Positions 1 to 64,000 of a DNA stretch of 64,000 bases are shown here, piece by piece. A program made the position numbers and the translations under genes. Under the pieces are notes generated by a model. That model saw only the letters and a list, made by a program, of their open reading frames with translations. It searched no databases and was not told where the DNA came from. The stretch is taken from contig DAXETY010000030.1 in the NCBI GenBank assembly GCA_051155755.1, positions 4,551 through 68,550 of the forward strand. Direction: 5' to 3'. Every line of letters begins with the position of its first letter. Position 1 is the stretch's first letter. The DNA is from Desulfobacterales bacterium (GTDB lineage: Bacteria > Desulfobacterota > Desulfobacteria > Desulfobacterales > SG8-13).

Positions 1-381
1 GACCTGCAGCGGCACGCTCAACAGGGAAGCCAGGCCGAGCTTGCGCGCCATTTCCTTTTCTTTGAATCGGGGCTCCTGCAGGACATCGGTGACCATAAAC
101 GGCTTGCAATGGGTGGCCACATATCCGACGACGCCTTCATTGAGACCGAGGGCGCGGTCTTTGACGTAATCGGGATCGATGGCCTGCGTCGCCTTAAGCC
201 GAATGGTCGGCGGTTTGCTGCTGTCGTCGATCAGCCACAGTGAGCAAATTTCCACCCCGGTAACCTTGGCGGTTACCATAACGATCAGCTTCAGGATGTC
301 TTCCAGGTAGAGATCGGAGGTGATCGCACGGCTGATGTCCATCAATGCCCGAATCGATTTCTGATAATCAAGCTGTTCCAT
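1..381 (-). CDS. GAF-domain sensor protein, 5' part (runs off the window edge; possibly GAF-ANTAR)
   Basis: Not in the ORF track. Manual translation: MEQLDYQKSIRALMDISRAITSDLYLEDILKLIVMVTAKVTGVEICSLWL...GEG-like NEGVVGYVA...LLSVPLQV, a typical GAF pattern. An alternative in-frame ATG lies at 402. Confidence 0.8.
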   Translation of the reverse strand, partial: MEQLDYQKSIRALMDISRAITSDLYLEDILKLIVMVTAKVTGVEICSLWLIDDSSKPPTIRLKATQAIDPDYVKDRALGLNEGVVGYVATHCKPFMVTDVLQEPRFKEKEMARKLGLASLLSVPLQV

Positions 382-722
382 GTCGGCGGTACACCTGTTC
401 ATTGAATTACGGAGAATTCCGGAGATTTGTATGCTATACGATAAAAAACAGCGGTGTCAACTTCGCTCTGTTCGAAAGCCGTTTCGATGCCATTGCGGCA
501 TTGACAGGTCCGATCGAACTTTTTTAAGTTCATTGGGCCGGCCCCCGATCAAGAGGCTCCGACGCATTTGGGCCGTTTCCCGAATTGAAGGTTTCAAATT
601 TTCCAAATTGAAATCGATTCAAATTTTCTGAAGAAACACGGAAGGATATTTTTTTTGGGCGTTCGCAACTCCCGGTCTCGTTGTTTACACCGGAATCCAA
701 CCAAATAAGGGAATCAGAGATT

Positions 723-1826
723 ATGACACTGGAGCGCATCCAACAGGTTCGAATGCGATATCCCGAAGCCGGCATCGACACACTGCTGGTGCTCGTAGAT
801 GAAAACCGCCGCTATTTGAGTGGATTCACCGGCGAAGACACGCAATTCGACGAATCGGCCGGAGCGCTGCTGATCAGTGCCTCTGAGCTGATCCTGGCCA
901 CCGATTCACGCTACGAACTGCAGGCCGAACGGGAAGCACCCCTGTTCCGGGTGATCCAGTACCGGGAGGGGCTCGATCGCGAGCTGCCGGCGCTGTTGAA
1001 AACACTGAACACTTCCGTGCTCGGGTTTGAAAGTGTGCGAATGTCCGTCCGGCAGCATGAGAAAATCAGACGGGCGCTCGATGAATCCGGGGTCGCGGTA
1101 ACGCTCAATCCGGTTACGGATCTGGTGGAAGATCTTCGTATCGCCAAAGACGAAAGCGAAATCCGCACCCTTCGCAACGCACTGGCAATCGCCGAGAGTG
1201 CCTTTGAAAATGTATGCAGGCGGATCCGTCCGGGCATGCGCGAAAAGGAACTGGCCTGGATGATGGAGCAAAGCATGCGGGAAGCCGGCGCCGACAGCCT
1301 ATCGTTTCCGGTCATCGTCGCTTCCGGGCCCAATGCAGCCCTGCCGCACGCCATTCCCGGAGAACGCAAAATCCGTAAGGGAGAACCGATCCTGTTCGAC
1401 TGGGGTGCGCGACTGCAGGGCTATTGTTCCGATATTTCCCGCACCGTAATGATCGGAGAGCCCGATGAGACCTTCCGTCGGGTATTTCAGACGGTACTCG
1501 ACGCACAGCAGCTTGCCATTGGATCCATTCAAGCCGGAGTCAGTTCAAAGGCGGTCGACAAAATTGCCCGAGATCACATCGAGCGGCAGGGCTTCGGCGG
1601 CAAATTCGGACATGGCCTTGGACACGGCACCGGGTTGGCCATTCACGAGGCGCCCCGTCTAAGCCCGCTCAAGGACACCCGCCTGGCGCCCGGCATGGTC
1701 ACAACGGTGGAACCGGGCATTTACCTGCCCGATTGGGGCGGGGTGAGAATCGAGAATATGGTGGTGGTGCGCGAAAATAGTTGCGAGGTGCTCAATCAAA
1801 GTGATCCGGGTTTTCACCGGATATAG
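723..1826 (+). CDS. Xaa-Pro aminopeptidase (M24B)
   Basis: N-terminal creatinase-like domain (ENRRYLSGFTG, TDSRY) and metal ligands in FDWGA, SDISRT, GHGLGHG, HEAP, TVEPG, RIEN. ATG at 723 preferred over TTG at 681. Confidence 0.93.
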   Translation: MTLERIQQVRMRYPEAGIDTLLVLVDENRRYLSGFTGEDTQFDESAGALLISASELILATDSRYELQAEREAPLFRVIQYREGLDRELPALLKTLNTSVLGFESVRMSVRQHEKIRRALDESGVAVTLNPVTDLVEDLRIAKDESEIRTLRNALAIAESAFENVCRRIRPGMREKELAWMMEQSMREAGADSLSFPVIVASGPNAALPHAIPGERKIRKGEPILFDWGARLQGYCSDISRTVMIGEPDETFRRVFQTVLDAQQLAIGSIQAGVSSKAVDKIARDHIERQGFGGKFGHGLGHGTGLAIHEAPRLSPLKDTRLAPGMVTTVEPGIYLPDWGGVRIENMVVVRENSCEVLNQSDPGFHRI

Positions 1827-1836
1827 GGGTACTTCC

Positions 1837-2075
1837 GGTTCGATTGGTTGGATTGGTTCAATTGGTTCCCGGATTGCAGTGCCTATCAGAAATTGAAACG
1901 GCGAAAGGACGGAACGGCGAAACGGCGCAAACCAAGCGCTTTCATGGTATTTGGTTTTCATTTTACACTTTAGGCATTTATAATTTTAGGCATTTACTTT
2001 GAGCTTTCAGCTTTCAGCTTTGAGCTCATTTGCTATGAACTATGAGCTATCAGCTATCAGCTAACTGCTATGAAC
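1837..2075 (+). repeat. Composite repeat island A: (GGTTNNATT)x3, GAAATTGAAACGGCG core, TTTAGGCATTT x2, TTT(G/C)AGC x4, TAT(G/C)A(A/G)C x4-5
   Basis: Read directly from the sequence; the same modules recur at 17345-17580 and 23259-23775. Confidence 0.9.
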
Positions 2076-2969
2076 AACAACCCCGACACCCTGATCGACC
2101 GCTACCTGGAGTATCTTCTGGTGGAAAAGGGGCTGGCCCGCAAGACGCTGGAGGCCTACAGCCTCGATCTGGCCGGCTACGCCGACTTTCGGATCGGCCT
2201 GGGTGCGAAAGAATTCTCCGAAGAAGATACCGCCCTGATCCTGCGGTATCTGATCGCGCTGCGCGGCCGTGGGCTGAGCGCCCGCAGCCGGGCCCGCCAC
2301 CTGGTCACCATCCGGGGGTTTTATCAGTTTCTGGTAGCGGAAAACGTGTTGGAAAAAGACCCCTCGGTGTTGATCGACCTGCCCAAAAGCGGTCTGAAAC
2401 TGCCGGAGGTGCTCTCTTACGACGAAGTTCGCCGCATTCTGGACGCACCCGATGTGGAAAAATCCAACGGCATCCGGGACGCGGCCATGCTCGAGCTGCT
2501 GTATGCATCCGGCTTGCGGGTATCGGAGTTGGTAAATCTCCGCGTTCAAGACGTCAACCTGGAAGCCGGTTATGTGAGGGTTTTCGGCAAAGGCGCCAAA
2601 GAGCGCGTTGTTCCTTTCGGTCGCCACGCCCGGGAAAAAATGAGCGGCTACCTGGAATCGGCCCGCAGTCGTTTGTTGAAAGGCCGTTCCAGTATCTATC
2701 TGTTTCCGGCCCGGGCCGGCCGGCCGATGACCCGGCAGGGGTTCTGGAAACTGCTGCGCCGTTACTGCACCAAAGCCGGTATTCGCAAAACCATCACACC
2801 GCACACGCTGCGGCATTCCTTTGCCAGCCACCTTCTGGAAGGCGGAGCCGATCTGCGTGCCGTTCAAATCATGCTGGGACATGTCGACATCGCCACCACC
2901 CAGATTTACACCCATGTGGCCCGGGATCGCTTGAAGCAGGTCCACCGCAAGTTTCATCCGCGGCAGTGA
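2070..2969 (+). CDS. xerD: Site-specific tyrosine recombinase XerD
   Basis: ELLYASGLRVSEL, GKGAKERVVP, HTLRHSFASHLLEGGADLRAVQIMLGHVDIATTQIYTH and C-terminal HPR. Confidence 0.93.
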   Translation: MNNNPDTLIDRYLEYLLVEKGLARKTLEAYSLDLAGYADFRIGLGAKEFSEEDTALILRYLIALRGRGLSARSRARHLVTIRGFYQFLVAENVLEKDPSVLIDLPKSGLKLPEVLSYDEVRRILDAPDVEKSNGIRDAAMLELLYASGLRVSELVNLRVQDVNLEAGYVRVFGKGAKERVVPFGRHAREKMSGYLESARSRLLKGRSSIYLFPARAGRPMTRQGFWKLLRRYCTKAGIRKTITPHTLRHSFASHLLEGGADLRAVQIMLGHVDIATTQIYTHVARDRLKQVHRKFHPRQ

Positions 2970-3161
2970 CGATCCCGGCTTGACTTCCAGGATGGCTTCC
3001 CTTACCCTGTAAGGCTTTCGGAGCACGGCACATCCGCATCATGGTTGCATCATGGTACGGAACGAATTGACGGATCAGGTGCCCGGATTTGCAATTGCCG
3101 GTGGCCCATCCGGTGCGCCAAACAAGTCATATGGGTTTTAAGGGGCTTGCATCCCCGGAGA

Positions 3162-4847
3162 ATGCTGTCTATGCACCTTGACATCGATCTTCATAACCCC
3201 GTCGGCTGGTGGTTTGACCCGCAGCAAACGCCGCAAACAGGCAGTCAGGCCTTGCGCACGGCCTTACACGACGTCCGATCGCCGCTTTATCTGGTCAATT
3301 TCGACGGCCGCCCGGCCGTGGTGCGAAACGGAACGGCAACCTTGATTCCGAAGGCCGACCGCCGCAGGCCGGAAAAAACACTGCCGCTGCTGGCTGCAGT
3401 CCCACCGCTGCACCCGCGAAACCTGGGAAGTCCTCATTTTCGTCGAGCCGTCGGTGTGCATTATCCTTACGTGGTGGGTGCCATGGCCAACGGCATCACT
3501 TCCGTCACCATGGTGGAAGCTGCCGCCCGGGCCGGGCTGCTCGCATTTTTCGGTGCCGCCGGACTGGTTCCGTCCGAGATCGAAGCGGCCGTTCGAAATC
3601 TGCAGCAACGCCTCGTCAATCTCCCGTTCGGATCGAACCTGATTCACAGCCCCAACGAACCGGAACTGGAAAAAGCCACCGTCGAACTGTACCTGAACCT
3701 GGGTCTGCGACTGGTCAGCGCATCGGCCTATCTGGATCTGACCCCTCCGCTGGTGCACTATCGCGTGAAGGGGGTCCATCGGGACGCGGATGGGCGAATC
3801 GTCTGTCCCAACCGGGTGGTAGCCAAAGTTTCGCGGATCGAAGTGGCGCGAAAATTTTTCGCGCCGCCGCCGGAAAAAATCCTGCGCCACCTGCAGGACA
3901 GCCACCAGATCACTGCCGCCGAAGCCGACCTGGCCCGCCGAATCCCCCTGGCTGACATGCTGACTGCCGAAGCCGACTCCGGCGGTCACACCGACAACCA
4001 GCCGGCCATCGCCCTGCTGCCGACCATGCTGGCGCTGCGGGACCGGATGGTCGAACGCCATAGCTATGACCGACCGCTTTGTGTGGGACTGGCCGGGGGC
4101 ATTGCGACACCGGAGTCCACCGCCGCCGCTTTCGCCCTTGGCGCCGACTATGTTTTGACCGGTTCGGTGAACCAGGCCTGCCTGGAAGCCGGCACGTCCA
4201 CTGCGGTCCGGGCCATGCTGGCCGAAGCCTGCCAGGCAGACGTCACCATGGCGCCGGCGGCCGACATGTTCGAAATGGGCGTCAAGGTCCAGGTCCTCAA
4301 ACGCGGCACCATGTTCGCGTTCCGGGCCGCCCGACTGTATGATTTGTACTGCCGCTATGGTTGCCTGGCGGATATTCCAGAAAGGGATATTCAATTTCTG
4401 GAGCGGGACCTGTTTCGACGCAGTATTTCAGAGGAATGGGAGGCGACCCGGGTTTTTTTCCAGCAGCGCGATCCCCGTCAGATCGAGTTGGCCGGTTCCG
4501 ACCCCAAGCACAAAATGGCGCTTGTGTTTCGCTCTTACCTGGGACGCTCGTCCACGTGGGCCAATATGGGCGAATCCAGCCGCAAAATCGATTATCAGGT
4601 CTGGTGCGGCCCTTCCATGGGCGCATTCAACGAGTGGGCCCGCGATTCGTTTCTGCAGGCGCCGGATCACCGCACCACGGAGACGGTGGCCCTGAACCTG
4701 CTGCTGGGCGCCGCGGTGAAAACCCGGAATCACTGGCTCCGCAGCCAGGGGGTCGAACTGCCGGTATCGACGGCCGCTTTCCGCCCCCTGCCGCTGCCGG
4801 AAATCCGCAAACTGCTCGACGGTTCGTTTGCCGACCGGACCGGTTGA
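3162..4847 (+). CDS. pfaD: PfaD-family enoyl-ACP reductase (PUFA synthase)
   Basis: GAMANGI, NLIHSP, EADSGGHTDN, APAADMFEMGVKVQVLKRG and DYQVWCGP motifs. Start uncertain (3162 or 3171). Confidence 0.93.
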   Translation: MLSMHLDIDLHNPVGWWFDPQQTPQTGSQALRTALHDVRSPLYLVNFDGRPAVVRNGTATLIPKADRRRPEKTLPLLAAVPPLHPRNLGSPHFRRAVGVHYPYVVGAMANGITSVTMVEAAARAGLLAFFGAAGLVPSEIEAAVRNLQQRLVNLPFGSNLIHSPNEPELEKATVELYLNLGLRLVSASAYLDLTPPLVHYRVKGVHRDADGRIVCPNRVVAKVSRIEVARKFFAPPPEKILRHLQDSHQITAAEADLARRIPLADMLTAEADSGGHTDNQPAIALLPTMLALRDRMVERHSYDRPLCVGLAGGIATPESTAAAFALGADYVLTGSVNQACLEAGTSTAVRAMLAEACQADVTMAPAADMFEMGVKVQVLKRGTMFAFRAARLYDLYCRYGCLADIPERDIQFLERDLFRRSISEEWEATRVFFQQRDPRQIELAGSDPKHKMALVFRSYLGRSSTWANMGESSRKIDYQVWCGPSMGAFNEWARDSFLQAPDHRTTETVALNLLLGAAVKTRNHWLRSQGVELPVSTAAFRPLPLPEIRKLLDGSFADRTG

Positions 4848-4913
4848 ATCCGCCTGCCTCCGATTTCCACTGCAAATCGGCATGGAAGCGATCAGAGAAA
4901 AAGGGCATCCTTG

Positions 4914-5510
4914 TCAATCCTGCGTGGACTTCGTATCTTCGCGCAACGCCGCAAAATGTCTTCGGTCCAGTTCCAGGGCCCCTACGAACCAGCGCAGCGC
5001 GTCGGTCACCCGCAACAGAGCGCCCCGAAACCGCTCCGGAGCCGGTGTGCCGTCGGGTTGCACCCGCTCGACAAACCGTTCCTCAACGAAGGCATCCTCC
5101 AGCCGATGCCGCTCCAAAAGTCCGCGCAGACGATATTGAAATACCGGTACCCGGCCGGGACCGGAAGGCATGCGATAAATTTCGATGGAAAGATCGCGGA
5201 CGCGGGTCCAAGGGATTGATTCGACCTGATTTTTGGAAACGGTCCCGGTGAAAATCCCACTCTGCAGAAGCCAGGGGTTCAAATCTGACAGAATCATGCG
5301 GGCTTCCGGTATGACAAACTTCAGATCGGCCACCAGCACCCCTCCCAGAAACACGGTCAGCGCATCGTCGACACTGTACTGGCGCGCATAGCCGGACTGC
5401 AATCCGCCCAGTGGATCCGGCGGCAGAAACTCGCGCGACCAACGTTTCCATTTGGCGGTCGGCAGGCTCAATCGCCGGGCCAATTCCCGGTTGGTATAAA
5501 AACGCAACAT
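4914..5510 (-). CDS. Hypothetical protein with N-terminal MerR-like helix-turn-helix
   Basis: YTNRELARRLSLPTAKWKRWSREFL...GYARQYSVDD resembles a MerR/excisionase wHTH. Divergent from pfaA. Confidence 0.6.
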   Translation of the reverse strand: MLRFYTNRELARRLSLPTAKWKRWSREFLPPDPLGGLQSGYARQYSVDDALTVFLGGVLVADLKFVIPEARMILSDLNPWLLQSGIFTGTVSKNQVESIPWTRVRDLSIEIYRMPSGPGRVPVFQYRLRGLLERHRLEDAFVEERFVERVQPDGTPAPERFRGALLRVTDALRWFVGALELDRRHFAALREDTKSTQD

Positions 5511-5529
5511 GATAAAATCTCCATGGTTG

Positions 5530-5559
5530 TTTACTTGTTATATCAATATAACAAGTAAA
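5530..5559. promoter_or_regulatory. Perfect 14-bp inverted repeat, candidate operator
   Basis: TTTACTTGTTATAT-CA-ATATAACAAGTAAA in the AT-rich divergent gap between the HTH gene and pfaA. Confidence 0.65.
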
Positions 5560-5751
5560 AAATTACGTCAATCCCTTGCTTTTTTTCGGCAAATGCCTTA
5601 TAAAAATAAGCTTATCTGTGCATCCAAACATTCATTGTATCTGCGGCGACCTCGACAATCGCTCAAATTCGGTTTGACAAAGGGTCATCGACGCGTTTCC
5701 TGCATGCAGATCCTCTCTGAATGAAAATTCTTAACTTCAGGGTAACGGCCT

Positions 5752-8700
5752 TTGAAAACTGAAACCGAGACCAACGGCGCTTCCGATATCCCGATTGCCG
5801 TTATCGGCCTGGGATGCCTGTTTCCCCGGTCCAATGGGTTGCACGAATACTGGCGCTTGCTTCTGGAAGGAGAAGATGCCATCGGTGAAGTGCCCCCCAG
5901 CCACTGGTCGGCCGGAGATTATTTCGATCCCGATCCGAAGAAACCGGACCACACTTACTGTACGCGCGGCGGTTTCCTGTCGCCGGTGATTTTTGACCCC
6001 ACCGAATTCGGCATACCGCCCAACAGCCTGGAGGCCACCGATACCTCCCAGTTGCTGGGATTGGTGGCCGCTAAAATGGCACTGGAGGATGCCGGCTACG
6101 TTGACGGAAAGGACTTTGCCCGGGAGCGCACCAGCGTGATTCTCGGGGTCACCGGCACCCAGGAGCTGGTGGTGCCGCTCGCCTCCCGACTCGGCCACCC
6201 GCGATGGCGGCAGGCGTTGCAGCAGGCCGGAGTTTCACCGGAGACCAGCGAAGCGGTGATCGACGGAATTGCACAGTCCTATGTCCCCTGGCAGGAAAAC
6301 TCCTTTCCGGGTCTGCTGGGCAACGTCGTGGCCGGCCGAATCTGCAACCGCCTGAATCTGGGCGGCACCAATTGCGTGGTGGATGCTGCCTGCGCCAGTT
6401 CCATGGGAGCGTTGCACCTTGCCCTCATGGAGCTTTACGCCGGTCGCAGCGACATGGTGATCACCGGGGGTGTCGATACGCTCAATGACATCTTCATGCA
6501 CATGTGCTTTGCCAAGACCCGCATTCTGTCGCCCACCGGCGACATCCGGCCGTTTTCCCAGGATGCCGACGGCACCCTGCTGGGGGAAGGCGTCGGCCTG
6601 CTGGTGCTCAAACGCCTTGCCGATGCGCAACATGACGGAGATCGCATCTATGCCGTTCTGCGGGGCATCGGCAGTGCCAGCGACGGCCGCTCCCAGAGCA
6701 TATACGCCCCCCGCAAGGAGGGCCAGGAGCGATGCCTGCAGTCGGCCTATGCCGCAGCCGGCATCGATCCGGCGACGGTTTCCCTGGTCGAAGCCCACGG
6801 TACGGGCACCCGGGTCGGTGACAAGGTCGAATTCGAGGCGCTGAAAACGGTTTTCGCCTCCCGCAACGGTTCCAGTGAGCGCTGCGCGTTGGGATCGGTC
6901 AAATCCATGATCGGTCACACCAAGGCCGCCGCCGGGGCCGCCGGACTGATTAAAGCCGTCCTGGCACTTCATCACAAGGTTCTGCCGCCGACGCTCAAGG
7001 TGCAACAGCCCGATGCCCAGCTTGATATCGAAAACAGCCCCTTTTACCTGAACACGCGCAGTCGTCCCTGGTTTGCCGGTGAGGGACAGTCCCGAAGGGC
7101 CGGTGTCAGCGCCTTCGGCTTCGGTGGCAGTAATTTCCACGTGGTATTGGAAGAATCCGGCCCTTCAAAAACCGATACTGCCTGGGACAGCCAGGTCGAA
7201 ATCCTGGCTCTGTCCGCCGATTCGAAGCCGGCGCTGCTGGAAAAGCTGCATCGACTGCAAAACGATGCGGCAAGTGCCTACGAAAACGACCGGTTTTCGG
7301 TTCTGGCCGCCGACACCCGTGGCGAGTTTTCCGCTGAGGCTGCCCATCGCTGGTTGTGGGCCGCGGACCACGGCACGATGAAAACACGCGGGCCTTCCGC
7401 CATCCTGGCAGAAGCCCTGCAGGCCATCGGGCCGGATGCGTCGGACCTTCGCCCGGTAAACCGTTCGATTTTCTATGGCAAGGGACCCAAAAACGGCGGG
7501 CTGGCCTTTCTGTTTCCCGGTCAGGGCAGCCAGTATCCGGACATGGGCCGCGACCTGGTCTGCCGATTTCCGGAGGCCTTCGCCGTGCTGGAAAATGCCA
7601 ATCGGCACGTCGAGGGAGAACGGAAACTCACGGACTGGATTTATCCCGAATCGCCGGCCGCTCGAGCCAACCGGCCTCCGGACGGATTGACGGACACCCG
7701 GATCGCCCAACCGGCCATCGGGGCAGTCAGCCTGGCCATGCTGCGGGTTTTGCAGCGTTTCGAGCTTCGACCCCAGGCTCTTGGCGGACACAGCTTTGGG
7801 GAGCTGACCGCCCTGGCGGCGGCCGGGCGCCTTCCGCAACCGGAATTTTTAAAACTGGCGGCGGCGCGCGGGCGCTTGATGGGCGATGCCGGCCGGCGAC
7901 AGCCGGGGGGCATGACCGCCGTGCAGGCGCCGCTGGAGCGGATCGAGGACTTGATTGCCGAACACGGGTTGGATCTGGTGCTGGCAAACCGTAACGCTCC
8001 CAATCAGGGAGTGGTATCCGGTGCCCCGGCAGCGCTGAAAACCTTCGAAACGCTGTGCCGGTACCAGGGTATCCGCAGTGTGCGCCTGCCGGTTTCGGCC
8101 GCTTTTCACAGCCCGCTGGTGGCCGAGGCGCTGAAGCCCTTTCAGGAAGTCGCAGCCCGGGTTGCCTTCCAGTCCGCCACGATTCCGGTTTACGCCAATG
8201 CCACCGCCGGAATCTACCCTGCCGGGGAAGACGAAAGCGCCGCACTCATGGCCCGCCAGCTGCGCCAGCCGGTGTGCTTTGTCGAAATGATCCGAGCCAT
8301 GCATCGGGACGGCATGCGCATGTTCGTTGAAATCGGCCCCAGAAAGATTCTCTCCGGCCTGGTATCGGCGATCCTCGCCGAAGAACCGTCCGTGCGAACC
8401 GTTGCGATGGATGCCTCCGGAGGCCGACACTCCGGATTGTACGATCTGGCCGAAGTCCTTTGCACCCTGGCCGCCGCGGGTTACGGTCCGAACCTGCGCC
8501 GCTGGGGAAACGCCACCCGCAAAAAGCGATCGACGCGTATGCAGGTTCGCCTTACCGGAGCAAACCATGTCTCACAAAAAACCACCTTCGCACCGCCGCC
8601 GGCGCCTGCAAAACCCCGCCCGTCAAGCAATCGGACGCAAAACCAGCAAGAGCCGCGACCTGCGCTGCCCGCTGCAGCGGCAAGCCGGCATGACGATGCA

Positions 8701-11700
8701 ATTGGAAATCAAACCATGAATAAAGATGCCCGATTTACCTCCGGAGACGAATTCATCCGCCAGGCCATGGCAGCCGTTCAGCAGGGGTTGCAGACCATGC
8801 AGTCCCTGCAGGAACAAACCGCCCGGGCCCATGAAAAGTTCCTGGAAACCCAGAAAGAAGCCAGCCGCACCCTGCAGATGATGATGGACAGCACCCGCCG
8901 GCTTACCGAACCAAGCGCGGCATCCCCGCTGCCCGCCACGTTGCCGGCATCAGAGGGGTCGGAAAATCATACGACGGCCGCACCGGTAAATCCAGGCGTA
9001 ATCCATCGTGAAGCGGCGGACACCTCCGTCGATTCGATTGAAAAACCGGCCGCGGCGGTCGCCGAAGATCGGCCGCCTTCCCTGCCGGCGGCCAAGTCCA
9101 AAACGCAGGAACCTCGTCCGCCGGCATTGGCCGATGCACCGGATGCACAAACGGCAGTCGGCGCCGGATCGAGCCGTTTGTTGGAAGTAATGCTGGCAGT
9201 GGTCGGAGAGTTGACCGGGTATCCCGTCGAGACCATCGACCCGGGTATGGACATCGAGGCGGATCTGGGCATCGACTCGATCAAACGGGTTGAAATCCTG
9301 TCGGCACTGGAAGAGCGATTGCCCGAACTGCCGACGGTGCCCCCCGACGTGCTCGGTCGAACCAAAACGCTGCGGGAAATCGAGGCGCTGCTGGATCGGG
9401 AAACCGCCGCCGATTCATTTTCACCGGAAGACCCTTCCGAACGGCCGGCTCCATCCGAAACCGCGGCGAAGAGTGCCGCAACGGCTGCGGGTCCCGGCCC
9501 GCTGATGGAACTGGTGCGCAATGTGGTTAGCGATCTGACGGGATATCCCACCGAGACCATCGATCCGGATATGGATATCGAAGCCGACCTGGGCATCGAT
9601 TCCATCAAGCGCGTAGAAATTCTGTCGGCCGTGGAAGAACGCATGCCGAATCTGCCGCCCATTGCGCCGGAAGTGTTGGGCCGGCTGAAAACACTGGCCC
9701 AGATCGTCGAACAGTTCCAAAAAGGCCCTGCCGCCGAACCGAATCCGGCAGATGAGATGCCGACAGTCGAGGAACCGTCGCAATCCGCAGCACCGGCCTC
9801 GCAGGCCGACCCGGACAGCCCCCCGCAGCCGCTGGATCGTTATCGGCTCAAAGCGGTAAAACAACGATCGGCATCCTCGCATGGGGGTCTGACCATCCCC
9901 GCCGGACGCAAGGTGTTCATCACCGAAGACGGCGGCGGGTTTGCCGCCGCGATTGCCGACTGTCTGGGAGAACGGGGCATCAACACGGTGCTCGTCTCCC
10001 ACGATATTTTGCGCCACCGCTCCCGGCTGCCGGCAGCCGGCGGGCTCATACTGGTCACCGGACCCCAAACCACCCTGGATACAGATTACCTCAAAGCCCT
10101 GTTTGAACTGACCCGCAGTCAGGCAGAACCTCTGATGACGTCGGCCACAGCCGGCGGCGCCCTTTTTGCCACGATCACAAGAATGGACGGCAGTTTCGGC
10201 TGCGACGGCGAAGGGATCGCCAACCCCCTGCAGGGCGCTCTGGCCGGACTGGCGAAAACCGCCGCCCTGGAATGGGAAAACGTGCGGTGCCGGGCGCTGG
10301 ACGTGTCCCCCAGCTGGACCGATGTCACTGCGGCAGCCGAAGCAGTGGCAGCCGAGCTGCTGGAATCCGCTGCAACCGATGCGATCGAGGTCGGTCTGGA
10401 CCGCGATCGCAGAATCGTGCTGGAAATGGAGACCGCCGCCCTGGCGGAAACCGACCCGACCGATGTCGGCCTCGATGACGGAGACCTGGTACTGGTCAGC
10501 GGCGGAGCGCGGGGGATCGCGGCGGCGGCCGCCCGTGCGTTGGCTGCCCGGGCCAGGCTGAAACTGTTGCTGCTGGGTCGCTCCCCCGCACCGAAAGTCG
10601 AACCCGAATGGTTGGATGGCCTGCAATCCGAGGCTGAAATCAAAAAAGCGATCCTGGCCCATGAGTTTTCCGATGATCGCATCCCGCCGCGCCGACTCGA
10701 AGCCGCCTATCAACGCATCTTGGCCAATCGACAGGTCATCCGGACACTGGCGGTCATCCGGGCTACCGGTTCCGAAGCATTCTACCACAGCGTTGACGTC
10801 CGGGATCGGGAGGCGGTATCGAGAATCGCAGCTGAACGGCAGCGCGAATTCGGCCCGGTGCGCGCCCTGATCCACGCCGCCGGGGTGTTGCAGGACCGTT
10901 TGATCGTCGACAAAACCCCGGAGCAGTTCGAAACGGTGTTTTCCACCAAAGTCGACGGTCTGCTGGCGCTGCTGCAGGCGGTCGAATTCTCACAGCTCAA
11001 GCACTTGGTGCTGTTTTCTTCGGTCGCCGGGCGGTCCGGCAACCGGGGACAGGCCGATTACGCCATGGCCAACGAGGCCCTCAATAAAATCGCCCGGCAA
11101 CTGGCCGTCGAACTGCCCCACGTCCGGGTGCGCGCCGTCAACTGGGGCCCCTGGGACGGCGGCATGGTACAACCGGCGCTGCGGCGGGAGTTCGAACGCC
11201 GCGGCATCTCTCTGATACCGGTCAACCAGGGCTGCAGCCACCTGCTGGGTGAAATGGCCCTGAAATCCTCGGACGTGGAAATCGTCGTGGGGGCCGCGCA
11301 GCTGTCGCCGCCTCAAACCCGGCCGCAGTTGGAGGTCTCGGCCCCGCCGGCCGTCGATCCCGCGGAAGCCGAACTGACGCTTGCGTTCGCACGAGACATC
11401 GATATCGAGACCCATCCGGTGCTCAAATCCCACGTCATCGCCGGCCGACCGGTGGTTCCCCTGGCCCTGATGGCCGAATGGTTCGGCCAGAGTGCCCTGC
11501 ACGAAAACCCGGGGTTGATCCTCCAGGGACTGGAAGACATGCGGGTCTTGAAGGGCATCGACATCGACGGCAAGGCGAAACGGGTTCGACTGATGGCCGG
11601 CAGGCCGAACCGCAGCGGCGCTCACTACGAAGTGCCCCTGGAGATACGCGATGCAAGTGACCGGGTGCTTCACAGCCGCGCCCGGGCGATACTCACCGAT

Positions 11701-12279
11701 GCGCTGGAGCCTTCTCCGGATTACCAGCGACCTGCCGTGCTCGGCGGCAACGGCTACAAACGCAGCCCGGATGAAGTGTACGAAAAAATCCTGTTCCACG
11801 GCCCCGACCTGCAGGGGATCCGGCAAATCGTGCATCTTTCCGACCATGGCATGGTGGCCGGTATCGCTGCGGCACCGTCGCCGGCCGCCTGGATGACATC
11901 TCCGCTGCGAAAACACTGGCTCAGCGATCCGCTGGTGCTGGACGCCGCCTTTCAGATGGCTTCGGTCTGGTGTTACGAAAGGATCGGCGCAGTATCCCTG
12001 CCCAGTTATTGTGCGCAATATCGCCAGTACCGCCGGGCGTTTCCGGCCGCAGGCGTTTCCGCCGTGCTGGAAGTGGAAGAAGCCACCCCCCGCCGGCTGA
12101 AAGGGCAATTTACCTTCGTGGATGAGGAAAACCGGGTGGTGGCGCGAATGATCGGCTATGAAGCTGTTGTGGATCCGTCACTGAACCGGGCCTTCAAACC
12201 CGACGGTGACACCGGGAACATCGAAAGTTCCTTGAACGCCGGAACGACCCTGCCGCAAAAGCGGGCGGCAACCGGATAG
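5752..12279 (+). CDS. pfaA: PfaA-like iterative type I PKS/PUFA synthase (KS-AT-ACP-ACP-KR-DH)
   Basis: KS DAACASS, HGTGT, GHTK; AT GQGSQY, GHSFG, AFHS; two ACPs LGIDSIKRVEIL; KR GGARGI, DYAMANE; C-terminal hot-dog DH (HPVLKSHV, LFHG). Confidence 0.92.
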   Translation: MKTETETNGASDIPIAVIGLGCLFPRSNGLHEYWRLLLEGEDAIGEVPPSHWSAGDYFDPDPKKPDHTYCTRGGFLSPVIFDPTEFGIPPNSLEATDTSQLLGLVAAKMALEDAGYVDGKDFARERTSVILGVTGTQELVVPLASRLGHPRWRQALQQAGVSPETSEAVIDGIAQSYVPWQENSFPGLLGNVVAGRICNRLNLGGTNCVVDAACASSMGALHLALMELYAGRSDMVITGGVDTLNDIFMHMCFAKTRILSPTGDIRPFSQDADGTLLGEGVGLLVLKRLADAQHDGDRIYAVLRGIGSASDGRSQSIYAPRKEGQERCLQSAYAAAGIDPATVSLVEAHGTGTRVGDKVEFEALKTVFASRNGSSERCALGSVKSMIGHTKAAAGAAGLIKAVLALHHKVLPPTLKVQQPDAQLDIENSPFYLNTRSRPWFAGEGQSRRAGVSAFGFGGSNFHVVLEESGPSKTDTAWDSQVEILALSADSKPALLEKLHRLQNDAASAYENDRFSVLAADTRGEFSAEAAHRWLWAADHGTMKTRGPSAILAEALQAIGPDASDLRPVNRSIFYGKGPKNGGLAFLFPGQGSQYPDMGRDLVCRFPEAFAVLENANRHVEGERKLTDWIYPESPAARANRPPDGLTDTRIAQPAIGAVSLAMLRVLQRFELRPQALGGHSFGELTALAAAGRLPQPEFLKLAAARGRLMGDAGRRQPGGMTAVQAPLERIEDLIAEHGLDLVLANRNAPNQGVVSGAPAALKTFETLCRYQGIRSVRLPVSAAFHSPLVAEALKPFQEVAARVAFQSATIPVYANATAGIYPAGEDESAALMARQLRQPVCFVEMIRAMHRDGMRMFVEIGPRKILSGLVSAILAEEPSVRTVAMDASGGRHSGLYDLAEVLCTLAAAGYGPNLRRWGNATRKKRSTRMQVRLTGANHVSQKTTFAPPPAPAKPRPSSNRTQNQQEPRPALPAAAASRHDDAIGNQTMNKDARFTSGDEFIRQAMAAVQQGLQTMQSLQEQTARAHEKFLETQKEASRTLQMMMDSTRRLTEPSAASPLPATLPASEGSENHTTAAPVNPGVIHREAADTSVDSIEKPAAAVAEDRPPSLPAAKSKTQEPRPPALADAPDAQTAVGAGSSRLLEVMLAVVGELTGYPVETIDPGMDIEADLGIDSIKRVEILSALEERLPELPTVPPDVLGRTKTLREIEALLDRETAADSFSPEDPSERPAPSETAAKSAATAAGPGPLMELVRNVVSDLTGYPTETIDPDMDIEADLGIDSIKRVEILSAVEERMPNLPPIAPEVLGRLKTLAQIVEQFQKGPAAEPNPADEMPTVEEPSQSAAPASQADPDSPPQPLDRYRLKAVKQRSASSHGGLTIPAGRKVFITEDGGGFAAAIADCLGERGINTVLVSHDILRHRSRLPAAGGLILVTGPQTTLDTDYLKALFELTRSQAEPLMTSATAGGALFATITRMDGSFGCDGEGIANPLQGALAGLAKTAALEWENVRCRALDVSPSWTDVTAAAEAVAAELLESAATDAIEVGLDRDRRIVLEMETAALAETDPTDVGLDDGDLVLVSGGARGIAAAAARALAARARLKLLLLGRSPAPKVEPEWLDGLQSEAEIKKAILAHEFSDDRIPPRRLEAAYQRILANRQVIRTLAVIRATGSEAFYHSVDVRDREAVSRIAAERQREFGPVRALIHAAGVLQDRLIVDKTPEQFETVFSTKVDGLLALLQAVEFSQLKHLVLFSSVAGRSGNRGQADYAMANEALNKIARQLAVELPHVRVRAVNWGPWDGGMVQPALRREFERRGISLIPVNQGCSHLLGEMALKSSDVEIVVGAAQLSPPQTRPQLEVSAPPAVDPAEAELTLAFARDIDIETHPVLKSHVIAGRPVVPLALMAEWFGQSALHENPGLILQGLEDMRVLKGIDIDGKAKRVRLMAGRPNRSGAHYEVPLEIRDASDRVLHSRARAILTDALEPSPDYQRPAVLGGNGYKRSPDEVYEKILFHGPDLQGIRQIVHLSDHGMVAGIAAAPSPAAWMTSPLRKHWLSDPLVLDAAFQMASVWCYERIGAVSLPSYCAQYRQYRRAFPAAGVSAVLEVEEATPRRLKGQFTFVDEENRVVARMIGYEAVVDPSLNRAFKPDGDTGNIESSLNAGTTLPQKRAATG

Positions 12280-12308
12280 TCAACAACCACCGCAAAGCGG
12301 ATGGCTTG
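12278..12308 (+). mobile_element. IS200/IS605-end-like hairpin, copy 1
   Basis: AGTCAACAACCACCGCAAAGCGGATGGCTTG; near-identical to 46406 and 61931. Confidence 0.55.
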
Positions 12309-12311
12309 GAT

Positions 12312-12569
12312 TTACCTGCTGCGACACTCGGCGGCCATCAACCAACGAAAAAAAGATCCGCCATAGCCGGGGCCGGGATATCGCCTTCCGTACCGCTTCA
12401 TGTAGAGGCCGTAATCCTCGCCTCGTAGAATCGCGTGGACCACCGCAACGCTCAGCACCGTATCGTCGGTAAAGGTTGAGTGGCGGGGAAACTATGGAAA
12501 TTCGGTGTGTTTCACCGGTCGGTGCTCATACATTGAACCGATCACATCGCCTGCAATGGCACCCGGCAT
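12312..12569 (-). pseudogene. Truncated ADP-ribosylglycohydrolase (DraG/ARH family) N-terminal fragment with internal TAG
   Basis: MPGAIAGDVIGSMYEHRPVKHTEFP*FPRHSTFTDDTVLSVAV...YGRRYPGPGYGGSFFRWL. The GAIAGD and TDDT motifs are diagnostic. Stop at 12492-12494; only about 85 codons remain. Confidence 0.8.
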
Positions 12570-12761
12570 CGACGGCCTCCGCTTCCCTGAATCTTGGATT
12601 CCGCAGAAATATTGCTTGATTATTTGGGTGATTGGACTATGATAAAAGACAGGTTTTGGTGCCCCTGCATACCGGTAAGCGCCTGAACCGTCACTTCTTT
12701 TAAGTTGGGCGTTCCGCGGCCGGGGTCAATGGTAACTGCGCACTTCAAAGGAGTTTGTGAT

Positions 12762-12962
12762 TTGCCCGAAGGAACTGTCAAATGGTTTAACGATCGGAAA
12801 GGGTATGGGTTCATCACCAAAGACGAAGGTGGAGACCTGTTCGTGCATCACACGGCCATTTTAATGGAGGGTTACCGCACCCTGACGGAGGGACAGCGCG
12901 TCCGCTTCGAAATCGAGGACGGCAGTCGCGGACCGGCAGCCAAAAACGTGGAAAAATTGTAG
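12762..12962 (+). CDS. Cold-shock protein (CspA family)
   Basis: [31 protein letters not shown]; TTG start after AAGGAG. Confidence 0.95.
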
Positions 12963-12982
12963 CCGCAACGATCGGTAAAAAC

Positions 12983-13015
12983 AAAAAACCCCGCCCAGCC
13001 GGACGGGGTTTTTTT
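12983..13015. terminator. Bidirectional intrinsic terminator
   Basis: AAAAAACCCCG-loop-CGGGGTTTTTTT between convergent genes. Confidence 0.85.
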
Positions 13016-13038
13016 ATTGGGTTTCAAATTTCCGGGAC

Positions 13039-13650
13039 CTATAAAAGCCCCGCTTTTTTCTTGACCCGCAGCAGTCCCGGGCCCGTATTGAGAAACATCA
13101 AAGACGAGCGCAAGCCCAGCCGCAGAAAGCACTGCTCCAGCGCATCGAACAGCACCGGCCGATCCGGCCAGGTAAAGGTTCTTCGCCGGGTTTCAAAAGC
13201 ACGCCACTGGTCCTGCAACACCGGATCGGCGGCCAGAACCTCCTGTTGGACGCGGTTGCACAGGAACATGGCGCAAACGATGGGTCGAAGCTTCCAGCCG
13301 CAGCCGGCCCGGCCCAGATAAATACACTTGTCCCGGCGTTCGGGACGCTGCAGTCGCGCCACCAGCGCGTCGATATCCGGTTCCGCAGAATCCAACACGT
13401 TAACCGCCACATCGGCGAAGAACACCACGATGCCGTCCTTCGAACAGCAGGCACTGAGCCTGCGCCGAAAACACTGTCGCGTGCAATGGGCCGCAAAATG
13501 CTTCGCCTGAAACGCATCCAATTCCCTGCGAAACCGCAGATAGGGCTGCACCATCTGCCGCAACCCTTCGATCTCGCCGATGGACAGCCTCCCCAGTCCG
13601 CAGATCACCGTCTGAAAGGCGTCGTATTGTTCCTGCTGATATTCGTTCAT
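13039..13650 (-). CDS. Cys-rich hypothetical protein (YkgJ/Fe-S or Zn cluster-like)
   Basis: CTRQC...SACC and CIYLGRAGC...RPIVCAMFLC; start overlaps the gspD stop. Confidence 0.7.
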   Translation of the reverse strand: MNEYQQEQYDAFQTVICGLGRLSIGEIEGLRQMVQPYLRFRRELDAFQAKHFAAHCTRQCFRRRLSACCSKDGIVVFFADVAVNVLDSAEPDIDALVARLQRPERRDKCIYLGRAGCGWKLRPIVCAMFLCNRVQQEVLAADPVLQDQWRAFETRRRTFTWPDRPVLFDALEQCFLRLGLRSSLMFLNTGPGLLRVKKKAGLL

Positions 13651-15512
13651 GGAGAAACGGGTGGACGGATGTCGCCGTTGGCGGCCGGATCGGTCACAGG
13701 TGCCTGCACCGCGGCCTGCAAAGGATTGCGAACGATCCGCGGTGTCAAAAATACGAAAAAACGACTCGAACGACTTTGATCCGCGTCGATGCGAAACAGC
13801 GGTCCGATCGCCGGCTGATCTCCCAGGAACGGTACCTTGCGCTGGTTGTCGTTCCGGCTTTCTTCCACGATGCCGCCGATCACCAGCGTGTGCCCGCTGC
13901 GAAGCAACACCGAGTTGTTCAATGTCCGATGCAGGGTGGTCGGCCTGAAATCAACCGTGGACTGCACCGCCGAAAGCTCCAGGTTGAAATCGATCCGAAT
14001 CTGTTCCTTCTGTCCGATGTGGGGCGTAACGGTCAGCACGGTGCCGACGTCCCGGTATTCGAAGGAGTTGAAGGTTTCATTTTGTTCCGTGGAGGTGCTG
14101 GTTTGAAACGGAATGTTGCGACTGATATTGATGCGGGCCTCCTCGTTGTCGGTGGCCAGGATTTGCGGGGTGGATAGAATCGACACATCCTCGTCTTCCC
14201 GAAATGCCTTCAGGATGGCCGAAAGATTGTTGAAGGTCACCCCGGCGATGTCCACCGGTTCGGTAAACACCCCCAGCGAAAAGCCGTCCGCCAGCGCTCC
14301 CCCCACCAGTGCCGGCAGGGCACTCACCCCGGGGGCGTCACGAAACCCGCCTCCCACGAAAGTGTTTCGGCCCTCCAGGGTCCTTTCACCGGCCGCGCTC
14401 CACTCGATGCCCAGTTGCAGTTCACGCTGGCTGCGCACTTCCATGATCAGCGCCTCGATATAGACCATGGCGCGGGGTGCGTCCAGTTGCAGGATAACCG
14501 CCTCGAGCGCCGATTGCTGGGCCGGATCGGCATCGACAATCAGGCTGTTGGTGGCGGTATCGGCCAGAACGCGCACCGGTTGTCGAACGCCGGGCATACC
14601 GGCCGCCACCGATGACAGGATCTCGGCGGTCTCTTCAACCCGGGCAAATGAAAGCCGATGAAGCTGAATGCGTCCTTTTTCGAGCGGTTTTTTTTCGTCC
14701 AGGGCGCGAATCAGCGCTTCGATGGCGGAAACCTCCGGTTCTGGACATCGAAATACGAGCAGGTTGGATCGTTCGGCCGGAAAAAAGCGAATCGGTGGCC
14801 GTTGCGCGGCGCTCTGCGTTCCCGGCCGGGATTCGAACAAGGGATTGAGCGTTTCGGCCATCTCGCGGCTGTCGGCATATTGCAAAGGGACCGCGGCGAT
14901 TCGAGTCCCTTCGTCCTCAATGTCGACGGCATCGACAATTTTCATCAGGCGCGAGATGTTGGAAGCCGTATCGGTGACCACCAGCAGATTGGCCGAAGAA
15001 ACGCTGAGCAGGGCCCCATGTCGGGACACCAGGGGTGTCAATACCGTCTTCAAGAGGCCGGCATCGGCATAAAAAAGCGAGATTACCCGGGTGACGAGCC
15101 GGTCTTCGGTCGACGGCGCATCCACCAAGGGCAAATTTTTGGTGACCGCATCGGCGGACGGCAGAATCTTGGTTGCCGCTCCGGCATCGACCACGGTAAA
15201 GCCGTGCACATCCAACACCGAAAGAAAAACGGCATACACGTCGGCGGCGGAAATCCGGGCGGGGGAAATCACTGTGACCGTGCCCCGAACCCTGGGGTCC
15301 ACCAGAAAATTCCGTCCGGTGAGTTCGCTGACGAACCGGATGAAAACCCGGATGTCTTCGTTCTGAAAATGAAAAGTGATCCGGCGATCATCTTCGCCGA
15401 AAGTACCGGACCCGGGGGTATCGGCGGCGGCAGGGCCGACAAACGGCGCGGCCGGAATCAGCAGCAGCAGCAGAATGACGGCAATTCGCAGAATGCTCAG
15501 CGGCGGCATCAT
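13647..15512 (-). CDS. gspD: Type II secretion secretin GspD
   Basis: FQNEDIRVFIRFVSELTGRNFLVDPRVRG, N-domains, ILSTPQILATDNEEA, YRDVG, KVPFLGD. Confidence 0.92.
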   Translation of the reverse strand: MMPPLSILRIAVILLLLLIPAAPFVGPAAADTPGSGTFGEDDRRITFHFQNEDIRVFIRFVSELTGRNFLVDPRVRGTVTVISPARISAADVYAVFLSVLDVHGFTVVDAGAATKILPSADAVTKNLPLVDAPSTEDRLVTRVISLFYADAGLLKTVLTPLVSRHGALLSVSSANLLVVTDTASNISRLMKIVDAVDIEDEGTRIAAVPLQYADSREMAETLNPLFESRPGTQSAAQRPPIRFFPAERSNLLVFRCPEPEVSAIEALIRALDEKKPLEKGRIQLHRLSFARVEETAEILSSVAAGMPGVRQPVRVLADTATNSLIVDADPAQQSALEAVILQLDAPRAMVYIEALIMEVRSQRELQLGIEWSAAGERTLEGRNTFVGGGFRDAPGVSALPALVGGALADGFSLGVFTEPVDIAGVTFNNLSAILKAFREDEDVSILSTPQILATDNEEARINISRNIPFQTSTSTEQNETFNSFEYRDVGTVLTVTPHIGQKEQIRIDFNLELSAVQSTVDFRPTTLHRTLNNSVLLRSGHTLVIGGIVEESRNDNQRKVPFLGDQPAIGPLFRIDADQSRSSRFFVFLTPRIVRNPLQAAVQAPVTDPAANGDIRPPVSP

Positions 15513-16387
15513 CGGATGGAATACTCGATTTTCCGGTCACGTCCGCCGCGTTTGAGGTCCAGCGTTACGTTCTCGGAAGATTTCAGGCTGTTGTAAAAAG
15601 TCATGGCGTCATCGACCGATTCGATGGTGCGGCCGTTTACCCCGGTGATAATATCGCCGTTTCTAAGCCCCATTCGCATGAAGAGCGAATTGGGGCGGAT
15701 GCGGGACAGCATCAAGCCGTCCGGCTGTCCCCGGTAGAAATGCGGCCGAATATTCACCTGGCTCATCAGCTGGGTGACGTCCTGCATGGCCTCTTCGACC
15801 TGTCCGCGCCGCAGCGTGATGCGCTGGGTGCGTACGGGCCGGTTGGTCGGCGGTGTCGGCAGGTTGGAACGATTGATGGCGGCAGGGCGCGTTCCTGCAG
15901 CCCTTCCAGCGGCCTTTTCGAGTTCGAGCACTTCGTCTTTGCCGTTCACGTTCAGCACCACCTTCTCCCGCAGGATCATCTTGACGGTGGCATCCTGAAC
16001 CGTGTCCCCCACGCGGTAAAGGTTCTGTTCCCGCTTGCCCGATTCTTCGATTACGGCATAATCCTGCTCGGGACTACCCGTGACGGTGCCCCAGAGTTTG
16101 AGTTGCAGGCGGGTCTGCTCCAGGTTTTCCAGATCTAAGGCCCGGCTGGGCGGCGGCGCCGGAACGGTATCCTGGGTGCCGAAGAGATTCCGTTGCGCGA
16201 TCGCCTCGTAGTGCGTCGGGGGCGGTCGCCGACTGGCCTGCGATGCGTCGTCGTCTGCGGCCACTTCCGGCAGCGTCGGCAACGGATCGATCCGACTGGT
16301 GGTCACCATGTAGAAGGCATTGACGCCGAAGTACACGATCGCACCGATAAACAGCAAGTTCAGAAGCGTGAACGAATATCGGGTCAT
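15509..16387 (-). CDS. gspC: Type II secretion protein GspC (TM-HR-PDZ)
   Basis: N-terminal TM, RNLFG, LKLWGTV, PDZ GLRNGDIITGVNG; directly upstream of gspD. Confidence 0.88.
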   Translation of the reverse strand: MTRYSFTLLNLLFIGAIVYFGVNAFYMVTTSRIDPLPTLPEVAADDDASQASRRPPPTHYEAIAQRNLFGTQDTVPAPPPSRALDLENLEQTRLQLKLWGTVTGSPEQDYAVIEESGKREQNLYRVGDTVQDATVKMILREKVVLNVNGKDEVLELEKAAGRAAGTRPAAINRSNLPTPPTNRPVRTQRITLRRGQVEEAMQDVTQLMSQVNIRPHFYRGQPDGLMLSRIRPNSLFMRMGLRNGDIITGVNGRTIESVDDAMTFYNSLKSSENVTLDLKRGGRDRKIEYSIR

Positions 16388-16421
16388 CGTAATTTCCTGC
16401 TCGCGCGTTTCATGCGTTTCG

Positions 16422-17288
16422 CTATTGGGTTTTCAGCTCCAGATCATCCAGGGTCCCTGAAATCCTTACGGGTATGCCTTTGGATGCCAGTTGATTCACC
16501 AGCCCGCCGAGGCCGTCCGAGTCGGTTTCCTGCAGAATACCGGGCTGCGGTTTCAATCTGCCCTCCAGGTCCAGGCGGCTGTCGCGCAGGGAACGTCCGA
16601 TGCGGCCCGTACCGGAAAGGCTGCCTTCGACTTGATCACCGGAAAGCTGAATTTGGCGTACCTGCAGTTGTTCGTTTTTCAATATGGCATCGGCCCGCAG
16701 GGATTCAATCCGGACCTGCTTCAGTACCATCAGCGGACGGCTCAGGGTCACCTGGAGGTTATCGATCCGCGCGTCAGCGATCACGTGCCTTCCATGGGAC
16801 GCTCCATTTGTGTAGGAGACCTTTCCGGAAAACACTCCCTGCAACGGAGATTCGGAAATCATTCGCGTCAGCGGCATGTCGCTCAGATCGATTCCATGAA
16901 ACTGAACGTCCACCTGCAACAGCGGTTGGTCGTCCGTTGTGATCCAATCGGCGGTTCCCGTAATTTCGCCGCCATGGGCTAAAATGCGGAACCGATATCC
17001 GGTCCCGATCCCCAGGATGGTTTTCAGCTTGGGGTTGACCCATGCGCGTTCGGCCTCGAACAACGGTTGGTTGATGCGTTTTACGGACAATCGCCGAATC
17101 TCTATTCCGGGTGGAAAGCTCGGTTCCACCTGTTCGAGCTTCGCTTGAATTTCGGGTCCGAACTGCGCACTCTGAGCGACGATAAATCGCTCCACCGTTT
17201 CCACCGGGAAGCGCAGGTAAGCAAAAATCAACGCCAGGGCAACGGCGAACAGACCGTAAGACAGCCAGATTTTAAAATTCTTCATCAT
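16422..17288 (-). CDS. gspN: Type II secretion protein GspN-like
   Basis: N-terminal TM ending in YLRFP, beta-rich body, C-terminal ISGTL; gsp context. Confidence 0.7.
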   Translation of the reverse strand: MMKNFKIWLSYGLFAVALALIFAYLRFPVETVERFIVAQSAQFGPEIQAKLEQVEPSFPPGIEIRRLSVKRINQPLFEAERAWVNPKLKTILGIGTGYRFRILAHGGEITGTADWITTDDQPLLQVDVQFHGIDLSDMPLTRMISESPLQGVFSGKVSYTNGASHGRHVIADARIDNLQVTLSRPLMVLKQVRIESLRADAILKNEQLQVRQIQLSGDQVEGSLSGTGRIGRSLRDSRLDLEGRLKPQPGILQETDSDGLGGLVNQLASKGIPVRISGTLDDLELKTQ

Positions 17289-17344
17289 CCGGTAGTTTAT
17301 CACTCGGATCATCGCTTGGCAAGGCGTGTAAAATGAAAAGCAAA

Positions 17345-17580
17345 TCCCATGAAAGCTTGGTTTTCGCCGATTCGCCCTCTCTCCGTTTCAATTTCGGGAA
17401 CGCAACACCCTTCGGCAACCAATTGAACCAATCGAACCAATCAAACCAATTGAACCAGTTCTGCGCCCTCTCGCCGTTTCAATGACTTAGGTTCTCATCC
17501 ATTGGCATCCGGCCGACAACGGACCACGGACAACTGACAACGGACAAAGAACGCCGGCGAAGCCGGCAACCCGCAACCCA
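17345..17580. repeat. Composite repeat island B: inverted core and (AACCAATNN)x4, GGAC(A/C)AC heptamers, GCCGGC-GAA-GCCGGC hairpin, AACCCGC heptamers
   Basis: The reverse complement of 17383-17481 matches 23321-23419 at 92/99 by hand alignment; 17347-17395 also matches island A inverted. Confidence 0.9.
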
Positions 17581-17651
17581 ATTACCGATTGACCCCACGC
17601 CGAATTTATGGTTTACTTATGGTTTTTCATCCACTCATTTGGCCTTTTTCC

Positions 17652-20600
17652 ATGCAGAGCCCCTTGCAAATTGCCGTGGTCGGCATGGCCGGGATTTTCC
17701 CGGGTGCAGGCGACCTGGAGCAATTCTGGAACAATCTGATTCACAAAAAAGCGGCGGTTCGCGATGTTCCGTCGCACCGCTGGGCGGCCCCCGCGCGCTG
17801 GATGGTGCAGCCGGAACCCGCACCGGATCGGGCCAGGTCCCAGCGCTGTTGCCTGGTTGAAGATCTTGCCTTCGACCCGGAAGGCTTCGCGATCGATGCC
17901 GATCTGCTCGCAGCCCTGGATCCACTCTATCATATGGTCCTGCAGGCCGGACGCAATGCGGTTTCCAGGCCCGTTTCGGTTCGATTGAATGCCCGCCGCA
18001 CCGGTACGGTGCTCGCTGCCATCGCCCTGCCGACCGAATCGGCATCGACCCTGACCCGCAAGATGTTCCACAGCCTGTTCGAACACCAATTATTCGGGAC
18101 CTCCTCCGGCTACCGGATCCCTTCGATGAAGGAGCGGCTGGCCGCCCGGGTAACGTCGCTGCCCGCCTCGCTTCTTGCCGCCGCCCTGTCCCTGGAAGGC
18201 GGCTCGCTTACACTCGATGCCGCCTGCGCCTCGTCCCTGTATGCCGTGAAACTGGCCTGCGATGCATTGGCGGCCGGCCGGGTCGATGCCATGCTGGCCG
18301 GCGGCGTCTCGCGCCCGGACTGCCTTTACACCCAGGTCGGATTCAGCCAGCTCCGCGCCCTGTCGCCCTCCGGCCGCTGTGCCCCTTTCGACCGGGAGGC
18401 CGATGGACTGGTGGTCGGGGAGGGCGCCGGAATCCTGGTTCTGAAGCGTCTGGCGGATGCGTTGCGTGAAGGAGACAAAGTTTACGGAATCATTCGAGGG
18501 ATCGGACTTTCCAACGACATGCGCGGCAACCTGCTGGCACCCGACACCGAAGGCCAGCTTCGGGCGATGCAAACCGCCTATCGGGTATCGGGTTGGAATC
18601 CCACCGACGTGGATTTGATCGAGTGCCACGGTGCCGGAACGCCCGTGGGCGATGCCACCGAACTGACCAGTCTCACGGCGCTGTGGGCCGATCATCAATG
18701 GCGGCCGGGCCAGTGCGCCATCGGCTCGGTCAAGTCGGCCATCGGCCATCTGCTTACCGCCGCGGGTGCCGCCGGAATGATCAAGACGCTGCTGGCCATG
18801 CAAGCCAAATCCCTGCCGCCTTCCCTGCACTTCTCGGAAGCTGCGGCCGACAGTCCGCTGGTTGGCGGCCCGTTTCGCGTAGCGATCGAAGCGGCGCCAT
18901 GGGAGCGCCGCACTCCGGACACGCCGCGTCGCGCCGCCGTCAGCGCTTTCGGATTCGGCGGCATCAACGCGCACCTGCTGCTCGAGGAGCCGCCGATTTC
19001 GGCTGAAGAACGCACGGCGCATGCGCAACCTGAACGCGTCCCTGCGATGACGACGACAAGCGGCGGTCCGGATGCCGCACCGATTGCCATCACGGGCATG
19101 GAAACCATTTTCGGTGCGGCGGGATCGCTCGAGGCCTTTCAGGACCGCATCTTCCAGACCGCACCCGGGCTGTTGCAGCGGCCGGCCGACCGATGGAAGG
19201 GTTGTGAAGCCCTGCTGGCGGACGTGCCGGATTTATTTCGCCTGCACGGAGGATTTTTCGAGTCCATTTGCCTGCCCTCGGACATGTTTCGGATCCCGCC
19301 GCGGGAACTGCCGGAAATCTTGCCCCAACACCTGGTCATGCTGCAGGCAGCCGCCGGTGCCCTGATCGACGCCGCCATGCCGCTGCGCCGGGAACGAACC
19401 GATATGGGCGTCATCGTCGGTCTGGATTTTGATTACGAAGCCACCAATTTTCAGTTCCGCTGGTCCCTGTACGAACGCATCGACCGCTGGTGTGAAACCA
19501 ACGGTCTGCCTCTCGACACCGAAGCGCGCATCCGCTGGCGCGAGGCCCTGCAGCAGGCAGCCGGCCCCCCTTTGACCTCGACCCGGACGCTGGGCGCACT
19601 GGGCGGTGTGGTCGCCAGCCGGTTGGCACGGGAATTTCGTTTCGGCGGTCCGAGTTTCGGGGTGTCCTGTGGTCGAATCTCGGGCCTGAGAGCTCTGGAA
19701 ATCGCCGTCCGGATGCTTCAGCAGCAAGAAACCGCAGCCATGCTGGTCGGCGCGGTGGACATGGCCGGAGACTTGCGGGAGATGCTCGTCGGCATGCAAT
19801 CCTATTCCCGAGGTGATGCCATCCGTGCCTTCGATCGCGAATCGGACGGCACCCTGCCCGGAGAAGGCGCCGCAGCGGTGGTGCTCAAGCCGCTGGATCG
19901 AGCCCTGAAAGACGGCGACCGCGTTTATGCCGTCATCCGGGGGGTCGGCATCTCCGGCAATGCGCAGATGGGTACAACCGCTTCGGGCCCCCGTATCGAT
20001 GCCATCACACGCGCCCTGGCCGAGGCCCAACTCGAGACTTCATCCATCGACCACATTGAAGTGCACGGTAGCGGTGTCCCTGCCGAAGACGATGCGGAAG
20101 CACATGCGCTTTCTTCCCTGCCGGTGAAATCGGGGCGCAGCCGCAGTGTCGGCGCCACCGCGCCGATCCTGGGCGACACCGGATGTGCGGCAAGTCTGGC
20201 CGGCCTGATCAAAACCGCGGTTTGTCTCCACCAGCGCCGAATTCCGCCGCTGGCCACCCCGCGCATCCCGGTGTTGCCGGCCATGGACTTTCCGGATCGA
20301 AGCCGGCCGTGGCCGCAGTCCGATCCAGCCACACCGCCGCGTGCCTGCCTGACCATGGGGAGCGACGATGGAAACGCAGCCGCCGTTGTCCTCGAGGCTG
20401 CAAAACGCCCCGACAATGGAACGCAATCCCGGGCTGAAAACATCCGATCCGATCACCGGCCGGTGGAAGGACGGAGGCTGTCGATTCCGGTCGGCGGCCC
20501 CAGGCTGCAGGCCGTGCCCTGGAAGCACTTTGCACACGGGCAGCTGACAACTTCAGCTGCGGCGTCCGAAACCGCTCCGGCAAACGCCGTACGCGAATAC

Positions 20601-23252
20601 CGCACCGAACCGCGGCCAGCTTCCCCGGCTTTGGAAACGGCGACCGGACCCGATGAAACGGAAATACCGCGGGAGCCAAACACCGAAGTCTTGCGACGCA
20701 GCTTCGAAGCCACCGGCGCGGCCCATCGCCGCTTTCTGGAATTTTCACAGGACCTGACCCGCAACTACGGGGAGGCCTTCGCACTGCAGAATCAGCTGCT
20801 GCAAAAACTGCGCGGTCCCCGAAGGGAATCGGGCCGAACGGCTTCGGCGGAATCGCCGCCGTCCCAGACCGCCCCCAAGCCGGCGCCGTTGTATTCCAGG
20901 GATCAGTGCCTGGAGTTTGCAACCGGCCGGGTGTCCCGTGTTCTGGGACCGAAGTTTGCAGACGTTGACCGCTACGCGGCCCGTGTCCGGCTGCCGGATG
21001 AACCATTGATGCTGGTCGACCGGATCCTGACCGTCGAGGGCGAAAAAGGCTCGCTGTCTTCGGGACGGGTGGTAACCGAACACGACGTGCGCCCCGACGC
21101 CTGGTACCTGGACGGCGGACGGGCTCCGGTGTGCATTGCCGTTGAAGCCGGCCAGGCCGACCTGTTTTTGTGCGCCTATCTGGGAATCGATCTGGCGGTC
21201 CGGGGCCGGCGGGTGTACCGGCTGCTGGATGCCAGCGTGACCTTCCACCGGACGCTTCCCCGGCCGGGAGAAACGATCCGCTACGACATCCGCATCGAAA
21301 AATTTATCCGGCAGGGCGACACTTACATGTTCTTCTTCAATTTCCGGGGCACCATTGGAAGCGAGCTTCTGATCCGGATGACGGACGGCTGTGCCGGGTT
21401 TTTCACCGAAGCGGAAATTCGCTCCTCGGGCGGCATCCTGGGAGGCGGCGGCCAAGCCGATGCCCGCCAGGGGCGCAGGGATCCTGGCTTTCGCCCCCTG
21501 GTTGCCGTGCGGCGAGCCAGTTACGACGATCAGGCCCTGGATGCCCTGCGAAAGGGGGACCTGGCGGCCTGCTTCGGTGATGATTTCCGTTCGGTGGCGC
21601 TGGCCGAAGGATTACGGCTGCCCGGTGGACGCATGAAACTGATCGACCGTATCCTCGATCTGGAGCCCGAGGGCGGCCGATCCGGCCTCGGCCGTATCCG
21701 GGCCGAAGCCGACATCCATGGGGACGACTGGTTTTTGACCTGTCATTTCGTGGACGACATGACCATGCCCGGCACCCTGATGTACGAATGCTGCGCCCAC
21801 ACCCTGCGGGTGTTTCTGCTGCGTCTGGGGTGGGTCACCGACCGGCCGGAGGTGCGCTATGAACCGATTTCAGAGGTCAAAAGCGTTCTCAAATGCAGAG
21901 GGCCGGTCACACCGAAGACCCGCAAAGTCGTCTATGAGGTGGAAATCCGTGAGATCGGCTATCGACCCGAGCCATACGTGATTGCCGATGCGCACATGTA
22001 TGCCGATGGCCGCTACATCGTTCGCTTCATGGACATGACCCTGCAGATGGTCGGCCTCGATCGAAACATGCTGGGAACCGACTGGGCAAAGCGCAACGAC
22101 CGCTCACCGGCCCCGGTGGAACCAACCATTCGGTTTAACCGACAGCAAATCCTGGCCTTTGCCGTAGGCCGACCCTCGGAAGCTTTCGGCGCTGCATATC
22201 GTCCCTTCGACACGGATCGCTTTATCGCCCGGCTCCCCGGACCGCCTTATTCTTTCCTGGACCGCGTCGTCGGGATCGAGCCCCGTCCCTGGGAGCTGCC
22301 CGCCGAAGGGTGGGTCGAAGCCGAGTACGACCTGAAGCCGGCCGCTTGGTTTTTCCGGGCCGATCGTTCGGGAATCCTGCCGTACTGCGTGATGATGGAG
22401 ATTGCATTGCAGGCCTGCGGCTGGCTGGCTGCATATGCCGGATCGGCGCTGCGCAGCCAACGCGGGCTGCGGTTCCGCAATCTCGACGGCCGCGCCACAC
22501 TGCTGCGCGACGTGCCGCCGTGCCGTGCCACCCTGACGACCCGCTGCCGGATGAAAAAAATGTCCGCTTCCGGAGACATGCTGATCGAATCTTTCGAATT
22601 TCAGGTTCTGTTTAAAAACGCGGTAATTTTCGAAGGCGACACGTCATTCGGATTTTTCACCCGCGAAGCGCTGCAAGCCCAGAAAGGCATCGCCGCCGCA
22701 GAAGGTCCGGTCGAGTTGGAAGCCAATCAGACCGGCATGCCGATCGGTCTGAAGGACGAACCGCCGCTGACCCCGGAAGATCCCGATGAAAAGCCTGCCC
22801 GCGGCGCCGCGCTTCCCGCCCGGGCGCTGCGGATGATCGATCGCATCGACACCTACCTGCCCGACGGAGGCCCCCACGGGCTCGGCTACCTGCGGGCGAT
22901 CAAAACCGTCGATCCGTCCGAGTGGTTTTTCAAGGCCCATTTTTTTCAGGATCCGGTCTGCCCGGGGTCTCTGGGGGTCGAATCCTTTCTGCAGCTGCTC
23001 AAGTTCGCCGCCCTGCAGCGCTGGCCGGCCCTGGCCGACTCCCGGCGCTTTGTCCACCGCCTGCAAAAGCCTCATACCTGGAAATACCGCGGCCAGATCC
23101 TGCCCCACAACCGCCGGGTGGAAGTCATCGCCGCAATCACCGCAATCGAGGAAGGACCCGAACCGGAACTTCGGGCCGACGGATGGTTGAAAGTCGATGG
23201 GCTGACCATCTATCATCTGAAAGATTTCGGCATCGCGATGGCGAAAATCTGA
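17652..23252 (+). CDS. pfaC: PfaC-like PUFA synthase subunit (KS-CLF-FabA-type DH domains)
   Basis: KS DAACASS, HGAGT, GHLL; degenerate second KS (CLF); FabA-like DWFLTCHFVDDMTMPG and EWFFKAHFFQDPVCPGSLG. No AT motif seen. Confidence 0.88.
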   Translation: MQSPLQIAVVGMAGIFPGAGDLEQFWNNLIHKKAAVRDVPSHRWAAPARWMVQPEPAPDRARSQRCCLVEDLAFDPEGFAIDADLLAALDPLYHMVLQAGRNAVSRPVSVRLNARRTGTVLAAIALPTESASTLTRKMFHSLFEHQLFGTSSGYRIPSMKERLAARVTSLPASLLAAALSLEGGSLTLDAACASSLYAVKLACDALAAGRVDAMLAGGVSRPDCLYTQVGFSQLRALSPSGRCAPFDREADGLVVGEGAGILVLKRLADALREGDKVYGIIRGIGLSNDMRGNLLAPDTEGQLRAMQTAYRVSGWNPTDVDLIECHGAGTPVGDATELTSLTALWADHQWRPGQCAIGSVKSAIGHLLTAAGAAGMIKTLLAMQAKSLPPSLHFSEAAADSPLVGGPFRVAIEAAPWERRTPDTPRRAAVSAFGFGGINAHLLLEEPPISAEERTAHAQPERVPAMTTTSGGPDAAPIAITGMETIFGAAGSLEAFQDRIFQTAPGLLQRPADRWKGCEALLADVPDLFRLHGGFFESICLPSDMFRIPPRELPEILPQHLVMLQAAAGALIDAAMPLRRERTDMGVIVGLDFDYEATNFQFRWSLYERIDRWCETNGLPLDTEARIRWREALQQAAGPPLTSTRTLGALGGVVASRLAREFRFGGPSFGVSCGRISGLRALEIAVRMLQQQETAAMLVGAVDMAGDLREMLVGMQSYSRGDAIRAFDRESDGTLPGEGAAAVVLKPLDRALKDGDRVYAVIRGVGISGNAQMGTTASGPRIDAITRALAEAQLETSSIDHIEVHGSGVPAEDDAEAHALSSLPVKSGRSRSVGATAPILGDTGCAASLAGLIKTAVCLHQRRIPPLATPRIPVLPAMDFPDRSRPWPQSDPATPPRACLTMGSDDGNAAAVVLEAAKRPDNGTQSRAENIRSDHRPVEGRRLSIPVGGPRLQAVPWKHFAHGQLTTSAAASETAPANAVREYRTEPRPASPALETATGPDETEIPREPNTEVLRRSFEATGAAHRRFLEFSQDLTRNYGEAFALQNQLLQKLRGPRRESGRTASAESPPSQTAPKPAPLYSRDQCLEFATGRVSRVLGPKFADVDRYAARVRLPDEPLMLVDRILTVEGEKGSLSSGRVVTEHDVRPDAWYLDGGRAPVCIAVEAGQADLFLCAYLGIDLAVRGRRVYRLLDASVTFHRTLPRPGETIRYDIRIEKFIRQGDTYMFFFNFRGTIGSELLIRMTDGCAGFFTEAEIRSSGGILGGGGQADARQGRRDPGFRPLVAVRRASYDDQALDALRKGDLAACFGDDFRSVALAEGLRLPGGRMKLIDRILDLEPEGGRSGLGRIRAEADIHGDDWFLTCHFVDDMTMPGTLMYECCAHTLRVFLLRLGWVTDRPEVRYEPISEVKSVLKCRGPVTPKTRKVVYEVEIREIGYRPEPYVIADAHMYADGRYIVRFMDMTLQMVGLDRNMLGTDWAKRNDRSPAPVEPTIRFNRQQILAFAVGRPSEAFGAAYRPFDTDRFIARLPGPPYSFLDRVVGIEPRPWELPAEGWVEAEYDLKPAAWFFRADRSGILPYCVMMEIALQACGWLAAYAGSALRSQRGLRFRNLDGRATLLRDVPPCRATLTTRCRMKKMSASGDMLIESFEFQVLFKNAVIFEGDTSFGFFTREALQAQKGIAAAEGPVELEANQTGMPIGLKDEPPLTPEDPDEKPARGAALPARALRMIDRIDTYLPDGGPHGLGYLRAIKTVDPSEWFFKAHFFQDPVCPGSLGVESFLQLLKFAALQRWPALADSRRFVHRLQKPHTWKYRGQILPHNRRVEVIAAITAIEEGPEPELRADGWLKVDGLTIYHLKDFGIAMAKI

Positions 23253-23258
23253 TACGTA

Positions 23259-23775
23259 CAATTGGTTTGATTGGTTTGATTGGTTCAATTGGTTGACGGA
23301 ATGCCGGGCGCATCTGAAGCTGAAACGACGAAAGGGCACAGGCCTGGTTCAATTGGTTTAATTGGTTCGATTGGTTCAATTGGTTGCCGAAGGGTGTTGC
23401 GTGCCCGAAATTGAAACGGCATAAAAACGGTTTCATTGGTTTGATTGGTTCAACTGGTTCGGTTGGTTGACGGATGCCGGGCGCATCTGAAGCTGAAACG
23501 GCGAAAGGGAGAATCGGCGAAACGGCGTAATGTCGGTTCGATTGGTTGGATTGGTTGTCTGGGTTGAGGGTTGCGTGTTACGGGTTGCGGGTCGCGCGTT
23601 GGCTACCCAGGCTTTTTATAACGGATGAACTATGAGCTATGAACTATGAGCTATCAGCTACGAACTATGAGCTATGAACTATGAGCTATGAGCTATGAAC
23701 TATGAGCCATTAGCTATAAACTTTTTTAGGGACCACGGACCACTGACGCCGCGCAGCGGCAAACGGACTAACGGA
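23259..23775 (+). repeat. Composite repeat island C: three to four ~85-nt units of (ATTGGTTNN)n + linker + TGAAACG, then GGGTTGC heptamers, about 14 x TATGA(A/G)C (23624-23721) and GGACCAC heptamers
   Basis: Read directly; units at 23259-23338 and 23435-23510 are near-identical. Confidence 0.93.
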
Positions 23776-24819
23776 ATGTTACGATACGACAACGTCATCA
23801 TCGACGCCTTCGGCTACGAGCTGCCGCCGAACGTGTTCACATCCGACGACCTGGAAGAACAGCTGGAACCATTGTACCGGGCGCTGCGCTTCCAGAAAGG
23901 ACAGCTGGAAGCGCTGACCGGCATCCGCGAACGGCGTTTCTGGGACCCGGGATTTGAGGTGGCACACGGAGCGGCCGCCGCCGGCCGCAAGGCCCTGCGG
24001 CATGCAGCGGTCTCCGCGGACGAAATCGGTATCCTGATCTATGCGGCGGTATGCCGCGACAATATCGAACCGGCCACTGCCTGCAGCGTTTGCCACGAGC
24101 TAGGCCTGCGGCCGGAGACACAGGTCTACGACGTCTCCAACGCCTGCCTGGGAGTGCTCAACGGCATGGTCCAGATCGCCAACGCCATCGAACTCGGCCA
24201 GATTCGGGCCGGGATGGTGGTGGCCTGTGAAACCTCGCGGCAGGTCGTCGAAGCGACCATTCGACGACTGAACGACAGCCGGGACATGAACTTTTTCAAA
24301 AAAAATATCGCCACATTGACCGGCGGTTCCGGGGCGGTTGCCGTCATTCTGTCCGAAGCATCCGCCGCCCGCGGCCGTCCCCGATTGCTGGGCGGCACCT
24401 ATCGCCAGGACAATGCCCATCACCGGCTGTGCATGTGGGGTGCCCAGACCGAATCGGCGGACGAAGGACTGCATTTCATTGAAACCGACTCCATGGGCAT
24501 TTTGTCCAACGGCGTGCGGCTGGGAGCCGAGACATTCAAAGCCCTGCGTCCGGCACTGCAGTGGTCGATCGGGGCGCCCGACCGCATCGTCTGCCATCAG
24601 GTCGGTGAAACCCATCAGAGGCAGATCCTGGAAGCAATCGGCATTTCACCGCAAAAGGATTTCACCACCTTTCAGTACCTGGGCAACATCGGTTCGGTAT
24701 CCTTGCCGATCACGGCCGCCATTGCAACGGAGCGTCGATTTATCAACCCCGGCGATCGGGTCGGATTTCTGGGCATCGGCAGCGGACTGAACTGCCTCAT
24801 GCTGGGGCTGCAGTGGTAG
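23776..24819 (+). CDS. oleA: OleA thiolase-family acyl-CoA condensing enzyme
   Basis: LTGIRERRFW, EPATA (Glu), SNACLG (Cys), HQVG, GNIGS, GIGSGLNC; first gene of an oleABCD order. Confidence 0.9.
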   Translation: MLRYDNVIIDAFGYELPPNVFTSDDLEEQLEPLYRALRFQKGQLEALTGIRERRFWDPGFEVAHGAAAAGRKALRHAAVSADEIGILIYAAVCRDNIEPATACSVCHELGLRPETQVYDVSNACLGVLNGMVQIANAIELGQIRAGMVVACETSRQVVEATIRRLNDSRDMNFFKKNIATLTGGSGAVAVILSEASAARGRPRLLGGTYRQDNAHHRLCMWGAQTESADEGLHFIETDSMGILSNGVRLGAETFKALRPALQWSIGAPDRIVCHQVGETHQRQILEAIGISPQKDFTTFQYLGNIGSVSLPITAAIATERRFINPGDRVGFLGIGSGLNCLMLGLQW

Positions 24820-24889
24820 ATATTTTTAAATCGGAATTTCTCTGCGGCACTGCGGTGAAATGAAATTGAGGCTTGGACCCGAAACGACC

Positions 24890-25819
24890 ATGGCCAAACC
24901 CATCGACACCTCGAAATTTGCGCACCTGTATCCGTTTGGGTCGCATTACCTGGACCTCGACGGACTGCGGTACCACTACCTGGATGAAGGACACGGCGAT
25001 CCGGTGGTGATGGTCCACGGCAATCCGACCTGGTCTTTTTATTTCCGCCGGCTGGCGCTGGCCCTGCGACCCGAATATCGGGTCATCGTGCCGGATCACA
25101 TCGGCTGCGGGCTCTCGGACAAACCCCCACGGAAGGACTACTCCTACCGGCTGCAGAATCGCATCGACGATCTGCAACAGCTGATCGACCGCCTGGAACC
25201 CGAACGCCGACTCACCCTGGTGCTGCACGATTGGGGCGGTGCCATCGGCATGGGCCTGGCGGTGCGAATCCCCGAACGCATCGGGCGCATCGTGGTACTG
25301 AACACGGCCGCCTTTCTGCCGCCGCCCGGCAAGGTTCTGCCCCTGCGGCTGCGGATGGTGCGGAACCTGCCGCCGTTGGCGGTACCGGCGGTACTGGGGC
25401 TGAACCTGTTTGCACGGGCCGCTGTCTGGATGGCGCCCCGCCGACGGCTTGCACCGGAGGTGCGGGCCGGATTGACCGCTCCTTACAACAGCTGGCCAAA
25501 CCGCATCGCCACACTGATGTTCGTGCGCGACATTCCGGTGCACTCCCGGGATCCGAGCTACGCCGCAGTCAAAGAGATCGATGCGAACCTGGACCGACTC
25601 TCCGGCCGGCCCATGCTGATTTGCTGGGGAATGCACGATTTTGTCTTCGACCGCGACTATCTGGCGGAATGGCGGCGCCGATTTCCCGCGGCGGATGTGC
25701 ACGAGTGCAATGAGGCCGGCCACTACCTGCTGGAGGATGCCCCGCGGAAAATTACGGGATTGATTCAGCGCTTCCTGAAGGCGCATCCATTGGAAAATGA
25801 TGCCGAGCACAGATCATGA
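24890..25819 (+). CDS. oleB: OleB alpha/beta-hydrolase (beta-lactone decarboxylase)
   Basis: HGNPTWSFY, DHIGCGLS, HDWGG, GHYLLED; operon context. Confidence 0.88.
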   Translation: MAKPIDTSKFAHLYPFGSHYLDLDGLRYHYLDEGHGDPVVMVHGNPTWSFYFRRLALALRPEYRVIVPDHIGCGLSDKPPRKDYSYRLQNRIDDLQQLIDRLEPERRLTLVLHDWGGAIGMGLAVRIPERIGRIVVLNTAAFLPPPGKVLPLRLRMVRNLPPLAVPAVLGLNLFARAAVWMAPRRRLAPEVRAGLTAPYNSWPNRIATLMFVRDIPVHSRDPSYAAVKEIDANLDRLSGRPMLICWGMHDFVFDRDYLAEWRRRFPAADVHECNEAGHYLLEDAPRKITGLIQRFLKAHPLENDAEHRS

Positions 25820-27476
25820 CATGGCTCCGGCCAACGTAAGCCGTTTTCTGCAGCGGGCGGCACGCGCCCAACCGCATCGACGCGCGGTGGTCACCCCCCA
25901 CGGACGCGACGGCGGCGGCCGGGTCAGCTACGTGCACCTGACCTTCGAGCAACTCGACCGCGAGTCGGACCGCCTGGCCCGCGGGCTGGATCGCGCCGGC
26001 ATCGGACGGGGCACGCGGACCATCGTGATGGTGCGTCCGAGTCTGGCGTTTTTCGTTCTGACCTTCGCCGTCTTCAAAGCCGGCGCCGTCCCGGTGATGG
26101 TCGACCCCGGCATGGGGTTGCGTCGCATGCTGGCCTGCTTTCAGGAGTGCCGGCCGGAGGCGTTCATCGGCATTCCGGTTGCCCATGTCCTGCGCAAACT
26201 CCGCCCGGGCTTCTTCCGATCGGTGAAACGCTGGGTCACGGTGGGCCGTCGCTGGTTCTGGGGGGGCTTTACGCTCACCGGGCTGATGGATTCGGATGAT
26301 TCTCCCTTTGCGGCGATCGAACCCGCGCCCGACGAAACCGCGGCCATTTTGTTTACCACCGGCTCCACCGGACCGGCCAAAGGTGTCGTCTACACCCACA
26401 GCGTATTCGGCGCCCAGATCGAAAGCATCCGCTCGCATTACGGCATCACCGCCGGTGAAATCGACCTGCCCACCTTTCCGCTGTTTGCCCTGTTCGACCC
26501 GGCCCTGGGAATGACAGCCGTCATCCCGGACATGGATCCGACCCGTCCGGCCCGGGTGGATCCCCGCAAGATCATCGAGGCCATCACCAACCAGGGCGTC
26601 ACCAACATGTTCGCCTCTCCGGCACTGCTTCATCGGGTCGGCCGATACGGTCGCCGCCACGGCATACAGCTGCCGTCACTGAAGCGGGTGATTTCCGCCG
26701 GCGCTCCGATCATGCCGTCCAACATCGAACAGTTTTCGTCCATGCTGGTCGGCGATGCCCAGGTGCATACCGGTTACGGCGCCACCGAGGCGATGCCGGT
26801 GGCTTCGATTGCCGGTGGCGAAATCCTGTCTGAAACCCGCCCGCTGACCGAACAGGGCCGCGGAGTGTGCGTGGGGCGACCGCTGGCCGATATCCGGGTG
26901 CGTATCCTGGAAATCAGCGATGCACCGATCCCGGACATTTCATCGGCCCGCATCCTCGATGACGGTTCAGTGGGCGAAATCACGGTCCAGGGACCGCCGG
27001 TCACCCGCCGTTACTACCAGCGCCCCGAAGCCGATGCATTGGCCAAGATCGCCGAAGAAAAGACGGTGTGGCACCGCATGGGCGATCTGGGCCGCATCGA
27101 CGCCAAAGGACGCATCTGGTTTTACGGGCGCAAAAGCCACCGGGTGATCACCTCCGGCGGCAGCCTGTTTACGATCCCCTGCGAGGCGATTTTCAACAAT
27201 CACCCCAGCGTCTATCGCAGCGCCCTGGTGGGCGTCGGCAAGCCGCCGCGGCAGCGGCCGGTGATCTGCATCGAGCCCTATGACAAGCACATCGACCGGG
27301 AACAGCTCACCGGGCAGCTGCTGGAGATGGCCGGGCGCAGTGAGTTGACCCGCATGATCGACACCGTTTTGTTCCCGCCGGAATTTCCGGTGGATATCCG
27401 CCACAACTCTAAAATTTTTCGCGAAAAGCTGGCGGTGTGGGCGGCAAAAAAACTCCAAACCGGTTCGAAGTTATGA
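25797..27476 (+). CDS. oleC: OleC AMP-dependent ligase (beta-lactone synthetase)
   Basis: FTTGSTGPAKG, YGATE, HRMGD, PVDIRHNSKIFREKL. The start may be 25821. Confidence 0.9.
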   Translation: MMPSTDHDMAPANVSRFLQRAARAQPHRRAVVTPHGRDGGGRVSYVHLTFEQLDRESDRLARGLDRAGIGRGTRTIVMVRPSLAFFVLTFAVFKAGAVPVMVDPGMGLRRMLACFQECRPEAFIGIPVAHVLRKLRPGFFRSVKRWVTVGRRWFWGGFTLTGLMDSDDSPFAAIEPAPDETAAILFTTGSTGPAKGVVYTHSVFGAQIESIRSHYGITAGEIDLPTFPLFALFDPALGMTAVIPDMDPTRPARVDPRKIIEAITNQGVTNMFASPALLHRVGRYGRRHGIQLPSLKRVISAGAPIMPSNIEQFSSMLVGDAQVHTGYGATEAMPVASIAGGEILSETRPLTEQGRGVCVGRPLADIRVRILEISDAPIPDISSARILDDGSVGEITVQGPPVTRRYYQRPEADALAKIAEEKTVWHRMGDLGRIDAKGRIWFYGRKSHRVITSGGSLFTIPCEAIFNNHPSVYRSALVGVGKPPRQRPVICIEPYDKHIDREQLTGQLLEMAGRSELTRMIDTVLFPPEFPVDIRHNSKIFREKLAVWAAKKLQTGSKL

Positions 27477-28528
27477 ACGCTGAAAATCAAATCAACGGAA
27501 AAAAAACAAATCGCCCCCCCCGGCTGCTGGTAACCGGCGGCGGCGGTTTTCTCGGCAGTGCCATCGTCCGGGCTTTGATCCGGCAAGGAGAAAGCGTGCG
27601 CAGCTTTTCGCGCGGCTTCTATCCGGACCTCGAAGCGTTGGGCGTCGAACAGGTGCGGGGCGACCTGAGGGACGCTGAAGCGGTCGAATCCGCCTGCAGC
27701 GGTGTGGAAACCGTGTTTCACACGGCGGCCAAAGCCGGCGTCTGGGGGCCGGAACATGCATTTGTGGCCACCAACGTAGGCGGAACCCGCAACGTCATCG
27801 AGGCCTGCCGTAAGCAGGCCGTCGCGCAACTGGTATACACATCCTCGCCCAGCGTGGTGTTCGACGGCAGCGACATGGAAGGCATCGACGAGTCGGCCCC
27901 CTACCCGGCCCGCTACCCGGCTCATTACCCCCGCACCAAGGCCCAGGCCGAGCGCATGGTGCGGGCGGCGGCGGATGACAACCTGAAGACGATCACGTTG
28001 CGACCGCACCTCATCTGGGGGCCCGGGGACAATCACCTGGTGCCGCGCATCATCGCCCGTGCCCGACGCCTGCGCCGGGTCGGCAGCGGCCGCAACCGGG
28101 TGGACACCATTTACATCGACAATGCCGCCGATGCGCATCTGCTGGCCGCCGATGCGCTGCGGAAAGACGCCTCGCTTTCCGGCCGCGTGTATTTCATCAG
28201 CCAGGGAAAACCGATTCGATTGTGGGAAATGGTGAACGCCATCCTCGCCGCTGGTGAACTGCCGCCGGTGCATCGCTCGATTTCGCCCCGGACGGCCTTG
28301 TGCATCGGGGCCGTTTTGGAGTTTATCTACCGCAGCCTCGGCATCCGGGCTGAACCGCCCATGACCCGCTTTGTGGCCAAAGAACTGGCAACTTCCCACT
28401 GGTTCGACATTTCGGCGGCCCGCCGGGATCTGGGCTATGCCCCCCGCGTCAGCACCGAGCAGGGATTGCAGCAGCTGGCCGGGTGGCTGCAAACATCCCG
28501 CCAATTCAACGACGAAGATCGAAATTGA
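27473..28528 (+). CDS. oleD: OleD NAD(P)-dependent reductase (3-beta-HSD/epimerase family)
   Basis: VTGGGGFLG, TSSPSVVF, YPRTK, RPHLIWGPGD. Confidence 0.9.
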   Translation: MNAENQINGKKTNRPPRLLVTGGGGFLGSAIVRALIRQGESVRSFSRGFYPDLEALGVEQVRGDLRDAEAVESACSGVETVFHTAAKAGVWGPEHAFVATNVGGTRNVIEACRKQAVAQLVYTSSPSVVFDGSDMEGIDESAPYPARYPAHYPRTKAQAERMVRAAADDNLKTITLRPHLIWGPGDNHLVPRIIARARRLRRVGSGRNRVDTIYIDNAADAHLLAADALRKDASLSGRVYFISQGKPIRLWEMVNAILAAGELPPVHRSISPRTALCIGAVLEFIYRSLGIRAEPPMTRFVAKELATSHWFDISAARRDLGYAPRVSTEQGLQQLAGWLQTSRQFNDEDRN

Positions 28529-28625
28529 CGGTCGGTGCCGCCACATCTTGACAACCCGAAGCGACGGCGGTAGCCATGGGGACGGCATCGGCTGCATGCG
28601 CACGGAAAAGGATCGAGGAGCCGCT

Positions 28626-29144
28626 ATGAAACTGACCGACATTCAACCCCTGGAAGACTGGACAGCCCTGGAACAGGACCTGCACGAACGGTTTCACGTA
28701 GACGTCAATGTCTTCGACACCAAGGGCGTGCGCATCTCCGAGTTCAAGGAATGGGTCAACCGGCTGTGCCCGGAAATCAAAGCCACCGACAAGGGGCAGA
28801 GCTTTATCTGCGCGGTGGCGCATATGAATGTCGCCGCAATGGCCATGCAGACCCGCGAGCCCCGGATCGAAGAATGCGATGCCGGCCTGGTGAAGATCGT
28901 GGTGCCGATCTTTGTCGAGGACGAATTTGTCGGCGCCGTGGGGGCCTGCGGCCTGCTGCTCGACGAGGGAGAGATCGACACCTTTTTGATCAACAAGATC
29001 ACCGAAATCGACGAGGAGCGGGCCGAGCAACTGGCAACGGACATCGGCCGCCTTTCCAGCGAAGACGCCCGGGCGCTGGTGGACGCCGTGCAAAAAGAAA
29101 TCGACCGCATCCTGCAGTCCTATCATCGTCGGACGGCGCGGTAG
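28626..29144 (+). CDS. Stand-alone PocR ligand-binding domain protein
   Basis: NRLCPEIK, FICAVAH, ECDAGLVKIVVPIFV...GAVG pattern; GAGGAG RBS. Confidence 0.75.
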   Translation: MKLTDIQPLEDWTALEQDLHERFHVDVNVFDTKGVRISEFKEWVNRLCPEIKATDKGQSFICAVAHMNVAAMAMQTREPRIEECDAGLVKIVVPIFVEDEFVGAVGACGLLLDEGEIDTFLINKITEIDEERAEQLATDIGRLSSEDARALVDAVQKEIDRILQSYHRRTAR

Positions 29145-29163
29145 CACCGAAGGAGATCGTTGA

Positions 29164-30195
29164 ATGGCGACCGAAAAGGTATCGATCGTTGGCGGCGGCG
29201 TGGCGGGAATGAGCGCCGCACTGCAACTGGCCGACATGGGCTTTCGATCCCACATCATCGAAGCCGACCCCTTTCTGGGCGGTCATGCGGTGCAGTACAG
29301 CTGTAAAGCCACCGATCGGTGCGTCAAGTGCGGCGCCTGCATGGTGGAAGAACGCCTGCACCGGACGCTGTCTTCGCCGGCGGTGGAGGTGTGGACCGAT
29401 TCTCGGGTGCAACGTGTCTCCCGGAATAAAGATTTCGAACTGGTTGTCCGGCGGCCGCAAGACCCATCGGCCGCCGTCAAAGCCGGAGCGGTCATTCTGG
29501 CCTGCGGATTCAAAGCGTTCGATCCGGTCGAGAAGCCATATGGTTACGGAAAGTTCAAGGACGTCATCACCAACCTGGAACTGGAGCGCACGCTCCGGGC
29601 CCGCAGCGTCCCGGTTCGGCCTTCCGACGGCGCCCTGCCCCGGCGGATCGGCTTCGTTCAGTGCGTGGGCAGTCGCGACAGTCGACTCGGCCACCTGTGG
29701 TGTTCCCGCATATGCTGCGGATCGGCCCTGAGAATGGCCCGGTTGATCCGAATGCGCTGTCCGGATACGGAAATTGCTTTCTTCTACATCGACGTGCAGA
29801 CATTTGGAAACAATTTCGATTCGTTCTATGCGACCGTGCAACACGAAGTGCACATGATTCGTGACATTCCCGGCGATGTGTTTCTCACCCCGGATAACCG
29901 CCTGAAGGTGGTTTACTACGATCCGACCGAGGGCCGCAGTCGTGAAGAACCTTTCGACCTGCTGGTTCTGTCCGTGGGAATGACCCCGTCCGAAGACGCG
30001 GCCGAGCTGGCGAACCAATTTCAAATCGGCCTGGATCCCTCGGGCTTTTTACCGGCCGGCACCGGAGAAAACCAGCAAGTTGCCGGCGTCTTTACCGCCG
30101 GGGCAGCCTGCGGACCGATGAGCATCGCCGAATCGGTGGCCAGCGGCGAAGCCGCCGCGTTCCAGGCGGCGATGTACCTGCAGCAAAGCGCGTAA
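29164..30195 (+). CDS. Short HdrA/QmoA-like FAD/Fe-S oxidoreductase
   Basis: VGGGVAGMSAA, CVKCGAC, YGYG, QCVGSRD...CSRICC, GVFTAGAACGPMSI. Confidence 0.85.
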   Translation: MATEKVSIVGGGVAGMSAALQLADMGFRSHIIEADPFLGGHAVQYSCKATDRCVKCGACMVEERLHRTLSSPAVEVWTDSRVQRVSRNKDFELVVRRPQDPSAAVKAGAVILACGFKAFDPVEKPYGYGKFKDVITNLELERTLRARSVPVRPSDGALPRRIGFVQCVGSRDSRLGHLWCSRICCGSALRMARLIRMRCPDTEIAFFYIDVQTFGNNFDSFYATVQHEVHMIRDIPGDVFLTPDNRLKVVYYDPTEGRSREEPFDLLVLSVGMTPSEDAAELANQFQIGLDPSGFLPAGTGENQQVAGVFTAGAACGPMSIAESVASGEAAAFQAAMYLQQSA

Positions 30196-30253
30196 ATCGA
30201 TTTATGTCCTTTTAGGTCAACGTTACCGTTCACCGGAAAGAAATGCGACAGTC

Positions 30254-31792
30254 ATGAATGTATCCGAATCCCCTCGTACCACCCTGGTGATCGGCTCCGG
30301 CAAATTTGCCCGCATGACGGCCAACCTTTTGGTCCGGGCGGGAATGCAGACGATCCTGTCCGGAAATCAATCGCAATCGGCCGAGCCGATGCCGGTGCTG
30401 GAGCCGGCGGTGGAAACGCTGCTGGGAACCCGCCTGGATGCCTGCAGCGGATTCGCCGGCGGTTTCCAGGTGTCTCTGATTGGAAGCAAACAGTCCCAGC
30501 AGCGTTCTGTCGACGGCATTGTTGTGGCCGAAGCGCTGCAACGCAAACCGGCCTTCGAGGATTACGGTTTGCAACCGTCCGTCAAGGTCCTTGCGCTGTC
30601 GGTGTTTACGACGGTCCTGGCCGACGGAGAAGCCTTTGACGGGCGCACCATCGTGTTTGTCAACGGACTGGTGCGGGAAAACACCCCTCCGGTTTTCGAG
30701 GAACTCGTCCGCGCCGCTTTGAACGTCCGGGCAACGAAAAGCACCCGCTGCTACGTTCTGACACGGAACTTGAAAGTGGCCGGACAGGGACTCGAAGCGC
30801 TGTACCGGGAGGCCAAGGCCGCCGGAGTGGTATTCTTCAAGTTCGAAGGCGCCCCCGTGCAGTTCCACCAGGACGGCGAAACCGTTGCCGTCGAATTCGA
30901 AGATGAGCCCAGCGGAGAGAGCTTCCGGATTCAACCGGATTTGCTGGTGGTGGATGAATATCTGCGGCCGTCGGAATCTCTGGCATCGTTGGCAAAAACC
31001 CTGGATGTGCACACCGATGCAAGCGGTTTTCTGCAGGTGGAAAACGTCCATCGATTTCCGGTGTTCACCAACCGCCGGGGCATATTTGCCGTCGGGCCGG
31101 CCCGCGGTCCGCTGTTGGCCTCGGAAATGGCATCCGATGCGGCCGCGGCCGCCGCTGCCCTGCTGGCCCCTTTGGAAGCCGGGGTTTGCTTTCGGGCCGA
31201 AATCGACCGTCACCTGTGCATTCGCTGTCTGACCTGCTTTCGCATTTGCCCTTATCGGGCCGTGCGGATCGGGGAAGGCACCCGCATTCGGGTGGAAGTC
31301 GCCGCCGAAGCCTGCGAGGGTTGCGGCATCTGTGCGGCCGAATGCCCGCGGCAGGCCATTGCAATGGCCGCGGTGCAAGGTGAGGCGAAACCGCTTGAAT
31401 CCCGTCTGGCGCCGGAGGAACCGTCGGCCTCGTTGCTGGTGTTCTGTTGCGGTCGTTCATCGGCGCGCGCCGCCGAACTGGCCGAATGCCTGGGACACTC
31501 GCGACCCCAAGGCATGCGGTGCGTGGAGGTGCCCTGCACCGGCATGATCTCCCTGCAGCATTTGCTGACGGCTTTTGCCGCCGGTGCCCGGCAGGTGATG
31601 GTCCTGGCCTGCCACGAAGACAACTGCCACTCGGAAATCGGCAACCAGCGCGCCCGCATGCGGACCGAACAACTCCGCACGCAGTTGGCCGCAATGGGAA
31701 TGGCGCCGGATCGGTTGCAGTTTCACACCCTGGCGGCCAATATGGCCACCGAGTTTACGGACCTGGTCCAACGTGCCGCCGAAATGGGCTGA
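30254..31792 (+). CDS. HdrA-like/ferredoxin/MvhD fusion (QmoB-like architecture)
   Basis: Degenerate HdrA fold (TNRRGIFAVG), CIRCLTCFRICP and CEGCGICAAECP, MvhD-like FCC...VPCTG...ACHEDNCH...GN. Confidence 0.8.
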   Translation: MNVSESPRTTLVIGSGKFARMTANLLVRAGMQTILSGNQSQSAEPMPVLEPAVETLLGTRLDACSGFAGGFQVSLIGSKQSQQRSVDGIVVAEALQRKPAFEDYGLQPSVKVLALSVFTTVLADGEAFDGRTIVFVNGLVRENTPPVFEELVRAALNVRATKSTRCYVLTRNLKVAGQGLEALYREAKAAGVVFFKFEGAPVQFHQDGETVAVEFEDEPSGESFRIQPDLLVVDEYLRPSESLASLAKTLDVHTDASGFLQVENVHRFPVFTNRRGIFAVGPARGPLLASEMASDAAAAAAALLAPLEAGVCFRAEIDRHLCIRCLTCFRICPYRAVRIGEGTRIRVEVAAEACEGCGICAAECPRQAIAMAAVQGEAKPLESRLAPEEPSASLLVFCCGRSSARAAELAECLGHSRPQGMRCVEVPCTGMISLQHLLTAFAAGARQVMVLACHEDNCHSEIGNQRARMRTEQLRTQLAAMGMAPDRLQFHTLAANMATEFTDLVQRAAEMG

Positions 31793-31810
31793 AACCGAAA
31801 GGAAAGGATC

Positions 31811-33028
31811 ATGAGCGACAAACCCATCGATCTGAACACCCTGCCCCAGGAACGGTTCCGACGCTGGCCCCATCGTCAGGACGTCTGCCTGACCTGCGGC
31901 ATGTGTTCCAGTGTCTGTCCGGCTTCCGGCATCGACGGCTTCGATCCCCGCAAGATCATCCGCCTGGTATCTCTCGGGCTGGAACGCAATGTGGTCGAAG
32001 CCCGCTGGCCCTGGATCTGCACCATGTGCGCCAAATGTGAAGTCGTCTGCCCGATGGAAATCGAGATCCCGAATGTCATGCGGTCGATTCGTTCGCTGCG
32101 GGATCGGGAGAACGTTCCCGGCATTCTGCACAAGGGGGTCGATGCCGCCATGAAAACCGGCAACAACCTGGGCCTGCCGCAGGAAGACTTCATGTTCATC
32201 GTCGAGGATGTGGCCGAGGAGATCGCCGAGGAGCCCGGCTTCGAAGATTTCACCGTCCCGGTGGACAAGCGCGGGGCCAACCTGCTTACGACCATTCACA
32301 ACAAGCTGGTCAACACGCACACCGAAGATCTCAAACACTGGTGGAAAATCTTTCACGCCGCCGGCGAGGACTGGACGGTGTCCTCCGAGGCCTGGGAGGG
32401 GGTCAACTGGGGGTTTTTTACCGGCGACGATGCCGCCATGGAAACCATGATCGATCGCCTGGCGGCCCAGATCGAAGCCCTGGAGGTGAAAAATCTCATG
32501 TGGCCGGAATGAGGGCACGCCTATCTAGCGACCAGGTCTGGTCTCGAAGCTCATCATCCCGAACTGCTGAAAAAAATCGGCACCTACAGCGTATTCGACC
32601 TGCTGATCCACTACATCCGCCAGGGGCGCATCCGTCTGGACAAGACCCGCTTTCCGGAATTGGCCACCTACCACGATCCCTGCAACTACTGCCGCAAAGC
32701 GGAAATCCGCTTCGGTCATGGATTCTACGAAGAACCGCGTTGGATCATGGATCAGTGTCTGGAAAACTGGGTGGATTTACACCCAAACAGACGGCATCAA
32801 ATCTGTTGCGGTGGCGGCGGCGGCGCGCTGGTGAGTGGATACCACGACGAGCGAATTTTTTACGGGCGTCGGAAAATGGAGCAAATTCGCGCCACCGGTG
32901 CCAAATTACTCGTGGTTCCCTGCCACAGCTGCCACGGCCAGCTCAACAACATCAAAAAACATTACGATATGGAAGACCTGACGGTGAAATACCTGTGGGA
33001 ATTGCTGGCCGACTGTCTCGTTTTATAA
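31811..33028 (+). CDS. HdrD-like (HdrC-CCG) Fe-S oxidoreductase, probable selenoprotein (UGA at 32510-32512)
   Basis: ORFs 31811-32512 and 32660-33028 are in one frame with no other stop. They read WPE-UGA-GHAY, where ECGH is expected. Other motifs: CLTCGMCSSVCP, CTMCAKCEVVCP, YHDPC, CCGGGGG, PCHSC. Confidence 0.88.
32513..32546 (+). promoter_or_regulatory. Putative bacterial SECIS element
   Basis: GACCAGGTCTGGTC hairpin at 32530-32543, 17 nt after the UGA; same CAGGUCUG apex as the E. coli fdhF SECIS. Confidence 0.75.
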
Positions 33029-33233
33029 CACCCTCCGGAAGTGCCGCCCTTACCGCTTCCCGGGGCAAGCCTGCGGCGCATTCTTTCATTTCTTCTCTGC
33101 CGACGATTCGGATGGAACACACCTGCCCGGATCCGTAATGAAATCGGACCGGCAAGACCAACGGTTGACAGTTCACCGGAAGTGGTATTAAATGGCTTCT
33201 TTTTTAAAACTAAACGGAGCGTTTCAAAATTTT

Positions 33234-33785
33234 ATGAATAAAATCGTCATATCGGTGTTGGGGCCGGATCGACCGGGCATCATCGCCACCGTCACCCGAA
33301 TCCTGTTCGAACTCGACTGCAATATCGAAAACGTCAGCCAGACCATCCTGCAATCGGAATTCAGTGGGATTTTCATTGTCGCCGCTCCGGAAGAGCGGGC
33401 CGCTGAAATTCTGCGCAAGGAGTTAAATCAGGCGCTTTCCCCGCTCAACCTCGATGTCACCATCAAACCGCTGGACCCGGCACCGGCATTCTGTTCCGAA
33501 TCCTGCGAGCCGTTTGTCATTACCACCCGTGGGCCGGACCGCAAAGGGCTGGTGGCATCCATCACCGAAATCATCGCCCGATACGGAGCCAATGTCACCA
33601 ATCTGCAGGCCGTCTTCAAGGGTGGAGACGATCCCAACGACAACATCATGATCTATGAGGTGGACATTCCGGCCGAAATCGATCAACAGGCATTGTATGC
33701 GGACTTGCGCGCCCGTGCCGCCGAGCTTTCACTGACCATCAGCATTCAGCACCGTAAAATATTCGAAGCCATCAACCGTATATAG
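33234..33785 (+). CDS. Double ACT-domain protein (GcvR-like)
   Basis: VLGPDRPGIIA and RGPDRKGLVA repeats; C-terminal IQHRKIFEAINRI; upstream of a UPF0210 gene. Confidence 0.85.
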   Translation: MNKIVISVLGPDRPGIIATVTRILFELDCNIENVSQTILQSEFSGIFIVAAPEERAAEILRKELNQALSPLNLDVTIKPLDPAPAFCSESCEPFVITTRGPDRKGLVASITEIIARYGANVTNLQAVFKGGDDPNDNIMIYEVDIPAEIDQQALYADLRARAAELSLTISIQHRKIFEAINRI

Positions 33786-33857
33786 TATCGAAGGCAATCG
33801 CCTTCCATAAATCCGTATCACCAACCGCAACCGAGCTTTTGAGCGACGACAACCACT

Positions 33858-35231
33858 ATGCTGACCCAACGAGAGATTCTGTCGACCCTGGAAATGCTGC
33901 AGAACGAACACCTGGACGTGCGGACCGTCACGCTGGGCATCAATCTGCTCAACTGCGCCAGTCACGATTTGACGACCCTTCAGGACAAGATCCTGTTTCG
34001 AATCACCGACCTGGCCCACAATCTGGTGACGGTTTGCAACCGTGTCGGGGACAAGTACGGCATCCCGGTGGTCAACAAACGCATCTCCGTCAGTCCGATC
34101 GCCGTGGTGGCCGCCCCGTTTTCGTCTTCACAGATGATCGCGGTGGCCCGAACCCTGGATCGAGCCGCCGCGGAGGTGGGTGTCGATTTTATCGGGGGTT
34201 TCAGTGCGCTGGTGGAAAAAGGCATCGCCCGGGGAGACCGCGCGCTGATCGATGCCATTCCCGAAGCTCTGGCGGAAACCCGGCGGGTTTGTGCCTCGGT
34301 GAATGTCGCTTCCACCCGCGCGGGGATCAACATGGATGCCGTGTACCTCATGGGGCAGAAAATCAAGCGCGCCGCGGCCCTGACCGCTAAAAACGACGGC
34401 ATCGCCTGCGCCAAGATGTGCGTTTTTGCCAATATCCCCCAGGACATTCCCTTCATGGCCGGTGCCTATCTGGGCATCGGCGAAGCCGATGCCGTGATCA
34501 ACGTCGGCGTCAGCGGTCCCGGAGTTGTGAAAAAAGCGGTGGACCGGGCCCTGGAGGCCACTCCCAACATGGACCTGGGCCGGCTGTCCGAACTGATCAA
34601 GCATACCGCCTACAAAGTCACCCGGGTAGGGGAACTGATCGGCCGAGAGGTTGCAGATCGTCTGAACATCCGTTTCGGTGTGGCGGATCTTTCACTGGCA
34701 CCGACACCCAACGTGGGCGACAGTGTCGGTGAAATCTTTCAGAGCCTCGGGCTGCTGAGCATCGGGGTTCCGGGCACCACGGCCGCCCTGGCGCTGCTCA
34801 ACGATGCTGTGAAAAAAGGCGGCGCCTTTGCCAGCTCCCACGTGGGCGGACTCAGCGGCGCATTCATTCCGGTCAGTGAAGATCTCAATATTTCCCAGGC
34901 CGCTGCCGCCGGTCACCTCACGATCGAAAAGCTCGAAGCCATTACCAGTGTCTGTTCGGTGGGACTGGACATGGTGGCGATTCCCGGAGACACCACTGAA
35001 GACACCGTCGCCGCTTTGATCGCCGACGAGATGGCCATCGGCGTCGTCAACAAGAAGACCACGGCGGCCCGACTGATCCCGGTGCCCGGCAAGCAGGCCG
35101 GCGAACACGCCTACTTCGGTGGCTTGCTGGGACAATCGGTGATCATGCCGGTCAACAATTCCCGCGGCGCCAATCGATTCATTCGACTCGGCGGCCGCAT
35201 CCCGGCCCCGATCCAGAGCCTGGTGAACTGA
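33858..35231 (+). CDS. PFL-like UPF0210 (DUF711) protein
   Basis: LDVRTVTLGI, NKRISVSPI, INVGVSGPGVV, VGGLSGAFIPVSED, GRIPAP. Confidence 0.9.
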   Translation: MLTQREILSTLEMLQNEHLDVRTVTLGINLLNCASHDLTTLQDKILFRITDLAHNLVTVCNRVGDKYGIPVVNKRISVSPIAVVAAPFSSSQMIAVARTLDRAAAEVGVDFIGGFSALVEKGIARGDRALIDAIPEALAETRRVCASVNVASTRAGINMDAVYLMGQKIKRAAALTAKNDGIACAKMCVFANIPQDIPFMAGAYLGIGEADAVINVGVSGPGVVKKAVDRALEATPNMDLGRLSELIKHTAYKVTRVGELIGREVADRLNIRFGVADLSLAPTPNVGDSVGEIFQSLGLLSIGVPGTTAALALLNDAVKKGGAFASSHVGGLSGAFIPVSEDLNISQAAAAGHLTIEKLEAITSVCSVGLDMVAIPGDTTEDTVAALIADEMAIGVVNKKTTAARLIPVPGKQAGEHAYFGGLLGQSVIMPVNNSRGANRFIRLGGRIPAPIQSLVN

Positions 35232-35412
35232 GCGAGTCCCGCAGCAGGATGTCGCCGCCGGAAACGCTCCGGCCATCCACGTTCGAAACGGCAGGGGGGA
35301 ATCGGTTGCCGCCCGGAATGCCTGTAACCGTCGGCGCAATGAGCGGCTTGTTAGCCACCGGCGACGACCGGGCATCCCGACATTGGCTTTCAACCTCCGA
35401 TTTCGACGACCT

Positions 35413-36243
35413 GTGAAGAACCGTTCCCAAATACCGGCTGCCAAATCCCGATCGGCCAAGTCCCTTCCTTCAAGGGTCCCGCTGCGCGATTGGCTGCAGT
35501 ATCTGGTTCTGATCGTCGGTGTCGGCTGGCTGATCTGGCGCGGCTCCGAAAGTCTCGGCTATCACTGGCAGTGGTATCAGGTCCCCCGGTATCTGTTTTC
35601 CCATCGTGACGGGACCTTGATTATGGGCCCCCTTCTGGACGGCCTGGCCGTCACCTTTAAGATCACCGCCATCAGCCTGGTGCTGGCATTTGTCATCGGG
35701 CTGACCACGGCCGTGTTCCGTCTTTCCGCATCCCCGCTGGCCCGCCTGACCGCGCGCAGCTACCTGGAACTGATCCGCAACACCCCGCTCCTGGTCCAGC
35801 TTTTTTTTATCTACTTCGTTCTTGCGCCGGTGCTGGGAATCGATGGCTTTACGGCCGCCGTTCTGGCGCTGAGTCTGTTTGAAGGGGCCTATGTATCAGA
35901 AATTTTTCGCGCCGGCATCCTCTCGGTGCCGCCGGGCCAATGGGAAGCGGCCGCCAGCATCGGACTCGAACGGCTTCGCACTTACCGCCTCGTGGTGCTG
36001 CCCCAGGCGGTCCGCTACACCCTGCCGCCGCTGGCCAGTCAGGCGGTCTCGCTGATCAAGGATTCGGCCCTGGTCAGCACGATTGCCATCTACGATTTGA
36101 CCATGCAGGGGCAGATCATTATCGCCCAGACCTACCTGGTGTTCGAAATCTGGTTTACCGTCGCGGCCGTATACCTGCTGATCACCACTTCGTTGTCGTT
36201 GATGGTTCGCTACCTGGAGATACACCTGAAACTGGAAGGGTAA
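35413..36243 (+). CDS. Polar amino-acid ABC transporter permease
   Basis: YLELIRNTPLLVQ, AYVSEIFRAGI...GQWEAA, LIKDSAL. Start uncertain. Confidence 0.9.
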   Translation: MKNRSQIPAAKSRSAKSLPSRVPLRDWLQYLVLIVGVGWLIWRGSESLGYHWQWYQVPRYLFSHRDGTLIMGPLLDGLAVTFKITAISLVLAFVIGLTTAVFRLSASPLARLTARSYLELIRNTPLLVQLFFIYFVLAPVLGIDGFTAAVLALSLFEGAYVSEIFRAGILSVPPGQWEAAASIGLERLRTYRLVVLPQAVRYTLPPLASQAVSLIKDSALVSTIAIYDLTMQGQIIIAQTYLVFEIWFTVAAVYLLITTSLSLMVRYLEIHLKLEG

Positions 36244-36290
36244 GCCCGCCGAATATTTGCGGCGGCCCGAATGCAGAAAGGAGGCAATCC

Positions 36291-37127
36291 ATGGGGACAC
36301 CAAAAGCCTGGAAGAAATGGATCACCGTCCTGGTGATGACGGCGATCGTGATGATTGCCGCCGGTGCGGCGGCAGAGATCCGGGATCAACTGGTCAAGGA
36401 AAGCACGATCGAAAAAGTCCTCCGCAAAGGGGTGCTGCGGGTGGGAATGTCCACTTTCGTTCCCTGGGCCATGAAAGACAAAACCGGCGAGCTCATCGGA
36501 TTCGAGATCGACGTGGCAACGCGTCTGGCAAAGGATACCGGCGTCGAGGTGGAATTCGTTCCCACCAAATGGGCCGGGATCATTCCGGCGCTGTTGACCG
36601 GAAAATTCGATGTCATTATCGGCGGCATGGGCATTCTGCCCAAACGCAACCTCAAGGTGAACTTTACCATCCCCTACGACTACAGCGGCATGTCGATCGT
36701 GGCTCACAAGCAAAAGGCTTCCGGGTTCCGCCACCTGGAAGAATTCAACAAAGCCGGGGTGGTCGTCACCGCGCGACTGGGATCCACCGCCGAACTGGCG
36801 GCCCGCAAGCATCTTCCCAATGCCGAGCTACGCCTTTTCGACGACGAGTCCCAGGTCATCCAGGAGGTTCTGAGCGGACGCGTACACGCCCTGGTTGCCT
36901 CGGCCCCATTGCCGGCCTTTCTGGCGGTGGAAAATGCGAACCGGCTCTTTTTGCCCCTGGAGGAAACCTTCACCAAAGAGCCCATCGGATTTGCCGTTCG
37001 CAAAGGCGATGTGGATACCTTGAATTACTTCAACAACTGGATCCGGGTGGTCGAATCCGAAGGATGGTTCAAGGAACGCAAGTCCTACTGGTTCGGCACC
37101 AAGGACTGGGAAAATCGCATCAAATAA
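36291..37127 (+). CDS. Polar amino-acid ABC transporter substrate-binding protein
   Basis: Signal peptide, LRVGM, GFEID, WAGIIPALLTGKFD, FAVRKGD; GGAGG RBS. Confidence 0.92.
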   Translation: MGTPKAWKKWITVLVMTAIVMIAAGAAAEIRDQLVKESTIEKVLRKGVLRVGMSTFVPWAMKDKTGELIGFEIDVATRLAKDTGVEVEFVPTKWAGIIPALLTGKFDVIIGGMGILPKRNLKVNFTIPYDYSGMSIVAHKQKASGFRHLEEFNKAGVVVTARLGSTAELAARKHLPNAELRLFDDESQVIQEVLSGRVHALVASAPLPAFLAVENANRLFLPLEETFTKEPIGFAVRKGDVDTLNYFNNWIRVVESEGWFKERKSYWFGTKDWENRIK

Positions 37128-37132
37128 ACAGG

Positions 37133-38020
37133 ATGCCACTGCAAAAACCGACAAAATTCAGTCTGCTGGATGCGCTGGTGGCGCTGCTGATGCTCGCCGG
37201 CGCCGTCGGCCTGGGGTATCGATTGGAAGCCGGTCTTCATTATGAGTGGGACTGGGGGATCGTACCCCAGTACCTGTTTCGCTATGACGCCGAGACCGGG
37301 CGGTGGGTGGCCAACGTGCTGATCGAGGGCTTGCTGACAACCGTCCGGCTGAGCTTCTGGGCTACAATTCTGGCAACCCTCTTCGGGACGGCGGCCGGGT
37401 TGCTGCGGATCAGCGGCAGTGTGTTTCGGCGCCTGACGGGCGCCACCTACGTAGAAATCATTCGCAACCTGCCGCCGCTGGTACTGGTATTTATTTTCTA
37501 CTACTTCATCGGCGATCAAATCCTGCCCGCCCTGGGCATCGACCGAGTATACGGTCAGCTGCCCGAAACCGGTCAGACCTTGCTGCGGTGGCTGTTCGCG
37601 CCACCGGCCCGGTTGACCTCGTTTCTTTCAGCGGTGTTGACCCTGGCGTTGTTCGAAGGGGCCTACATCGCCGAGATTGTGCGCGCCGGAATTCAGTCCA
37701 TCGAGAAAGGTCAGTGGGAAGCCGCCGATGCCATCGGTCTGAGCCGGTTTCAGCGGATGCGCCGGGTGATCTTTCCCCAGGCAATGCCTCGCATTCTGCC
37801 ACCCCTGGCAGGTCAGTTCATCTCCACCATCAAAGACTCGGCCATCGTTTCGGTAATCTCCGTTCAGGAGCTCACCTTCCAGGGAATGGAGCTGATGGCC
37901 TCCACCTACCGCACCTTCGAGGTCTGGATTACGATCACCGGACTCTATTTTCTGTTGACCATGAGTTGCTCACTGGCAGTGGGCCGTCTCGAGTTGCGGC
38001 TGCGGCGAAAATTCGCCTGA
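37133..38020 (+). CDS. Polar amino-acid ABC transporter permease
   Basis: YVEIIRNLPPLV, AYIAEIVRAGI...GQWEAA, TIKDSAI. Confidence 0.9.
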   Translation: MPLQKPTKFSLLDALVALLMLAGAVGLGYRLEAGLHYEWDWGIVPQYLFRYDAETGRWVANVLIEGLLTTVRLSFWATILATLFGTAAGLLRISGSVFRRLTGATYVEIIRNLPPLVLVFIFYYFIGDQILPALGIDRVYGQLPETGQTLLRWLFAPPARLTSFLSAVLTLALFEGAYIAEIVRAGIQSIEKGQWEAADAIGLSRFQRMRRVIFPQAMPRILPPLAGQFISTIKDSAIVSVISVQELTFQGMELMASTYRTFEVWITITGLYFLLTMSCSLAVGRLELRLRRKFA

Positions 38021-38085
38021 GGCAGGGAACTCGGCCGAAAGTACAAACCGAAGTGCACGTTGGCGCAATTCTGGTGACCAATGTT

Positions 38086-38166
38086 TCACCGCTGAGCTGA
38101 GAACGCAGAGGCGGCGCAGGTCAGATTTTAAAGCTTTTCTCTGCGTTCTCCGCATTTCCGCGGTGA
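38086..38166. repeat. Palindromic intergenic element (TCACCGC...GAGAACGCAGAG / CTCTGCGTTCTC...GCGGTGA)
   Basis: Perfect 12-bp inner inverted repeat plus 7-bp outer inverted repeat between convergent genes; a similar half-site is at 24840-24859. Confidence 0.6.
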
Positions 38167-38212
38167 GTAATCTTTGACTTGAAATACGTCACCGAAATGA
38201 TGCCATCCAGCA

Positions 38213-38731
38213 CTAAAGGGCAACCGCGATTTCCACGGTGAGGGTTTCACGAATCTCCCGGCCGTTTTGCCGCACCACCAGCAGGATCCCGTTTGATCCT
38301 TCCGGCAGGGGTCCGGCACTGAAACTTTCCGCACCCTTGTAGCCGGGTTTGTAGCCACGCCAGGCGATCAAGCGCAAGGGGGCAATCTCACGGCGAAGCT
38401 GACCGCCGACGGCGATCACGTCCGGCGGGGGATCGTTGACGTTTTCGCGTTGGATGCCGCGATGAATATAGCGTCCGGCCGGCTGACCCGCGTACAGATA
38501 ACGGCTGGCGCTCCAATCCACGGTCAACGCTTCGTCGGTGCGGTTGATAATTTCCAACAGGAATCGGTTGAAGTATGGTTTGCCTGCCGTCAAGGGGGTA
38601 AACGTGGCGGTGAAATAAGAGTTGTCCACGGTTTGGGCGCTTGGCGTGCTGATCCATGACTTTGGGGCGGCGCAGCCGGCCGCAATGAAACAGATAGCCA
38701 TCAGGAACAAGGTCCAGGTGTGTGGCTTCAT
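38213..38731 (-). CDS. Hypothetical lipoprotein
   Basis: Signal peptide with lipobox IAAGC. Confidence 0.7.
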   Translation of the reverse strand: MKPHTWTLFLMAICFIAAGCAAPKSWISTPSAQTVDNSYFTATFTPLTAGKPYFNRFLLEIINRTDEALTVDWSASRYLYAGQPAGRYIHRGIQRENVNDPPPDVIAVGGQLRREIAPLRLIAWRGYKPGYKGAESFSAGPLPEGSNGILLVVRQNGREIRETLTVEIAVAL

Positions 38732-38772
38732 ATCATCCCGCCTGTCATTTTTTGCTTTGTTTTCGGTGCCCG

Positions 38773-39567
38773 TTATCCCAGCAGCATGCGGTCGGTTGAA
38801 AACTCCTCGCCCTGCGAGTCGTAAAAGCGCTGGATCAAATCTTCTTTGGTGAGATGTTCTTTTTCATGGCCGCGCACGTCGAACAGTACCCGGCTCCGGT
38901 GCAGCATCACCAGTCGATTGCCGAAACTCAGCGCATGATTCATATTGTGGGTCACCATCAGGGTGGTCAAACGCCGCCTCTCCACCAGCTCCCGCGTGAG
39001 TTCCAGAATCTGGACGGCGGTCTTGGGATCGAGGGCGGCGGTGTGTTCGTCGAGCAGCAGAATCTCGGGTTCCACCAAGGTGGCCATCGCCATGGTCAGC
39101 GCCTGCCGTTGACCGCCGGACAGGAGCCCCACGCTGCTTTTCAATCGGTCTTCCAATCCCAGTCCAATGGTTTTCAGGTGAAGCTGGAAGGTTTCGCGCT
39201 GCCGGTCGTTGACCCCGATGCTCAATCCGCGGCGGCCGCCGCGCCGGGCTGCCATGGCCATGTTCTGCTCGATGCTCAGCGAAGCGCAGGTACCGGTGAG
39301 CGGGTCCTGGAATACGCGTCCGACAAAGCGGGCCCGGCGATGTTCCGGCCACCGCGTGATGTCGCGGTCGTGGAGCCGCAGCGACCCGCTGTCGGGCAGA
39401 AAGGTACCGGCCAGGCAGTTGAGCAGCGTGGATTTTCCGGCACCGTTGGAACCGATCACGGTAATGAAATCTCCGCTCTCGATGTTCAGGTCGATCCGGT
39501 CCAGTGCCAGCACTTCGTTGATGCTGCCGCGATAAAAATACTTTGACAGTTTCCGAATGGCAATCAT
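38773..39567 (-). CDS. ABC transporter ATP-binding protein
   Basis: GSNGAGKS, LSGGQRQ, LLLDEHTAALDP. Confidence 0.93.
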   Translation of the reverse strand: MIAIRKLSKYFYRGSINEVLALDRIDLNIESGDFITVIGSNGAGKSTLLNCLAGTFLPDSGSLRLHDRDITRWPEHRRARFVGRVFQDPLTGTCASLSIEQNMAMAARRGGRRGLSIGVNDRQRETFQLHLKTIGLGLEDRLKSSVGLLSGGQRQALTMAMATLVEPEILLLDEHTAALDPKTAVQILELTRELVERRRLTTLMVTHNMNHALSFGNRLVMLHRSRVLFDVRGHEKEHLTKEDLIQRFYDSQGEEFSTDRMLLG

Positions 39568-40451
39568 CGTCGCTGCAATCTGGCCTTGATGTGAGGCATG
39601 GTCAGCGCCACGACCACCAGCAGCGCCGTGATCAGGTTCAGATCACTGGGGGTGAAGGAAAATGCACCCCACTTCAAGCCCAACGCCAGGGCAATGGCCA
39701 GTCGGTACAGGATCGATCCCACCAGCGCCGCCAGGCAGGCCCGGGTGATGCCGCTGTGACCGAACACGGTTTCGCCGACGATGACCGAGGCCAGGCCGGC
39801 AATAATGGTGCCAACCCCCATGTTGACATCGGCAGCACCCTGATTCTGGGCCACCAGCGCCCCGGAAAGCGCCACCATGGCATTGGAAAGCCCGACCCCC
39901 AGAATAATCATATTATGGGTGTTGACACCCTGACTGGTGATCATCTGAGGATTGTCGCCGGTGGCCAGCACCGCCAACCCCAGCTCGGTATGCAGAAACC
40001 AGATGATCGCGGCAGTGACCGCCAGGGCGATGCCGCCGAAAAGCAACGGCGCGCCCCAGAATCCGGGAAGACCGGAATCCATCATCGGATCCAGCACCGT
40101 TCGGGCGCCCAGAAGCGAAACATTGGGACCGTCCATGATCCGAATGTTGATGGAATACAAGGCGATCATGGTCAAAATGGAGGCCAGAAGGTGCAGGATC
40201 TTCAGCTTGGTGTTCAGCAGGGCCGTGACCATACCGGCCAGGAATCCGGCCGCCATGGCAAAGAGCAGGGATAGAAACGGGTTGAAGCCGCTGGTGATGG
40301 CCACCGCCGATATGGCGGCCCCCAGCGGCAGACTGCCGTCCACGGTCAGATCCGGAAAATTCAGCACCCGAAAGGTAAAATACACCCCCAGTACCATGAT
40401 CCCGTAAACAAAGCCCTGCTCCAGGGCCCCCAGAAAGGCATAGCTGCTCAT
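39564..40451 (-). CDS. ABC transporter permease (putative aromatic amino-acid type)
   Basis: FPDLTVDGS, GLASVIVGE; multiple TM segments. Confidence 0.9.
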   Translation of the reverse strand: MSSYAFLGALEQGFVYGIMVLGVYFTFRVLNFPDLTVDGSLPLGAAISAVAITSGFNPFLSLLFAMAAGFLAGMVTALLNTKLKILHLLASILTMIALYSINIRIMDGPNVSLLGARTVLDPMMDSGLPGFWGAPLLFGGIALAVTAAIIWFLHTELGLAVLATGDNPQMITSQGVNTHNMIILGVGLSNAMVALSGALVAQNQGAADVNMGVGTIIAGLASVIVGETVFGHSGITRACLAALVGSILYRLAIALALGLKWGAFSFTPSDLNLITALLVVVALTMPHIKARLQRR

Positions 40452-40464
40452 CGGATACCGTTGC

Positions 40465-41427
40465 CTAATAAACCTTGTCCGCCCGTGAGATAATTGCCTC
40501 CGGAACGGTCAGCCCCATCTTTCGAGCGGCGTCAGGATTTACGTGCAGCTGCAGCGTCTGCTGGGTTTCCACCGGCGTGTCACCAATTCGGGCCCCTTCC
40601 AGAATGCGGCGCGCCATGGCGCCGGTCTGCCGACCGTGCTGATAGTAGTCGAAACCCATGGCGGCGATGGCGCCGCGCCGCACCGAGTCCACATCGGCCG
40701 CAAACAGCGGCATTTTGCCCTGGGTGCAGACGCGGATGGCCGACTCGAGTGCTTCGACCACCGTGTTATCAGTGGGCACGAAGACCGCATCGACCTTGCC
40801 CACCAGACTCTTGGCGGCCTGGTAAACATCGCTGGTCCTTGAGACCGTCGCCTCGACGACTTCGAAGTCCATGGCCGCTCCGACCCGTTTCAGATAATCC
40901 ACCGAACTCTTGGAATTGGCTTCGCCCGAATTGTACATGACGCCCAGGGATTTCATCTCCGGCAGGAAATCCCGCACCATTTCCATGTGCTGTTCCAGGG
41001 GCAGCATGTCCGATACCCCGGTGATATTGGCGTCCGGATGCTGCAGATCATCGACCAATCCGGCGGCCACCGGGTCGGTGATCGCCGAAAAAAGCATCGG
41101 GGTGTTTTGCATCTGGGGTGCTTTTTTCAAAGCCTGGGCACAGGTTTGAGCGCTGGGGGTGGCAATCGCCAGGATCAGGTCCGGTCGCTCACCCATAATC
41201 TGGGTGGCAATCTGGGAGGCGGTACCCATATTGGCCTGGGCATTGTGGATACTGTAATCCACTTGAATTTTGTTTTCGACCAGATCGTCTTGAAAGCCTT
41301 TCAGCACCGAGTCCAGCGCAGGGTGCTCGACAAACTGGCTGACCGAAATTCGGTAGACCGGGTCCTGGGCCGAGGCAAACGAAACCGCCAGCAGAAGCAT
41401 CGCAGCGATCGGCAGCAAGCGTTTCAT
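40465..41427 (-). CDS. ABC transporter substrate-binding protein (ABC_sub_bind family)
   Basis: QFVEHPALD, IATPSAQ, AITDPV, TGVSD, PTDNTV. Confidence 0.9.
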   Translation of the reverse strand: MKRLLPIAAMLLLAVSFASAQDPVYRISVSQFVEHPALDSVLKGFQDDLVENKIQVDYSIHNAQANMGTASQIATQIMGERPDLILAIATPSAQTCAQALKKAPQMQNTPMLFSAITDPVAAGLVDDLQHPDANITGVSDMLPLEQHMEMVRDFLPEMKSLGVMYNSGEANSKSSVDYLKRVGAAMDFEVVEATVSRTSDVYQAAKSLVGKVDAVFVPTDNTVVEALESAIRVCTQGKMPLFAADVDSVRRGAIAAMGFDYYQHGRQTGAMARRILEGARIGDTPVETQQTLQLHVNPDAARKMGLTVPEAIISRADKVY

Positions 41428-41444
41428 AGTAGTTCTCCCTTCCG

Positions 41445-41837
41445 CTATTTGACGGTTAAAACGGGACATTGTGACTTGAGAATAACATACTGGGCCGTAG
41501 AGCCCATGAGAAGTTTTCCGACTTTGGAACGCCGTTTTACACCCACGACGACCAGGTCCATCGAGTTTTCCTCGATGAATTTGACCAAGTCCTCTCCGGG
41601 CGACATCCCCCGAATCATCAGATGCGTGTTGCAGGGAATCTGCTCTTTTTCGAATAGCGATTTGGCATACTCCAGTCCTTTTTCAGCCTGGATGATCTGC
41701 TCCTGTTCGGACTCGGTGCCTTTTGCCATCGAAGTGACGACCTCTACGGAGGCCCCAAAGGAGGCAGCGCAACGACGCGCCATGCTGAGCGCTTCCCTGC
41801 CAGCATTCGAACCATCATAGCCGACTAAAATCTTCAT
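41445..41837 (-). CDS. Universal stress protein
   Basis: MKILVGYDGS, VVGVKRRS...LLMGSTAQYVI...CPVLTVK. Confidence 0.92.
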   Translation of the reverse strand: MKILVGYDGSNAGREALSMARRCAASFGASVEVVTSMAKGTESEQEQIIQAEKGLEYAKSLFEKEQIPCNTHLMIRGMSPGEDLVKFIEENSMDLVVVGVKRRSKVGKLLMGSTAQYVILKSQCPVLTVK

Positions 41838-42282
41838 ATTTTTCACCCCCGGCTGCAAGATTGGAAAGTTGCCCGAAGAGACGGCCTCGCGTTTCCGGCC
41901 GCATTGCGGCCAAAGCCGGTCCGGGCACAACTGCCGCCTTGTTTGCCATGTTCGCGGCGATCCTTCAAGAGGAAAGTTTCCGCTCCGGCTTTTGGATAAA
42001 CAGGAAAGAAACCTGCGCGGTGGGTAATGATGAAGGATTTTTCCGGGAAGATTTCGTGAAAAGTGATTCACGAGGGGCGATTGAGAATTTTCGGGATCAA
42101 GGCGACGGGAAGACGGACGGGTCATCGCACACGGATCAAAGCGCTTGCGTCGGGTTTTCGCGATTTCGCACCTACCGCGAGCCGCCCCTGAAAAAGCTCG
42201 CAGAGCGAGAGATGGGTGCGCTGCGCGAGGCCTTCACCTTTGAGTTGGAACGAAAACGCTCGGTCTGCGGAGAAGGTTTCGA

Positions 42283-45200
42283 TCAGGAGGCCTGCGCGCG
42301 TTCCTGGATCGTCTCCAACAACTGCTGGGCCGGCTGATATCCGAGACCCAGTGCGCGCTCGGCGTGTTCGCGTGAGGTTTCGAAGTATTGCATTCGGAAG
42401 GAAATCACCGCCAGTTGAAAGAAAGCTCTCGGATCGTTCGGATTGAGTTCCGCAACCCGGGTAAAATGTTTGACCGCCTGCAGATAATCTTTGCGGCCGA
42501 TGGCCTCTTTGCCGAGCTGAAAGCAACGGTCGCTCTCCCCGTCATTACCGGCACCGCCAGGTTTCGCCGGCATCGGTGCGGAAGGTGTGCCGACGGTGGC
42601 TTGGCTGCCGGGCTTGCCGCTGCGGCCGGCTTCCATCGCCGGATCGCCGCTGCTTGCCGAAGAAGTCGTGTTTCCAGCGGCGGGATCGGCGTCTTCTTTG
42701 GGAGAATCGAACACAATGATGTCCTCTTCAAACGAATATTCGTTTTCTTCCGCCGGCGGTGCCGATTGCCCCCCATCGAAGGCATCTTCCATTTCGTCGG
42801 CGTCCCAAACAATGGATTCGTTTTTCAGAAAGGCGCTCGTGTCAAAATCCTCCGTATCCAGTTCCTGCACATCGAACAGTTCCATACTCCCATTTTGAGC
42901 GTTGTCTGCTTCCTGCACCGTGTTCGAAGACGGCTCCGAGGCGGGTTCCGGCGTTGTTTGTCGGGGCGCTGCCGCTGCCGAAGCGGCCGGCTTGTTCTCC
43001 TTGGCGTCGATCGACGCCAGGATCGTGCTGGCGGATTTCAGTCCAAGTTCGATGGCTTTTTGGGCGAATTTTCGGGCGGTGTCATAATCGTGCAACCGAT
43101 AGTGTAAAATCGCGAGATTGTGATGGCCGCGGGCCTCGTTCGGTTTCAGCGAAACAAAACGTTTAAAACATTGGATGGCTGTTTTGTAGTCTTTGCGTTG
43201 GGAGGCTTTCATGCCCCGGGCAAACAACCCCTCGGGTTTATCGACGCCGGCTGGCTTCGCCGCGGGCTTTTTCCCATCCCGGTCTGCCGCCTGCGGCTTC
43301 AAGGGGGCCGCTGCCGCTTTCATTTTTCCGGCTGCAGCCATTTTACCGCTTTCATCGACCTCGGCGGCAGGAGGCTCGGGCGCTCCGATGTTCGTATTTC
43401 CCGTCTTATTTTCTATGGGAGGCGCCGGATGACCCGCATTCGGTTCCTTTTCCGGCAACATTTCAGCGGATTGGCTGTCGGTTTTCACCACCGGGTCGGA
43501 TAAACGGGGTTGCTGCATTTCCTGCAGGAAACGCCCGGAGAGATCATCCGTATTTTCTTCGAGCGCAGGTTCGACTTCAGGCTCTGCAGGCGCCGGTTTA
43601 CCGCCCGGGGTATCCGGAGGGGTTGCGGCAACTTTCGGCGGGTCTTCGATTTTGGATGCCGTCTTGCGATCGATTTTTTGCAAAATCGCCCTGGCGGTTT
43701 CGGCCCCTAAATCCAGGGCTTTTTGCGCGCATTGGCGGGCGGAGGCATAATCCTGCAGTCGATAGTGCAGGATGGCCAGATTGAAGAAACCTTTGGGCTC
43801 CTGGGGATTCGCGTTGATGAATTGTTCGAAAAGCCCAATTGCCGTCGGATACTCCTTGCGTTCGGAGGCCTGCATGCCCTGGGTGAAGAGGGCGTTGCTT
43901 TCTTCCGCCGTCAATGTCGAAGGTCCCTCCTCCGTCAACGTTCGGCCATCGGTTTTTACGATCTCGTTCGCTGCTCCGGCTGGTTCCGGCACCGGTCCTG
44001 TGGAATCGGCATCGTGGCCTTTTCCAACCGGAGAAACCACCGGGGTGGCATCACTGGAAACCGCTTGCACTTGGGCCTTCGGAGGCACAGCCTCCGCATC
44101 GGGTTTCCCGCTTTCACCGACATCAGCGGAGGCTTCCGCAGGCTTATGGACCCATTGTGCTTCGGTACCGGAACCGGTTTTGATGACGTTTTCCACAGAC
44201 TCCGATGATTTCAAGTGCTTATCGATTTTAGCCAGAATTTTTCCGGCTGCATTCACACCGTTTTGAACCGACAGCTCCGCGTATTTGCGCGCAGCGAATG
44301 GATTCTGCAATCGGTAATAAAGGATGGCCAGATTGTAATATCCTTTTGCAGGCTCCGGACTCACCGTGATGAACTCCTCGAACAGCGCCGCCGCCGTTTC
44401 GTAGTCCTTGCGATTGGAGGCTTCCATCCCACGGGCAAACAGCGCCTTCGCAGCGGGTGCCGAACTTACCGGGGCTTGCGGTTCGTTTTCCGGCAGGGCT
44501 GCATTCGACGCTGCCGAAGGATCGGCTTCCGCCGATATCGAAGACGATGCATCCAACCGTTTCTCCTGCCCCCCGGCGGTCAAAGCCTCGTCCAAAGCCC
44601 TCTGCGCCGGTTCCGGCTTCGGAGCCGGCGCGGATTCGGTTTGGCTACGTCCGCTTTCGTCCATGAAAAGCGTGGGAAACTCCGGTAATCCTTCCGTATT
44701 CCCTGAGCCGAGGGCGGATGTGGCTTCCATCGCCGGTTCCGGTTTCGGCGGCGGCTCCGGCGTGGCATTTTCGATCGCAGCACGATCGGAAGTTGTCACT
44801 TCGCCTGGTTCCGGCAGCCTGCGTTCGTCGGTCATCGGTGACTGGGAAGGCGGCTTCGATGCGGCGGTTGCGGTTGCAGCGGTCGCACGTGAAATTTTCT
44901 TCATCAGTTTTTCGGCGCCCTGCGCACCCAGCGCCGCTGCCTTCTCCGCGCTAAGTTGCGCAGCCTCGTAATTGCCGGTACGAAAATACAGAACCGCCAG
45001 ATGATAATGACCGCGATAATCGTTTGGACTCCGGGCCACAAAGCGTTCCAGACAGGTAGCCGCCGTCGGAAAGTCTTTTTCTTTGGTCGCTCGAACGGCC
45101 CCGGCGAACAACGCTTTTAAACCTTCCCGGAAATTGGCATCCGTTGACGCCTGATTTTCATCCGCAACCGGTCCGGCATCTTCGGGCCGGTCTGGAGAAA

Positions 45201-46335
45201 CCACTGCCTCGGTCAGTTCCAGCGGAGCCGAATCCGCTTCCGCGGATACCTCGGTTTCGGGTTCAGTCCCCAGCGGCGCAGCGCCCGGTGCCACCATTTC
45301 GGTCAACTCCAACGGAACCGGCTCTGCTTCCGAAGGCGCAGCATTCTCGCTGGGGTCGGCCGACGACGCAGCACTCGGTGCCGCCGCTTCGGTCTGCTCC
45401 AGCAGCGACGATGACTCAAGCGGGGTTTTCGCGGTCTGGGAGACTTCGCCCGGCGGCATAGCCCACGGAGTCGCTGTTGCGCTCGGCTCCAGCGGTTCCG
45501 ATGCCGCTTCCCCAGCATCCTCAACCTCGGATGAGCTTACCGCCGATTCAGCGTCCGATGTCTCCGACGCTACAGGCTCCGGTACAGCCGATGACGCTTC
45601 CAGAGCCGATTCGCTTTCGCTTGGAATCATCGATGATTCCGATTCGGGTCCTGCCGCGCCCGTGTCCGTGTCGGAGAAGTCCGATTCATCTTCCGCAGCG
45701 GAATCGGATGAAAGCTCCGAATTTTCCAAAGACGCATGCAACGGTCGGCTCTTTTCGAAAGGTTGCCCTTCCTCGCCGTGGCCCGGCAATTCTTCCGGGA
45801 CGCTTTCCGTATGAAGACAATGTACTTGCTGGGTGCTGCCTGCAGTGAGGGTTTGATCGGGGTCGACGTATTCCCATGAAATGGCGGCGCTTTCGGGGTT
45901 GACAAACGTTTCATCCGCTTCGGGGACCGTTTCGGGATCCGGATTCCAATTCCGGTATTCTTCGATTGCGTCTTCATCCGTCGGCCCGCTGCCGTGCGCC
46001 GTTGCATCGGCCGATGTGATTGGATCTGCGCTGCTGTCGATGTCGTCTTCGCCGGGAGACGATGAGTGAGATTCGCAACTGGAGGCGGGCAGTTCCCAAC
46101 CGTCGGGCTGGGATTCAGTGTCCGTATCCGGTGGATCTTCTGTTTCCCAGGGCCAATCGGAATCCAAAGATGCGAATAGTTCCTGCTCCGGTGTATGGAT
46201 TTCCAGATTGCAGAACTCGGGCAAATATTGGCGAACCTGGTCTTCGTTCCAGGTCACTGCGTCCTGTCCTTCTTGATCGTTTGGGAAACCATTTCCACGG
46301 TCTTCCGCCTCGGTGTTTTTCTGCGATCCACTCAA
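42283..46335 (-). CDS. Large acidic low-complexity protein with five ~75-aa TPR modules
   Basis: Five copies of LF.xG..A..RKDY..A...F..F....P....G..NLA.L.YR separated by P/A/E/S-rich linkers; TTG start after AAGGAGG. Confidence 0.8.
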   Translation of the reverse strand: MSGSQKNTEAEDRGNGFPNDQEGQDAVTWNEDQVRQYLPEFCNLEIHTPEQELFASLDSDWPWETEDPPDTDTESQPDGWELPASSCESHSSSPGEDDIDSSADPITSADATAHGSGPTDEDAIEEYRNWNPDPETVPEADETFVNPESAAISWEYVDPDQTLTAGSTQQVHCLHTESVPEELPGHGEEGQPFEKSRPLHASLENSELSSDSAAEDESDFSDTDTGAAGPESESSMIPSESESALEASSAVPEPVASETSDAESAVSSSEVEDAGEAASEPLEPSATATPWAMPPGEVSQTAKTPLESSSLLEQTEAAAPSAASSADPSENAAPSEAEPVPLELTEMVAPGAAPLGTEPETEVSAEADSAPLELTEAVVSPDRPEDAGPVADENQASTDANFREGLKALFAGAVRATKEKDFPTAATCLERFVARSPNDYRGHYHLAVLYFRTGNYEAAQLSAEKAAALGAQGAEKLMKKISRATAATATAASKPPSQSPMTDERRLPEPGEVTTSDRAAIENATPEPPPKPEPAMEATSALGSGNTEGLPEFPTLFMDESGRSQTESAPAPKPEPAQRALDEALTAGGQEKRLDASSSISAEADPSAASNAALPENEPQAPVSSAPAAKALFARGMEASNRKDYETAAALFEEFITVSPEPAKGYYNLAILYYRLQNPFAARKYAELSVQNGVNAAGKILAKIDKHLKSSESVENVIKTGSGTEAQWVHKPAEASADVGESGKPDAEAVPPKAQVQAVSSDATPVVSPVGKGHDADSTGPVPEPAGAANEIVKTDGRTLTEEGPSTLTAEESNALFTQGMQASERKEYPTAIGLFEQFINANPQEPKGFFNLAILHYRLQDYASARQCAQKALDLGAETARAILQKIDRKTASKIEDPPKVAATPPDTPGGKPAPAEPEVEPALEENTDDLSGRFLQEMQQPRLSDPVVKTDSQSAEMLPEKEPNAGHPAPPIENKTGNTNIGAPEPPAAEVDESGKMAAAGKMKAAAAPLKPQAADRDGKKPAAKPAGVDKPEGLFARGMKASQRKDYKTAIQCFKRFVSLKPNEARGHHNLAILHYRLHDYDTARKFAQKAIELGLKSASTILASIDAKENKPAASAAAAPRQTTPEPASEPSSNTVQEADNAQNGSMELFDVQELDTEDFDTSAFLKNESIVWDADEMEDAFDGGQSAPPAEENEYSFEEDIIVFDSPKEDADPAAGNTTSSASSGDPAMEAGRSGKPGSQATVGTPSAPMPAKPGGAGNDGESDRCFQLGKEAIGRKDYLQAVKHFTRVAELNPNDPRAFFQLAVISFRMQYFETSREHAERALGLGYQPAQQLLETIQERAQAS

Positions 46336-46405
46336 AGGATCCTCCTTGTCCGCCTGATTCCGGTCAAGTCACAGAACAGCCGTGTGATTCCGGCATATTA
46401 TGATC

Positions 46406-46478
46406 AGTCAACAACCACCCGCGAAGCGGGTGACTTGAACTTGCACCGGGTGCATCGCACCCGGTTTGGGCGAGAATC
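46406..46478 (+). mobile_element. IS200/IS605-end-like element, copy 2
   Basis: AGTCAACAACCACCCGCGAAGCGGGTGACTTGAACTTGCA...TCGCACCCGGTTTGGGCGAGAATC; shares both ends with 61931-62061. Confidence 0.55.
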
Positions 46479-46804
46479 AATGCCGACAGTGAATCACAGG
46501 ACAGATGTATTACAAGTTTAGTATATTGTAACATACAACTCTGCAAAAAGTCAACGTTCAGCGTAGGTCATCCATTGTCATTTCTACTAGTTACTCTTCA
46601 CCCACGTAACATCGAGGGGTGCGATCGAAAGTCGGAATTTTACGAATTCATCAGAATTTCAGAGATGCGCTTTTTTGAACCAAAACCGATGGCCGCAAGT
46701 CGAAAAAAATCCGCTTTGATGAAATTGTGTCCCTGGTTTCAATCTGATATGGTAGCGACAGGTTGGTGATCGAACCTCTCATCCGGCAAACGGGCGCTGC
46801 GACC

Positions 46805-47275
46805 ATGGTAAAAATCGGCATCATTTCAGATACGCATGGATTCCTATCCGAAGCGGCATCCGATGCACTAAGAGGTTCGTCCCGAATTGTGCATGCCGGC
46901 GACATCGGCGGAACGGAAATCCTAAAGACACTGTCATACCTGGCCCCGGTTACAGCCGTTCGAGGCAATATGGACGGCGGCAGTTGGGCCGACGCCCTGC
47001 CGCACAACGATACCCTGGCCATCGAAGGCATTCATCTGTTTGTTCTTCACGACATTCTCCGCCTCGATCTCGATCCGGCTGCGGCCGGCTTCGGCGCGGT
47101 AATCAGCGGCCATACGCATCAAGCTTCGATCACCCGCAAAAACGGCGTATGGTTGATCAACCCCGGCAGTGCCTCCCAACCTCGTTACGGCGCCCAACCC
47201 AGCATCGCCATCCTGGAAATCGTTTCCGGCCGAATGAATGCCCGGATTGTTTCATTCGACGGGTCGAACCGCTGA
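46805..47275 (+). CDS. Metallophosphoesterase (YfcE/MJ0936 family)
   Basis: ISDTHG, HAGDIG, VRGNMD, GHTH, NPGS. Confidence 0.92.
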   Translation: MVKIGIISDTHGFLSEAASDALRGSSRIVHAGDIGGTEILKTLSYLAPVTAVRGNMDGGSWADALPHNDTLAIEGIHLFVLHDILRLDLDPAAAGFGAVISGHTHQASITRKNGVWLINPGSASQPRYGAQPSIAILEIVSGRMNARIVSFDGSNR

Positions 47276-47508
47276 AGCATCTTCAATCATCTCTTACCCA
47301 AAATGTGCGTTTCAATTTTTCCAAAATTTATTTTTTGTTTGTTCAAAGGAATTCGATCGATTTTCGTTTTGAAAATTTGAAACGATTCGTTGAGAATGCT
47401 ATAATTGCAGAGTTGAATGGAATCGATACCGTCAACCGCCTTGAACCGGAATTGGTTCCGGCCCGATGCACCGGGAACGAGTCTGCGTGGGAAAATCGGA
47501 GGAAGACA

Positions 47509-47904
47509 ATGCTGACGCTTCTAGTCAAATTTAATGACCAGGTCCTGAAGACCATCGAGGCTGACAAAGATGTCATTACGATCGGCAGAAATCTCGAAAA
47601 CGATATCCACATCGACAACCTGAGCGTATCCAAAAACCACGCTCGTATTATTCGGGAAACCGATGCGTTTTGGGTCGAAGACCTGAAAAGCACCAACGGC
47701 ACCTATGTCAATGAGAAAATCGTCGCCAAACAAAAGCTGAACCACAAAGACGTGATCACCATCGGAAAGCACGCGCTGGAGGTGCTGCTGGAAAAGACCC
47801 GATCGGGTAAATCCCCGCAAAACAACCCCAATGACACGATGCTGCTGACCACGGAAAAACACAAAGAGATGTTGAAAAAACAGCAGGAAATGAAAAAGAC
47901 CTGA
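47509..47904 (+). CDS. FHA domain protein
   Basis: ITIGR, VSKNHARI, EDLKSTNGTYVN. Confidence 0.9.
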   Translation: MLTLLVKFNDQVLKTIEADKDVITIGRNLENDIHIDNLSVSKNHARIIRETDAFWVEDLKSTNGTYVNEKIVAKQKLNHKDVITIGKHALEVLLEKTRSGKSPQNNPNDTMLLTTEKHKEMLKKQQEMKKT

Positions 47905-47906
47905 TC

Positions 47907-48581
47907 TCAGGGCAGCGTCACGATGACCAGATTGCGGGTCTCCGCGAACACGGGCAGAGTGAACTTCTGCACGGAGACGTCCTTGGAAGTCAGTTTTGCC
48001 GCGGTCTGCAGGTAACCGATTCCGCGATTCAACTCATCTCCCGGCAGTTTTCCTTTCCAGGCCATCAGCCGTGTGCCGGAAGCCGCCAACGGCAGGGCCA
48101 TCGCGAAAAATCGCTCCAGCGACGTCAGGGCCCGGCAGACGATGAGATCGAAACCGTAGCCGATCTCTGCCGTCGAAACCTCCTCAGCGCGCATCTCCAG
48201 GATTTTCAACTGCTTCAGTGCGAGACACCGGGCGACATGCTTTAAAAAACTCGCTTTTTTGCGGGAGGCTTCAACCAGGGTCACGTGCAATGTCGGCATC
48301 AGGATCTGTAGCGGGATTCCGGGAAAACCGCCACCGCTGCCGAGGTCGAGCAAGCGCCCTTGGCAGGGGACATGTTCGGCGGGCGCGATCGAATCGATGT
48401 AGTGTTTGACGGCAACCGCCAGCGGGTCGGTGACGGCCGTCAGATTCATGCGGCGATTCCACCGCAGCAGTTCAGCCGCATGCAGGGCGAATCGATCCAG
48501 GACGGCGGCTTCCAGCGAAATCCCCAGCTGCAGCGCGCCGCTTCGAATCACTTCCTTCCACTCGGGGGAACCGACTTCCAT
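47907..48581 (-). CDS. rsmG: 16S rRNA m7G527 methyltransferase
   Basis: WNRRMNLTA, HYIDS, DLGSGGGFPGIPL, RAE, CRA. Confidence 0.92.
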   Translation of the reverse strand: MEVGSPEWKEVIRSGALQLGISLEAAVLDRFALHAAELLRWNRRMNLTAVTDPLAVAVKHYIDSIAPAEHVPCQGRLLDLGSGGGFPGIPLQILMPTLHVTLVEASRKKASFLKHVARCLALKQLKILEMRAEEVSTAEIGYGFDLIVCRALTSLERFFAMALPLAASGTRLMAWKGKLPGDELNRGIGYLQTAAKLTSKDVSVQKFTLPVFAETRNLVIVTLP

Positions 48582-48605
48582 TTTTTTTTAGTTCGAAACG
48601 TCCAT

Positions 48606-51002
48606 TTAGCTGATGCAGACGCGCCGCACTTCCCTCACATCGGTAAGACCCTGCAGCACCTTCATCAGGCCGTCCTGCTTCAGCGTGGTCATGCCCTCCT
48701 TGGCAGCCTGCAAAAAAAGCTCTTCGGTGGAGGCCGCTTTTTTGATCATGCGTTTGACCGTGGGCGTGCCTTCCATCAACTCGTGGATACCCATCCGTCC
48801 CCGGTAGCCCGTTCCGGAACAACGCTCGCAGGTGCCCGGTGCCTTGAGCATCAGGTTGGAATCGTACTGGAAGCCGTTTTTCTCGAAAAGTTTGCGGCCG
48901 TAATCCGAAGCGATCTCTTCGAACTCCTCCCGCGGGGGGTTGTATTCCTTGGAGCAGCTGCAAAGACGCCGTGTCAATCGTTGCGCCAGCACACCCAGAA
49001 AAGCATCGGAGAAGTTCAAGGGATTGAGCCCCATGTCGAGCAGCCGGGTGATGGTCTCCGGGGCGCTGTTGGTGTGCAGGGTCGAGAAGACCAGGTGACC
49101 GGTCAACGAAGCCTCCACTCCGATGGAGGCGGTTTCTTCATCCCGCATTTCACCGATCATGATCACGTCCGGGTCGGCGCGCAGAAACGCCCGCATGATC
49201 CGGGCGAAATTAAGGCCGATGCGCGGTTTGGCTTCCACCTGTCGCAGTCCGGCCTGGGTGATTTCCACCGGGTCTTCCGCCGTCCAGATTTTAATCCCGG
49301 GCGCATTGATGTGCCCCAGGGCCGCATGCAGGGTCGTGGTTTTACCGGAACCGGTCGGGCCCACGCACAGGATCAATCCGTAAGGTTTCTGGATGATGGC
49401 CTTCAGGATCTTAAGATTCCGCTCGGTCAACCCCATGTCGTCGAGCTTCATGGCGCCGGCTTTGGCCAGAATTCGCAGGACGGCGTCTTCGAAGCCGCCG
49501 GCGGTGGGCAAGGTGGCGACACGAAGCTCGAAACCGGGCACGCCTTTGCGCTTGAATTTAATCTTGCCGTCCTGGGGCAGTCGCCGCTCGGCGATATCCA
49601 GCTGCGACATGATTTTGACGCGGGAAAGAATGCCGCGGGCCATGGAATTGGGTACTTTGAGGTACTCCTGGCAGACGCCGTCCATGCGGAATCGGATGGT
49701 GGTGGCCTTCGTGACCGGCGATGGCTCGATGTGGATATCCGAGGCGTTTTTGCGGTAGGCCGCAATAATAAATTGGTCCACCAGCTTGACGACCTTACTG
49801 GAGCTCTCATCGACTTCTTCGGGCATTTCATCATCGTCGTCATCTTCTTCGAAGGAAACATCCGGTATCAGGTCGATGTCGTCCAGGTTGCTGACCGCTT
49901 CCTCATCGTCCATGACATCCTTGTCATAGAACCGCTTGATGAATTCCTCGATGTCTTCGCGCAGACCAACGGAAAAATTGATCTTGGGGGTATTCATCAA
50001 TGTCTTGATGTTGTCGGTCTTGTTCAGGTCACGGGGTTCGTCCACCAGCACTTCGACCAGGTCCTTGTCCCAGGTGAGCGGCACCCAGCATTCGTTCATC
50101 AGAAAGGCCTCTTTCAGATTGACCAGCAATTCCTGGGGCGTCGGCAGGGATGGATCGTATTCCCGGAATTTGCAGCCGTAATAAGACGAAAACGACTTTC
50201 CGATGTCGGCTTTGCTGACACCGTATTGACCGATGAGGACGAACTCGACGCTTTTGTTCATTTTTTTCGAGAGGGCGAATGCCTTCTGAAGTTGATCGGT
50301 GGTCACCAGATTTCGCCGCAGCAGGTAGTCGTACTTGGACTTCGAAGAAAGGCTGGCCGTCAGACCGTCGATTCGCTTTTTGATTTCCTGGTCCTCGGGA
50401 TTCTGTTTGTGGGCGGCCCTATACAGGTCCAGGGCCGGATCTTTATGGTCGCGCTTTTCCATTTCCTGGCCGAAAAGACCCAGAATCACCGCCCGGCTGG
50501 CAACTTCCAGCCGTTGATCGGAAACCATCTTAATCGCCTCTTCGACCACCTTGTCCGGCGAATTGAGCTTCATCATGCATTCGTGTATATCGCCTACGAT
50601 TTTCTCCGGTGGATGTCCCTGCAGCAACAGTTTTTCGTACTCCTTGACGGCCTCGGCATGCAGGCCGAGTTCCTTGAAACTGGCGGCACTGTCCAGCAAG
50701 GTTTGTCCGCTGAGAATGTCGCGACCGGATTCCGAACCCGACAGGGTCTTTTTCAGCATCGAAATGTCTTTGGCCGAAACCTGCTTGGCCTCGGAATGTT
50801 CGCGGTCGTCGATTTGCTTTTTAATTTCGTCGATCTTGGACTGGACTTTACCCGCCAGGGCGGTATCGCCCGGGCCCAATTCGGAAAGCACCTTTTCGTA
50901 AATACCGATCGCCTCATCGTAGAGGCCCATGGAGCGGCAAACTTCGGCTTCGTTGAGTCTGGCATCATGATTGCTGTTCGATTTCGCCTGCGCTGATTTC
51001 AT
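48606..51002 (-). CDS. PilB/GspE-family secretion ATPase with N-terminal TPR extension
   Basis: ASDIHIEP, LDIAERRLPQDG, GPTGSGKTTT, EDPVE, LRADPDVIMIGEMRD, TGHLVFSTLHTN, Cys motifs; N-terminus EAEVCRSMGLYDEAIGIYEKVL is TPR-like. Confidence 0.9.
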   Translation of the reverse strand: MKSAQAKSNSNHDARLNEAEVCRSMGLYDEAIGIYEKVLSELGPGDTALAGKVQSKIDEIKKQIDDREHSEAKQVSAKDISMLKKTLSGSESGRDILSGQTLLDSAASFKELGLHAEAVKEYEKLLLQGHPPEKIVGDIHECMMKLNSPDKVVEEAIKMVSDQRLEVASRAVILGLFGQEMEKRDHKDPALDLYRAAHKQNPEDQEIKKRIDGLTASLSSKSKYDYLLRRNLVTTDQLQKAFALSKKMNKSVEFVLIGQYGVSKADIGKSFSSYYGCKFREYDPSLPTPQELLVNLKEAFLMNECWVPLTWDKDLVEVLVDEPRDLNKTDNIKTLMNTPKINFSVGLREDIEEFIKRFYDKDVMDDEEAVSNLDDIDLIPDVSFEEDDDDDEMPEEVDESSSKVVKLVDQFIIAAYRKNASDIHIEPSPVTKATTIRFRMDGVCQEYLKVPNSMARGILSRVKIMSQLDIAERRLPQDGKIKFKRKGVPGFELRVATLPTAGGFEDAVLRILAKAGAMKLDDMGLTERNLKILKAIIQKPYGLILCVGPTGSGKTTTLHAALGHINAPGIKIWTAEDPVEITQAGLRQVEAKPRIGLNFARIMRAFLRADPDVIMIGEMRDEETASIGVEASLTGHLVFSTLHTNSAPETITRLLDMGLNPLNFSDAFLGVLAQRLTRRLCSCSKEYNPPREEFEEIASDYGRKLFEKNGFQYDSNLMLKAPGTCERCSGTGYRGRMGIHELMEGTPTVKRMIKKAASTEELFLQAAKEGMTTLKQDGLMKVLQGLTDVREVRRVCIS

Positions 51003-51090
51003 TGTGATCTCTCCACCTCAAGCGTGTATGAACCGATAACGGGCCCAGCCCAGTGCCATCAGCGATCCGTGGAAGGGCACGAAGCGAATG

Positions 51091-51447
51091 TCAGTGAGCG
51101 GATTTCTTGAAAAATCGTTTCAGCGTTCCGCCACTGCCGACACGTTTCAGGGACGGCAACACGATATCGCAGTTCAATCTCAGCATCGCACCGGACACCT
51201 TGGGATCTGCAACCACCAGCAAGTAGCCGGACTCCGACCGGCGCAGATAAATTCGAAGCTTTTCATAGACAATATCGACCTCGCGAAGGCGCTTTATGGC
51301 TGTCACCAGCCCCTTCCAGTCCATATCGTCCGGCGGCGTGAAGCGGACACTGTGAAACCGGGCAAAAAGCACCTCGGCTCCGCCGGATAAAAACAACACG
51401 CCGTGGACCCCGGTCAGCGAAAGGATATCTGCAAAATGTTCTTTCAT
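51091..51447 (-). CDS. Small roadblock/LC7-like hypothetical protein
   Basis: ILSLTGVHGVLFLSGGAEVL...YLLVVA...AMLRL pattern; Mgl context. Confidence 0.55.
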   Translation of the reverse strand: MKEHFADILSLTGVHGVLFLSGGAEVLFARFHSVRFTPPDDMDWKGLVTAIKRLREVDIVYEKLRIYLRRSESGYLLVVADPKVSGAMLRLNCDIVLPSLKRVGSGGTLKRFFKKSAH

Positions 51448-52493
51448 ATGGTTTTTCGCGTGTCGCCTTTCGAATAACCTGCCAACAGGGTTAAAAGCCG
51501 ATCCCGCGGAGTCCGGGCCTTGACGCCGGCTTCGACCGGAGGGGAACCCGGCAGCAAAAGAGAATCCCCACCGTCATCCCGATCGATGTAACAAACCTGG
51601 ATCGCGCCGGAATCGATCTGCTTGCCCATATCGCTCAACCGTTCCAGCAGCGGCTCCCAGGAAGGCGCCGGATGAACGCCGCTGACGGCGCCGCCGCAAT
51701 TTTTTTCCAGAAATTCCCGGAGTCCGACCAGCGTATCGTGCCCCTCGCCGGCGGCCGAATCCGGCCTTGTCTCCCCTGGGGGGTCCGCTTCAATAGGTCC
51801 CGAAGCGACTTCCAGCGACTCGTCCTTTCGCCGGCTGGCCTCCAGAATCAGCGCCTGCAGTTCACTGCGGATGCGGTCGGGTAAGTTGGGACAGACGTTC
51901 TGAATCGAAATGGTCACCTTATCCCAGGCGAAAATCTCGTAAGCGGCCGGTTTGCCCTGCAATTGACCCACCCTGGCGTCCAACAGCGTACCGTCTTGAA
52001 AAAACAGCACGCCGCTGCGACCGGTTGATTTGTCCTCCAGGCGGACGGTGCAGGTCTTCTGTTCCATTTCGACCAGTTGCAGAAAAATACCGGAAGAAAC
52101 GCTGTGAAGCGTACCGCCTTCGGATTCCTGTCGCAGTGCGCCCAGGATCTGGTGTGCCAGCGTCTCGAGCATGAAGGGTTTGGCAATGTATCCCACCGCA
52201 CCGCCGCTGCGTGCCATGGATTCCATTTCCGGCGTGCTGTAACCGGTAATGACAATCACCGGTATGTCGGGATAATGTTCCATGATGTGCTGCAACAGGG
52301 CAAAACCATCCAGTCGGGGCATCTTCAGATCGGTAACCACCAATGAAACAGCACGCTTTTTGAGCACCTCGATCGCTTCGACGCCGTCCTCGGCGGCAAT
52401 GACCGCAAATGTGTCTTCGTATCGAGCGAAGCCGTTTTTCAATGTGGCCAGCATCTCGGTATCGTCATCGACAATGAGAACGTTTTTTACCAT
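51444..52493 (-). CDS. Response regulator with DUF4388/PATAN-like domain
   Basis: VLIVDDD, VTDLKMPRLDG, KPF; then LQLVEMEQKTCTVRL...GVLFFQDGTLLDA. Confidence 0.85.
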   Translation of the reverse strand: MVKNVLIVDDDTEMLATLKNGFARYEDTFAVIAAEDGVEAIEVLKKRAVSLVVTDLKMPRLDGFALLQHIMEHYPDIPVIVITGYSTPEMESMARSGGAVGYIAKPFMLETLAHQILGALRQESEGGTLHSVSSGIFLQLVEMEQKTCTVRLEDKSTGRSGVLFFQDGTLLDARVGQLQGKPAAYEIFAWDKVTISIQNVCPNLPDRIRSELQALILEASRRKDESLEVASGPIEADPPGETRPDSAAGEGHDTLVGLREFLEKNCGGAVSGVHPAPSWEPLLERLSDMGKQIDSGAIQVCYIDRDDGGDSLLLPGSPPVEAGVKARTPRDRLLTLLAGYSKGDTRKTI

Positions 52494-52531
52494 TGCTCTT
52501 TCCTGCAGCGCAATCGAACCGCACATCCCCC

Positions 52532-53587
52532 TCAGGAAGCCCGGTCGATATCGAAAATCTTGACGCCGGCCACATATTCCATGGCGGCGTATTTTTTGAT
52601 CTTCCCGATTTTCTGGGTGATCTCGGTCATGCGGCCGATCTGGTTCTGCACCATCCGGAGCTTTTCGTAACAGTCATCTTCCGGATCGGCACTGTGCACC
52701 AATTCGCCGAGCAGATTGGCGGCGATGGTCAACGGCTGATTGAGGCGATGCGCCACCCCGCCGGCCATTTCAAGCACGCCTTGCAGCTTTTCCTCGTTGT
52801 TGGATTTTTTACAAGCATTCATTCGCTCGGTCACATCCTGGCCGACGATTTTGATGTGATGCAAACGGTTGGCCTTCTTGATCCCGATGGCCTGAACGTC
52901 AAGATGGCGCGCGTTGCCGCCACCACCCATCACTGTCAGCAGCACCTGTTCGCTGCCGAATTTCAAGATGTCCGACAGAAACAGCAAAAACAGATCTTTC
53001 TGGGCGGCAACCAGGTATTCCTGCAGCAGTTGTCCGCGCAATCGCTCTCGAGTCTCACCGAGAATGGCAGCGCCGGCCGCGTTGATTTCCTGAATTTCCC
53101 CCTGGATGTCCAGAATCGCGACAACGTCATTGGAGGTCGAGATCAAACCGTCGAGCGGCGGGATTCGTTCGGTCCCCTTGATTTCTCCGGTAATGTCGCG
53201 AAGCATGCCGTCGAGATGCACTACGATGCCGTCTTCGTCCAGAACGGCCTGCGCCGTAACCGAGCACCACATCTGCGAACCGTCTTTTCGAACGAAGGCA
53301 ACCGGGACTTCGATCACCCGGCCCCGCTGCATAATCGCATGAATCAAAACGCCCCGATCCTTTTTGTTGCGGTAGAGATCGATCACCGGGCATCCGATCA
53401 TGTCTGCAACGGATTCAAAACCGAAAATCTTTGCCAGGGCTCGATTCCCGTATCGAATTTTGCCTTCAATTGTGGTGCGATAGACGGCCACCGGCAACCG
53501 ATTGATAAAATCGACAACCCATCGGGCGGAATTGCCGAAAGTGTTTTTCCCCTTCCCGGACGTCAAACCCTGAAAAACCTCCACCAC
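52532..53587 (-). CDS. PAS-PAS protein with HisKA-like helix but no ATPase domain
   Basis: Two PAS domains (NRALAKIFG...RKDGSQMW...RDIT; N.AG...QDVTE), then MAGGVAHRLNQPL and a short tail. Confidence 0.8.
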   Translation of the reverse strand: MVEVFQGLTSGKGKNTFGNSARWVVDFINRLPVAVYRTTIEGKIRYGNRALAKIFGFESVADMIGCPVIDLYRNKKDRGVLIHAIMQRGRVIEVPVAFVRKDGSQMWCSVTAQAVLDEDGIVVHLDGMLRDITGEIKGTERIPPLDGLISTSNDVVAILDIQGEIQEINAAGAAILGETRERLRGQLLQEYLVAAQKDLFLLFLSDILKFGSEQVLLTVMGGGGNARHLDVQAIGIKKANRLHHIKIVGQDVTERMNACKKSNNEEKLQGVLEMAGGVAHRLNQPLTIAANLLGELVHSADPEDDCYEKLRMVQNQIGRMTEITQKIGKIKKYAAMEYVAGVKIFDIDRAS

Positions 53588-53689
53588 ACTTCAGCCAACG
53601 CGTTCGGCGCCGGATCCCGGGCGGCAGTCACCACCCGGAATCGAAAACCCTTCCAGAATCATATTTTTGAAAAATTTGAAACGCTCATT

Positions 53690-54673
53690 TTACGGCCGCA
53701 GCAGTTTACCGATGCCCAGATCGTTCAATTTTGCGTCGTATTTGCGGTACCAGGAAGCCAGGTAACTTCGCAGTTCATTGCCCAATCCAATTTCGTCGGC
53801 CAACTCGAGCATCGTGGTTACGAGTCCTTCGGCCAATTCCGGATCGGTCGCGGTACCGTTGAATTTGATTTTGCGATCGACATATTCGAATTCGGCGGCA
53901 AAGGGGTCGAGAAACACGTACCGCTCGACGTTTTCGACAAATTTTTTCCGGATCAGGGTATTAAAATCGGTATCCCGGTTCCGTTTCGAACGGTACAGCG
54001 TTTCAAAAATGCTCAAAAACTCTTCCAGTATGGTAAGCACCCTGCGCCCCCCGCCTGCCGGGGGCCGGTCGGTTTTTGGGGTCGCCAATGGAATGCTGCT
54101 GACCTGAAAGAGGCCGCCGTTGCGCTTGCTCTTTTGCACCAGCGTTTCAACCCGGGCCTGAAGCGAAGTCGATTCACCGGGCTGCCAACTGAAAGACCCC
54201 CCGACGACTTCCCCGCCGCTGAGAAAAATCATGCCGCCCTCACCACTCTTTCGCAGCGCCACATCGATGTATCCGGTCAGTTTTTCGGCGCGCATTTTTT
54301 TCAGCAGACCCTGCAGGTCGGTAAATTCGGTGCTCAAATCTTTGTAACGAATTTCGGCGGTGGGGATGGTGGCCCAGAAGTAAACTTCCTCCCGGGGCAG
54401 GCGATAGACATCCAACACAAAATTGTGTTCGAATTCGTCGTTAACCAATTTTTTCACGGCCGGTTTGCCGTGAAGCTTTTCCTTTTTGTTGGTGTAATAG
54501 CCGTTCAGAATCTCATCCGGGTCGAAATAGATTACCCCGCCGGCGACCGCGGACTGAAAGACGATACAACCGGCCCCGATTTCACCCTGGAAATGCTCCA
54601 GCAAACGATCCCGGTGCAGGTAGTAGGTATTTAAATTCGCAATAACCGCCTTTTCCTTCGGGATAACGAGCAT
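53690..54673 (-). CDS. Hypothetical protein with two DUF4388/PATAN-like repeats
   Basis: GGVIYFDPDEILNG and LLKKMRAEKLTGYI...GMIFLSGGEVVG. Confidence 0.6.
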   Translation of the reverse strand: MLVIPKEKAVIANLNTYYLHRDRLLEHFQGEIGAGCIVFQSAVAGGVIYFDPDEILNGYYTNKKEKLHGKPAVKKLVNDEFEHNFVLDVYRLPREEVYFWATIPTAEIRYKDLSTEFTDLQGLLKKMRAEKLTGYIDVALRKSGEGGMIFLSGGEVVGGSFSWQPGESTSLQARVETLVQKSKRNGGLFQVSSIPLATPKTDRPPAGGGRRVLTILEEFLSIFETLYRSKRNRDTDFNTLIRKKFVENVERYVFLDPFAAEFEYVDRKIKFNGTATDPELAEGLVTTMLELADEIGLGNELRSYLASWYRKYDAKLNDLGIGKLLRP

Positions 54674-54790
54674 CGAACCCCTCAAACGTCGTTCGGCAGA
54701 GGAACGCACATCCGATTCATATCCATCCCTTCTCCGTGGATGGACATCCATTCAAGCTTTTCACGGGCCGTTGGACCAGGAGTAGCGGAA

Positions 54791-55267
54791 TTACCCGGCG
54801 TAGCCCTTGTCACGAATCAGCCGTACCATGGCGATTTGAAATTCGTTTCTTTTGTTCTCCGGTTGAATTTCACGGGCCAGTGCATCGACCAGGTCGGCAG
54901 CCAGTTCATTGGGGAACCGGGCAGGTTCGTGTCCCAATGCCTCGATTTCCTCTTCAATCAATACCGGGGCAATCGGCCCGATTGCCTTGGACAGTGCCTG
55001 ATTCAGCAGATGGAAAAATTCTTCGTCGGCATGTCGAGCTCCGGCCGCCACCGGCCGAATCAAATCCAATTCGAGCAGCCTGGCAATCGCATCCTGCAGG
55101 CTTGCCGGTTCCCGATTGATGGTTTGCGCCACCTCTTCGATCGTTCTGCTGCCGTCGCACTTTAAAAATACCTGCAACAGCATCCGGTCCAACGAAACGT
55201 TTTTCAGGTGGTCACCGACCACCTGTTGGTAGATTGTATTGGAGATGTCTCCGAAAGAACCTTTCAA
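54791..55267 (-). CDS. Hypothetical protein (wHTH-like plus helical domain)
   Basis: CDGSRTIEEVA...IARLLELDLI; AIGPIAPVLIEE; lies within the co-oriented cluster. Confidence 0.65.
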   Translation of the reverse strand: MKGSFGDISNTIYQQVVGDHLKNVSLDRMLLQVFLKCDGSRTIEEVAQTINREPASLQDAIARLLELDLIRPVAAGARHADEEFFHLLNQALSKAIGPIAPVLIEEEIEALGHEPARFPNELAADLVDALAREIQPENKRNEFQIAMVRLIRDKGYAG

Positions 55268-55346
55268 GGCAGTTCCTCCAAAGCCACCGGCATCGCGAGA
55301 TCCTTTCGCTGTTTCGAATTGTTCGGGCCGAAGGCGTTTGGCGGCT

Positions 55347-56153
55347 TCAATTGCGTTTTGCCAGGGCTTCCTTCAGCTGCCGGATCTCCATACGAAGGGC
55401 TTTTATCTCAGCCATCAGACTGGACTTCAACTCGGCGATCAATTTCGCTACCGGCGGGGCGCCTGCACGCGGAGAGGTTTCGGGCGCATCGGCTTCAACC
55501 GGTTTGCTTTCAACCGGTTTGCCATCAACCGGTTTGGCTTCAATCGATTTGACTTCAACCGGTTTGACTTCGGGCGGTCTCTTTTCGACCGTGGTTTTCG
55601 CCACCGGCGACGCCAGCTTGGCTTTCAGCTTCTTGTATCTTGCCAGCTCCTGGGAGAGCACTTTCTTTTTCTCCGCCTCGGAAAGATGCTCTGCTCCGGC
55701 AATGGATTCCAGCTGGTTGAAAAGCGAATTCAGAACTTGAAACGATTCCGGATGCGATTTGGCAAGATTGACCCGGATATATTCGCCCAGAGATCCGAGC
55801 AATTGAAGAAATACCAGGACAATCTTATCATCCCGGTAGTGATCCTGAAGTACGCCCACCTGTTCGACGAAGCCGGTCATAACGGTTTCGTTGATTTCCC
55901 AGTCGATCGAAAGAACGATGGTTTTCAGCTTCCGCAAGGGGTCCTGAATTTCTTCCGAAGACGGTTCCTCCCAGGCGGTATCGGTTTCTGATTCCGTCTC
56001 GGCCGCTTGCTCCGGCTCGGGCATGGCTTCTTGACCATCTTTGTCGACGGTTTCCTCTTCCCAGGAATCGCCCGTGTCTTCTTCGCCGAAGATGCTCTGC
56101 AATCGATTTTCGACCTCTTCGGCGAAGGAATCACCTTTGCTCTGCGGTGCCAA
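55347..56153 (-). CDS. Acidic hypothetical protein with KPVE pentapeptide repeats and C-terminal coiled coil
   Basis: Long ORF directly downstream of mglA; LKTIVLSIDWEI core. Confidence 0.7.
   Translation of the reverse strand: MAPQSKGDSFAEEVENRLQSIFGEEDTGDSWEEETVDKDGQEAMPEPEQAAETESETDTAWEEPSSEEIQDPLRKLKTIVLSIDWEINETVMTGFVEQVGVLQDHYRDDKIVLVFLQLLGSLGEYIRVNLAKSHPESFQVLNSLFNQLESIAGAEHLSEAEKKKVLSQELARYKKLKAKLASPVAKTTVEKRPPEVKPVEVKSIEAKPVDGKPVESKPVEADAPETSPRAGAPPVAKLIAELKSSLMAEIKALRMEIRQLKEALAKRN
55491..55571 (-). repeat. In-frame 15-nt tandem repeat (about 5 copies, (E/D)xKPV)
   Basis: TCAACCGGTTTG(G/A)CT units on the + strand. Confidence 0.85.
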
Positions 56154-56164
56154 GATTGCCCCCT

Positions 56165-56770
56165 TTACTTCAACTCCTTGATGATTGAAGCCATCGTCAT
56201 GGAAATAATCTTTTTCATGGTCGGTACCACATTGGTTCCCACCAATGCACTGGCATTGAATGCGGCTGTCTTCAGCTTTTGGTTCAGGTCTTTTTCCATC
56301 GACTCGTAGGAAAGCAGCGGGATGCCTTGCTCGGCAAGATCGACCTTATTGTATTGCAGTACGATCGGTGTTTTGAACACGCTCTTTTTGTAAGTGGCCA
56401 GATTTTCCTGCAAGTTTTTCAATGAAAGGATATTCTTTTCCCTTCGCACCGCCATCGCGTCGGCAACGAACACGATGCCGTCGACGCCGCGCAGCACCAA
56501 CCGGCGGGCGGCATTGTATTTCACCTGCCCCGGAACCGTGTAGAGCTGGATTTTGACGTCGTATCCGTTGACCTTGCCGATATCGAAGGGCAGGAAATCG
56601 AAAAACAGCGTCCGGTCGCCATGGGTGTTGATCGTAACCATTTCGGTTTTGATCCGGTTGCGGAATTTCTGGAAAATATACTCCAGATTGGTCGTTTTCC
56701 CGCCTCGGCCCGGACCGTAGTAGACGATCTTTACCTGCACTTCTTTTTTTCTTGGATTTACAAATGCCAT
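56165..56770 (-). CDS. mglA: MglA-family small Ras-like GTPase
   Basis: KIVYYGPGRGGKTTNL, DRTLFFDFLP, LYTVPGQV.Y, LRGVDGIVFVAD, QYNKVDL. Confidence 0.93.
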   Translation of the reverse strand: MAFVNPRKKEVQVKIVYYGPGRGGKTTNLEYIFQKFRNRIKTEMVTINTHGDRTLFFDFLPFDIGKVNGYDVKIQLYTVPGQVKYNAARRLVLRGVDGIVFVADAMAVRREKNILSLKNLQENLATYKKSVFKTPIVLQYNKVDLAEQGIPLLSYESMEKDLNQKLKTAAFNASALVGTNVVPTMKKIISMTMASIIKELK

Positions 56771-56856
56771 AATCGCCAATGGCCCTGCGGCCCATCACGG
56801 GTTACCCGTCCATCATCGGTGTCATCTACCGAATCGACAATCGTTTTCCCAGCCCA

Positions 56857-57267
56857 TCAGGGGGTTTGAATCGCTTCGAGAATCTGCTGGATTTTTTCCA
56901 CACTTTCGTTGACTCTCAGCCGCAGAAAGCCGAGGGAGATGTCATTGCTGAAAATTGTGATCAACAAAAATTCGTTGATGATTTTGTTGAAATGGATGTT
57001 CTCTTTTTTTCCTTTATGGAAAAGCAGTGAAAACTCCCCCTCCCCGATGATTTTGGCCATTGCACTGACGGCACCGAAATTTCCGGCCGCAAGAGCTGCC
57101 AGAGAATACACATCGTGTTTGATCTGGCCGTTGTCGCGATTGGCGATAATGTTGCCGGCCATATCGATGAGAAACACGCAACGGACTCCAACATCGACCA
57201 GGTCCTGCTGCAGAACCGCCTCGACCTCATCCAGCTGTTCTTGACCCAGGGTGTAAGACAATGGCAT
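56857..57267 (-). CDS. mglB: MglB-family roadblock/LC7 protein (GAP)
   Basis: LIDMAGNIIA, SLAALAAGNFGA...AKIIGEGEFSLLFHKG, SLGFLRL; upstream of mglA. Confidence 0.9.
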   Translation of the reverse strand: MPLSYTLGQEQLDEVEAVLQQDLVDVGVRCVFLIDMAGNIIANRDNGQIKHDVYSLAALAAGNFGAVSAMAKIIGEGEFSLLFHKGKKENIHFNKIINEFLLITIFSNDISLGFLRLRVNESVEKIQQILEAIQTP

Positions 57268-57680
57268 TCCTCCAACATCGAGTCCTGAACGGCAATCAGT
57301 TCCAGCCCGGGCCGGAGCCTGGTTTGGTTCCTCAACGGCCTGCCAGCCAATGATGCAGCGGCCGGAATCGCAGGGCCGGGTCACTGTCCGGCTCTGAAAT
57401 TTTGAAATGTAGGATCTTTATAATACACCGTAGTTTATTGTATATAAGAATATCAGAATTGGCCCAGCGGAACAAGCTATTTTCGTGTCGGCAAACCATT
57501 TTGTGGCATGGCCTATACTTTTTTTTCGTATTGATATCAATAAATTATAATCGCATGCGCAGTCCCGGGTCATACGTCCTTGATCTGCACGACCATCGGT
57601 TCTACAATTAGCCTGCCCTTACAACCGCTTTGTGAATGGATACGACCCGTTGGTTCACCAGTAAGCGGAGGCGATGAGAC

Positions 57681-58394
57681 ATGAAATCCAACTCCTCCGG
57701 CATTCGGCACCGGCCGTTTCAGCAACTGCGGAAACTGTTGGAGCAAAAGCAACTGACCCTTCGTTCCGAAACCGAAAACCAGGCACCCAGGCGCCAACGC
57801 CCGCTGGGCCCGGAACAGGAACGTCAACTTTTTCGCAAAGCGATGGAAGGGGTCGCGCCGCTGGAGCAGAATAAACACGGCAAACGCAACACCTTAAAAA
57901 CGGGCGCACCGGCGCCCGAATCTCCGATCGATCGGGACGCCCTGACACAACTGCGCTGTTTGATTCAAACCGGACGGGGTTTTGTGGTATCCGACACTGC
58001 CGAATACCGTGAAGGCGTCGCACCCAATGTCCATCCGTCGGTTAGCCGGCACCTGCACAGGGGTCGGTTTTCCATTCAAGCCCACACCGACCTGCACGGA
58101 TTGACGGCGGCAGAGTCCCGGGAGGTGTTGGACCGATTTTTCCGCGAAGCCATAAGCTCCGGGAAACGCGGCCTGTTGATCGTGCACGGACGCGGGCTGT
58201 CTTCTCCCGGAAATCCGGTGCTGAAAACGATGGTCCACGAATGGTTGGCCAGCGGCCCCTGGCGCAAATGGGTGATCGCTTTTTCCAGTGCTCGAATCTG
58301 CGACGGCGGAGCCGGGGCGACTTACGTGCTGCTGCGCCGGCGTCCCAGTACCCGGCGCCATCGCAAACAACGCCGTCCGGCCCCACCAAAATAA
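57681..58394 (+). CDS. Smr-domain endonuclease
   Basis: LFRKAMEGVAPL, DLHGLT, IVHGRGLSS...PVLK, DGGAGATYVLL. Confidence 0.9.
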   Translation: MKSNSSGIRHRPFQQLRKLLEQKQLTLRSETENQAPRRQRPLGPEQERQLFRKAMEGVAPLEQNKHGKRNTLKTGAPAPESPIDRDALTQLRCLIQTGRGFVVSDTAEYREGVAPNVHPSVSRHLHRGRFSIQAHTDLHGLTAAESREVLDRFFREAISSGKRGLLIVHGRGLSSPGNPVLKTMVHEWLASGPWRKWVIAFSSARICDGGAGATYVLLRRRPSTRRHRKQRRPAPPK

Positions 58395-58643
58395 GCGCTT
58401 TTGCCTGCGCCCACCGGTTCACTGCATTAAAATTTCATGAGCTTGTCGAAAAATATTGACATCGACCTGTTTTTTCACTAATTTTTGTTGTTTACGCAAA
58501 GCCGGTTGCATGTGATGAAAAATCCTTGACTCGGATGCGCATTTCCAAGTGAAGGATTTTTTTATTTTTTTAAGGTTGGACTGCTCCGTTTGGGAAATAC
58601 CAACGCAGACGTTAACACATCGACACAGAAGGAAGCCGCAGCA

Positions 58644-60725
58644 ATGATCGATCAAAACAAAGTTCGGAACATCGGGATCAGCGCTCACATCGACTCGGGC
58701 AAGACCACGCTCACCGAACGAATTCTTTTTTACACCAATCGGATTCACGCCATTCACGACGTGAAAGGCAAGGACGGCATCGGCGCCACCATGGACTCCA
58801 TGGAGCTGGAAAAAGAGCGGGGCATTACCATTGCCTCGGCTGCCACCTTTTGCCAATGGAAAGGCCACGAGATCAACATTATCGACACGCCCGGTCACGT
58901 GGACTTCACCATCGAGGTGGAGCGTTCCCTGCGCGTGCTCGACAGTGCCGTGCTGGTTTTGTGCGCCGTCGGTGGGGTGCAGTCGCAATCGATCACCGTC
59001 GACCAGCAGATGCGCCGTTATAACGTGCCATTTATCGCTTTTATCAACAAATGTGATCGCAGCGGGGCCAATCCCGATCGGGTGATCCGGCAGCTCAACG
59101 AAAAACTCGGCCACAATGCGGTGGCCATGCAGGTTCCCATCGGGCTTGAGGCGGATCACAAAGGGGTCGTGGACCTGGTGCGGATGAAGGCATATTACTT
59201 CGACGGACCCAACGGCGGTACCGTCCGCGAAGAAGATATTCCGGAAGAGCTAGAAGAACTGGCTGCCGAAAAACGGGAACTTCTGATCGATGCCGCCGCC
59301 ATGTTCTCCGATGAGCTGACCGAAGCCGCATTGGAAGACAGCGTTTCTGAACAACTGTTGGTTCGAGTGCTGCGCGAGGCCACCGTCAAACGACAGATCG
59401 TTCCGGTGTTCATGGGTTCGGCCTACAAAAACAAGGGCGTGCAGCCACTGCTGGATGCCGTCAACGGCTATTTGCCCTGTCCAACCGAGGTCACCAACGA
59501 GGCCATGGATGTGGAAGATGCCGAGGCGCCGGTGGTTTTGGATTCCGATCCCCAAAAACCGCTGGTGGCACTGGCCTTCAAGCTGGAAGACGGACCCTAC
59601 GGGCAACTCACTTATTTTCGCGTCTACCAGGGCACTCTTGCCAAGGGTGCGACCGTTATCAATGTTCGCAACGGCAACAAGCTTAAGATCGGCCGGTTGG
59701 TTCGCATGCATGCCAACCAGATGGAAGAGATCGAAAGCATTCCGGCCGGTTTCATCGGTGCGCTCTTCGGCATCGAGTGTGCGTCCGGAGACACCTTCGT
59801 CAGCCCGGGCCTTAACCTGACCATGACCTCGATGTACGTACCCGAACCGGTGATCTCCCTGGCCATCGCCCCGAAAGACAACAAGTCTCAGATCAACATG
59901 TCCAAGGCCCTGAATCGATTCACCAAGGAAGATCCCACTTTCCGCACCTACGTGAACGAAGAAACCGGCGACACGATTATCGAGGGAATGGGTGAGTTGC
60001 ACCTGGAAGTTTACGTCGAAAGAATGAAACGCGAATACAAGGCCGAAGTGGAAACCGGCCAGCCACAGGTGGCCTACCGCGAAACCATCACCCGACGGGC
60101 GGAATTCAATTATATCCACAAAAAACAGACCGGCGGTGCCGGACAGTTCGGACGGGTGGCCGGATGGATCGAACCGGTACCGGATGAAGAATTCGTCTTT
60201 GAAAATCAGGTCACCGGCGGCGCGATTCCAACCCAGTTCATTCCTGCCTGCGAAAAAGGCTTTCGGCAATGCCTGGCCAAGGGACCCAAGATGGAGTTTC
60301 CGGTCACCGGAATTAAAGTGGTTCTCAACGACGGGGCCTCCCACGCGGTGGATTCCTCGGAAATGGCATTTATGGCCGCCGCCCGCGGCGCTTTTCGCGC
60401 GGTCTATCCGAAGGCCAATCCGGTCATCAATGAACCGATCATGAAAGTGGTGGTCGAAACGCCCACCGAATTTCAGGGCTCCGTGATGGGCTCTTTGAAC
60501 CAACGCCGGGGAATGATCGTCGGCTGCCAGGACGAAGGCGTTCAGTGTGTCGTCGAAGCGCAGGTCCCGCTGGCTGAAATGTTCGGCTACTCCACCGCCC
60601 TGCGGTCCCTGACCCAGGGAAAAGCCCAGTTCACGATGGAGTTTTCGTCCTACAAACAAGTGCCCCAGAGCATCACCGAAGAACTGGCCAAAAAAGCGGC
60701 GGAATCGAAGCAACGGGTGGCCTGA
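58644..60725 (+). CDS. fusA: Elongation factor G (outside the str operon)
   Basis: [47 protein letters not shown]. Confidence 0.96.
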
Positions 60726-61026
60726 GCATAATCCCCGGCCAACGGATGATTCGCGGCGGGCGGCATCGACCCGCCATCCTTTGGAAATGTCCTGCAGAGC
60801 GTCCGTCCGTCTTGCAGACATCGGCAGTGCGCTGTATATGAAAGTTTACAAAGACACCGGCGAAATCGATCGGGACGGTCTTGCCACAACGCTGGCCCGC
60901 AACGGTTCAGTGGATGTCTCGGCAAAATTCGGGCCGAATTCGACCTCCCAATCAGGGTCTCGAAACCGTCGCTCCATGAAGGCAAAGCCGGCAAGAATTT
61001 TTTTCCTGCGCAAAAGGAATCTGAAA

Positions 61027-61734
61027 ATGTTGAAAAAAGATTTGATTCTTCGTAATCCGCTTAGCATTCTGCAACGGGAAGGACACACCGACACCCTGGC
61101 CGCAGGGAATTTCGGCGCCGTCCTGGCCCGTGCCGGTGTGGGAAAAACCGCGTTGCTGGTGCAGATCTCCCTGAACAGTCTGCTGGAAGGGAAAAATGTG
61201 CTTCACATCAGCCTGACCGAGCCGGTCCAGAAGGTGAGCCTCTGGTACGATGAAGTCTTCTCCCATATTTCCCGCCAGTACAACATCCAACAATCTGCGG
61301 AACTCTGGCAATCGCTGCTCCCGCATCGGTTCATTATGACGTTCCGGGTTGAAGGTTTCAGCGTCCCCAAGCTGGAAGAACGCCTCACTGATTTAACGGA
61401 GCAAAACATCTTTTCACCCCACATGCTGATTATCGACGGTTTGCCCTTCGAGGACAGCGGAGTCCGGGATCTGTTGACGGCGTTAAAATCCATGGCGTTG
61501 CGACGGGGCGTCCACGTCTGGTTCACCGTCCGGACCCATCGCGAAGATCCGCCCGTTGAAGGTGAACTGCCGCGCCCGCTCTCGGATATAAGCGAACTCT
61601 TCGATGCATTTATAAAGCTCCAACCCGTGGGGGGGAAAATTCATATCCGCGCCCTGACCGGATCGGAAGAAACCAGGGAAAAATCGCGACTGCAGCTCGA
61701 TCCTGAAACCCTGCTGATCGTCGACGCGCATTGA
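61027..61734 (+). CDS. RecA/KaiC-like P-loop protein
   Basis: GAVLARAGVGKTALLVQ, NVLHISL, LIIDG. Confidence 0.75.
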   Translation: MLKKDLILRNPLSILQREGHTDTLAAGNFGAVLARAGVGKTALLVQISLNSLLEGKNVLHISLTEPVQKVSLWYDEVFSHISRQYNIQQSAELWQSLLPHRFIMTFRVEGFSVPKLEERLTDLTEQNIFSPHMLIIDGLPFEDSGVRDLLTALKSMALRRGVHVWFTVRTHREDPPVEGELPRPLSDISELFDAFIKLQPVGGKIHIRALTGSEETREKSRLQLDPETLLIVDAH

Positions 61735-61930
61735 TCCGCCTTTTTCACCGCAGCCGATCTGCCGCGACAACCCATTGACATTCCCCGGTAATTGATTCTA
61801 TAAATTAAGGTCGATCGACGAAGTCCCAGCGGAGCGGTACCGTCGCAAAGACATTTCGGACATCGTTGCGTTGACGCGCGTCCATCACCGTTTCGTGGAC
61901 GGCACGAACGCCTGGTGCTCATCGGATCGA

Positions 61931-62061
61931 AGTCAACAGCCACCCGCGAAGCGGGTGGCTTGAATATTCTTGCTGCGGCACTTGCCGCTCGCAAGAAAAG
62001 ACAGAAGCACCCTTGTGCTTCGACGTTGAACTTGCAGTCGCACCCGGTTTGGGCAAGAATC
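61931..62061 (+). mobile_element. IS200/IS605-end-like structured element, copy 3 (longest)
   Basis: AGTCAACAGCCACCCGCGAAGCGGGTGGCTTGAA, two further hairpins, then TTGAACTTGCAGTCGCACCCGGTTTGGGCAAGAATC. Confidence 0.55.
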
Positions 62062-62075
62062 GAGGACATATCCAG

Positions 62076-62978
62076 ATGCCGCCCCAAAAAAAGAAATCCG
62101 CCGATCCCACACCGGTCACCACCGGATGTTATGACCGAACCATTTTCGATTCTCTTTCGGCCCATATCGCCATTCTGGACAAAAACGGCGTGATCCTCGA
62201 TACCAACCGCGCCTGGAGCACCTTCGGCCAGGCAAACGACGTCGCCGGCAATCCGGCCATGATCCGGGTCAATTATCTGCAGGTCTGCGATGCGGCCGCA
62301 GCCGACCCGGAATCCGGTGAAGTTTCGCGTCGCGCCGCACAGGGAATTCGCGCGGTGATCGGGGGAAAATTCGAAGAGTTCGCCATGGACTACCCCTGCC
62401 ACTCGCCCACCGAAAAGATGTGGTTTTACATGCGCGCCACCCGGGTCGACGGGCCGGGGCCTTACCGGGTGGTGATCAGCCATGAAAACATTACCCCTTT
62501 GAAACAGGCCGAAGAAACCATTCGGGAGCGGGAAGGCGAGCTGGAATTGAAAACCCAGAGCCTGGAAGAAGCCAATACCGCTTTGAAAGTCCTTTTGAAG
62601 CAGCGCGAAATGGACAAACGGGACCTGGAGGAAAAGGTGGTGGCCAATGTCCGTCAGCTGGTCACGCCCTATCTGGAAAAAATCGCGTCCACCCGGCTGG
62701 ACGCCCGTCAGAAAGCGTTTCTGGATATTATCGCCGGGCATCTCAACGACATCATCTCTCCGTTTCTACATCGCCTTTCGGCCATGCACCTGCACCTGAC
62801 GCCCCAGGAAATCCAGGTGGCCACACTGGTAAAAGCCGGTCGCACAACCAAGGAGATATCGGACATCCTCAGTATTTCCACCAACGCCGTCGATTTCCAT
62901 CGCAAAAACATCCGCAGAAAATTCGGATTGAAAAATCAAAAAACCAACCTGCGTTCCTTCCTGATGTCCCTTTCCTGA
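62076..62978 (+). CDS. PAS/coiled-coil/LuxR-HTH transcriptional regulator
   Basis: IFDSLSAHIAILD...YPCHSP PAS; LTPQEIQVA...GRTTKEIS...HRKNIRRK HTH. Confidence 0.9.
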   Translation: MPPQKKKSADPTPVTTGCYDRTIFDSLSAHIAILDKNGVILDTNRAWSTFGQANDVAGNPAMIRVNYLQVCDAAAADPESGEVSRRAAQGIRAVIGGKFEEFAMDYPCHSPTEKMWFYMRATRVDGPGPYRVVISHENITPLKQAEETIREREGELELKTQSLEEANTALKVLLKQREMDKRDLEEKVVANVRQLVTPYLEKIASTRLDARQKAFLDIIAGHLNDIISPFLHRLSAMHLHLTPQEIQVATLVKAGRTTKEISDILSISTNAVDFHRKNIRRKFGLKNQKTNLRSFLMSLS

Positions 62979-63057
62979 ATTTGAATTGCAACACAGTCTG
63001 CTACGCGGGGATGAACTTGCTGTTGAAACCATCTGTTTACAACATCTTCATCATTTT

Positions 63058-63206
63058 GATGAATTCGTAAAAATTCCCAATATCATCAAAATCTGTCATT
63101 CCCGCGAAAGCGGGAATCCAGAAAACAAGATAATTACAGTTTATTAAACTCGAGATCCCCGCGCGGGGATGATGTACTGTTAAGGAGGACTTTTTACGAG
63201 TTCATC
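63058..63206. mobile_element. MITE-like element with 20-bp terminal inverted repeats enclosing a REP-like pair
   Basis: GATGAATTCGTAAAAATTCC / GGACTTTTTACGAGTTCATC (18/20 inverted match); internal GTCATTCCCGCGAAAGCGGGAATCCA and GATCCCCGCGCGGGGATGA. Confidence 0.7.
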
Positions 63207-63424
63207 GGCAATGAATGATTCCAATTTTTGAGATCTGCCGCGAAGGCAAAGGCACCTTCTAGTAGTATTTTACTACGATTCCTCCCTCGGTTTCTTGCCA
63301 TTGACAGTTTTGTAGACCATGGCCATTTTCCTCGCAAGTTGTCGAAATCGATTCAATCCGTAGTAAAAAGAAGGATTGCAATCTTCCACCAACGAATTAC
63401 TTCGAATGCAAAAGTGGGTTTGTC

Positions 63425-64000
63425 ATGGAGAAGATCAATACCGAAGCTTTAGCGAATATTCATTTCCACTTACGCTACCGGGATCATCATGCCGTTCATC
63501 GGCAAATTTTTTATGCGCGGCGGGTGAATTTCTGGCGTGATTTGCTGCCGCAAAAACTGACCGAACCGCTGATGGGTCGTTCCAACGGCGAATCTGTCAC
63601 GGTGGATTTTTCCCCGGGCGAAGCGGTGTCCGCCTACGATGAACGCCGGCGATTCGAATTGCGCCCCGCTCAGTTCACTGGATTCGCGCCTTCGGGGTAT
63701 TCGGTGCATCTGCGGGAGGGACGCTACTATCCCGGGGGCCTTCTGCGCGGCGTGGCCGGTGTGTTTCCGCAGAATGTCGAACCGTTCCGATGTACCCGGA
63801 TCGAAGATCGCAGATTCGTCGCGGAATTCAATCACCCGCTGTCCACGCGCACCTTGCAGGTCTCGGCCATCGTCGATCGTGTGATTCCAAAAATCACCGA
63901 GCGGGGCGGTACCAGCATCGACTGGATGGAGACCGTCACCGACGGACCCGGTATGCAAAGCCGTGTCAACGGCACCCGCACCGACTTTTTCTCCGAGAAC
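63425..64000 (+). CDS. 5' part of a conserved protein, probably FKBP-like N-domain fused to a SAM methyltransferase (runs off the window)
   Basis: Open frame MEKINTEALANIHF...VNFWRD...GRYYP...FNHPL...ERGG...GPGMQSR...TDFF. The methyltransferase call is recalled family architecture; that domain is not visible here. Confidence 0.6.
   Translation, partial: MEKINTEALANIHFHLRYRDHHAVHRQIFYARRVNFWRDLLPQKLTEPLMGRSNGESVTVDFSPGEAVSAYDERRRFELRPAQFTGFAPSGYSVHLREGRYYPGGLLRGVAGVFPQNVEPFRCTRIEDRRFVAEFNHPLSTRTLQVSAIVDRVIPKITERGGTSIDWMETVTDGPGMQSRVNGTRTDFFSEN

Follow-up and report, generated by a model that had tools for sequence, protein, structure and literature searches.

The window analyzed here (the whole stretch of DNA, 64,000 nucleotides) carries three intergenic islands of short tandem repeats: island A between a pepQ-like gene and the gene of a XerD-like recombinase, island B between gspN and pfaC, and island C between pfaC and oleA. 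What are these repeats, and why do the same modules recur around the pfa-ole locus? The first-pass annotation saw one ordered kit bracketing this locus and proposed empty sites or scars of a cassette system, or protein-binding or RNA-structural elements tied to lipid/envelope operons.

Composition of the three islands

All of the pieces described for island A (1837 to 2075), island B (17345 to 17580), and island C (23259 to 23775) are present at these coordinates. The arrays belong to seven unit families: the 9-mer N (ATTGGTTNN), the 8-mer E (GGCGANNN), the 9-mer A (TTTAGGCAT), and the four heptamers G (GGGTTRC), D (GGACNAC), Y (TATGAGC), and F (TTTSAGC). A two-unit ATTGGTTNN pattern with at most one mismatch has 15 matches in the 64-kb window, compared to 0.03 expected from 100 shuffles, and all 15 are confined to the three islands. 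In islands A, B, and C alike, GAAACG stands 24 to 25 nt after the 9-mer arrays and is the start of the period-8 GGCGANNN array (1895 to 1932 in island A). By itself, TGAAACGGCGA is weakly enriched (7 matches versus 2.45 expected). The heptamer arrays of the islands were confirmed with TRF.

Island A lies entirely on the plus strand and begins, 17 nt past the stop codon of the pepQ-like gene, with three ATTGGTTNN units (N module, 1843 to 1869). A linker of about 24 nt and the E module follow (1870 to 1932), the latter a period-8 GGCGANNN array with TGAAACGG opening at 1894. A low-copy linker (1933 to 1968), which has 2 to 5 copies in the genome and recurs inverted in island B, leads to two TTTAGGCAT-type units (A module, 1969 to 1996) and to 4.3 copies of the heptamer CTTTSAG (F module, 1997 to 2026; CTTTCAG in TRF). 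The Y module (2033 to 2075) consists of CTATGAR/CTATCAG units that reach into the start codon of the XerD-like gene (ATG at 2070); the TRF span of the TATGAGC-type array is 2002 to 2071. A sigma-70-like match, TTTTCA-18-TATAAT at 1955 to 1984, overlaps the A module, and such matches occur near chance level. Likewise, when islands A, B, and C were scanned for promoter and terminator consensus sequences, the counts were near the shuffle means, and an Rfam scan of the 64-kb window returned no match at gathering score.

Island B is mostly on the minus strand. It contains the low-copy linker of island A followed by an E module (17326 to 17392), then five ATTGGTTNN units (N module, 17415 to 17459) and a second short E module (17460 to 17484) with TGAAACGGCGA at 17471 to 17481, all on the minus strand. 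The D module (17515 to 17547; GGACNAC, 4.7 copies, GACAACG in TRF) is on the plus strand, opposite to the other modules of the island. A G+C-rich linker with a 7-bp hairpin (17552 to 17568) is followed by two GGGTTGC units on the minus strand, with this G module ending at 17580. The same arrangement of G, hairpin, and inverted D was found again on another contig. Island C, on the plus strand, opens with three tandem N-linker-E units of about 91 nt each (23261 to 23534; N at 23261 to 23296, 23352 to 23387, and 23435 to 23470), detected as a tandem unit of about 91 nt with 2.9 copies at 69% match. A fourth N module of two units (23541 to 23558) precedes 5.9 copies of GGGTTGC (G module, 23561 to 23601). 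The linker from G to the next module (23602 to 23624) is conserved, with 5 to 9 copies elsewhere in the genome, and is followed by 13.3 copies of TATGAGC in TRF (Y module, 23625 to 23717) and 2.6 copies of GGACCAC (D module, 23730 to 23747), 29 nt upstream of the oleA start (ATG at 23776). The modules of islands A and C are all in direct order, and island B has no pair of the same type.

The islands also have practical consequences for annotation, as they produce false long ORF starts and fragment short-read assemblies. The longest oleA ORF begins within the Y array at 23695, while the real start is at 23776. Unitigs from four public metagenome runs end at the islands, where bins have 3 to 21 times the read depth of their flanks, with the peak on the Y array. 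None of these unitigs spans the interior of island C, and none crosses the 9-mer array in island B, so the internal copy numbers of islands B and C rest solely on the deposited assembly. The stretch is contained in 20 public DNA runs from 9 studies, and no RNA run is listed.

A genome-wide system of ordered repeat modules

Islands A, B, and C belong to a single repeat system that recurs throughout this uncultured Desulfobacterales-like genome, with about 160 islands in all. In the 4.29-Mb assembly, 158 intergenic islands were counted, spread over 70 of the 169 contigs. Compared to a reversed-sequence control, the array counts were 92 versus 5 for N, 91 versus 22 for E, 87 versus 20 for D, 61 versus 4 for G, 44 versus 3 for Y, and 27 versus 1 for F, an enrichment of 4-fold (E and D) up to 27-fold (F). 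Per family, 78 to 100% of the arrays are not wholly within a called gene in an assembly that is 84% coding, and islands with at least three arrays fill a median of 74% of a 357-nt gap. For 18 islands, the nearest contig end is no more than 300 nt away, and such end zones make up 2.4% of the assembly. In unit length, above-chance counts, and a mostly intergenic location, the arrays match long simple-sequence repeats of the STRR type, a class with tandem units of 5 to 11 nt that are more frequent and longer than expected by chance. Cyanobacterial STRR are short intergenic series of tandem heptamers whose phylogenetic distribution is patchy.

When modules, neighbors, and orientation were tabulated across the genome, the modules were found to co-occur elsewhere beside diverse genes. 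The genes flanking 20 islands are varied housekeeping genes (rpsA, dnaK, uvrB and uvrC, murG and murC, cbiG and cobQ, hemC, and others), and no recurrent neighbor of N arrays was found at 134 loci, where the largest cluster had 3 members, a YbaB-like ORF at probably orthologous loci. Relative to co-oriented genes, 46 islands are in the same and 42 in the opposite orientation (P = 0.75), and island orientation showed no GC-skew polarity (Fisher P = 0.12). D arrays are divided equally, with 16 on the gene strand and 16 on the opposite strand, and the ends of 10 of 38 Y arrays are within 30 nt of a start codon and those of 7 of 38 within 30 nt of a stop codon. The 158 islands beside diverse housekeeping genes speak against the idea that the repeats bracket the pfa-ole locus or are tied to lipid/envelope operons. 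A specific role of islands A to C in pfa or ole expression is most likely absent; they do not serve this locus as a dedicated control device.

The modules follow the order N > E > N > G > D > F > Y from 5' to 3'. Neighbor counts in the forward and reverse directions were 14/1 for N>G, 12/0 for G>D, 11/0 for D>F, 6/0 for F>Y, and 10/1 for E>D, and the linkers that join the arrays are semiconserved and recur elsewhere in the genome. These directional counts and recurring linkers bear out the proposal of one ordered kit that is unlikely to result from independent slippage. Same-type neighbors on opposite strands were found in one arrangement only (N+N-, 11/0; D-D+, 7/0; E+E-, 6/0). When additional retrieved loci were included with this genome, 39 N pairs were convergent and 2 divergent. 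Gene-less convergent pairs occur, with inner segments of 14 to 251 nt.

The units themselves have a conserved core and free positions. Positions 1 to 7 of the N unit are conserved at 83 to 93% and positions 8 and 9 at 45 to 48%; in the E unit, 5 positions are conserved at 93 to 98% and 3 near 60%. The spacing from N to E is kept at about 30 nt while the linker sequence is free. Adjacent N units shared an identical spacer dinucleotide in 14 of 99 cases, compared to an expected fraction of 0.168, and 84 of 89 N arrays are distinct, indicating that N arrays are not fresh slippage products; the likeness of neighboring units that marks slippage in STRR-type arrays was not found. At the wobble positions, the two arms of N pairs showed no complementarity beyond chance (match of 0.473 versus 0.470 shuffled); their stems would be 7-bp helices with intervening 2x2 internal loops. 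RNAalifold of 20 N-linker-E units gave no consensus structure and no covariation, and the fold z-scores, computed for islands A, B, and C only, were -0.49, -0.57, and -0.37, with no excess RNA folding. Both results speak against RNA-structural elements in the islands. The best genome-wide match of island B (17383 to 17458, N module with its linker) is unit 2 of island C (76 nt, 97.4%, inverted), which demonstrates recent local copying between islands B and C. The top non-self match of island A is island B (132 nt, 78%).

S23p/Avd-like genes between convergent arrays

A link to four-helix-bundle genes, raised in the first-pass annotation, was confirmed both in this genome and across the order. 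This genome has two PF05635 (S23p/Avd-like) genes, and convergent kit arrays bracket each of them: on contig C93, E+ (37617 to 37649) and E- (38077 to 38260) enclose an S23p gene, and on contig C42, G+ (7625 to 7690) and G- (8122 to 8142) enclose the other. One cassette lies between GT28 and histidine phosphatase genes, and one between MutL and amidase genes. Among 31 S23p loci examined in the order, 28 genes had at least 300 nt on both sides. Arrays were present on both sides of 23 of these 28, and none of the 28 was without an array. Strict inverted pairs of the same unit, the arm arrangement of an IVS-type cassette, were found at 15 of 28, as at the two cassettes here, while islands A to C have neither an S23p ORF between arms nor complementary convergent arms. 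The arms at relatives' S23p genes are N in genomes G010, G016, and G035, E-like in G003, and G in G029. Arms of the N, D, Y, or F family were not seen at any S23p gene of this 85%-complete assembly, which has only 2 S23p genes against 158 islands. Comparison of the arm unit with the genome's dispersed unit families gave a mixed result for three arm types, and a GGTTNTA arm family is restricted to its own cassette, so that not every arm family is dispersed. A tblastn search with 28 S23p proteins found no S23p relics near islands other than the two cassettes. Among 11 S23p pairs of at least 62% identity, 8 have homologous flanks, indicating vertical descent rather than mobility; the other 3 all involve one single-flank locus.

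We also compared the junctions pepQ-xerD (11 relatives), gspN-pfaC (8 relatives), and pfaC-oleA (13 relatives). No cargo gene was found at any of these orthologous junctions or in the 36 of 37 metagenome loci with a measurable spacer, and the repeats are absent at the relatives' junctions. The best OleA identity among metagenome contigs with a pfaC-oleA junction was 71%. The statement that no transposase is nearby holds for the 12 ORFs scanned (681 to 28528). The XerD-like recombinase beside island A was found in 20 of 20 relatives searched and adjoins pepQ in 11 of 11 loci. An integron with attC sites and a cassette array was rejected on account of this XerD-like identity, its occurrence in 20 of 20 relatives, and islands without cassette ORFs. 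Of the 19 genomes in the family, 18 retain GGGTTRC, at a protein identity of about 70%, and the unit repertoire changes between genera. The arrays of G035 are long and homogeneous, with higher-order periods, and those of this genome are short (2 to 5 units).

The two cassettes are similar to the intervening sequences (IVS) of 23S rRNA in Coxiella burnetii, Leptospira, and others, in which a small S23p four-helix-bundle ORF lies within complementary terminal sequences (PMC4990558). In Coxiella, the ORF is inside a terminal inverted-repeat stem that is cut by RNase III, and tandem heptamers whose number varies among strains precede the ORF (PMC4990558). However, the cassettes here are located between protein-coding genes rather than in rRNA, their entire arms are tandem arrays, and RNase III cutting is known from the IVS alone (PMC4990558). 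In addition, the same array families occur here about 150 times without an ORF and mostly unpaired.

We consider the chances about even that the islands are gene-less, mostly unpaired array material like that forming the IVS-type stems around S23p genes. The kit families would then be arm material of IVS-type cassettes, in which two convergent arrays of the same family closely enclose a small S23p/Avd-like gene. When such a pair is cotranscribed with its neighbors, the arms may pair in any register, since each repeats the same core in tandem, and we infer that they would give a long imperfect duplex of the kind cut by RNase III in 23S rRNA intervening sequences. Gene-less arrays, whether paired or solo, would be derivatives of cassette arm material that persist in permissive spacers, with recombination copying and shuffling them between nearby spacers. 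Islands A to C would be the solo, direct-order kind, cargo-free and never demonstrably with cargo. As islands A and C are in direct order only and island B has no same-type pair, the duplex mechanism cannot act within them.

Possible origin and function of the islands

Dispersed arrays of this general kind have been described in other bacteria. The heptamers GGGAATC of Xanthomonas and GGGGAYT of Nostoc form intergenic arrays near the ends of genes, in both orientations relative to those genes (30% versus 35%) and with 70 to 75 convergent inverted pairs per genome, most of them transcribed (Rehm et al. 2015, PMC4692102). The arrays here share the dispersed intergenic location, the use of both strands, and the convergent pairs, but those of Xanthomonas and Nostoc are of one family and are read as G-quadruplex formers, in contrast to seven families of 7 to 9 nt in fixed order; a link to S23p genes is not among the features reported in the passages on those arrays (PMC4692102). 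In this genome, GGGTTGC is the only quadruplex-capable unit. Multicopy classes 1 to 3 of Geobacter metallireducens are tandem 8-mers (four copies), 9-mers (three), and 7-mers (five) that form opposite-strand pairs at variable distances, are intergenic, number tens of copies, and are unique to one species of the genus (Aklujkar et al. 2009, PMC2700814). Paired sites of this type are found in the family here (N+N-, 11; D-D+, 7; E+E-, 6; inner segments of 14 to 251 nt), none within island A, B, or C. The unit sequences in Geobacter differ, IHF/HU-type binding was proposed by the authors, and neither a fixed multimodule order nor an S23p link is among the features reported in the main-text passages on these repeats (PMC2700814). 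A literature search, mostly outside subscription journals, yielded no description of such mosaics in Desulfobacterales and no general link of S23p genes with tandem-repeat arms.

The Geobacter repeats, which annotators read as sites of an IHF/HU-type global regulator (PMC2700814), favor a different explanation, in which the arrays are duplex-DNA platforms for cooperative sequence-specific proteins, with one unit per dimer or subunit and the solo islands as functional sites. Ribbon-helix-helix proteins on 7- to 8-bp repeats would be the model, and candidates for the binder would be a nucleoid or regulator protein of the host and the toroidal S23p pentamer itself. A precedent is omega/ParB of pSM19035, which binds 7 to 10 contiguous nonpalindromic 7-bp WATCACW repeats and whose dimers bind neighboring repeats in direct or inverted orientation (PMC9499535). 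Unit cores of 5 to 7 conserved bases with 2 to 3 free positions, kept N-to-E spacing over a free linker, unbiased gene orientation (46 versus 42, P = 0.75), RNA structure not in excess, and the use of one of two possible inverted arrangements are all consistent with such platforms. However, several binders would be needed for seven unit families, the repertoire changes from genus to genus, which is rapid for a host regulon, and no gene family recurs beside N arrays at 134 loci. We regard DNA platforms as possible but unlikely.

Other explanations fared worse in our estimation. That the islands are empty sites or scars after insertion and excision of a small-gene cassette would agree with the same-kit arrays bracketing both S23p genes here and most in the order, and with the gene-less convergent pairs (inner segments of 14 to 251 nt). 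This proposal of the first-pass annotation was not supported for islands A, B, and C and is now quite improbable: S23p relics lie near no island other than the two cassettes, the orthologous junctions (11, 8, and 13 relatives) and 36 measurable metagenome loci contain no cargo gene, S23p cassettes appear vertically inherited (homologous flanks in 8 of 11 pairs of at least 62% identity), target-site duplications are found at 0 of 14 N pairs, and the modules of islands A and C are in direct order and unpaired. Enterobacterial REP BIME mosaics and pneumococcal BOX elements are intergenic and consist of few module types with characteristic linkers in variable number; REP units are palindromes tied to RAYT transposases. 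The islands resemble them as mosaics of few module types with linkers and variable module number, and a selfish nonautonomous repeat similar to REP/BIME with RAYT or to a MITE, mobilized by a transposase acting in trans and unrelated to S23p function, would explain the many copies, lineage-specific repertoire, both orientations, mosaic and truncated forms, conserved linkers, and repeat-free orthologous junctions of relatives. The genome has three Y1_Tnp genes, yet modules flank none of them, and Y1_Tnp is present in 37 of 41 genomes without tracking the arrays. Moreover, the units are nonpalindromic direct repeats without hairpin folding (fold z-scores near zero), and 18 of 19 family genomes have kept GGGTTRC, a long persistence for a parasite without a visible mobilizer. 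The 14 N>...<N pairs might be taken for the terminal inverted repeats of a MITE, but target-site duplication was not detected (longest shared flank word, mean of 3.5 nt versus 3.37 in controls; none reaches 6 nt). We therefore rejected REP/BIME with RAYT and MITE as classes and judge a selfish mosaic improbable. Sense-strand RNA elements that tune downstream translation or stability, like TAACTGA repeats or GGA-motif CsrA sites, could account for the Y array abutting the XerD-like start codon, the D units preceding the oleA start, the GGA within D units, and the 10 of 38 Y arrays ending within 30 nt of a start codon. The TAACTGA direct repeats of marine Beggiatoaceae are in sense orientation a few nucleotides upstream of start codons (MacGregor 2015, PMC4679880), and the arrays share with them, and with STRR, the form of short intergenic tandem heptamers with a patchy phylogenetic spread. 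Here, in contrast, orientation is random (46:42), D arrays are split 16 to 16, arrays meet stop and start codons equally often (among the 38 Y arrays, 7 end within 30 nt of a stop), and conserved RNA structure was not found, which led us to reject TAACTGA-type translational repeats and makes an RNA element very improbable. Independent replication-slippage microsatellites (contingency loci) with a separate origin at each site are scarcely credible. Scattered bacteria do carry tandem units of 7 to 9 nt, described as long simple-sequence repeats (PMC4679880), and in relatives such as G035 the arrays are long and homogeneous and show higher-order periods, but module order is fixed, linkers are shared, the arrays here have only 2 to 5 units, and adjacent units are no more alike than random units.

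Derivation of the islands from S23p cassette arm material is the reading that we favor. The solo islands may be neutral under this reading. However, "neutral debris" leaves the conserved cores, random wobble, and kept N-to-E spacing unexplained, and these features suggest that solo arrays are read by something too. Also counting against the favored reading are the chance-level match of wobble positions between the arms of N pairs, the ratio of 2 S23p genes to 158 islands, and the GGTTNTA arm family, which is not dispersed. It is conceivable, though doubtful, that the arrays are the recognition sequence of toroidal S23p/Avd-like pentamers, with each gene between its own binding units. The protein would bind runs of about 4 to 5 units, as DNA or RNA, and would maintain or spread its own unit family, analogous to a RAYT gene located between the REPs that it mobilizes.

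Intergenic heptamer-type arrays of cyanobacteria, Xanthomonas, Beggiatoaceae, and Geobacter have been catalogued without an accepted function. New here are the ordered, polar kit of several families, the per-position constraint on unit cores, and the link between arrays and S23p genes. This repeated physical link makes a descriptive puzzle testable at the bench. If S23p proteins do recognize the arrays, the heptamer arrays known from cyanobacteria, Xanthomonas, and Geobacter would gain, after decades without an explanation, a trans-acting partner and a mechanism.

Islands A, B and C in the window

The first-pass annotation described three composite repeat islands, A (1837-2075), B (17345-17580) and C (23259-23775), and all three were confirmed at these places. 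They are intergenic and are built from tandem arrays of a 9-mer (N), an 8-mer (E) and four heptamers (G, GGGTTRC; D, GGACNAC; Y, TATGAGC; and F, TTTSAGC); TGAAACGG is the opening of a period-8 array, GGCGANNN. Island A takes up all 243 nt that separate the genes of an M24 peptidase (pepQ-like, 681-1826) and a XerD-like recombinase (2070-2969). The spacer with island B has genes diverging from it on its two sides, a type II secretion block (gspD, gspC, and a 296-aa ORF; 13647-17312) and pfaC (ATG at 17652), and island C occupies the 523-nt spacer from the pfaC stop (23252) to the oleA start (ATG at 23776). A pattern of two N units matched 15 times in the 64 kb, with 0.03 matches expected, and only in islands A, B and C. 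Nearly all bases of the three islands, including the linkers, were found again elsewhere in the genome by blastn. An Rfam search of the window returned no matches, and no unitig from public metagenome runs spanned the islands. The longest oleA ORF begins at 23695, with its ATG within the Y array (23695-23775); alignment with relatives places the true start at 23776. Arrays that contain an ATG can thus mislead start-codon calling.

The closest genome match of island B is the second unit of island C (76 nt, 97.4% identity, inverted; 17383-17458 and 23344-23419), and these two copies flank pfaC on its two sides. The best non-self match of island A is island B (132 nt, 78%). The three islands are the nearest kin of one another, which points to array sequence having been copied recently between neighboring spacers. 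The inverted stretch in B and C may mark a recent gene conversion, or it may allow the 5.9-kb pfaC gene to invert.

Elsewhere in the window, a small cold-shock-protein-like ORF (12705-12962, plus strand; translation read by eye) separates pfaA from the type II secretion block, and a terminator-like G+C-rich hairpin with a T run belongs to it (about 12985-13015). A minus-strand ORF of 268 aa (55347-56153) contains 5.3 copies of a 15-nt tandem repeat (55493-55571), which probably encodes a repeated pentapeptide and has no connection with the islands.

Genome-wide spread, order and constraint of the modules

The assembly (4.29 Mb, 169 contigs, 57.9% G+C) was scanned with regular expressions, with the reversed sequence as the control. 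The array counts, which depend on the expressions used, were 92 for N (control, 5), 91 for E (22), 87 for D (20), 61 for G (4), 44 for Y (3) and 27 for F (1). Independently, TRF gave the same units as the commonest consensi of periods 7, 8 and 9. Using rough gene calls made for this analysis (3412 genes, 84% coding), and after lone 8-mers and arrays within called genes were dropped, we counted 158 intergenic islands, 88 with at least two arrays and 51 with at least three. These are spread over 70 contigs with a five-fold enrichment at contig ends, indicating that the real number is higher than 158. The neighbors of 20 other islands include rpsA, sua5, dnaB, putA, hemC, dnaK, mdh and histidine kinases, and the gene pairs around them include cbiG|cobQ, uvrB|uvrC and murG|murC. 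With this number of islands and such housekeeping neighbors, the proposal of a device local to the pfa-ole locus does not hold.

Neighboring modules on the same strand, counted over the genome, follow a one-way order: N>G occurred 14 times and the reverse once, G>D 12 and 0 times, D>F 11 and 0, F>Y 6 and 0, E>D 10 and 1, and E>Y 7 and 0, while N and E alternate (N>E, 15; reverse, 11). Neighbors of the same type on opposite strands take a single arrangement of the two possible (N+N-, 11/0; D-D+, 7/0; E+E-, 6/0). Over this genome and the loci fetched from other genomes, N pairs were convergent in 39 cases and divergent in 2. Within the N unit, positions 1 to 7 are conserved at 83-93% and positions 8 and 9 at just 45-48%; the E unit is conserved at 93-98% at five positions and about 60% at three, and the G and D units have two soft positions each. 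The linker between N and E stays at about 30 nt, but its sequence is conserved in the final few bases only. Fresh slippage was ruled out as the origin of the arrays, as 84 of 89 N arrays are distinct and adjacent N units share the spacer dinucleotide in 14 of 99 cases, with no excess over the chance value of 0.168.

Junctions and module families in relatives

The closest OleA in species representatives is 72% identical, and the genome has no close relative there. Synteny at the three junctions is kept in the family. The first-pass annotation proposed comparing orthologous junctions for small inserted genes; none was present in 11 relatives at pepQ-xerD (spacer about 7-390 nt; 243 nt here), 8 at gspN<>pfaC (about 330-500 nt; about 340 nt here) or 13 at pfaC-oleA (about 30-190 nt; 523 nt here). 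In G003, from another genus (locus L161), the 390-nt pepQ-xerD spacer contains two 9-mer arrays of the TTTAGGCAT type, inverted relative to each other and with about 165 nt between them. Among 37 metagenome pfaC-oleA loci, four other lineages (L204/L205, L208/L211/L213, L214-L221 and L222) have heptamer arrays in this spacer that converge but are unrelated in sequence, with loops of about 45-75 nt and no gene between. In genus g3 and its kin (L132-L138, L202, L203 and L209), two copies of a 16-nt direct repeat stand immediately before the oleA start, preceded by an inverted copy; this repeat, which is lacking in the genome studied here, is a candidate operator for oleA.

The spread of the module families was compared over 40 relatives. 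N is abundant in two genomes only, with 89 three-unit matches here and 108 in G035, from another family. E gave 71 matches here and at most 2 in each other genome, D 46 and at most 6, and Y 93 and at most 21; GNGTTNC was detected in 18 of the 19 genomes of the family and in three others (maximum, 154 matches). In G028, the backwards-read Y control matched about 1600 times, evidence of a separate, very large heptamer family (RANYATC type) in that genome. Across all species genomes, N arrays were found mostly in Desulfobacterales-type MAGs, and the organism is placed accordingly. Three N arrays in other Desulfobacterales MAGs (L020, L031 and L109) adjoin a YbaB/EbfC-like nucleoid-protein ORF and are probably one orthologous junction. 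Near-continuous ATTGGTTNN arrays of kilobase length were seen at L050, L051, L111 and L112, the first two from an alphaproteobacterial (Stappiaceae) MAG.

S23p cassettes and interpretation of the arrays

The suggested tie to four-helix-bundle genes was borne out. Both PF05635 (S23p) genes of the genome lie between convergent arrays of the kit, one with E+ (4 units) and E- (about 19 units) at 44 and 70-100 nt from the ORF ends (contig C93, 37617-38260; L250), the other with G+ (9.4 units) and G- (2.7 units) at 55 and 60 nt (contig C42, 7625-8142; L251). Their neighbors are housekeeping genes (GT28 | S23p | histidine phosphatase; MutL | S23p | amidase), and no reverse transcriptase was found beside either gene. 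In an order-wide set of 31 S23p loci from 30 genomes, 28 genes had at least 300 nt on either side; tandem arrays flank 23 of these on both sides (strict inverted same-unit pairs in 15, direct in 2) and five on one side, and none is without an array. The arms are N-type in G010, G016 and G035, E-like in G003, and G in G029. S23p pairs with at least 62% identity have homologous flanks in 8 of 11 cases, the three exceptions all involving one locus for which a single flank was available, and those at 46-60% share flanks in 0 of 14; the cassettes look vertically inherited. Among other arm units, GAAACTN is dispersed (39-51 matches in three genomes), TRGTGTT is intermediate, and GGTTNTA is confined to its own cassette. 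No S23p relics were found near the other islands of the genome.

Several other readings gained no support. Island orientation is independent of co-oriented flanking genes (46 same, 42 opposite; P = 0.75), and the islands have no GC-skew polarity. The RNA-structural element proposed initially was not supported by the fold z scores (A, -0.49; C, -0.57; B, -0.37; fold controls for the three islands only), and RNAalifold gave no structure for 20 N-linker-E units. Complementarity of spacer positions between the arms of N pairs was not above chance. No target-site duplications were found. A Y1 transposase was rejected as a partner, as none of the three genes in the genome is flanked by modules and the family occurs in 37 of 41 genomes, with or without arrays.

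In the published account of the Coxiella 23S rRNA intervening sequence (IVS), the S23p ORF lies within a terminal inverted-repeat stem cut by RNase III and is preceded by strain-variable tandem heptamers, and the Xanthomonas S23p is described there as a homopentamer of four-helix bundles (PMC4990558). PF05635 is reported to resemble the Avd protein of diversity-generating retroelements (PMC10053308). On these likenesses, we interpret the array families as arm material of the IVS type. Islands A, B and C belong to the unpaired kind with direct order, which rules out a duplex mechanism inside any of the three. Constraint on the unit cores of these islands is the main fact that the arm-material reading leaves unexplained, and it keeps alive the rival that DNA-binding proteins occupy the arrays, for which published models include omega of pSM19035 on 7-bp repeats (PMC9499535) and the IHF/HU proposal for Geobacter arrays (PMC2700814). 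If the arrays are IVS-type arm material, tandem arms would allow pairing around the S23p ORF independent of register, and the numerous gene-less arrays would be derivatives of such arms.
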